This document shows positions 1 to 64,000 of a DNA stretch of 64,000 bases, in pieces. Every line of letters starts with the position of its first letter. The stretch's first letter is position 1. A program made the translations under genes and the position numbers. Location: assembly GCF_003704095.1 (NCBI RefSeq), contig NW_020845038.1, positions 62,001 to 126,000 on the forward strand, in the 5' to 3' direction. Source of the stretch: Pocillopora damicornis. Its lineage: Eukaryota. The notes under the pieces were generated by a model, which had not been told where the DNA came from, did not search any database, and worked only from the letters and a program-made list of their open reading frames with translations.

Positions 1-20996: not shown

Positions 20997-23900
20997 TTTA
21001 ACTCATTTTGAGTACCAAATATTCCATCGTTCCCGCAGAACAACGACCACAAATTGCTTTCATTGTCTGTTGTGTCTAAACGCCTAAATGCGAGCCAAAG
21101 TCAAATGTAGTACCCAGTTTCAAACGGTATAAGGTTGGGCCTGTGAATATGCATCACGTAAAATAAATAAATTGATCAAAAAAACGAGTTCATGATATTC
21201 CAATGGGGCTCGTTTAAGCTTGGGAAAAAACTACAGTTTTTTCTACATGTTTAAAATGAATCTGGTTGTACGCACGCTTATTCTATGGAGGTTTATTTGC
21301 TAATATAGATTATTTTGCACACTGATAACTTTGGTTAAGTCAGTCTGTGACCCTACTTAACGATTTCCTGGTTTTATATCCCCATTAAACTCCAAAGAGA
21401 AGCATTCATGCCTTAACAGATTAGATTTAACCCCTAATAAAACTAATTCCTTGAAAAATTTTTAAAAAGTATTATTGTTAGGCCCGAACCTCCTGGTGTA
21501 CAGAGACGTGCACCAAAAACAAAACGGCCAGATGAGTACTTTAACAATTTGTTTTCGGTAACAATAACATTCAACAACTGAAGTGGTATTCCTATCTACG
21601 GTATTAATGATATTATCGTAATTATCATTTTTATTCTTATCAAGCACTCGAAGTCCTCCTCTTACGCATGCAAAACAATGCGAGTGAACAAATATTCTCG
21701 CATCTAATTAGATGAGAGCGTGGCAAGTGTTTTACAAATTCACAACAAATCCCGTAAAAACTCTCGACTTACAACGGACAGGAAAACTTGAAGAAATTCA
21801 GTAACCCACTGAATACTATTTACTTAAAAGTAGCATTATCAGACTCGAAATTCGGGATAATCTCGAATTAAGTCAGAAGACCTGGTTATATTACATTATA
21901 AGCTCACATTCTGGCATTCTGGGAGAGACCTCCAAGAGGATAACCTCCTTGCCTCAAGTGTTGGAAATAAAAGTGAAAGCTTTGGTGCAATTTTCTGTTT
22001 GCACAACTACAAGAGCCTGGCAGCATGCCTAATCTCCGTTACATACAGCGCACGGGTTGCAATTATGGCAGTCGTTGCGTAACAAAACAAATTCACGTGC
22101 TTTCCTCACGAGGGAAAGTTTGACAACGGCGCAGCAAGGTCGAGCTCTCAGTATGACATAACGATTGAGTAGCTAAAAATGATCTTAGAAACCAAGAGAA
22201 CAAATTTTCCAAACACACCTCTTGAAATATGCTTTACCTTGTCAACAAAGAGTTTTGTTGTGTATTTCTATGTATTAATGCTATCGTAAAGAATGAATCC
22301 TCGATATTCTTAAAAGAGGGCGGAACCATTAATCGCACGATACCCCACGGAGGGACGGTTTCTTACATAAGTATCAGAGGAAAAAGTGGAAAAAGGGTAA
22401 TTACTCGGTCAAAACATCATCACTTACCCCTTCCCCCCCTCCCCTAAATTTGGTCATGATATATTCGCGTGGTCGGCACGTGACAGAGGAGGGATTTTGT
22501 TAGCTTCCCAGCCACCCGCGTCGAACTCAAAATAAAATTATATTCGCAAGTTGCGTCACTGCAAAACTAGCACGTGCCGATGCACACTTTGTTTTAACTT
22601 TTTCAGGTAACTGAGCCAAGAATTTTCTCTCACCAGGATTCGACTCATCCCACTGCATGTAGTAAACCAGATGCTGAATTTCAGGTTCCTACCCCCGATA
22701 ACCATAGCTTATGATCAGAGTGGCGAGATATTCAGATAAAAATGCAACAACAACCACAACAACAAAAGTGATTCTATTTATGGTAAATTCGTGACTGCTT
22801 AACTTCTTTCTAGCGTTTTCAGTCTGTTGTGTCTGAATGCCAAAGAATCTGTCAACAAAGTCCTCTAGCAGAGGAAATTGGGTGTCCAGTTTCGACGCGT
22901 GATTCTTAAGAGGCTAATTTTTTTTCTCCAAATATTACGAATTCTTTTGCGGTAGACGTTATTCAAATGGGGAAAGTTATGATTAAAGTATAACTAAAAT
23001 GCATCAGAAGCTTAAGTGATACACTAAAGCGCAAGAACACAAAGATAAATACATGTTGCAAGTGTGTAGAGTTTGTTCCTTAAAATCAGGGGGTGTGATG
23101 GGGTGAATATAGCAACCATGACATTCTAAGCTGGGACGTAGAGCTTAATTTTGGCTTTTGAGAAAATTGTAATGCTTCTGAAAGGATATACGTGGCTGGT
23201 ATTTTTTTCCAAAAGAAAATTTCAAACAAAATGAATAAAAAAGGCATGTCAAAGGACTTGGAAAGCAAGTGAAAACACATTTCTCGCAATTAGTGTATGC
23301 AGATGAGGGTATCTGATAGACAGAAAACCTGAAACAGCTGTCATTTAGTTTGATTTGAAGTTTACTGAGACAGGGGTCTTATCGAGTAAAGAGGCGAAAA
23401 TTAGAAAAGGAGAAAAGGAAAAAAAAACATTGTAAAAGAGATCAAGAAAACCTTATGGTAGATTAGTCTGGAGATGGATATTGTTTTCAATTCAAAAATT
23501 GCTCCAATACTCAAAATCATCTCAGAGTGTCAAAATCCCCGGGATGGCGAAGCCAATAGCTTAGTCGAGAGAATCTTATGCTCACGCAAACCTGAAAATC
23601 CGTATTTACCCCAATCTACCCACTTTTAGTAACACCAGTCTTTGTTTTTAAAAGAAATGTTCCTTTTGCGCGCTTTAACATTCGACAGGTACAGTTTCCG
23701 GAAATCTATGAAAACAGGTTAAAAAAAGTGCGAAATAAAGCAGATCTTTATCACATCCTTTTGTATACTAATTAATATATGACACTCTGCAAAATTTTTT
23801 TGATTGAAAGAGCTTTGCAAATTTTTTTTTTATTGAGAGAGCTTTTCTCTAATGGGATAGAAACGTGCGTTGAGGGTGCAAAGTTCACGATCGAGAAAAG

Positions 23901-26643
23901 AGGTGGCAAAATGATTTCCCATTTGATTATGCACTCCAATTTTTAAATTATAAACTACTGTGCAAACACAAATAAAGTAAGCTTGTTCAAATCCCCCTCC
24001 CCTGATGGAAAATGTTAGTTTCCTGCGAGCGACGCAACATCGATTTTTACCGAACAAGCTTGAAAAATCTTGTACGCTTAAACTCTATAATTAAGTGAAA
24101 AACTCCACATTATGATATATAAGTAGTAGCGATGGCGTGATTTGAAATATTGTGTCTGTGCACAAACTATTGGACAAAAGGAACCAGTTAAGAGAAATAC
24201 AATGATAACTTACATGAATATTGAAGAAGTTACATGGGTGATTTCTTCTCAGCCAATGCTTCATGGTCGCCGGAAAACTCAGAAGAGATGAAACGCTTTC
24301 AGTCCGCTACTTTCTCGGATGTTGCCTCTACACAGCTCTTGTAAAGTGTCGGCGCAGATTAACTGAAAATGCCTTTCAGAAGTGATATTGGAAATACGAA
24401 CCTTCGATCAAAAGGACAGGTGCTTTCAATGAAAAATGGATCACTTTGCAGAATGTTTGCGGTATGCTGTCACAAAATGTTGTAGAGGCAGGTATGAGAC
24501 ACGAGCATACCGTTGCAGACACCTATAGTCCTCAAAATCTGGTGACTTTTATACTCAGAGCGTATTACATAATTTGACTGGTTTCAGCAGGTTTAGCTCA
24601 CCCCGTGATTTTCAAGGTCAGGATCATATTCGACTCCCGCAGGCAGCCGGTTGTCGAGACATCAAATGTTGGTACAAGAACCCACTTTTAGGGACCCCTG
24701 AGCGAATTCTTAACATTTCCGGACATACAGAAGAGATGTTAACACCTTATATTTTTTTGCTTCAAACGAGAAATTCCACGAATTCACGAGAGTGTGTTGT
24801 ACTCTTCTTACCTTCAGAGAAATCGGACAAATCGGCATCAGGAATGGATTGGAGTGCTGTTTGCTCCGTACATTCAAGTACTTTGTACTTATGGTCGCTG
24901 AAAAAAAAATCTGGGACTTAAGATTTTGATCCTTTAAGATCCATACACATTTTCTTAGTCTTCATTCCAGCAGTAAACGCATTAATATGGGTAAACAAAT
25001 CCCTCTAGTGACAGATCAGTACTGCAGATCATGTTGCTAAACGATTCAGTCGCAGACAAATTATGGACTTAATAAAATTATATACTTAAATTGAAATATT
25101 GTTTCCACCACAGACAGTTAAAACGTTTCCCTATCATATCGATAACTCCCTTTATAAACTTTCAGACCATCCGTGAAATACTCAGTTTGCGACGAGAATC
25201 ACAATGAAATGAATCCAAAACTTTTTTAAGGAGAAACAAAAAAGAACAAAAAAACCTTTCGAAAACGCAGACATTTTTCAACAATAAAGATGTTGAATGA
25301 TTGGCTTTACCGACCTCACTACTTGCCCCAACCCTCCCCCCTCCCCTAATTAGTTGGCTCCGAAAACAACCGTTTTGAAGGCAATTGGCAATTGTTTACA
25401 CTAGCTGCCCAGTGTTTACATTATGAATTAAATGGATCCTCTTGACCAGAGAAGATTTTCCTCTGGCTAACCGTACTATGGCCATGCATTTCCGTGCACG
25501 CACGAGTCCATTTTGCACTAGAATGATTATAATTTATGGCCGGGCAATTTATTTTCCACATTCGGCAAGAAATCTTAAATCAAACCGTTTCAAAGAGAGA
25601 CCTTTGCCTCCACGTAACTATCATTAAATTTTATTGCATAGTTTTTAGGCAGGAAATACTTTCAACACATTGGTCGCGGAAGTTTTATACAAAGCTTTTT
25701 AGCTGTTAAAACTGCTGCACACTGACGGCTGAGAAGGATGCTCTCAGTAAACTCTCTTTGTCAATTAAGGTATTAATCTGTTTTTTCAACCCGATGGAGC
25801 TCTGAAATGACATATTGATGTAGAAAACGTCTCTTTTTTGGACAAATTGACGTACAAAACACGGTTTTTAAGATCTGGAAGTTTTAAAGCCGGCTACATA
25901 CAACTGTAAAAGTGTTTGAGAGATGAGCACTTCTAAGCGAGTGACTACGCAATATTTTTATCTGGTCAAAGTCCAGTTTCGTTGTTTACAGTGTTTTATG
26001 GCAAGAGCTCTTCTTCTTTTGGTTGATTCAAGACCCAGAGTATTTACCACTTAACGTAAAGTTGGAACTCAAAGTGAATCGGTCGCACACACAGCGAAAA
26101 AGGGAGAAAAAAAAATGATGAAAAGACCCGTGACCCGTAGATTACGCATCGCTCTAGTTCGCCTTTTATATCTCTGGTTCACTTCTGCACGACCTGTGTA
26201 CTTCCCTGGTCCTAAACTGTAAACGGTTTGTGCATGAATACTGGAAGAGACCAGTAATGCCAGTCCCATGTATTATCCATGGCTGTTCTGCTCTTTTCCA
26301 ACAAAGTAAAGAAAGTTGGCGGCCTTTTTTGACGAGTTCATTCTCATTGATTATTAGAAGAGGCTGAAGGAAAGCGGTTCAAAATTAAGTTTCTAAGCCT
26401 TTCCCGCTACTTGGATTTGTTACAATCGCTTAAAATAAGCCACAGATTGATAATAAGGTGTCTGAAATCGAACGCACTCGCTCGCCGCATGCCTCGTCAC
26501 CAACTATCAGTCTTTCAAATTAAATGCCGCCCTCGTTGATGTTGTTGTTATGATTTGTTCTCACTTGCTAATGGGATCAGAACAATTTTGCATTGGAATC
26601 TTTCCTGATGTCTGGTAACGGCTCTTAGCCTGTCCTATATTCC

Positions 26644-28337
26644 ATTAATCCAATTTCACTTTCTCCTGGTGAGAGACAAGAAAATTTCCCATTCTTAGCT
26701 CTTACATATTTGCTGCTGGGTTTGACCATTCCTCTGCCCCCCTCTACTCAATCTTTAAAGGCTTCTGTGAAATTTGTATACGAGAAGCTTGAAGGGAGAG
26801 TTAACGAGCGCGGGAGCCCCCACCAAGAGAAAAGATCTTATCTTCATCATTTGTAATGCGCATCGGAACGTATTTGAATGATATATGCAAAATTTATAAA
26901 GGAACTGAGGGGTTACGAGCGCCCTTCAAAAGTTTCTAAATGACTCGCCTCCGGCTCGTGATATGCACATTTTTCGAGTGTTCACGCCTGGGTCATTACC
27001 CCTGTAAACCGATAGAAAGTGCGGTCTATTGCTTAGATTAGTTCTCCATTCATTATTTCTGTAAAGAGGAAAAAGATAGATTAGAGGAATGTTAAAAGCC
27101 GCTCAAAGCGCCAGAGTTTAAAAATTCGTTACGGCGTCTACATACTATTGTACTTGATCGTCAGCCTTGCAACTGCGGTGTTAAAGAATCAATAGGTCCT
27201 CAGTCATTGACGTCAATCCTTTTCTTAGAATTTCACAAGCACTTGGAATGAATTCGCCGAAATGGGTCTAACACGGATGAGAAAACCCCAGCATAAATAT
27301 GCAGCGTTTTTATGGTAGGGCCATTTCATAATACTTTGAGTATCTTCTTGTACAGTGTGGAAATACCTTCGGCTTGAAAGGGACGACAAAAAATCAGTTA
27401 GTAACAATAAAAAAGTAAGAAAAAAGATATTAATGTGCAAGGGAAACTACATAGATCGCGTAGGAGAGGGAAGATTAAACAGATTCCATTGAAATGACAA
27501 ACTTTTGGCTTAACCCATCAGATTACGGTCACCCGTTTGGACTTACGGCTGGGTAGAGTGGAAATAATTATTCAAGTTTGCCCAAAATAAACATCGATCT
27601 TGTTTCCCGTGAGAAATTACTTTCAAAAGTTTCCCTTTCACAAATCCGAAAATTTTCCTGGAAACATTCTGTCTTCCTCTTCCTGTAGGGAAGAGTTAAC
27701 TGAGTAAGTGACATCATCAAGCACTGAAAAAAACAGAGATGGGACACTTTCTTTTAAAAATGCAAGATATTTTTCAAGCAATTCATGTAATTAAAATGCA
27801 TAGTTGTAGTTGAGTTCCATAATCAAATCTGTCACAATTTTCTTTTGGCGCGCGTGACATTATTTTGATCGATGTGTTACGAATCAAAGCCAGCCACGTG
27901 GATTATTTACATACCTTTTGTTTTTTCTGTTTTTTTTTCAACGATCTCTTGTTTTGACGTATTCATTGTTTTCCCGGAAATCGATGCAAGGAACTTTCTC
28001 GGAAAACATAATGATGTCATAGCATTAATTTTGCTATGCGAAGCACTTTTATTAATTGTCTTCAGCTATATAAGAATATTGTAACGTTGAAGAAAATTTT
28101 GAGCTTTTGGTGAGGGAATTTTCAGGTTAGCGAATGCAATTTCTTGATCACAAGCGATCGATTGTTTGTCCCTGTTTCGATCACTTTAAAAGTTGTTATA
28201 ATTTTCCTTAATGACCTACCGTGTTTGAAGTAATTTCCCGGTTGAATCGCCCTTCATTGTGAAAGGAATTTCAATTTAGGGCTTTGCATTGATACTCAAG
28301 CTTTTTGTCATCATTTGAAATTTTAATAAGTGACACC
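26644..28337 (+). promoter_or_regulatory. Upstream/promoter block of Dicer copy A, duplicated at 44657-46385
   Basis: Collinear with the reverse complement of 44657-46385; IRF-like TTTCACTTTC 26654-26663, CRE TGACGTCA 27208-27215, GAS TTCnnnGAA at 27655, 27971 and 27996, E-box CACGTG 27895-27900. Confidence 0.65.
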
Positions 28338-31300
28338 ATGGAGAAGGCTTCCGAAAGCAAAACAGATGGAGAAACCGAAGGAAAATTTTCAGCTCGGCCG
28401 TACCAAGTGGAACTTCTAGAGCGGGCGAAGGAAAGGAACACCATCGTATGTCTGGGCACAGGAACTGGTAAAACGTTTATAAGTGTCATGCTCATAAAAG
28501 AACTCGCTCATGAAGTAAGAGGAAACTATAAAGACGGCGGGCGAAGAACTTTCTTCCTTGTAAATACAGGTACCTTCATATGTTTTGTCTTTATGAGATC
28601 AGCTTTACCTCGGGGGAGTGGGTACGATATCTCAGCGCGGGTCGGGCCGGGGTTGCGAAGATGGGTAGTAGCGGTCCTCGCATACGTACAAATACAATTC
28701 AATGGAAATAGAAGAAATGATCGTAGATCTTTCCTTATTTTTGCCTGATTATGCCTTATTGGAACCTTTGATGCCAGAAACTAAAATATAAGATCAAGAA
28801 TGTGGTTTAAATTTTGATTTCCTTAAGTCGAAAGGAGCTTGAGGATTGTAGACGAAATCAACTCCCTTTGTAAATAACATGTCCTTCCTTTTTTCACAGT
28901 TCCACTAGCTAGCCAACAAGCAAAAGCGATCGCTAAACATACAGACTTAGAAGTCAGGCATTACGTTGGAGAGATGGGTGTAGATTTCTGGGACAAGCCC
29001 ACTTGGGAAAAAGAGTTCAATACAAGCAACGTTCTGGTCATGACAGCTCAAATATTCCTCGACCTTCTGTTGCATAGCTACATACTTCTCTCGCAAGTGA
29101 ATCTCTTGATCTTTGATGAATGCCACCATGCCAAGAAGAATGATCCTTACAGACAGATAATGCAGTGCTTCAGCGATTGCCCACAGCGCCAATTACCCAA
29201 AGTTATGGGTTTAACTGCCTCGATAGTAAATGGAAAGGTAAAACCTTATAAAATTGAATCGGAGATCCAAGAGCTGGAACGCACATTAAGATCTACATGC
29301 GAAACAAGTCAAGACGAAGATGTTGAAAAATATGCTGCTAAACCCGAAGAACTGGTCCTTGTTTACAGGAGCCAGAGCACTGATGAAAATGTAAACATTT
29401 TGATCCAAATCCTGTCAGATGTCTTAAAACCAGGAATTGGTTTTCTCCGCGACTGTCGGGTGTCCAAAATTGACGAGAATGCACACTGGTACGCGAAGTT
29501 CGCTCTGAGAGAGTGTAAGGAGACATTGGATGAACTGGGCCCTTGGGCTGCTTTTAAAGTAGCAGAATACCTAATTAAGGATCTGGGTATGGTACTGTTT
29601 CAGTTTTAAGGGGAACTGACGTAACTGTGCCCAAAGTTTAAGTCAAGTTTTCGAAAAATCATAATACGGTCAACGCGAACCAAATATCATAAATATTATC
29701 CAAAAAGAAGGGAAAAATTTCATGACTCCATTTCCAAAAATTTTGGTTTTATAGGTTTTTTTAAAATTTTGCTTTAACTCTTTACACCCTAACATCAGTA
29801 TACATATTCTTCATACTGTTCTCTACACATTTCTTAAGGTGCTGACAAGGAGAATTTGCTTAACAATCAAGAGCTTCTTTAGTTGGTGATCATTTCCTTT
29901 AATCTTGATACCCTAATGGTTGATTGATTCTTGGGTGATCCTGTTAGGAGAAGTTAGATGCAGTCACTCAGAGAGTTGAAGAGTTTAGCCTACATGACAG
30001 ATATTGACTTAATGTTTATTAGAAATAATAATACCTCATAATACCAAATTATTCCAATTCAAGCAAAATTAACCTGGGATTGGATAAAAATGCCTTTGTT
30101 GGCATCTTTTGATCAACTGGAGTGGAATGCACTTATAAACCGGAATCTTTTCTTCTAGACAGAGCATGCAAGGTTCAAAGCAGCAAACAAGGGCGATTGT
30201 TTTGCGAGTTTAGTGCCACCCAGCTGCGTCAATTGCGGGGCATTTACTGTAATTTTACTGAAAGTGATGGGTCTGAGGACAGTGGACATTGTTACTTCAT
30301 GCCTAAACTTCAAACACTTCTGAGTGTTTTCAGGGAGTTTGCTAACTCACAGCATGGTAAGGAATACTCTGCTGACTGCTTTATTTATGGAACTGATATT
30401 TCATTTCCTCAGTGAAAACCAAAACAGAAGATTAGCAAAGTGGATATTTTTGCACTTCTTATCACAATTTGACATTTTCTTTTCTAAGATCTCTCCTGAT
30501 TGTGTGCCAAACCTTCTTAAAATTTTAACCATGAGACTTTGTGTTAAATTTCGAAATATCCACTGCCCATGATTTTTCTTTCCTCTCAGCTCCTGTATAT
30601 TTTGAATTGTAATGTTATTGCGAGGAGAAATTTGTTTTGGTTTGCTCTTAGCAGTGAGAAGTGAAATGGAATAATATTAGTGGTACCAGTAATAAAAATA
30701 TTGATGATATTGACAGGGCCAAATTGATTACAATCATTATAGTAGGAAATTTAACAACAATAAAAATGATAATGATGATAACAACAACGATAATAATCTC
30801 TCAGGGGGAGATCAATATTCAGTAGCCATCTCCTCATTCCACCAAGAAATGTGAGGAACAACATTGTGGTTGAGGAACAAATCACGGGGACAAAAAGATT
30901 AAACATGGCTACATCTGCTACCCAGCTTCACCTTAAGGAAGATTTAGCCAATTGTTAAAAGTAATATTAATAAGAATAATCTTTTAGGTTTACTTTTGTT
31001 TTTTTTGTCAATCCATACACGCTAAATAACCAGCTTTAAAATTGGCTCTTTCTTGAAATTTGTTTCAAGAGTGATTTTGAATGTTACTCTGCAAAACAGC
31101 TTGGTGATCCTCAGTTTGGTTATTTTGCAGCATCTGAAGAGGACAAGACCCTCTGTGCCATTGTGTTTGTTGAAAGACGATACACAGCACTGATCCTCAG
31201 CAAACAGCTTAACAAGGCAGCCGAACTAGATCATGAGCTCTCATTCATCAAAAGTGACTTTGTGATTGGTCATGGCACAGGTGCAAGGGTTAGCTACTCC

Positions 31301-32890
31301 AGTAACACAGAGATGAATTTTAAGAAACAGGAGGAAGTGCTGCGCAAGTTCAGAAATGACAAGAAAAGACATGAATTCAATGTGCTGATAGCCACCTCTG
31401 TTGTTGAGGAGGGGTTAGATATTCCCAAGTGCAATGTTGTCTGCAGGTTTGATTTCCCAAAGAATTACCGCTCCTATGTACAGTCAAAGGGCAGAGCTCG
31501 TGCCAAAGGTTCCAAGTACTACATGCTGGTGGATGAAAAAGAGCAAGTGGAAAAAGTGAATGAATTGGAGGTACATAATTATTTTAAAGTTATAAAGTCA
31601 GTAATAATCCATACCTACTCTGGTGATTGTCATTGATAATGTTTAGCTGAGGATACAGAGCACCAGACTGCTGTGTGGGAGATAGAAGGTTCTAACCCCA
31701 GACTGCCGACCAACACTCAGGGTCCTAGAATAACGGAAGACTGTGCTGCCTTTGTTAAGACATCTGCAAACAGTTAGACATTCTGGTCAACTTGTATAGG
31801 GATAGTAAGCCACAAGCCCCATCTTCTGTTTCTCCTCTCTACTGGTTAGCAGGGGACGTTAAAGAACCCATGCATTTCTTGCAAAGAATAGGGAACATAG
31901 ATGTCATTGTTATAGTCTGGCCTTTAGATTTTTTACACAGGCTGCCTTTTAAAGCAGCTTTAAGCTGAACTGTGAAAGCTGGTTTAAATATCATAAATAA
32001 ATTCATAACCTGGTTGAATTATTGTGAGGAATGTTAATTATTCTTCTTCTTAATGTTCATGACTTATTCCCTAGATGTTGCGTGCTATTGAGGAAATCTT
32101 GTTGGAAAGATGCCATGATCGGCTGGAGCCATCAGTGGAGGAGTGTAATGAGTCAGTAGACACAGATTTACTGCCACCGTACATACCAGTAAATGGAAAG
32201 GGAGCAAGAGTAACAATGACCAGTAGTGTTGCTCTACTTTCAAAGTAAGTGCAAAGAATTTATTAACTTTGAATTGTGTTGTAGTTCTAAATTTGAGATA
32301 ATTGGTTGACTTGTGTATTGTTAAGTAATGTGGTTGTAAAAAGGGAAGATGTGCTATATATGGGGTAACATACTTGGGCACTGATTGTGAAAAGGGGTGA
32401 TTTCTATTAACTATGAGTATTACTGTAAAGCTGGCTGTTTGCTTCCCTACAAACCTCAAAATTGCTCGTATTACCTCTTATCTTTCACTGAAATCACTTG
32501 GAATTCATGAAAATTCAGCAGTTAAAAGGACAAGTCTACCAGTTTGATAATTATTTTTACCTGTCACATTGAAAATAAGGGAGTACACTGCCTCTTTAAA
32601 AGCTCTTACACCACATCTACATAAAGTTATGCTCTTTTAAATTTTAACTCAGGGGTGTAGAATATTCTTATACTTAATATGGAGATGACCAATTACTTAA
32701 AATTACAAACTTTATAAAACTAGAATTATAACAATATTTCTACTTTTGTCTTTTCAGGTACTGTTCAAAGCTCCCAGGTGACCGGTTTACGCAGCCCAAG
32801 CCAGTTTACAAGGTTGAGGAAATTGGGAAATATCTTTACAGGTGTAAACTAACACTCCCAATAAACTGTCAACTATGTGATGATATAATA
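28338..32890 (+). CDS. DICER: Dicer-like endoribonuclease, fragment A (exons 1-6: DExD/H helicase and start of DUF283); runs into an assembly gap
   Basis: Exons 28338-28569, 28900-29586, 30159-30356, 31131-31570, 32075-32244, 32758-32890. Motifs [69 protein letters not shown]; 34022-34180 matches intron 7 of copy E. Confidence 0.93.
31640..32000 (+). mobile_element. tRNA-derived SINE in Dicer intron 4, shared by all three paralogues (also ~39000-39345 and ~55160-55600)
   Basis: tagctgagg..agagcaccagact…gggag…ggttc.a.ccccagac head and body similar to 33018-33428; present at the same position in A, B and E. Confidence 0.6.
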
Positions 32891-33017
32891 GTGAGTTTAG
32901 AGGACTTTTATTTTTTTTAAACTAAGACATAAAATTGTTATTATGGAAATTTGCCTATTTCCACTGTCATTATCATTGGCTATTGATAATATTTATCTGC
33001 CTTCTGATTGGTTACGT

Positions 33018-33428
33018 AACCGCCTCCCGGTTAGCTCAATTGGTTAGAGTGGTGGACTGTGGAGTGGGAGGTCGAAGGTTTGAGCCCGGCCGAACCAACA
33101 CTTAAGGTCTTGAAATAAATGAGGAGAATGTGCTACCTTTCTATAATGTCAAGAAATGGATAGACATTCTAGTCTTCTCAGATAAGGACGAATAAACTGT
33201 AGGTCCCGTCTCCTACCTCTATTAATTAGTCAATTTGGTCAGGCAGGGGACATTAAAGAACCCACTCACGAGATTACTGTGATGTGGCTGGCCAGTTTAC
33301 TGGGAATTGGGGGGGAGAGGGGTCTGCCCTTGTCATTGTTAACGCGGGATCCACTGTTATTGGCTAAAGCTGTAGTGGTCTCCATGCCTGAGATAATTGG
33401 ACGAAGCTAAATAAATTAAATTACAAAA
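33018..33428 (+). mobile_element. tRNA-derived SINE inserted only in copy A intron 6
   Basis: A-box (ggttagctcaattggttagag), B-box-like ggtttgagccc, A-rich tail, TTACGT repeated on both sides; copies B and E show the empty site ctgattggttattggtact. Confidence 0.75.
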
Positions 33429-34280
33429 TTACGTTATTGGTACTTTGGTTGTGATTTTGTGTCTCTCAATTCAACATTGTTCTAATTCTCTGTGCTAAGT
33501 TTCAAGCAGTTTCTTAACTCTTGGAAATTAACCCTGTAACTCTCCAAAATTCTAAAAATAACTCTCCTGACTAACTGCTGTACATTTCCTTGTAAATTGG
33601 AGAGGACAATATGGTGTCACATTAAGACAACACCCTAACGCTGATGAACTTATATATTCNNNNNNNNNNNNNNNNNNNNNNNNNNNNNNNNNNNNNNNNN
33701 NNNNNNNNNNNNNNNNNNNNNNNNNNNNNNNNNNNNNNNNNNNNNNNNNNNNNNNNNNNNNNNNNNNNNNNNNNNNNNNNNNNNNNNNNNNNNNNNNNNN
33801 NNNNNNNNNNNNNNNNNNNNNNNNNNNNNNNNNNNNNNNNNNNNNNNNNNNNNNNNNNNNNNNNNNNNNNNNNNNNNNNNNNNNNNNNNNNNNNNNNNNN
33901 NNNNNNNNNNNNNNNNNNNNNNNNNNNNNNNNNNNNNNNNNNNNNNNNNNNNNNNNNNNNNNNNNNNNNNNNNNNNNNNNNNNNNNNNNNNNNNNNNNNN
34001 NNNNNNNNNNNNNNNNNNNNNTTCAAGTTTGGGTATGCTGTTGATTTACCAATTTTTTTGAGCTTTAACAAACACGTCATTCGCTTCTAAAACGCCGTGA
34101 CTTAGTGATCATGAAACCATGAAACCAGTGTTCGAATCCTCTCGTTGAACTCAAGTTTCACCTTCGCTTCACGCTCTTGANNNNNNNNNNNNNNNNNNNN
34201 NNNNNNNNNNNNNNNNNNNNNNNNNNNNNNNNNNNNNNNNNNNNNNNNNNNNNNNNNNNNNNNNNNNNNNNNNNNNNNNN

Positions 34281-37200
34281 TGTGGTGCGATTCGGTGGTA
34301 CGTCGCCAAACTGACATCCCGTAGGACACCAAACCTCGCGAGCCAACTGCGTGTTCTGGAGATACTCGCCCAGAGATTTCTTGGCCGCTGCTCGGTACAA
34401 CGCTAAATTACTAACCTGGTTTGTCCTACGTCGGGTCAGCTTGCCTTCGTCTTTATCGCTGTATGTGCAGAAGAGATGAATAGACACGGCCAGCTTCAGA
34501 AATGAGTCCCCTAGCATCTCCAGCCTCTCCAGATTAAATGCATCTCCGCTGTGGGTGGTGGTAATAGCTTGAAGAACGAGAAAGGAGTCGGGGTGGTTAG
34601 CAGATGGTGGACTGTGAGGGAACATCGACCTGATGCCGGGGAAAAGTGCATCATCTTTTTCAGGGTCCCAAGTATCGTCTTCAACCTTCATGGGCGCTTC
34701 TCTTGAGCCCTCTTCAGCTCCAATGGGAGGAAGGGTTGATTCATCTGTTGTGTTGCGTACACCAGTAACCATGGCCTTGAGATCGTCAACGAGAAGGAGG
34801 GAGGTGACACGCTGAAGAATAGATGGTAGAATCTGAGACACGCTGAGAAGGGAAGCGCGAATGGGAATCTGGTCACACAACTCTGGAACAAGACAAATCA
34901 CATCTCGCTTGTTTTTTGTTCCTCGTTTTTGGTCCACAAGAAAATTCACTCTACCGGAGAGCTCTTTCACTTCAACAAGAGGTTGATGCTTGTTCGCAAT
35001 GCATCCCCTTTCTCCGTAATTAAGGCGAAAATATTCTTCATAAGTGTTGCCCTGCGACTTTTCTGGGAACGGAGACATCGGAGTCAAATCGCCACGAACA
35101 TTCAAAACAGCGTACTTTTGGGGAGATTCAACGTAGTTTTTTGTCACCGCTGAGTCTACGACGATGGGCTGATTTCCACGGCTTTGTTTGGGTGCACGCG
35201 AAAGTTCTTCTCTCATGCAATCAAAGTCAATACTCCTTCCTGAAGCCTTCAACATAACAATGAAGTAACCATCCACACTTCCTGGTGTGAATTCCACAGG
35301 AGAGCGTAGAACGTGACTGAAGAGAAAGAGATGAAACTTGCGAAGAATGTCCAACTCTTGTTTAGTGATGTTTACACGCAAAGAAGATCTGTGACACTGC
35401 AAGGATACCGTGACTTCGCCATAGTTAGGATACAGTTTGAACGATCGTATCTGAAGAGTGAAAAAATTTCATTGTAAAATGTAGGGCAACATCTGCAGTC
35501 AAGCCCGAATTCAGGTCAATATTTGGAGCAAGTCTTATCGTTTAAGGAATAGAACCTCATAACTGTTATTTTACGAAGGGCCGACTGTTGCTAAGGTTTA
35601 CAGGTCAAAAAAACTGACTGCCTGTTACTACGCACTCTCAGTGTCCTGCAAAGTAAGAATCGTTCCTATTTTAAACTGCGAGGTCCTTGATAGTGTGTGT
35701 GGTAAAAGTGGTATATGTTTTAATCGGGGACCTTTAGTAGCTAGTGAGAATTCAAAGTAAAACAACCAAACTGCCTAAAGCGCGGGAAAATGCAGACGAT
35801 CAAGTCGTGATTGGTTTTAGTTTTGCAGCTGATCGGCTGAAAGAGAGGTTCAAGTTTTCTGGACCAATCACAGAGCGACACTGGATTGAAAATTGCTCAA
35901 TAGAGTTACTTGACAACAAATGAAATATTAATAATCAAGTACTAACCCAAGGAACTCTTTTCGTTGTCAGCATTCCAAACGTGCAAGTTTTATCGAGGAA
36001 CAGTGGCTTACTAACGACAAACTCTTGTGGCTGAGTAAGTTTAGTGACTTGTATGGTGATGGTCGTGAGGAACTGGGGCTGACCATCCTGTACCAAGCTG
36101 CTGACAAATACTTCAGGAACCTGGGCAAGAACAAAACATCAGGGCTCAGTTGTGTAAAGGGCCGATAACGCTATCCAACGGATAAATCGCTATCCAGCCG
36201 ATAAGTGATAGCAAAACATACTGCGTTATCCACCGGATAGAGTTTTATCCGGTGGATAGTGGTATCCAACCTCAGAACAACTGGGGCCAGGTAAAGAAGG
36301 TGTAAATATTTTGCCAAGAGCATGAACTGAAGGAGAAACTTGCCCTCAACGTAGGGATTCGAGCATGGGTTTCATGGTCGAACGCTCTGCCAACGGCGCT
36401 ACAGAAAATAAGCTGTATACTCAGTCATACGAAATCTTTGGGGTAATCTGGGGTGCACCTTTGTTTTGCGTTGCGAAGTTAGGCGTGCAAATTATTTGAA
36501 TTTAATGCAAATTTGTGGGTGCGAGATAAGGATCTAATAAAAAACCTCCAAACAATACCCCCAGCGCCCAATTGTTCGAAGGCCGATTAGCGCTAACCCG
36601 GGGTTACTGAGTTTTAATCTGGGTTTCTTTAGTCCCTTCTTCAAAGGCCTATTTCAGATAATTTCTTCAATTCTTTTTAGAACACCCAAGCATCAAATTG
36701 TAGGCAAAAATAAATATACTGAATATGCCTTTAAAGCTTTCAGATTTGAGGTCAGATTTCACGCTAACCCTGGGTTATCTTAACCTAGCTTTGAACAACC
36801 TGGCCCGGATGTTTGCCTCTCTTATTCCGCTTGGTGTTTCACTTTAGTTTCAACCCGAGGTAAATCTGCGGCTATGATGGTCAACTTAACCTATGTTGGG
36901 CTTCTCGTTGGCTGACAAGGGTTGCTTGGGAAATTTAATTTTGCTGTGACGTATTTTTATTCATTGGAAAAGTGGCAGAGTCTTCCCTAAATTGAAACAA
37001 ACTAGCAAACAGAAGTCTCAAGTTCCTTTTAAGTTTAATGATTTAGAGAAACCAAAAATGTTAATAAATTTCAACTAAAGAACCAAGTCTGCATTTTAAC
37101 CCTGGTCTGTAGTCTTCAGTCTGCATTTTACCCTCAGTCTGCATTTTAACATTGGTTTCACACTGACTGTAATTTGATGAGAATGGGGCCAATAAAAATT

Positions 37201-40200
37201 ATTCAGGGAGAGGCAGACCCTCTAGCTGACTGACCAAATTTATGAATAGACAGTGCATTGTGAGCAACATTGTACTGAAATGTAAGTTAACAGTTTAATA
37301 TGTAAGTGTAAGTCACAGGCCACATTTGTGACATTCAACTGCTTACCTTTCTCATATACTGTCGTCTTCTCTTCTTTGTTCCAGCTTTTGGTTTCTTTCC
37401 GCCAAACTCAGCTGCTGCTTCTTCTTCTTCCAGACCACTTTCCTCGTCAGATAAAGTCTGCTTTGGTAACAGGTCATCATCAAGTTCACCAATCTTGTGA
37501 AGCAGCTCACAGGCTCTGAGCGCAGCGACCATCTTGGCTTGGCTCTTACTTGGCATTGGTTCACCCTGATGAAATGCAGAGAGAGATGATTCTGATGTGA
37601 GCGATTTACATGTAATTTCTCCTTGTAATTCCAATATCTTGCATTGCAAACAGGTTATGAGAACCTATAAGCTTATCACCTTTAAGGTTTTGTCTTGATA
37701 TAAAACCATATTCTCCTCTCCAATTTACAAGGAAATGTATGGCAGTTTGTAGAGAGAATCTTACAGAATCTTGGAGAGTTACTGGGGTAATTCCCAAGAG
37801 CTAACAAACAATTCTTGTGCTAAATTACAATGCTTTTCCTTGAAACTTGGTTCAAAGAATGAGAGCAGTTTTGAATTGAGAGTCACAAAACCAAAACCAG
37901 AGTACCAATAACCAATCAGAAGACAGATAACCATTATCATTAGCCAATGAGAATGACAGTGAAAATAAGCATATTTCTGTGGTAGGTTTTTTATTTCTTT
38001 ATTTAAAAAAAGAGAAGTCCTCCAAACTCACTATTATATCTTCATGTATTGGACAGTTTCTTGGAAGTGTTAGTTTACACTTGTAACCATCTTTCCCAAT
38101 TTCTTTGACCTTGTAAACTGGCTTGGGCCGAGTAAACTGGTCTCCTGGAAGCTTTGAACAGTACCTGAAATGACAAAAGTAGAAATATTGATATAATTCT
38201 AGGTTTATAAAGTTTATAATAAGTAATTAATCTTCTCTATATTAAATATAAGACCCTGAGTTAAAATTTAAAAGAGCATAACTTTTATGTTGATGTGGTG
38301 TAAGAGCTTTTAAAGAGGCAGTGTAATCCCTTATTTTGAACTCAACAGGTACAAAAAAAGTCATCAAACAGGTAGACTTATCCTTTTACCTGCAGAAGTT
38401 TCACAAATTTCAAGTGATTTTTGGTGAAAAATAAGAGGTAATACAAGCAGTAAATTGTACCAGTTGCCTCCAGAAAAGGAGAACAATGGAGAGCTGTCAA
38501 TTATTAATCAGTTTGTTGTTGCTACGGGGTGATCTTGAGTTTTGTGGGGAAGCAAGCTGGCTTTACAGCAATACTCATGGTAAATACAAATCACCCCTTT
38601 CACAATAGGAGCCCAAGTTTGTTACCCATAAATGGCACATCTTCCTTTTTTAGACTTACATTACTCAACAATAAACAACTCAACCAATACCGGTAATCTT
38701 AAATCTAAAACCACCTCAGAATTGGAAGTTAATAAATTCCTTGCACTTACTTTGAAAGTAGAGAAACACTACTGCTCATAGTTACTCTAGCTCCCTTGCC
38801 ATTTACTGGTATGTACGGCAGCAAGAAATCTGTGTCTACTGATTCATTACACTCCTCCACTGATGGCTCCAATCGATCATGGCATCTTTCCAACAAGATT
38901 TCCTCAATTGCACGCAACATCTAGGATATAAGTCATTTTTAAAAAGCTTCCTAAGAGTATACATTTGTTACTGTCATTCACTCAGGTTACTGATATGTGT
39001 TTATTTGCAATATTCAAACCAACTTTCCCAGCTCAGCTTAAAGCTGGTTTAAATGGCAGCCTGTATAAACAATCTAAAAGGCCAGACTATGACTGACATC
39101 TACATTCCCTATTCTTTGCAAGAAATGCATGGTTTCCTTAATGTCCCCTGCCAATCATTACAGAGGAGATGAGGCTTACAGCTTGTTATCCTTTTTCGAG
39201 TTGACTAGAATGTCTAACTATTTGCAGATGTCTTAGCAAAGGCAGCACACTTCTCAGTTATTCTAAGACCCTAAGTGTTGGTTCAGTCTGGGGCTTGAAC
39301 CCTCAACCTCCCACACCACAGTCTGGTGCTCTACAACCTCTGCTAAACAATATCAATGACAGTCACCAAAATACAGGATAGGTATGGATTTTTACTGACT
39401 TTATTACATTAAAAAATGTACCTCCAATTCATTCTCTTTTTCCACTTGCTCTTTTTCATCCACCAGCATGTAGTACTTGGAACCCTTGGCACGAGCTCTG
39501 CCCTTTGACTGTACATAGGAGCGGTAATTCTTTGGGAAATCAAACCTGCAGACAACATTGCACTTGGGAATATCTAATCCCTCCTCAACAACAGAGGTGG
39601 CTATCAGCACATTGAATTCATGTCTTTTCTTGTCATTTCGGAACTTGCGCAGCACTTCCTCCTGTTTCTTAAAATTCATCTCTGCATTACTGGAGTAGTT
39701 AACCTTTGCACCTGTGCCATGACCAATCACAAAGTTACTTTTGATGAATGAGAGCTCCTGATCTAGTTTGGCAGCCATGTTAAGCTGTTTACTGAGGATC
39801 ATTGCTGTGTATCGTCTTTCAACAAACACAATGGCACAGAGGGTCTTGTCCTCTTCAGATGCTGCAAAATAACCAAACTGGGGATCACCAAGCTGTTTTG
39901 CAGAGTGGCATTCAAAAACCACTCTTGCACATTGAATTCAGAAAACAGATTTCAAGAAAGATCCAATTTAAAAGCTTGCTTTTGAGTGTGTAGGGATTAA
40001 CAAAAACACAAATATAAACCTACAAGATCATTATTATTTATATCATTATTAACAATTGGCTAAATCTTCCTTAAGGTGAAGCTGGGTAGCATATGTAGCC
40101 ATGTTTGATCCTTCTGCCCTTGTGATTGTTCTTCAACTGAAAGCCATTTCTTGATTGAATGAGGAGATGGTTACAGAAGTTCAAAATGTCCTCTAAATAT

Positions 40201-43200
40201 TGATCTCCCCCTGAGAGATTATTATGGTTGCTATTATCATCATTTTTGTTTTTAAATTTCCTACTATAAAAATTGTAATCATTATGGTGCTATTATTATC
40301 ATCAACACTTTTTTTTATTAGCACCACTATTATCAATATTAGTGCCATTAAATATTATTATTGATTTTATTTCTGTTACTATGATAGAGGGTTCCATTTC
40401 ACCTCTCACTGCTAAGAGCAAACCAAAACAAATTTCTCCTCACAATAACATTACAATTCAAATATGAAGGAGCTGAGAAGAGAGAGAAATAATGGGCAGT
40501 GGATGTCTTGAAATTTAACACAGAGTCTCAGGGTTGAAATTTTTAGGAAGGTTTGGCGAGATCTTAGGCATGAAAGGGTCAACTTGTGATAAGAAATGCA
40601 AAAATATCCACTTTGCTAATCTTCTGTTTTAGTCTCCATGAAGGATATAAAAAAGTAAGTTTCATAAATAAAGCAGTCAGCAGAGTATTCCTTACCTTCA
40701 TGCTGTGAGTTAGCAAACTCCCTGAAAACACTCAGAAGTTTTTCAAGTTTAGGCATGAAGTAGCAATGTTCACTGTCCTCAGACCCATCATTTTCAGTAA
40801 AATTACAGTAAGTTCTTCGCAGTTGACGCAGCTGGTTGGCACTACACTCACATGCTCTGTCTACAAGAAAAGATCAAGGTTTATTAGTGCATTCCATTCC
40901 AGTTGATCAAAAGATGCCAACAAAGGCATTTTTATCCATCCCAGGTTAATTTTGCTTGAATTGGAATAATGCAGTCTTATGAGCAGAGAGTTTGGCACAC
41001 TCTGATTCTTTTCCAATGACCCTCAGAGTGACTAGCATCCAATTTCTTCTTACAATATAACGCCAGCCTGAATCAACCAATAAGGTAAGAATATAGGAAA
41101 TGATCACCACCTAAAGAAGCTGTTGATTGTTAAGTTCTCCTTGTCAGCACATTAAGAAATATATAGAGAACAGTTTGGAGAACATGTATACTGATGTTAG
41201 GATGTAATGATTTAAAGCAAAATTTAAAAACAATCCTACATGGCCAAAATGTTTGGAAATGGAGGCATGAGATTTTTTCCCTTCTTTTTGGAAACTAATA
41301 TTTGGTTCATGTTGACTGTATTATGATTTTAAAAACTTGACTTGAACTTGGGGCATAGTTACATTTATCTCTAAAACTGAAACTGTACCATACCTAGATC
41401 CTCGATTAAGTATTCCGCCACTTTAAATGCAGCCCAAGGGCCCAATTCATCCAATGTCTCCTTACATTCCATCAAGGCCAACTTAGCATTCCGGTGCGCA
41501 TGTTCATCACAGCTGGACACCCGAGGGTTGCAAAGAAGATCAATTCCTTGTGTTAAGACATCTGACAGTTTCTTGATCAAAATGTTCACATTTTCATCAG
41601 TGCTCTGGCTTGGGTAAACAAGGACCAGTTCTTTGGGTTTAGCAGCATATTTTTCAACATCATCATCTTGACTTGTTTCGCATGTAGATCTTAATGTGCG
41701 TTCCAGCGCTTGGATCTCCGATTCAATTTTATAAGGTTTTACTTTTCCATTTATTATCGAGGCAGTTAAACCCATAACTTTGGGTAATGGGCGCTGTGGG
41801 CAATTGCTGAAGCACTGCATTATCTGTCTGTAAGGATGATTCTTCGTGGCGTGGTGGCATTCATCAAAGATCAAGAGATTCACTTGTGAAAGAAGTATGA
41901 AGCTATGTGACAGCAGGTTGAGGAATATTTGATATGTCATGACCAGAACGTTGAATGTATTGAACTCATTTTCCCAAGTGGGCTTCTTCCAGAAATCTAC
42001 TCCCATCTCTCCAACATAATGCCTGACTTTCAAGTCAGTATGTTTTGCAATTGCTTTTGCCTGTTGGCTGGCTAGTGGAACTGGAAAAAAAGGAAGAACA
42101 AGTTAGTTACAAGGGGAGTAGATTTCCTCTAGAACCCTCAAGCTCCTTTCGACTCAAGGAAGTCAGAATAACAGGACATGAAAGACTCTGAAAAAGATGA
42201 ATTTAAATAAGCTCTCCAGCAAGCCCCTTAGGATACAGTGTTTATGTTTGATGATATAGACTATATGCTCGAATCCTGGGAATCCTTATTTAACTCAGTG
42301 CTTGAATAGCATTGTCCTTGGTGTGAGAAATGTGTGAAACAGCTTCAAGAAGTTCCTTGAATGTCCAAACCCACTTTAGATCAACTGCATCTCAGAGATA
42401 CCTATCTCAAAGCTGCAAGGATTTTATGTTCTTCTGATGACTGAAGAAAGTATAAAGTCGAGAGAAACAAAGCTGTCAGAGTCATTTGTAATGCTAAATG
42501 TGAATATTTTAATGATACTTTTGATGCCAACAAGAACAATTCCAAGTCAATGTGGAAGACAATTAAATCTTTAACAGGTGGCAAAAAGAATGCAAAATCT
42601 TTTAGTTGCTTCAAAGATGGTGACTGCATTACTGATGACAAAAAAGGCATGGCTGATCTATTTAGCAGACATTTTGCATCCATGACTGGAAGTTTAAGAT
42701 CTACTTTGCCAAGTGTCAACTGGAATTTTGACAACCTACACAACTTTGTCAATTCAAGAAAAAACCCTGATGTGCCATTTCCTGTTCCTACAGTAACACC
42801 ATCCATTGTCAATACAAATTTTTTGAGTATCAGTCCTGATCAAGCTGTTGGTATTAATTGTAACAGATTACAATTATTGAGGATAGCAGCTCCTGAAATA
42901 GTGCCTTCTGTTGCCCGGCTTATAAATTTTTTCATTAAGAATGGAGTGTTCCTTAAGTGATGGAAGAAAGCATAAGTCACTCCTTTGTTCAAAGGTGGCA
43001 AAAAAGGTGATCGTTCCAATTTCCCACTATCAGTCCTTCCAGTGCTTTCAAAAGTGGTTGAATGTTATATCCATGACTGTTTCTATGCCAGTCTGTCTGA
43101 GAACAACCTTATCTGACCATGGTCAGTCTAAATTTAGAAAACAGCTCAGCTCTGATCCTATTTAATAAACAGCAACAAGTTGTCTCTATTGATGGCAGTG

Positions 43201-44656
43201 ACTCTGAACCTTCTGTGATTAAGCATGGTGTCCCTTAGGGAGGTATTCTGGACCCATTGTTTTTCATTCTTTTTATCAAAAACTTGCTTTTCTATGGGTT
43301 ATCTTCCCAAATAGATCTATATGCTGATGATACCACTTTAACATCATCTGCTCAATATAAAGACACTTCATCTTTCTATTCTTATGTTGAAAATGTTTGT
43401 AAAAAACTTTCTCAACACATGAAGTAATGCCATTGATATTATGAGAGCATGATGAGACCTGTATTAAATAAAGTTGCTGTTGTTTGAACCAATTGTAAAA
43501 AGGACCTTTTAGGTAGAACGCTGAGATTATAGAAGCATGCAGCTAGACTTGTTATGGATGCTGATTCTTAGGTCTCTTCTGTCAGATTATTAGATGATTT
43601 AAGTTGGTTACCTTTTCATGAGGAGGCTAAAATTTCCAAATATTTAATTGCATTTAAGAGACTTTGAGGAGAATCATTTGCATATATTACTAGCCTTTTA
43701 ACATATAATAGTGTTCTTCACTCTTGTAACACTGGGAATGCAAACTATAACTTAGTATGCCCAAAGTTAAAACGTAAATTAGTTGGCGGCAAAACTTTCA
43801 ATGTTACCGCATGTCAACTATGGAACAGTTTATTTATCACCTTATGACAGAAGACATCTGTACAAAGTTTTAAAAATGCCTTAAGGCAATTTTTTCTCAG
43901 AAGTCAACAGAATTTGAATCATTTTATAGTTTAATAGGTTCCTTTTTACAGTTTCATGACTCTGTCATTTAATCCTTGAGATCTACTTTATGTTAGATTT
44001 TATCATAGGATTTTTAATTTTTCAACTGTTCTTTTATTTCTTTAATAATGTATTTATTTTTACTTACTGATATCTAAATTTGTATTAGTAATATCATATA
44101 TATTCTATAAGGGCCTCAAGTTTATTAGCCTTTTGGCTATTAAGTGCTACCCTCTTTAAAGAAATAAAGATTTTACTAGAATGTAAACCACATTCTTGAT
44201 CTTATATTTTAGTTTCTGGCATCGAAAGTTCAAATATATCATAATCAGACCAAAACAAGGAAAGATCTATGATCATTTCCTCTATTTCCATTGAATTGTA
44301 TTTAAACCGTATGCGAGGACCGCCACTACCCCTCTTCACAACCCCGGCCCGACCCGCGCTGAGATATCGTACCCACTCCCCCGAGGTAAAGCCGATCTCA
44401 AAAAGACGAAACATACATAGATACCTGTATTTACAAGGAAGAAAGTTCTTCGCCCGCCGTCTTTATAGTTTCCTCTTACTTCATGAGCGAGTTCTTTTAT
44501 GAGCATGACACTTATAAACGTTTTGCCAGTTCCCGTGCCCAGACATACGATGGTGTTCCTTTCCTTCGCCCGCTCCAGAAGCTCCACTTGGTACGGCCGA
44601 GCTGAAAAATTCTCAACGGTTTCTCCACCTGTTTTGCTTTCGGAAGCCTTTTCCAT
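34281..44656 (-). CDS. DICER: Dicer-like endoribonuclease, fragment B (exons 1-9: helicase, DUF283, platform, PAZ, first half of RNase IIIa); runs into a gap
   Basis: Exons 44656-44425, 42080-41394, 40860-40696, 39861-39422, 38920-38751, 38164-38032, 37565-37347, 36120-35947, 35450-34281(gap), continuous frame. Helicase motifs, [28 protein letters not shown] ([27 protein letters not shown]), [12 protein letters not shown]. Confidence 0.94.
36143..36287. mobile_element. Small MITE in copy B intron 7, ~20 nt from the exon-8 acceptor
   Basis: ggctcagttg…caactggggc termini, internal gctatcca/tggatag repeats, CAG on both sides; absent at the equivalent site in copy E (57595-57625). Confidence 0.7.
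36562..36808. mobile_element. MITE with related termini
   Basis: gcccaattgttcgaag … ctttgaacaacctggc inverted ends; internal gctaaccc.gggtta palindromes. Confidence 0.55.
37085..37150. repeat. Short tandem repeat of AGTCTGCATTTTA
   Basis: Three copies within 65 bp. Confidence 0.7.
42170..44177 (+). mobile_element. 5'-truncated, decayed non-LTR retrotransposon (CR1/L2-like reverse transcriptase) in copy B intron 1, antisense to Dicer
   Basis: Broken RT motifs [44 protein letters not shown] (43319-43336); many stops; AATAAA near the 3' end; AGAAT at both flanks (42165-42169, 44178-44182); absent from copy A intron 1. Confidence 0.85.
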
Positions 44657-46385
44657 GGTTTCACTTAATAAAATTACAAATGATGAAAAAAGCTTGAGTG
44701 TCAATTCAAACTACGACGCCCTACGTTGGAAATCCTCTCACAAAGAAGGGCGATTCAACCGGGAAATTTATTCAGACATAGAAGGTTATTAAGGAAATTA
44801 TAGGAATTATTAGAGTGGTCGAAATAGGGACAAACAGTTGATCGCCTCCGATCAAGAAATTGCATTCGCTTACCTGATAATTCCTTCACCAAAAAATAAA
44901 AACTTTCTTCGACGGTGGAATATTCTCAGCCGAAGATAAAAAGTGAAAATGCTTCGCTAAGCAAAATTAATATTACGATAAGTCACGATTTCTTTGACAC
45001 CTTGCCTTATTTGGTTATTTGCTTAATTAACCCTACAACATAGAACAACAGGAAACCGGCCATGGCATTATTGTGTTTTCCTAGAAAGTACCAAGCATCG
45101 ATATCCGGGAAAACAACGATTACGTCAAACAAGAGATTTAAAAAAAAAAAAAAAGATATGTAAATATTCCACGTGGCTGGCTTTGAGTTGTAACACTTTC
45201 CTCAAACAATGTCACGCGCGCTAAAGGAAAATTGTGGTTTCATTTGACTATGGAACTCAACCATGCATATTGATTAAATGGATTGTTTAAATATATCTTT
45301 CATTTTAAAAAGAAAGCGTCCCATATTTTTCGGCGCTTGATGATATCAGTTAGTCAGTTAAGTATTCTGTATAATAAGAGGAAGGCGGATTGTTTCCAGG
45401 AAAATTTTCAAAATCGTGAAATTTTTGAAGCATGAGGGCAAACCTTTGAAAGCATTTTTACAAGGGAAACAAGATCGATGTTTAATTCGGGCATAATTGA
45501 ATATTTTTTCCCAAAGTATTGGGCACTCTACTTAGCTGTAAGTCCGTGACCGGTGTTTCAGCGAACACCTCTTTAATCTAAAGGGTTACGCCTAAAGTTT
45601 GCCCTTTGGAATCTTGTTAATCTTCTCATAACGTTACGAACTAATTTTTTTGTCTCCTTTTTTAAGGCAAAGGTATTTTCACTCGGTACAAGAAGATATT
45701 CAAAGTATTACGAAATGGCTCTGCCATAAATACGCTGCATGTTTATGCTAGAATTTTCTCTTCCATGTTAGACACATATCGGCGAATTTCATTCCAAGTG
45801 CCACGGAAATTCTAAGAAAGGATTGACGTCAATGACTGAGGACCAATTAATATTTATCACCCCAAAGGTGATGATCAAGTAGTATGTAGTCGCCATAACG
45901 AATTTTAAACTCTGACGTTTCGAGCGGCTTTTAACACTCCACTAACTTTTTTATCTTTATAAAAATAATGAAGAAAGAATTCTATCTAAAGAAATCTAAT
46001 CAACAGATCGCACTTTCTATCGGTTTACTGGCGTAATGACCCAGGCGGAAAAGCTCGGAAAATTTATAAACCACGAGCCGGAGGAGAGTGATTAATCAAC
46101 TTTTCAATGGCGCTCGTAGCCCCTCAGTTCCTTTATAAATTGTACATATATCATACAAATATGTTCCGATGCGCATTACAAATGATGAAGATAACTTTTC
46201 TCGTGGTGGGGGCTTCCGCACAAGTTAACTTTCTCTTCAATCTTCTCGCATACAACTTTCACAGAAACTTATGGAGATTGAATAGAGGGAGGCAGAGGAA
46301 TGGTCGAACCCTGCAGCAAATATGTAGGAGCTAAGAATAGGAGATTTTCTCGTCTCTCACAGGGAGAAAGTGAAATTGGATTAAT
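44657..46385 (-). promoter_or_regulatory. Duplicated upstream/promoter block of Dicer copy B
   Basis: Homologous to 26644-28337; retains GAS TTCCTAGAA 45078-45086 and TTCCAGGAA 45394-45402, CACGTG 45170-45175, TGACGTCA ~45824-45831, GAAAGTGAAA 46366-46375. Confidence 0.65.
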
Positions 46386-47252
46386 AAATTTTGGTGATTT
46401 CACATTGTTTTGCAGAAGACGGCTAAGAAATGTACAAGGTTAAAAACGCACGTGTTGAACTATTGTCCTGCCCATGAGATTTCTTTTTTTTTGCCACGTC
46501 CTCGTTGCCGTCGTGATTTGCGAGAGTCCCCCAGTTATAAAACGAGCCGTACTCCCCAAGGCGGCAATATATCATTTTTGCCATTGATTTCTTTATCCAT
46601 GAGGTGTATGCACAATGAAGTATGTGGCTGTACGGAAATCTTGTTACTTAATGTAGCAGGAAAATCAAGGTCGTCGAGAAAATTTGCCGCATTTCTCTCT
46701 CCTTAATGCAAACAAAAGTGACTACGTTTTCTTAACCAAACGATGGTGAAAAAAGGAACATTGAAAGCAAAGTTCACGTGCAATACTGACTCAAACGCAA
46801 ATCACGTGCCTAAGAAAACGCACGAGTAAACATGTAACATGCAAACGCATTGTCTTACACTCGGATGTGCGCTGCGTTTTCAGGTGTGTACCTGAGTGAA
46901 CACAACCTCAAACTTGCGGGACAACGCACGGTGAAAATGGTTTATGTTTAAAGCAAGATGGCGTCTTAGTTTCACAGTTGTTTCTGGCAAGCATTGGCAA
47001 AGAGTGTCCTGCACAGTACCTTGTGCTCACAGTACCGATGCAACACTGTGCGACGAACGGTGTGCAGACTACCAAAACAAAGAGACTTAAAACTACAAAG
47101 AGGTACGTTTCACGGTTTAGAGTAATCGGAAAAATGCACATCTAGTTTAAACAGAGATTTCTCTCAAGCTACATAAGCTTTCACTTCCTCTCACTTTGCG
47201 CAGGCGAAGTAGCTATGACACTGTTAAGTATCAACTGAAACTGAAATAAGCG

Positions 47253-47829
47253 TGTAAGTCTCCTGGCCTTTAATAACAACACCACAAACCAAATTCGAAT
47301 GAAGATTTATTGTAGCCGACGTGCTTGGTACTAAGAGTGTGCATACAAACAGCGTGGGTTGAAACAAAAACGGTAACAAAGCAAAAAAGTTACAAGTTGC
47401 GACTAAGGTAAATTAGAGTAAGGAAATAACAAAACTGCAAAACGAGGACTGTGAAGTACACTTACATTGTTTCGGTCAGAGAAAATTTCTGTAAAGCGGA
47501 CTGCGAATAACGCGAAGAGACTTGCAAGAAACTAAACAGAACTGCGCCAAGCGCGGACCAAAATGAACTGCCCAAACTGTACTACAAAAAACTACGATAT
47601 AAAAAATACGCTAGAACATGCGGAAAATAAAATTATAGAAAGGCGCTAATGAAGATAAAACAGCACGGAAACGCTAACGAGGGCGCGAAAACTGACAGAA
47701 AGGGATAAACACCTAAATTAACACGAAAAAAAAAAGACTAAACAAATGGACGAAAAGAAGTATAAACTAATTTGCGTACGCAAAGGAAAAACAAATTACG
47801 CAAGAACGAATAATAGAAAAAATGTTACA
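47253..47829 (-). mobile_element. Probable solo LTR (577 bp)
   Basis: TGTAA…TTACA termini, strong A/T strand bias, AATAAA ~55 nt from the 3' end on the minus strand; absent from the paralogous flank at ~63300-63330; no clear TSD. Confidence 0.45.
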
Positions 47830-49060
47830 CTTGGATCTTACATCAACGGACTAAGATGAAATGCACGTCCGCCACGTTGGCGTCCAACATCGTTATTTTA
47901 AACCAACAGATTTTCTGGGAAGTAACGAATAAAAGTCACACGGTTGATAAATAGCAGAAGCGTTAATTTTAATCAGATACAGAAACCAAACTGGGGTTCC
48001 TCCTGTGAGAGCATATTTCGGTCTCTGAAGAATTTAAGCGAACATGTTCGCTTATCCTCCCTTGACAGCTTAGCTCACCATATGTCACGGAGAGCGAGTA
48101 ACGAAGCCATTTGTAACACAAACTCAAGCAAATTCATGCTAAATAAAATTACCATTTATTATGGAATTACGCGGCATTTTTTAAAGAGTAATAACAAACA
48201 GCCCACATGAATACAACATCAGCGCTTTCCTTTATTCTCTCATTCACGTGTAGTTATTTTACACAGGACTTTCCATTTCATTTCAGCTACACTATTTACA
48301 ACTGCAACACATATCACGATTACCAAAATCGGTCTTGCATTCTTACATGTACTCTTCTTGCTACACTTAAAACTGGTAAAAAACATAAATCTTTAAAAGG
48401 AAATGCCTGATTCCCAGGAAACTAAAATTTTATCTTCATCAATTACAAACTCATATACCAAAGCACTGCTATGGTGAACTTTCATAGTTATTGCTGTCAG
48501 AGTTTTCTATTATTTTTTTTTTTTGCGATATTTTTTACTGTTCTTTTGTTTGTTTCGATTTTTCTCTATTTTCCGTAAATTGTTAGCAACGACGCCCTGG
48601 CGCCCACAAAATAGAAAAATAGAGTCATTCAATAGATAAAAAATAAACAAAAAAATATTTTGAATTGTTAGGGACGCCCACAAGTTAAAAACAAGAGTTG
48701 TCAAAAAGACAAATTGTAGATAAAAAAATATTTCAAAGCCGCATTAATAGTGCAAACGTCTCTAGACAACTGTCTACACTGTCCTCGGTGTCTGAGAAAG
48801 TCAATCACAACACTTAAGGGACGTTTGTAACACAAAGTAATCTTAAACGACTCCCATTCATTCAAGGTACGTCACCTACATAAACGTGGCTCCTAGAAAG
48901 GGATGTTCATTGTGGAAGATAACGTACAAATATTATTATAGGCACAAAAGAAATTTACTTCCTGTTACTGTAACAGTGTTCCACAGCATTATCTCAACAA
49001 CACAAATCTAAGAGAGCACCTTTGCCGCAACATTGATGTCCTCCAAGCCTTCACTGAGTC

Positions 49061-51680
49061 TTAATCTTCCTCGTATACCGCAGTGTATTTCTTTTTCAGC
49101 CCTTCAATAGCGAGCTTGGCTGCTGTAGCTTTAGCAATCTTCATGTTCGGTCCCTTTCCATTGTACTCTCCCCAGTGCACTCTCAGAGTGCACTGGATCT
49201 TACCATCTTCAAGGGTCTTCGCTTTCCTGGAGAAAACGAGAAAAAAAACACGAAAATCTGCTAAATTAAATCGCGCCACAACCGCAGTTCTTTGTAATCT
49301 TTCTCAATATCTCCCTATTTCAAGGGATAATGTTGACGATTTCATGTTATGCCACACTATTTTGGCACTCTACACGTGTACATACCCATGTTTTTGGAAA
49401 GATCTGCCGCACTCGGCCACAATTTCTCTAAAGACTGCTCCTGCAATCCATAGATGTTGTTCTTGGCAAAAATGCACTCTATTACGCTCTAAAATTATTA
49501 ACACCTTTGGTGCAGTTAGTCAGAGACGTATGCGGGGAGAGTCAACCAACCATCAAAAATCTTAACCTTGAACTGTACACTCACCCAAAGTCAGCCCTCT
49601 CGTCTTTCTCGTAGACATGTCTGACGGGATTTCGCGGTATGTTCACCGAGTAATGGTCTGAATAAAAAACATAAATCAATCAATCTTTCCGGTGTTTTTC
49701 ACCAGGTTCAGGTTCCTTGTAAACATGTCTGATGGGATTTCGCAATATGTTCACTGAGTAATGATCTGAATTGAAAACTTAATATCAATCAATATTTGTA
49801 GTATTTTTTTTCTTGGTTCGTTATTCAACGGCGTTCCTTCTCACTCTGGATTTGAGGGTTGAATGCTTCAACGCCATGCTGAGTATACTTTCTCTGACTC
49901 ATTCTCACTCCTTTTCCAGCTTATTGCGAGAAAAACAACCTCGGAGCTTTCTACTAATAAGACTTTTCCCAAGAGGTGGGTGGCGATGGCCAACTTACCG
50001 ATGTAGGGTTTCATCATGCGGTAGTACACACCCCAGGTTTTAGTCAAATCCATACCGCTGTCCAAAAATATCGCGCCTGCTACTGATTCAAAGATGTCAC
50101 CAAGAACTTTAGGCGCCTCGATTCCTTCTTCTTCCTCCTCAGACACGATAATAAATGGGTCAGCGGTGACCTGCCAAAGACAGACTTTTAATAAATCAAC
50201 TGGAGAAAATATTCGTTAACGCTTTGGTCCATGAAAATAATTAGCACTTAATTTCTCCTTATTAAAACAGCCCTGGATCACACGTTGAGAATAAAGGAAA
50301 CGTCTCTATCACCAACTAAAGAGGCTCTTGATTGTTACACAAATTCTCCTTGTCAGCACTTTAGGAAATGTATGGAAGACAGAATGGAGAATAAGAAAAC
50401 TGATGTAGAGGATTAAAGAATAAAGTTCACCCTACCGTTTGAAGCTGATTATCTTTCCTCTCTTCTGCCTCATCTTCCACTCTGTCAATAAAGTTCTTCA
50501 CTGTTTGGAACCACTTTGGAGACATATGCTTCAGATACTTGTGGTAGTTGTGTTCTACGGCAAGGGTGGCAAAGATGTTATTGTTCACCAAGGCCTGTCG
50601 TATATCGGTCAGTTCCCCTGGTGACAAGTTGACGTGACGGAAGTACAAATGTTGCGTGACCAAAAAGTCCAGCAGGGCATCGCCGAGGAACTCGAGTCTT
50701 TCATAACTTGGCGTGACACGGTTTTCGTGGTAAGACGCATGAGTTAGTGCCTCTACCAAATACAACTTTTGTTGGAAAGTGTACGAGATTGATTCGTTTT
50801 CAAAGTTTTCCAGGCCAGAAGTGAGGCGGAAAACCATATCTCCTTTACCTTGCGCAACTGTTATTTTTGTCTGATCTTGCCAAAATCTAGCATAGCAACC
50901 CGATTTGCTATTCTCCGCCTGCAAATCATTGCCGTCGTTGGTGCCAATTTCAGGTAAAACTTTTAGCCCCAGAAACTTCATAAATCGCAACGCACCAAGG
51001 TAACCACAGGATATTAAATACGCTCCGATCAGTCCTTCGATGCTGTCAGCTATGGACTTGTCCGCAATCTTTTGAGTGTTGCATTTCTGGCGCGCATGCT
51101 CTGTAGCAGTAAGTTTTGTCTCCTTTCCCCTCTCTAAGGTCTCGTCAACTTCCATTGCCTCGACTGTGTCCCCGCTGTCAACTTCCATGGCTGGGCTACC
51201 TGTGGTGCGATTCGGTGGTACGTCGCCAAACTGACATCCCGTAGGACACCAAACGTTGCGAGCCAACTGCGTGCTCTGGAGATACTCGCCCAGAGATTTC
51301 TTGGCCGCTGCTCGGTACAACGCTAAATTACTAATCTGGTTTTTCTTACGCCGGGTCAGCTTGCCTTCGTCTTTATCGCTGTATGTGCAGAAGAGATGAA
51401 TGGACACGGCCAGCTTCAGAAATGAGTCCCCAAGCATCTCCAGCCTCTCCAGATTAAATGCATCTACGCTGTGGGTGGTGGTAATAGCTTGAAGAACGAG
51501 AAAGGAGTCGGGGTGGTTAGCAGATGGTGGACTGTAACGGAACATCGACCTGATGTCGGAGAAAAGTGCATCCTCGTCTTCCAGGTCCAAAGCATCGCCT
51601 TCAACCTCCATGGGCGCCTCTCTTGAGCCCTCTTCAGCTCCAATGGGAGGGAGAATTGATTCATCTGTTGTGTCGCGTAC
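49061..51680 (-). CDS. DICER: Dicer-like endoribonuclease, fragment C (3' exons: RNase IIIa, RNase IIIb, dsRBD, stop); probably the 3' half of copy A
   Basis: Exons (gap)51680-50436, 50170-49999, 49657-49585, 49226-49061. [79 protein letters not shown]. Confidence 0.93.
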
Positions 51681-51780
51681 NNNNNNNNNNNNNNNNNNNN
51701 NNNNNNNNNNNNNNNNNNNNNNNNNNNNNNNNNNNNNNNNNNNNNNNNNNNNNNNNNNNNNNNNNNNNNNNNNNNNNNNN

Positions 51781-52886
51781 ATGCAACACTCAAATGATAG
51801 CGGACAAGTCCATAGCTGACAGCATCGAAGGACTTATCGGAGCGTATCTAATATCCTGTGGTTATCTTGGTGCGTTGCGATTTCTGAAGTTTCTGGGGCT
51901 AAAAGTTTTACCTGAAGTTGACGTCAACGTCGACATTGATCCGCGGGCGGAGAATAGTAAATCGGGTTGCTATGCCAGATTTTGGCCGGATCAGACAAAA
52001 ATAACAGCAGCGCAAGGTAAAGGAGATATGGTTTTCCGCCTCACTTCTGGCCTGGAAAACTTTGAAAACGAATCAATCTCGTACAATTTCCAGCACAAGT
52101 TGTATTTAGTAGAAGCGCTAACCCACGCGTCCTACCACGAAAACCGTGTCACGCCAAGTTACGAAAGACTCGAGTTCCTCGGCGATGCTCTGTTGGACTT
52201 TTTGGTCACGCAACATTTGTACTTCCGTCACGTCAACTTGTCACCTGGAGAACTGACCGATATACGACAGGCCTTGGTGAATAATAACATCTTTGCCACC
52301 CTTGCCGTAGAACACAGTTACCACAAGTATCTGAAGCATATGTCTCCAAAGTGGTTCCAAACGGTGAAGAACTTTGTTGACAGAGTAGAAGATGAGGCAG
52401 AAGAGAGGAAAGATAATCAGCTTCAAACGGTAGGGTGAACTTTATTCTTTAATCCTTTACATCAGTTTTCTTATTCTCCATTCTGTCTTCCATACATTTC
52501 CTGAGGTGCTGACAAGGAGAATTTGTTGAACGATCAAGAGCTTCTTTAGTTGGTGATGGAGACGTTTCCTTTACTCTCGTGACCTTAACATGTGATTCAG
52601 GGCTGATATCGTAAGGAGAAATTAGGTGCTAATTACTCTCATGGGCCAGAGGGTTTAATGAATATTTTCTCCAGTTGATTTATAAGGTATGTTTCTTCGT
52701 TAACAATTATTTGGCAGGTCACCGCTGACCCATTTATTATCGTGTCTAAAGAAGAAGAAGGAATTGAGGCGCCTAAAGTTCTTGGTGACATCTTTGAATC
52801 AGTAGCAGGCGCGATATTTTTGGACAGCGGTATGGATTTGACTAAAACCTGGGGTGTGTACTACCGCATGATGAAACCCTACATCG
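51781..52886 (+). CDS. DICER: Dicer-like endoribonuclease, fragment D (end of RNase IIIa, RNase IIIb) between gaps; probably the continuation of copy B
   Basis: Exon parts 51781-52429 and 52718-52886; [33 protein letters not shown]; distinct from C and E ([13 protein letters not shown] linker). Confidence 0.9.
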
Positions 52887-54653
52887 GTAAGTTGGCCATC
52901 GCCACCCGCGAGGGTGGATCAACCTCCCATCCTTAAAAGCCTTATCAGCGGAGAGCTCCGAAGTTTTTTTCGCAATAAGCAAGGAAAGGAGTGAGAATGA
53001 GTCAGAGAAAGTACATTCAGCATGGAGTTTAAGAATTCAACCCTAGCTATCAACTCCAAAGTGTAAAGGAAGGCNNNNNNNNNNNNNNNNNNNNNNNNNN
53101 NNNNNNNNNNNNNNNNNNNNNNNNNNNNNNNNNNNNNNNNNNNNNNNNNNNNNNNNNNNNNNNNNNNNNNNNNNAAATCTTTATAATTACCCTGACATCA
53201 CTATGCATATTCTCCATACTGTTCTCTATATATTTCCTAAGGTTCTGATAAGGAGAATTTGTTGAACAATCAACAGCTTCTTTAGTTGTTGATCATTTTC
53301 TATATTCTTGTTACCTTAATGGTTGATTCAGGCTGGCGTAATATTTTAAGAAGGAATTGGATGCTAGTCACTCTGAGGGTCAAAGAGNNNNNNNNNNNNN
53401 NNNNNNNNNNNNNNNNNNNNNNNNNNNNNNNNNNNNNNNNNNNNNNNNNNNNNNNNNNNNNNNNNNNNNNNNNNNNNNNNNNNNNNNNNNNNNNNNNNNN
53501 NNNNNNNNNNNNNNNNNNNNNNNNNNNNNNNNNNNNNNNNNNNNNNNNNNNNNNNNNNNNNNNNNNNNNNNNNNNNNNNNNNNNNNNNNNNNNNNNNNNN
53601 NNNNNNNNNNNNNNNNNNNNNNNNNNNNNNNNNNNNNNNNNNNNNNNNNNNNNNNNNNNNNNNNNNNNNNNNNNNNNNNNNNNNNNNNNNNNNNNNNNNN
53701 NNNNNNNNNNNNNNNNNNNNNNNNNNNNNNNNNNNNNNNNNNNNNNNNNNNNNNNNNNNNNNNNNNNNNNNNNNNNNNNNNNNNNNNNNNNNNNNNNNNN
53801 NNNNNNNNNNNNNNNNNNNNNNNNNNNNNNNNNNNNNNNNNNNNNNNNNNNNNNNNNNNNNNNNNNNNNNNNNNNNNNNNNNNNNNNNNNNNNNNNNNNN
53901 NNNNNNNNNNNNNNNAGTTTGACCCTTTCACTTCTAAGATCTCTCCTGATTGTGTGCCAAACCTTCCTAAAAAATTTCAACCCTGAGAATCTGTGTTAAA
54001 TTTCAAAACATTGCCTGCCTCATTATTTTTCTCTTTAATCAGCTCCTTCATATTTTGAATTGTAATGCTATTGTGAAGAGAAACTTGTTTTGGTTTGCTC
54101 TTAACACTAAAAGGTGAAATGGAATCCTCTATCATAGTAACAGTAATAACATCAATAACAATATTTGATGGCACTAATATTAATGATAGTGGTGCTAATA
54201 ATAAAAATATTGATGATAATAATAGTACCATAATGATTAAAATCATTACAGTAGGAAATTTAACAACAATAAAAATGATAACGATGATAACAACACCTAT
54301 AATAATGTCTCAGGAGGAGATCAATATTTAGAGGACATCTTAAACTTCTATAGCTATCTCCTCATTCAATCAAGAAATGGCTTTTGGTTGAAGAACAAAT
54401 CTTAAGAGTGAAAAGATCAAACATGGTTACACCTGCTACCCAGCTTGACCCTGAGGAAGATTTAGCCAACTGTTAAAAATAACCATGTGCGAGGTTAATT
54501 TTTGTTTTTCTGTTAATCCCTACATGCTCAAAAGTCTGAGCTCTTGAATTGGATCTTCCTTGAAATCTGTTTTCTGAATTCAATGTGCAAGAGTGATTTT
54601 TGGATGCCACTCTGCAAAACAGCTGGGTGATCCTCAGTTTGCTTATTTTGCAG

Positions 54654-57600
54654 CATCTGAAGAGGAGAAGACCCTCTGTGCCATTGTCTTTGTTGAAAAA
54701 CGATACACAGCACTGATCCTCAGCAAACAGCTTAACATGGCTGCCAAACTAGATCAGGAGCTCTCATTCATCAAAAGTGACTTTGTGATTGGTCACGGCA
54801 CAGGTGCAAGGGTTAGCTACTCCAGTAACACAGAGATGAATTTTAAGAAACAGGAGGAAGTGCTGCGCAAGTTCAGAAATGACAAGAAAAGACATGAATT
54901 CAATGTGCTGATAGCCATCTCTGTTGTTGAGGAGGGATTAGATATTCCCAAGTGTAATGTTGTCTGCAGGTTTGATTTCCCAAAGAATTATTGCTCCTAT
55001 GTACAGTCAAAGGGCAGAGCTCGTGCCAAAGGTTCCAAGTACTACATGCTGGTGGATGAAAAGGAGCAAGTGGAAAAAGTGAATGAATTGGAGGTACATA
55101 TTTTAAAGTAATAAAGTCAGTAATAATCCATACCTACTCTGGTGATTGTCATTGATAATGTTTAGCTGAGGATGCAGAGCACCAGACTGCTGTGTGGGAG
55201 ATAGAGGGTTCAAGCCCCAGACTGCTTACCGACTCTCAGGGTCTTAGAATAGCTAAGGACTGTGCTGCCTTTGCTATGATGTCTGCAAATGGTTAGACAT
55301 TCTACTCTACTCGTAGAAGGATCATAAGCCATGAGCCCCATCTTCTGCATCTCCTCTCTACTGGTTAGCAGGGGATGTTGATGAACCCATGCATTTCTCA
55401 CAAAGAATAGGGAACATATATGTTCGATTCCTCATGGGGACTCAGAATTTTTTCTTTGTCCCACACTTGTGACAAAGCAAAAAAACATCTTCTCTATAGA
55501 TGTCATTGTTATAGTCTGGCCTTTTGATTTTTTACCAGGCTGCCTTTTAAAGCAGCTTCAAGCTGAACTGGGAAAGCTAATTTAAATATCATAAATAAAT
55601 ACATAACCTGGTGGAATTACTGTAAGGAATGTTAATTATTCTTCTTCTTAATGTTCATGACTTATTCCCTAGATGTTGCGTGCTATTGAGGAAATCTTGT
55701 TGGAAAGATGCCATGATCGGCTGGAGCCAACTGTGGAGGAGTGTAATGAGTCAGTAGACACAGATTTATTGCCACCGTACATACCAGTAAATGGAAAGGG
55801 AGCTAGAGTAACTATGAGCAGTAGTGTTGCTCTACTTTCAAAGTAAGTGCAAAGAATTTATTAACTTTGAATTGTGATGAAAATTTGAGATGATTGGTTG
55901 ACTTGTGTATCGTTAAGTAATGTGGTTGTAAAAAGGGAAGATTTGCCTTTTACGGGTAACACACTGGGGCTCCTACTGTGAAAAGGGGTGATTTGTATTT
56001 ATTATAAGTATTGCTGTAAAGCTGACTGTTTGCTTCCCCACAAAACTCAAGATCACCTAATAGCAACAACAAACTGATTAATAATTGATAGCTCTTCAGT
56101 ATTCTCCTTTTCTGGAGGCAACTAGTAAAATTTACTGCTTGTATTACCTCTTATTTTTCACTGAAATCACTTGGAATTCATGAAAATTCAGGACTAGGTA
56201 AAAGGATAAGTCTACCAGTTTGATAATTATTTTTACCTGTCAAGTTGAAATAAGGGAGTACACTGCCTCTTTTAAAGCTCTTACACCACATCGAAATAAA
56301 AGTTATGCTCTTTTAAATTTTTAACTTAGGGTGTAGAATATTCTTATACTTAATATGGAGAAGACTTATTACTTATAACAAACTTTATAAAACTAGAATT
56401 ATAACAATATTTCTACCTTTGTCTTGTCAGGTACTGTTCAAAGCTTCCAGGAGACCGGTTTACTCAGCCTAAGCCAGTTTACAAGGTTGAGGAAATTAGG
56501 AAATATCTGTACAGGTGTAAACTAACACTCCCAATAAACTGTCAACCACGTGAAGATATAATAGTGAGTTTGGAGGACTTCTCTTTTTTTAAATAAAGAA
56601 ATAAAAACCTTACCATAGAAATTTGCCTATTTTCACTGTCATTCTCATCTGGGCCATTGACAATGTTTATCTGTCTTCTGATTGGTTATTGGTACTTTGG
56701 TTTTGTTGTGGTGACTCTCAAATAAAACTGCTCTCATTCTTTGAACCAAGTTTCAGGGAAAAGCACTTTACTTCAAAAGGAAAATTGTTTGTTAGCTCTT
56801 GGGAATTAACCCTGTAACTCTCCATGATTCTAAAAGTAATTCTCCCAACTCACTACCATACATTTCCTTGTAAATTGGAGAGGAGAATATGGTGTTATAT
56901 CAAGACAACACTTTAAAGCTGATGAACTTATATGTTCTCATAGCCTGTTGGCTATGTAACATATTGGAATTACAAGGAGAAATTACATACTAATCGCTTA
57001 TTAGAGAGTCATCTCTGTCTGCATTTCAACAGAGTGAACCAATGCCGAGTAAGAAGCAAGCCAAGATGGCGGCTGCGCTCAAAGCCTGTGAAAGGCTTCA
57101 CACGATTGGCGAGCTTGATGATAACCTGTTACCAAAGCAGACTTTATCTGACGAGGAAAGTGATTTGGAAGAAGAAGCAGCAGCTGAGTCTGACGGAAAA
57201 AACCAAAAGCTGGAACAAAGAAGAGAAGACGACGGTACAAGAGAAAGGTCAGCAGTTGAATTTCACAATTTTGGCCTGTGACTTACTCATTAAACTATTA
57301 ACTTACATATCTCAGTAGAATGTCCCAGGCAATGTATAAGTATGAATTTGGGTGTCAGCTAGAGGGTCTGCCGCTCCTTGAGTAACAATAATCGGCCCCA
57401 TAATAATCGGTCAAATTATAGCCAACTCAGTGATCAAACGTCGGAATTACCAACTTTTTTTAGCTTTAACAAACAAGTTATTCGCTTCTAAAACGCCGTG
57501 ACTTAGTGATCATGAAACCATGAAATCAGTGTTCGAATCCTCACGTTGAACTCAAGCTTTTCCTTCGCTTCACGCTCTTGACAAATATTTACACCTTCTT

Positions 57601-60600
57601 TACCTAATGTTTTGTTCTTTTCCAGGTTCCTGAAGTATTTGTCAGCAGCTTGGTACAGGATTGTCAGCTCCAGTTCCTCACGACCATCACCATACAAGTC
57701 ACTAAACTTACTCAGCCACAAGAGTTTGTCATTAGTGAGCGACTGTTCCTCGATAAAACTTGTACGTTTGGAATGCTGACAACGAAAAGAGTTCCTTGGG
57801 TTAGTACTTGATTATTAATATTTCATGCGTTATCAGGTAACCGAATTCTGTGGAGCAATTTTCAATCCAGTGTCGCTCTGTGATTGGTCCAGAAAGCTTG
57901 CACCTTTCTATCAGCCAATCAGCTGCAAACTAAAACCAATCACCAATTTGGTTGTTTTTACTTTCAGTTCCCGCAATTCTCATTGGTTCCTAAAGGTCCA
58001 CGATTGCAGCATATAGCACTTTTACCACACACACTGTAGATGTTGCCCTACATCTTACAATGCAATTTTTTCACTCTTCAGATTCGATCGTTCAAACTCT
58101 ATCCTAACTATGGCGAAATCACAGTATCCTTGCAGTGTCACAGATCTCCTTTGCCGCGTGTAAAAATCACTAAACAAGAGTTGGACATTATTCGCGAGTT
58201 TCATCTCTTTCTCTTCAGCCACGTTCTACGCTATCCCGTGGAATTCACACCAGGAAGCGTAGATGGTTACTTCATTGTTATGTTGAAGGCTTCAGGAAGG
58301 AGTATTGACTTTGATTACATGAGAGAGGAGCTTTCGCGCGCATCCAAACAAAGCAATGGAAATCAGCGCATCGTCGTGGACGCAGTAGTAACAAAGAACT
58401 ACGTTGAATCTCCACAAAAGTACGCTGTTTTGAATGTTCGTGACGATCTGACTCCGATGTCTTCGTTCCCGGAAAAGTCGCAGGGCAACACTTACGAAGA
58501 ATATTTTCGCCTTAAATACAGAGAAAAGGGATGCATTGCGAACAAGAATCAACCTCTCGTTGAAGTGAAAGAGTTCTCCCCTAGAGTGAATTTTCTAGTG
58601 GACCGAAAACTAGGAACAAAAAACAGGCGAGATGTGATTTGTCTTGTTCCAGAGTTGTGTGACCAGAATCCCATTCGCGCTTCTCTTCTCAGCGTGTCTC
58701 AAATTCTACCATCTGTTCTTCAGCGTGTCACCTCCCTCCTCCTTGTTGCCGATCTCAAGGCCATGGTTGCCGGTGTACGCGACACAACAGATGAATCAAG
58801 TCTCCCTCCTATTGGAGCAGAAGAGGGCTCGAGAGAGGCGCCCATGGAGGTAGAAGACGATGCTTTGGACCCTGAAGAAGACGATGCGCTTTTCTCCGAC
58901 ATCAGGTCGATGTTCCATTACAGTCCACCATCTGCAGACCACCCCGGCTCCTCTCTCGTTCTTCAAGCTATTACCACCACCCACAGCGGAGATGCGTTTA
59001 ATCTGGAGAGGCTTGAGATGCTGGGGGACTCATTTCTGAAGCTGGCCGTGTCCATTCATCTCTTCTGCACATACAAGGATAAAGACGAAGGCAAGCTGAC
59101 CCAGCGGAAGAAAAACCAGATTAGTAATTTGGCGTTGTACGGAGCAGCGGCCAAGAAATCTCTGGGCGAGTATCTCCAGAGCACGCAGTTGGCTCGCGAC
59201 ATGTGGTGTCCTACGGGATGTCAGTTTGGCGACGTACTACCGAATCGCACCACAGGTAGCCCAGCCATGGAAGTTGACAGCGAGGACACGGTCGAGGCAA
59301 TGGAAGTTGACGAGACCTTAGAGAGCGGAAAGAAGACAAAACTTACTGCTACAGAGCATGCGCGCCAGAAATGCAACACGCAAATGATAGCGGACAAGTC
59401 CATAGCTGACAGCATCGAAGGACTGATCGGAGCGTATCTAATAGACTGTGGTTATCTTGGTGCATTGCGATTTATGAAGTTTCTGGGGCTAAAAGTTTTA
59501 CCTGAAGTTGAAGCAAAGGACGGCAATGATTTGCAGGCGGAGAATAACAAATCGGGTTGTTATGCCAGATTTTGGCCGGATCAGACAAAAATAACAGCAG
59601 CGCAAGGTAAAGGAGATATGGTTTTCCGCCTCACTTCTGGCCTGGAAAACTTTGAAAACGAATCAATCTCGTACAATTTCCAACAAAAGTTGCATTTGGT
59701 AGAGGCGCTAACTCACGCGTCCTACCACGAAAACCGTGTCACGCCAAGTTACGAAAGACTCGAGTTTCTCGGTGATGCTCTGTTGGACTTTTTGGTCACG
59801 CAACATTTGTACTTCCGTCACGTCAACTTGTCACCAGGGGAACTGACCGATATACGACAGGCCTTGGTGAACAATAACATCTTTGCCACCCTTGCCGTAG
59901 AACACAGTTACCACAAGTATCTGAAGCATATGTCTCCAAAGTGGTTCCAAACGGTGAAGAGCTTTGTTGACAGAGTGGAAGACGAGGCAGAAGAGAGGAA
60001 AGATAATCAGCTTCAAACGGTAGGGTGAACTTTGTTTTACAATCCTTTACATCAGTTTTCTTATTCTCCATTCTGTCCTCCATACATTTTCTAAGGTGCT
60101 GATATGGAGAATTTGTTTAACAATCAAGAGGCTCTTTCGTTGGTGATGGAGACGTTTCCTTTATTCTCGTGACCTTAACATGTGATTTAGGGCCGATATT
60201 GAAAGGAGAAATTAGGTGCTAATCACTCTCATGGGCCATGGGTTACCGCCCTTAAACAAGGCGTTGAGGCTTTATGAATATCTTCTCCAGTTGATTTATA
60301 AGGAGTATTTCTTTGGTAACACTTATTTGGCAGGTCACCGCTGACCCATTTATTATCGTGTCTGAAGAGGAAGAAGAAGGAATCGAGGCGCCTAAAGTTC
60401 TTGGTGACATCTTCGAGTCAGTAGCAGGCGCGATATTTTTGGACAGCGGTATGGATTTGTCTAAAACCTGGGATGTGTACTACCGCATGATGAAACCCTA
60501 CATCGGTAAGTTGGCCATCGCCACCAGCGAGGGTGGATCACCCTCCAATCCAGGGAAACCACCCCCCCCCCCCGGGGAAAAGCCTTATCAGTAGGAAGCT

Positions 60601-62157
60601 CCGAGGTCTTTCTCGCAATAAGCTGGAAAAGGAGTGAGAACGAGTTAGAGAGAGTATACTCAGCATGGCGTTAAAGGATTTAATCCTAGCGATCAACTCC
60701 AAAGTGTGAAGGAAAGCCATTGAATAACGAACCTAGAGAAAAATTTTACAAATATTGATTGATATGAAGTTTTCGATTCAGATTATTAATCAGTAAGCAT
60801 ATCGCGAAATCCCATCAGACATGTTTACGAGGAACCTGGAACCTGGTGAAAAACACTAGAAAGATTGATTGATTTACGTTTTCGATTTAGATGAATACTC
60901 GGTGAACATACCGCGAAATCCCATCAGAACTGTCTACGAGGAAGACGAGGACGCTGACTTTGGGTGAGTGTACAGTTCAAGGTTAACATTTTTTATGGTT
61001 GGTTGACTCTCTCCGCATACGTCTCTTACTAACTGCACCAAAGTGTAAATAAATTTAGAGAGTAATAGAGTGCATTTTTTCCAAGGACAACATTTCTGAA
61101 CAGCGGAAGCAGTCTTTAAAGAAATTGTGGCCGAGTGCGGCAGATCTTTCCGAAAACATGGACCTGTGAATGTGTATAGAGCTAAAATTACCTCAAAATG
61201 TCGGAAAATAAAATTGTTCGGCGTCAACGAAGAGCGCAAAAATAGTGTGGCGCAACGTAAAACTTGTCAACATTTTTCTCTCGAAATAGGGAGATATTGA
61301 GAAAGATTACACAGACCTGCGGAAGTAGCGCAGTTTAATCTACCAAATTGCATAATCCTACTCTTACATAAAAGTTTAATCGTCCTTTCAAGATCTACAT
61401 ACCAGTCAGTAAAGCATTGAAAAGTGCGAATGACAACTTGCACATGAAAGTGATCGAATGTGCTTCACGTAACGCTAAGCGTTAATTGCTTTTTCAGGCG
61501 CGTCTTTTGGCGTGCGCTTCTTTCATCTCACACGCATTTATCGAGCCAGATAGGCCTTGTCCGCCATTAACTATCAAACAATGAGTTCTCCTGATAACGC
61601 AGATTTTCGTGTTTTTTTCCAACATCATCTCTCGAAATAGGGAGATATTTAGAAAGATTACACAGAACTGTGGTAGTGGCGCGGTTTCATTTACCAAATT
61701 GCATGATCTTACCCCTACAAAAAAGTTCACTCGTCTGCTCATGATCTACACACCAGTCAGTAAAGCATTGAAAAGCGCTAATGACAACTCGCGCACAAAA
61801 GTGGCCGCATGTGGTTTACGTAACGCCAAGCGTTACTTGCTTTTTCAGGGGCGTCTTCTGGCTTGCGTTTCTTTCATCTCACACGCATTTACCGAATCAG
61901 AGTGGCCTTGTCTGCCAATTGGCTATCAAACAATGGGTTCCTGATCACGCAGATTTTCATGTTTTTTTTTGTTTTGTTTTGTTTTCTTCAGGAAAGCGAA
62001 GACCCTTGATGATGGTAAGATCCAGTGCACTCTGAAAGTGGACTGGGGAGAGTACAATGGAAAGGGACCGAACATGAAGATTGCTAAAGCTACAGCTGCC
62101 AAGCTTGCTATTGAAGGACTGAAAAAGAAATACGCTGCGGTGTACGAGGAAGAGTAA
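54654..62157 (+). CDS. DICER: Dicer-like endoribonuclease, copy E (exons 4-12; 5' exons lost in gaps), with a 1-nt frameshift in exon 7; possible pseudogene
   Basis: Exons 54654-55093, 55673-55842, 56431-56563, 57033-57247, 57626-57799, 58082-60019, 60334-60505, 60891-60963, 61992-62157. PAZ, both RNase III signatures and dsRBD intact; exon 7 is 215 nt versus 219 nt in copy B. Confidence 0.9.
61275..61975. repeat. Two diverged ~350-bp tandem units in the last intron of copy E
   Basis: tctctcgaaatagggagatatt..gaaagattacacaga…accagtcagtaaagcattgaaaag…ctatcaaacaatg occurs twice (from ~61277 and ~61628); the equivalent intron is 358 nt in fragment C versus 1028 nt here. Confidence 0.85.
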
Positions 62158-64000
62158 GAGTCAGAGTGGGCTTGGAGGACATCAATGTTGCAGCAAAGGT
62201 GCTTTCTTAGATTTGTATTGTTGAGATAATGCTGTGGAACACTGTTACAGTAATAGGAAGTAGATTTCTTATGTACCTATGATAATATTTGTACGTTATC
62301 TTCCACAATGAACATCCCTTTCTAGGAGCTACGTTTATGTAGGTGACCTACCTTGAATGAATGGGCGTCATTTACAATTACTTTGTGTTACAAATGTCCC
62401 TTAAATGTTGTGAACGACTTTCTCAGAAATCGATGACAGTCTAGACATTTGTCTAGAGACGTTTGCATTATTAATACGGCTTTGAAATATTTTTTATTTA
62501 AATTTTGTCTTTTTAGTGACTTTTGTTTTTAACTTGTAGGCTTCCCTAAAAATTAAAAATATTTTTTATTCACTTTTTATCTGTTTAATGACTCTTGTTT
62601 TTATCTTGTGGGCGTCAGGGCATTGTCGCTAACAATTTATGGAAAATAAAGAAAAACTGAAACGAACAAGAGAACACCGAAAAAAAAAATAGAAAACTCT
62701 AACAGCAATAACAGTGAAAGTTCACCATAGCAATGCCTTGGTATATGAGTTTTTAATTGATGAAGATAAAATTTTAGTTTTAAATCGTTTCCTGGAAATC
62801 AGGCATTTCCTTAAAAAAACGTTACCAGTTTTAAGTGCGGCAAAAGTGTACATGTAAGAATGCAAGAATGATTTTGGTAATCGTGATATGTGTTGTAGTT
62901 GTAAATAGTGAAGCTGAAATGAAATAGAAAGTCCTGTGTAAAATAACTTTACATAAATGAGAGAATAGTTTGTCATTACTCTTTAAAAATGCCGCGTAAT
63001 TCCATAATAAATAATAATTTTAACTAGCATAAATTTGCTTGAATGTGTATTACAAATGGCTACGTTACTCGCTGTCCGTGACAGATAGGGAGATAAGTGG
63101 TCAAAAGAGGATAAGCGAGCATGTTCGCTTAAATTCTTCAGAGACCGAAAGAAGCTCTCACAGGAGGAACCCCAGTTTGGTTTCTGCGTCTAATTAAAAT
63201 TAACGCTTCTGCTATTTATCCACCGTGTGACCTTTTATTCGTGACTTCCTCAAGAATCTATTGGTTTAAAATAACGATGTCGTACGCCAACTTGGTGAAC
63301 GTGGCGTTTATCTCAAGCATAACAGTTCGTTGATACTTAACAGTGTCATAGCTACTTCGCCTGCGCAAAGTGAGACGAAGTGAAAGTCTATGTGGCGAGA
63401 GAAATCTCTGCTGTGTGCATTTTGCTAAACCGTAAAACATACCTCTGCATAGTAAGAAGTCGCTTTGATTTAGAAGCCTACAAACTGTTCTTCGCACAGT
63501 GTTAGGTACTGTGCAGGACACTCTTTGCCAATGCTTACTAGAAACAACTGTGCAAGACGCCATCTTGCTTTAAACTTAGACCATTTTCACTATGCGTTGC
63601 TCCTCAAGTTTGAAGTTGTGTTTACTCAGGTACACACCTGTGAACGAAGCGCACATCCAGGTGGAAGACAATGCGTTAGCATCTCACATGTGTCACTTGT
63701 GGATTTGCCTGGGCACGTGATTTGATTTGAGTTTCGCTTGTGAATTTGGCTATCAATGTTCTTTTTTTCTTTATCGTTTGGTTAAGAAAACGTAGTCACT
63801 TAGGTTTGCTTTAGAGAGAGAAATAACGAAAATTTCCTCGACGACCTAGATTTTCCTACTACATTTAGTAACAAGATTTCCGTACAGCCACATACTTCAT
63901 TATGCGTACATCTTTTGGATAAAGAAATCAAGGGCAAAAATAATAGATTCTCTACCTCTCGCAAATCACGACGGCGACAGCAACGAGGACGTAGCAAAAA
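62158..64000 (+). repeat. Downstream flank of copy E, paralogous to the reverse complement of 46490-49060
   Basis: Collinear 3' UTR and flank sequence up to the last bases of the window (gcaaatcacgacggc…gaggacgt.gcaaaaa = reverse complement of ~46490-46521). Confidence 0.85.

Follow-up and report, generated by a model that had tools for sequence, protein, structure and literature searches.

Dicer fragments and gene model

Five Dicer fragments, designated A, B, C, D and E, were recognized by self-BLAST, open reading frames (ORFs) and Pfam domains in the window, i.e., the whole 64,000-nucleotide stretch of DNA analyzed here. They share 76-94% nucleotide identity. Judged from the sequence, they probably (roughly 80%) come from three full-length, paralogous Dicer genes of 12 exons each, arranged in tandem and head to tail in the genome of a stony coral. 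Gene 1 consists of A, a small island (G1) and C; gene 2 of B and D; and gene 3 of a second island (D2) and E. Each gene spans ~10 kb and encodes a product of ~1,520-1,533 aa. The five-piece, mixed-orientation appearance of the locus is an assembly artefact of gaps and one flipped block. It arises because positions 34281-51680, a single contig, are inverted in the scaffold, sitting upside down between two gaps, and because repeat-rich parts were lost in gaps; the true order is head to tail. The features are given below, with ctg65910 denoting a 130-kb contig of a relative.

26644-28337, plus strand: region upstream of gene 1, duplicated along with the gene; its counterpart upstream of gene 2, at 46385-44657 on the opposite strand, is 76-87% identical
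28338-33659, plus strand: fragment A, 5' part of gene 1, ending at an N gap; exons 1-6 at 28338-28569, 28900-29586, 30159-30356, 31131-31570, 32075-32244 and 32758-32890 (GT-AG)
33660-34021: N gap, collinear inside gene 1, hiding exon 7 of A
34022-34180, plus strand: G1, island between two gaps; piece of intron 7 of gene 1, collinear with A
34181-34280: N gap at a false junction, where intron 7 of gene 1 (plus) meets the cut end of exon 9 of gene 2 (minus)
34281-44656, minus strand: fragment B, 5' part of gene 2, with exons 1-8 complete and exon 9 represented by its first 1,170 nt; exons 1-5 at 44656-44425, 42080-41394, 40860-40696, 39861-39422 and 38920-38751, exons 6-9 at 38164-38032, 37565-37347, 36120-35947 and 35450-34281 (exon 9 in part) (GT-AG)
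42170-44179, minus strand: insertion in intron 1 of gene 2, also found in the B-like gene of ctg65910 (95-96%)
44657-49060, minus strand: spacer between the gene 1 stop and the gene 2 start, free of N and collinear with ctg65910
49061-51680, minus strand: fragment C, 3' part of gene 1, from within exon 9 to exon 12 including the stop; exons 9-12 at 51680-50436 (exon 9, cut by the gap), 50170-49999, 49657-49585 and 49226-49061 (stop)
51681-51780: N gap at a false junction, where cut exon 9 pieces of two genes stand head to head
51781-53074, plus strand: fragment D, 3' part of gene 2, with part of exon 9 (last 649 nt, 51781-52429), exon 10 (52718-52886) and part of intron 10; open frame
53075-53174: N gap in which the 3' end of gene 2, the spacer and exons 1 and 2 of gene 3 must lie
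53175-53387, plus strand: D2, island between gaps; a short interspersed repeat of intron 2, belonging to gene 3
53388-53915: N gap, collinear inside gene 3, hiding exon 3 of E
53916-62157, plus strand: fragment E, gene 3, with exons 1-3 in gaps; exons 4-8 at 54654-55093, 55673-55842, 56431-56563, 57033-57247 and 57626-57799, exons 9-12 at 58082-60019, 60334-60505, 60891-60963 and 61992-62157
57192-57204, plus strand: A-run within exon 7 of E that lacks one base relative to B and to two independent assemblies, shifting the frame

The gene model comprises 12 exons with every splice site GT-AG. All-frame ORF BLAST could not be used to define these exons, because introns are conserved between copies as strongly as exons; exons were searched singly, and the joined coding sequence served only for frame checks and dN/dS. 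An earlier note, made from the sequence alone, had counted three distinct versions of helicase exon 4 (A, B, E), and likewise three for the beginning of RNase IIIa (B, C, E) and for RNase IIIb (C, D, E). It had also reported identical intron positions, a product of ~1,530 aa, intact helicase motifs in A and B, and all visible RNase III acidic residues. The versions and intron positions were recovered by self-BLAST, ORFs and Pfam, and the summed exons (4,602 nt) give ~1,533 aa. The motifs GTGTGKT, DECH, TAS and QSKGRAR are indeed intact in A and B, and all four acidic pairs are present wherever visible.

The layout is that of a canonical animal Dicer: a DExD/H helicase (Hel1, Hel2i, Hel2) with motifs I, II, III, V and VI, DUF283, platform-PAZ, two RNase III domains and a dsRBD. 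Exons 1-7 match the Pfam families ResIII/DEAD, Dicer_PBD (Hel2i/partner-binding), Helicase_C and Dicer_dimer (DUF283), with A encoding Hel1, the Hel2i/partner-binding domain, Hel2 and the start of the Dicer dimerization domain. Exon 9, a single exon of 1,938 nt, encodes the platform through most of RNase IIIb. It matches Dicer_platform (E 9.6e-9), PAZ (E 2e-14) and, twice, Ribonuclease_3, i.e., two RNase III domains per chain, and its PDB matches include a platform-PAZ fragment of human Dicer. C and E carry the ERLE.LGD and D..E pairs of both IIIa and IIIb, as do B and D wherever visible. The last exon of C matches Dicer_dsRBD (E 1.2e-6), and in both C and E the open frame continues to the stop. 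Judged from its predicted domains, among which none of those expected is missing, the family is a Dicer, a eukaryotic class 3 RNase III.

Linkage of the fragments and gene number

The N gaps were left unfilled, and contigs from other samples served only to test fragment linkage. For gene 1, A has an open frame of 620 aa with all splice sites GT-AG, and C, encoding RNase IIIa, RNase IIIb and the dsRBD, has an open frame of 551 aa. On ctg65910, a single gene contains both A-type exons 3-6 (98.5-100%) and C-type exons 9-12 (98.3-99.4%). The G1 island is 92.8% identical to E at 57444-57581, on the same strand, and is found on Tara scaffold L003 (98.1%) immediately upstream of a C-type exon 9. Since the spacer at 44657-49060 contains no N, the 3' end of gene 1 adjoins the 5' end of gene 2 in the same orientation.

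For gene 2, the open frame of B, 1,130 aa long, covers the helicase through the beginning of RNase IIIa; a TGA taken for a lesion inside B was dismissed, as it falls in the intron preceding exon 9. Between the end of B and the start of D, ~117 nt are missing (39 codons, by the length of E), and the frames are compatible. On Tara scaffold L007, exons and introns of B type (98-99.8%) continue into D (98-99.7%), and DNA contigs from two samples extend beyond 53074 into a homologue of the next part of the gene. Assignment of B and D to different genes, considered at the protein level where D-type ORFs are 86-89% like B in the overlap, was withdrawn after nucleotide chunk mapping, L007 being 98-99.8% B-type across introns with one divergent patch in exon 9. 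The link of B to D is that of L007, a scaffold from another sample rather than part of this assembly, and the identity of L007 to B drops to 88.5% in that patch of 400 nt. For gene 3, D2 is 86.6% identical to B at 41211-41017 and 81.4% to A at 29786-29983, and lies at the collinear distance from the first base of E.

The number of genes that can be reconstructed in the window is exactly three, and at least three are present. Three versions per exon and the linkage in independent assemblies uphold the earlier claim of at least three paralogues rather than one collapsed gene. Fragment D could have a fourth gene as its owner here, and more than three genes in this individual are possible, although we consider this doubtful; the fourth, hidden in the gaps, would be a gene of the type called X, a separate owner of D, or a copy behind E. 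In ctg65910 and on Tara scaffold L009, gene 1 is directly followed by gene X, whose 5' half is 88-95% similar to A, B and E and whose 3' half is of D type. Further exon 9 types (P0004/P0005, P0008) had no match above 95% among the copies of the window, the upstream module recurs past the right end of the window and there stops at an N gap (L013 4251-5817), and a 2026 paper counted five Dicer proteins in Pocillopora tuahiniensis (PMC13343488, Table 1). However, searches of the whole 234-Mb assembly for family copies outside the window yielded window fragments only. The region downstream of gene 1 joins that upstream of B without N, so that X is absent from that place here, and the additional exon 9 types may come from other species among the samples.

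Reading frames, expression and orientation

All frames are open across the copies with the sole exception of the A-run in exon 7 of E, which the earlier note did not mention. Its missing base shifts the frame relative to B, to the E-type Tara scaffold and to ctg65910, and gene 3 could accordingly be a pseudogene or yield truncated products in this individual, leaving a functional set of two genes. We regard this as unlikely. The frameshift comes down to one difference in homopolymer length, in a scaffold built from short reads, the other exons of E are all open, and the frame downstream of the shift is conserved and open through exons 8-12. Moreover, dN/dS of E against the other copies is 0.21-0.35, its exon 3/4 junction is found in RNA contigs, and the E-type copy of another sample is in frame.

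Between copies, dS is 0.1-0.2 and dN/dS 0.18-0.35. Ratios of ~0.2-0.35 imply constraint and indicate that the copies are under purifying selection. Sliding dN/dS of A against B gave no window with dN above dS. Positive selection on a divergent Hel2i stretch was rejected because dS is also high there (0.5-0.8), as in older sequence. The copies are transcribed and spliced, the RNA evidence coming from the C, D and E parts of genes 1-3. RNA contigs from two studies match the introns of C (50171-50435, 49658-49998 and 49227-49584) to the base, and D is covered by RNA contigs. The fit of one RNA contig to E stops at 54653, and ahead of this point the contig has the final part of exon 3, so that exons 3 and 4 are spliced in RNA at 54653/54654. 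For 56000-62000, a fraction of 0.20-0.26 of sampled words was found in each of six RNA runs. The copies are also compact, as the earlier note had said. Copy-specific transposable element insertions had also been proposed. The insertions are real: intron 1 measures 2,344 nt in B versus 330 in A, intron 7 measures 1,226 nt in B versus 378 in E, and intron 11 measures 1,028 nt in E versus 358 in C. The 171-aa ORF of the insertion in intron 1 of B matched no Pfam family.

Taken as given, the scaffold would show a real inversion, with convergent, truncated Dicer fragments left by rearrangement, which we consider very improbable. Both breakpoints fall on N gaps within exon 9 or intron 7, and the missing halves were found joined as expected in three independent assemblies. 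An RNA contig leaves 51680 into 137 letters that are absent from the window and are not the reverse complement of D, and every fragment has an open frame under constraint. The notion of uncollapsed haplotypes of one or two loci is contradicted: although the assembly is fragmented, with many gaps precisely in the Dicer region, and high heterozygosity is possible in marine invertebrates, three versions of each of three exons are too many for two alleles, the 6-24% divergence reaches through introns with dS as given above, C-, D- and E-specific contigs (at least 95%) occur in each of two independent DNA samples (sequencing runs used as contigs), ctg65910 holds three tandem Dicer genes without a gap, the end of gene 1 is physically joined to the start of gene 2 in the window, and B and C overlap by 480 nt at 94%. 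The version number, dS, the two samples and the relative's contig all favor paralogues over haplotypes, as had been argued before. The locus is mis-scaffolded, with a flipped contig and five gaps, and Dicer counts or annotations taken from this assembly are wrong unless corrected. This agrees with a warning in the literature about the mishandling of tandem duplicates by short-read coral assemblies.

Family type and evolution of the array

By similarity, the family appears to be of the Dicer-1 or ancestral type and not an orthologue of arthropod Dcr-2. In PDB comparisons, the RNase III/PAZ exon 9 scores 296 bits against fly Dcr-1, 292 against human Dicer and 168 against Dcr-2. Helicase exon 2 scores 216 bits against AncD1D2 and 114 against Dcr-2. 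AncD1D2 (PDB 9mw6), an ancestral animal Dicer helicase that has been resurrected, is the solved structure that exon 2 matches best (E 4e-63), which fits a slowly evolving, ancestral-type coral helicase. AncD1D2 is a reconstruction and no natural protein (PMC10159624), and likeness to it is no sign that the coral helicases hydrolyze ATP. In a Dicer tree the coral family is set apart by a long stem, and no grouping with Dcr-2 has support. The coral family shares with Drosophila Dicer-2 a full helicase with motifs I, II, III and VI and, as its proposed role, long dsRNA processing, but it is no closer to Dicer-2, as the lower Dcr-2 bit scores in the helicase and RNase III parts attest. The likeness to insect Dcr-2 drawn in the earlier note thus remains an analogy, Dcr-1, human Dicer and AncD1D2 all outscoring Dcr-2. 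The ATPase motifs of A and B are intact, but such motifs are no sign of competence; human Dicer keeps its own yet does not hydrolyze ATP (PMC10159624).

A phylogeny against cnidarian Dicer1 and Dicer2 had also been proposed. In a tree that included Nematostella 'Dicer 2' (AGW15596.1), the genome's other Dicer (C4129) pairs with that protein with a support of 100*. As C4129 is the only other Dicer of the genome, the array would, by elimination, be the counterpart of Nematostella Dicer1 (NveDcr1). This protein (171 kDa, PMC12768352) has a full DExD/H helicase and a size similar to the coral ~1,533 aa; it produces miRNA and siRNA, is induced by poly(I:C)/dsRNA, and is enriched in immune cells (PMC8476169, PMC12768352). 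NveDcr1 is a single gene in Nematostella, whereas the coral has a tandem array of three. Exon-by-exon searches for protein homologues returned only nameless single-exon ORF fragments for the coral family, and an ESM Atlas search only generic RNase III clusters. By analogy with known Dicers, each copy would bind a dsRNA end in its platform-PAZ and cut ~21-23 nt away through an intramolecular RNase IIIa/IIIb dimer. Triplication would permit division of labor or a higher inducible dose, and an siRNA/antiviral role of the array is conceivable.

The types of the window form one clade (100/100) apart from three copies on another genome's contig, in keeping with the lineage-specific amplification proposed earlier. 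Copies cluster by genome, contig-mates in other genomes pairing together, so that duplication or gene conversion is specific to lineages and has recurred among corals. The copies resemble one another in a mosaic pattern, and ctg65910 carries a D-type 3' half on a different 5' half (gene X) and a B-like 5' half on an E-type 3' half. Because of this mosaic and the different combination of halves in a related genome, the array probably evolves through tandem duplication together with gene conversion and unequal crossing-over. More speculatively, and with little confidence on our part, it might resemble an immune-receptor cluster, in which helicase (5') and PAZ-RNase III (3') halves are swapped through such conversion and crossing-over, numbers and hybrids vary among individuals or species within the coral genus and are maintained by pressure from viruses or transposons, and the miRNA and antiviral siRNA tasks of the one Nematostella Dicer1 are split.

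About one coral gene in three belongs to a tandem array; such arrays show an enrichment of immune functions, and short-read assemblies often miss or scramble them (PMC10236652). The Dicer locus matches this description; the text and 17 supplements of that paper do not mention Dicer. Multiple Dicer genes in early-diverging animals were reported by de Jong et al. 2009, as cited in PMC3840309. Like these and the plant DCL families, the coral has more than two Dicers per genome, with division of labor expected, but those paralogues are old and dispersed, whereas those of the coral are young (dS 0.1-0.2), lie side by side and continue to exchange sequence. A literature search turned up no account of such an array in corals, only a count table of Dicer proteins (PMC13343488) and, for Stylophora, one Dicer and one extra ORF (PMC3962355).

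Cnidarians are the main outgroup for how the antiviral RNAi and miRNA pathways of animals separated. Three young, constrained and expressed copies of apparent Dicer1 type in one coral would constitute a natural experiment in subfunctionalization, and other corals have apparently duplicated the same gene independently. This opens the prospect of a dedicated antiviral Dicer that may have arisen independently of arthropod Dcr-2.

Organization of the Dicer region in the scaffold

The assembly comprises 234 Mb in 4,393 contigs, and five of the seven N runs in the window lie within the Dicer region. Stop-to-stop ORFs of the window contained all Dicer domains in Pfam searches (ResIII/DEAD, Dicer_PBD, Helicase_C, Dicer_dimer, Dicer_platform, PAZ, two Ribonuclease_3 and Dicer_dsRBD). 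Self-comparison gave long matches on both strands between 26.6 and 64 kb at 72-94% identity, and once the pieces were oriented these matches formed five collinear fragments. Two small islands were also found.

Pieces of the Dicer region (fragments from self-comparison)
26.6-33.66 kb, + strand: fragment A, including flank
46.4-34.28 kb, - strand: fragment B, including flank
51.68-46.5 kb, - strand: fragment C, including flank
51.78-53.07 kb, + strand: fragment D
53.92-64 kb, + strand: fragment E, including flank
34022-34180: island G1, with a gap on either side
53175-53387: island D2, with a gap on either side

With the block 34281-51680 turned, the fragments would form three head-to-tail genes, A+G1+C (gene 1), B+D (gene 2) and D2+E (gene 3), an arrangement that is settled by linkage in independent assemblies together with the N-free passage from C to B. 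On ctg65910, a 130-kb contig of ENA assembly ERZ25067899, A-type exons 3-6 (98.5-100%) and C-type exons 9-12 (98.3-99.4%) occur in a single gene. Tara Pacific scaffolds match at 96-100% identity; one carries G1 (98%) directly 5' of a C-type exon 9, and a second is B-type over exons 4-8 and their introns (98-99.8%) and then D-type (98-99.7%). In the window, the downstream flank of C continues into the upstream flank of B with no N between them. Some 39 codons are absent between B and D, whose frames are compatible.

The gaps, which were left unfilled, can be read on this arrangement. Those at 33660-34021 and 53388-53915 are collinear breaks, the former inside gene 1 and concealing exon 7 (506 nt expected against 362 N), the latter inside gene 3 and concealing exon 3 (484 nt expected against 528 N). 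The sequence is discontinuous across gaps 34181-34280 and 51681-51780: at the first, opposite-strand pieces of different genes adjoin, and at the second, two cut halves of exon 9 from different genes meet head to head on opposite strands. Gap 53075-53174 must conceal several kilobases, namely exons 11-12 of gene 2, the first two exons of gene 3 and, between them, a spacer.

Other features of the window are as follows.

8365-9405, + strand: 347-aa intronless ORF encoding a SOCS box (E 3e-7) and, after it, a protein kinase domain (E 3e-22)
1-8000 and 14227-14795, - strand: MYST-type histone acetyltransferase exons, with matches to MOZ_SAS and Tudor-knot, and an ORF whose sequence resembles the ribosome-biogenesis factor PNO1 (no Pfam match on the piece tested)
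2970-3164, 18523-18703, 29779-29983, 41013-41211, 50288-50419, 52446-52639, 53183-53387 and 60036-60242: copies of a ~190-nt short interspersed repeat

The repeat occurs in introns 2 and 9 of every Dicer copy as well as elsewhere in the window, and contig depth, 100 to 1,000 times higher on the repeat than on the flanking sequence, marks it as a high-copy element of the genome.

Gene model and reading frames

The exon model was built by aligning the copies with one another and with distant full-length Dicers. It has 12 exons of 232, 687, 198 (165 in B), 440, 170, 133, 219, 174, 1,938, 172, 73 and 166 nt, with AG/GT at every border and, as the earlier note had described, the same intron positions in all copies. 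The coding length sums to 4,602 nt, or about 1,533 aa, in agreement with its estimate of ~1,530 aa. RNA-contig joints from two studies coincide exactly with the modelled borders of C introns 9, 10 and 11, one RNA contig matches E from 54653 onward and is preceded by the end of exon 3, and RNA runs left hardly anything in intron bins. Most of the excess length of E intron 11 over that of C is a tandem duplication of ~340 nt (61277-61618 and 61628-61968, 85% identity).

Open frames span 620 aa in A, 1,130 aa in B, 551 aa in C up to the stop, and 272 aa in D. In E, exons 4-7 and exons 8-12 are open, and the one defect is an A-run within exon 7 (57192-57204) that lacks one base relative to B, to an E-type scaffold from a different sample and to a third assembly. 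As assembled, this shifts the frame, and the frame 3' of the shift is still conserved. An ATG in intron 8 of E (58040-58081) opens a stop-free frame into exon 9, giving a 662-aa ORF (58040-60025), and the counterpart of this stretch in B (35492-35451) has a TGA. Combined with the frameshift, this ATG could, in a purely speculative reading, give a gene 3 product that lacks the helicase. The helicase motifs and RNase III acidic residues previously reported as intact were recovered throughout the visible sequence, namely motifs I, II, III, V and VI of the helicase and, for each RNase III domain, both acidic pairs.

Paralogy and variability of the array

The earlier claim that the copies are paralogues stands, and haplotypes do not explain them: each of three exons exists in three versions, which two alleles cannot supply. 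Fragments B and C overlap by 480 nt at 94%, divergence extends to introns as well as exons, and dS among copies is 0.06-0.20, with dN/dS mostly 0.18-0.35. Contigs specific to C, D and E were found in each of two unrelated DNA samples (at least 95% identity), and the related contig ctg65910 carries three tandem Dicer genes, beyond which its sequence corresponds to that downstream of the array in the window. On sequence grounds, the copies are paralogues. The whole assembly outside the window held no further copies of the tandem family, the only Dicer-related sequences elsewhere being a distant Dicer on contig C4129 and an RNase III fragment on C4335. On ctg65910, rhodopsin-type GPCR ORFs (7tm_1, E 1e-24; L001 15204-15773, - strand, and L017 6584-7612, + strand) lie between the second and third Dicer genes of that contig and directly downstream of its array.

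In an exon-9 protein tree (IQ-TREE), all types of the window's lineage form one clade (100/100, stem 0.21), three copies on one 679-kb contig of another genome form a separate clade (100/99), and in two further genomes contig-sharing pairs are sisters (100/100); a wider tree was built with FastTree. Because copies cluster by genome or contig, either recurrent lineage-specific duplication or within-genome homogenisation of paralogues is suggested. The dS between A and B varies along the gene from 0.04 to 0.8, Tara scaffolds contain type-switching patches, and on ctg65910 one Dicer gene, gene X, joins a new 5' half to a D-type 3' half, while in a hybrid gene the 5' half is B-like and the 3' half E-type. 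These patterns point to sequence exchange between copies, and the array is accordingly variable in structure between genomes.

The sequenced individual may carry a fourth copy, as exon-9 types without a match among the window copies and an additional upstream module beyond the window, cut by a gap, would favor. This module, a second copy of the one preceding gene 1, lies to the right of the window (L013, C1673:126001-136000, at 4251-5717), is 82% identical both to window 25600-26566 and to the upstream region of B (45989-45456), and stops at an N gap (5718-5817). No Dicer exon was found within 4 kb after it, and the module could represent either a remnant or the margin of a concealed fourth copy.

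Affinity of the tandem Dicers and significance

Exons were searched one at a time, and these single-exon queries returned no named full-length member of the tandem family. The helicase exon scored highest with AncD1D2, the resurrected helicase of an ancestral animal Dicer (216 bits, against 146 for human Dicer and 114 for fly Dcr-2), and the platform-to-RNase III exon scored 296 bits with fly Dcr-1, 292 with human Dicer and 168 with Dcr-2. The proposed likeness to insect Dcr-2 is thus not borne out for either exon. In the second Dicer of the assembly (C4129:194738-203540), PAZ and the two RNase III domains lie in one open exon of 868 aa, and the helicase-like part is weak (23% identity to other Dicers). 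Since this Dicer groups with Nematostella 'Dicer 2', we infer by elimination that the tandem family corresponds to Nematostella Dicer1. The latter retains its helicase (PMC3840309). It takes part in the miRNA pathway, poly(I:C) and dsRNA induce it, and immune cells are enriched for it (PMC8476169, PMC12768352). The intact ATPase motifs of the coral copies do not prove activity, because human Dicer carries such motifs and, according to PMC10159624, does not hydrolyze ATP.

Tandem duplicates are abundant in corals, above all among immune genes, and are mishandled by short-read assemblies (PMC10236652); neither that paper nor the supplements searched mention Dicer. Older work gives one or two Dicers per coral (PMC3840309, PMC3962355), and five Dicer hits in Pocillopora tuahiniensis, four in an Acropora and four in a Porites were listed without comment in 2026 (PMC13343488). 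The Dicer array is a new, well-resolved case of a known type of event, and the gene affected is of particular importance to the question of how antiviral RNAi evolved.
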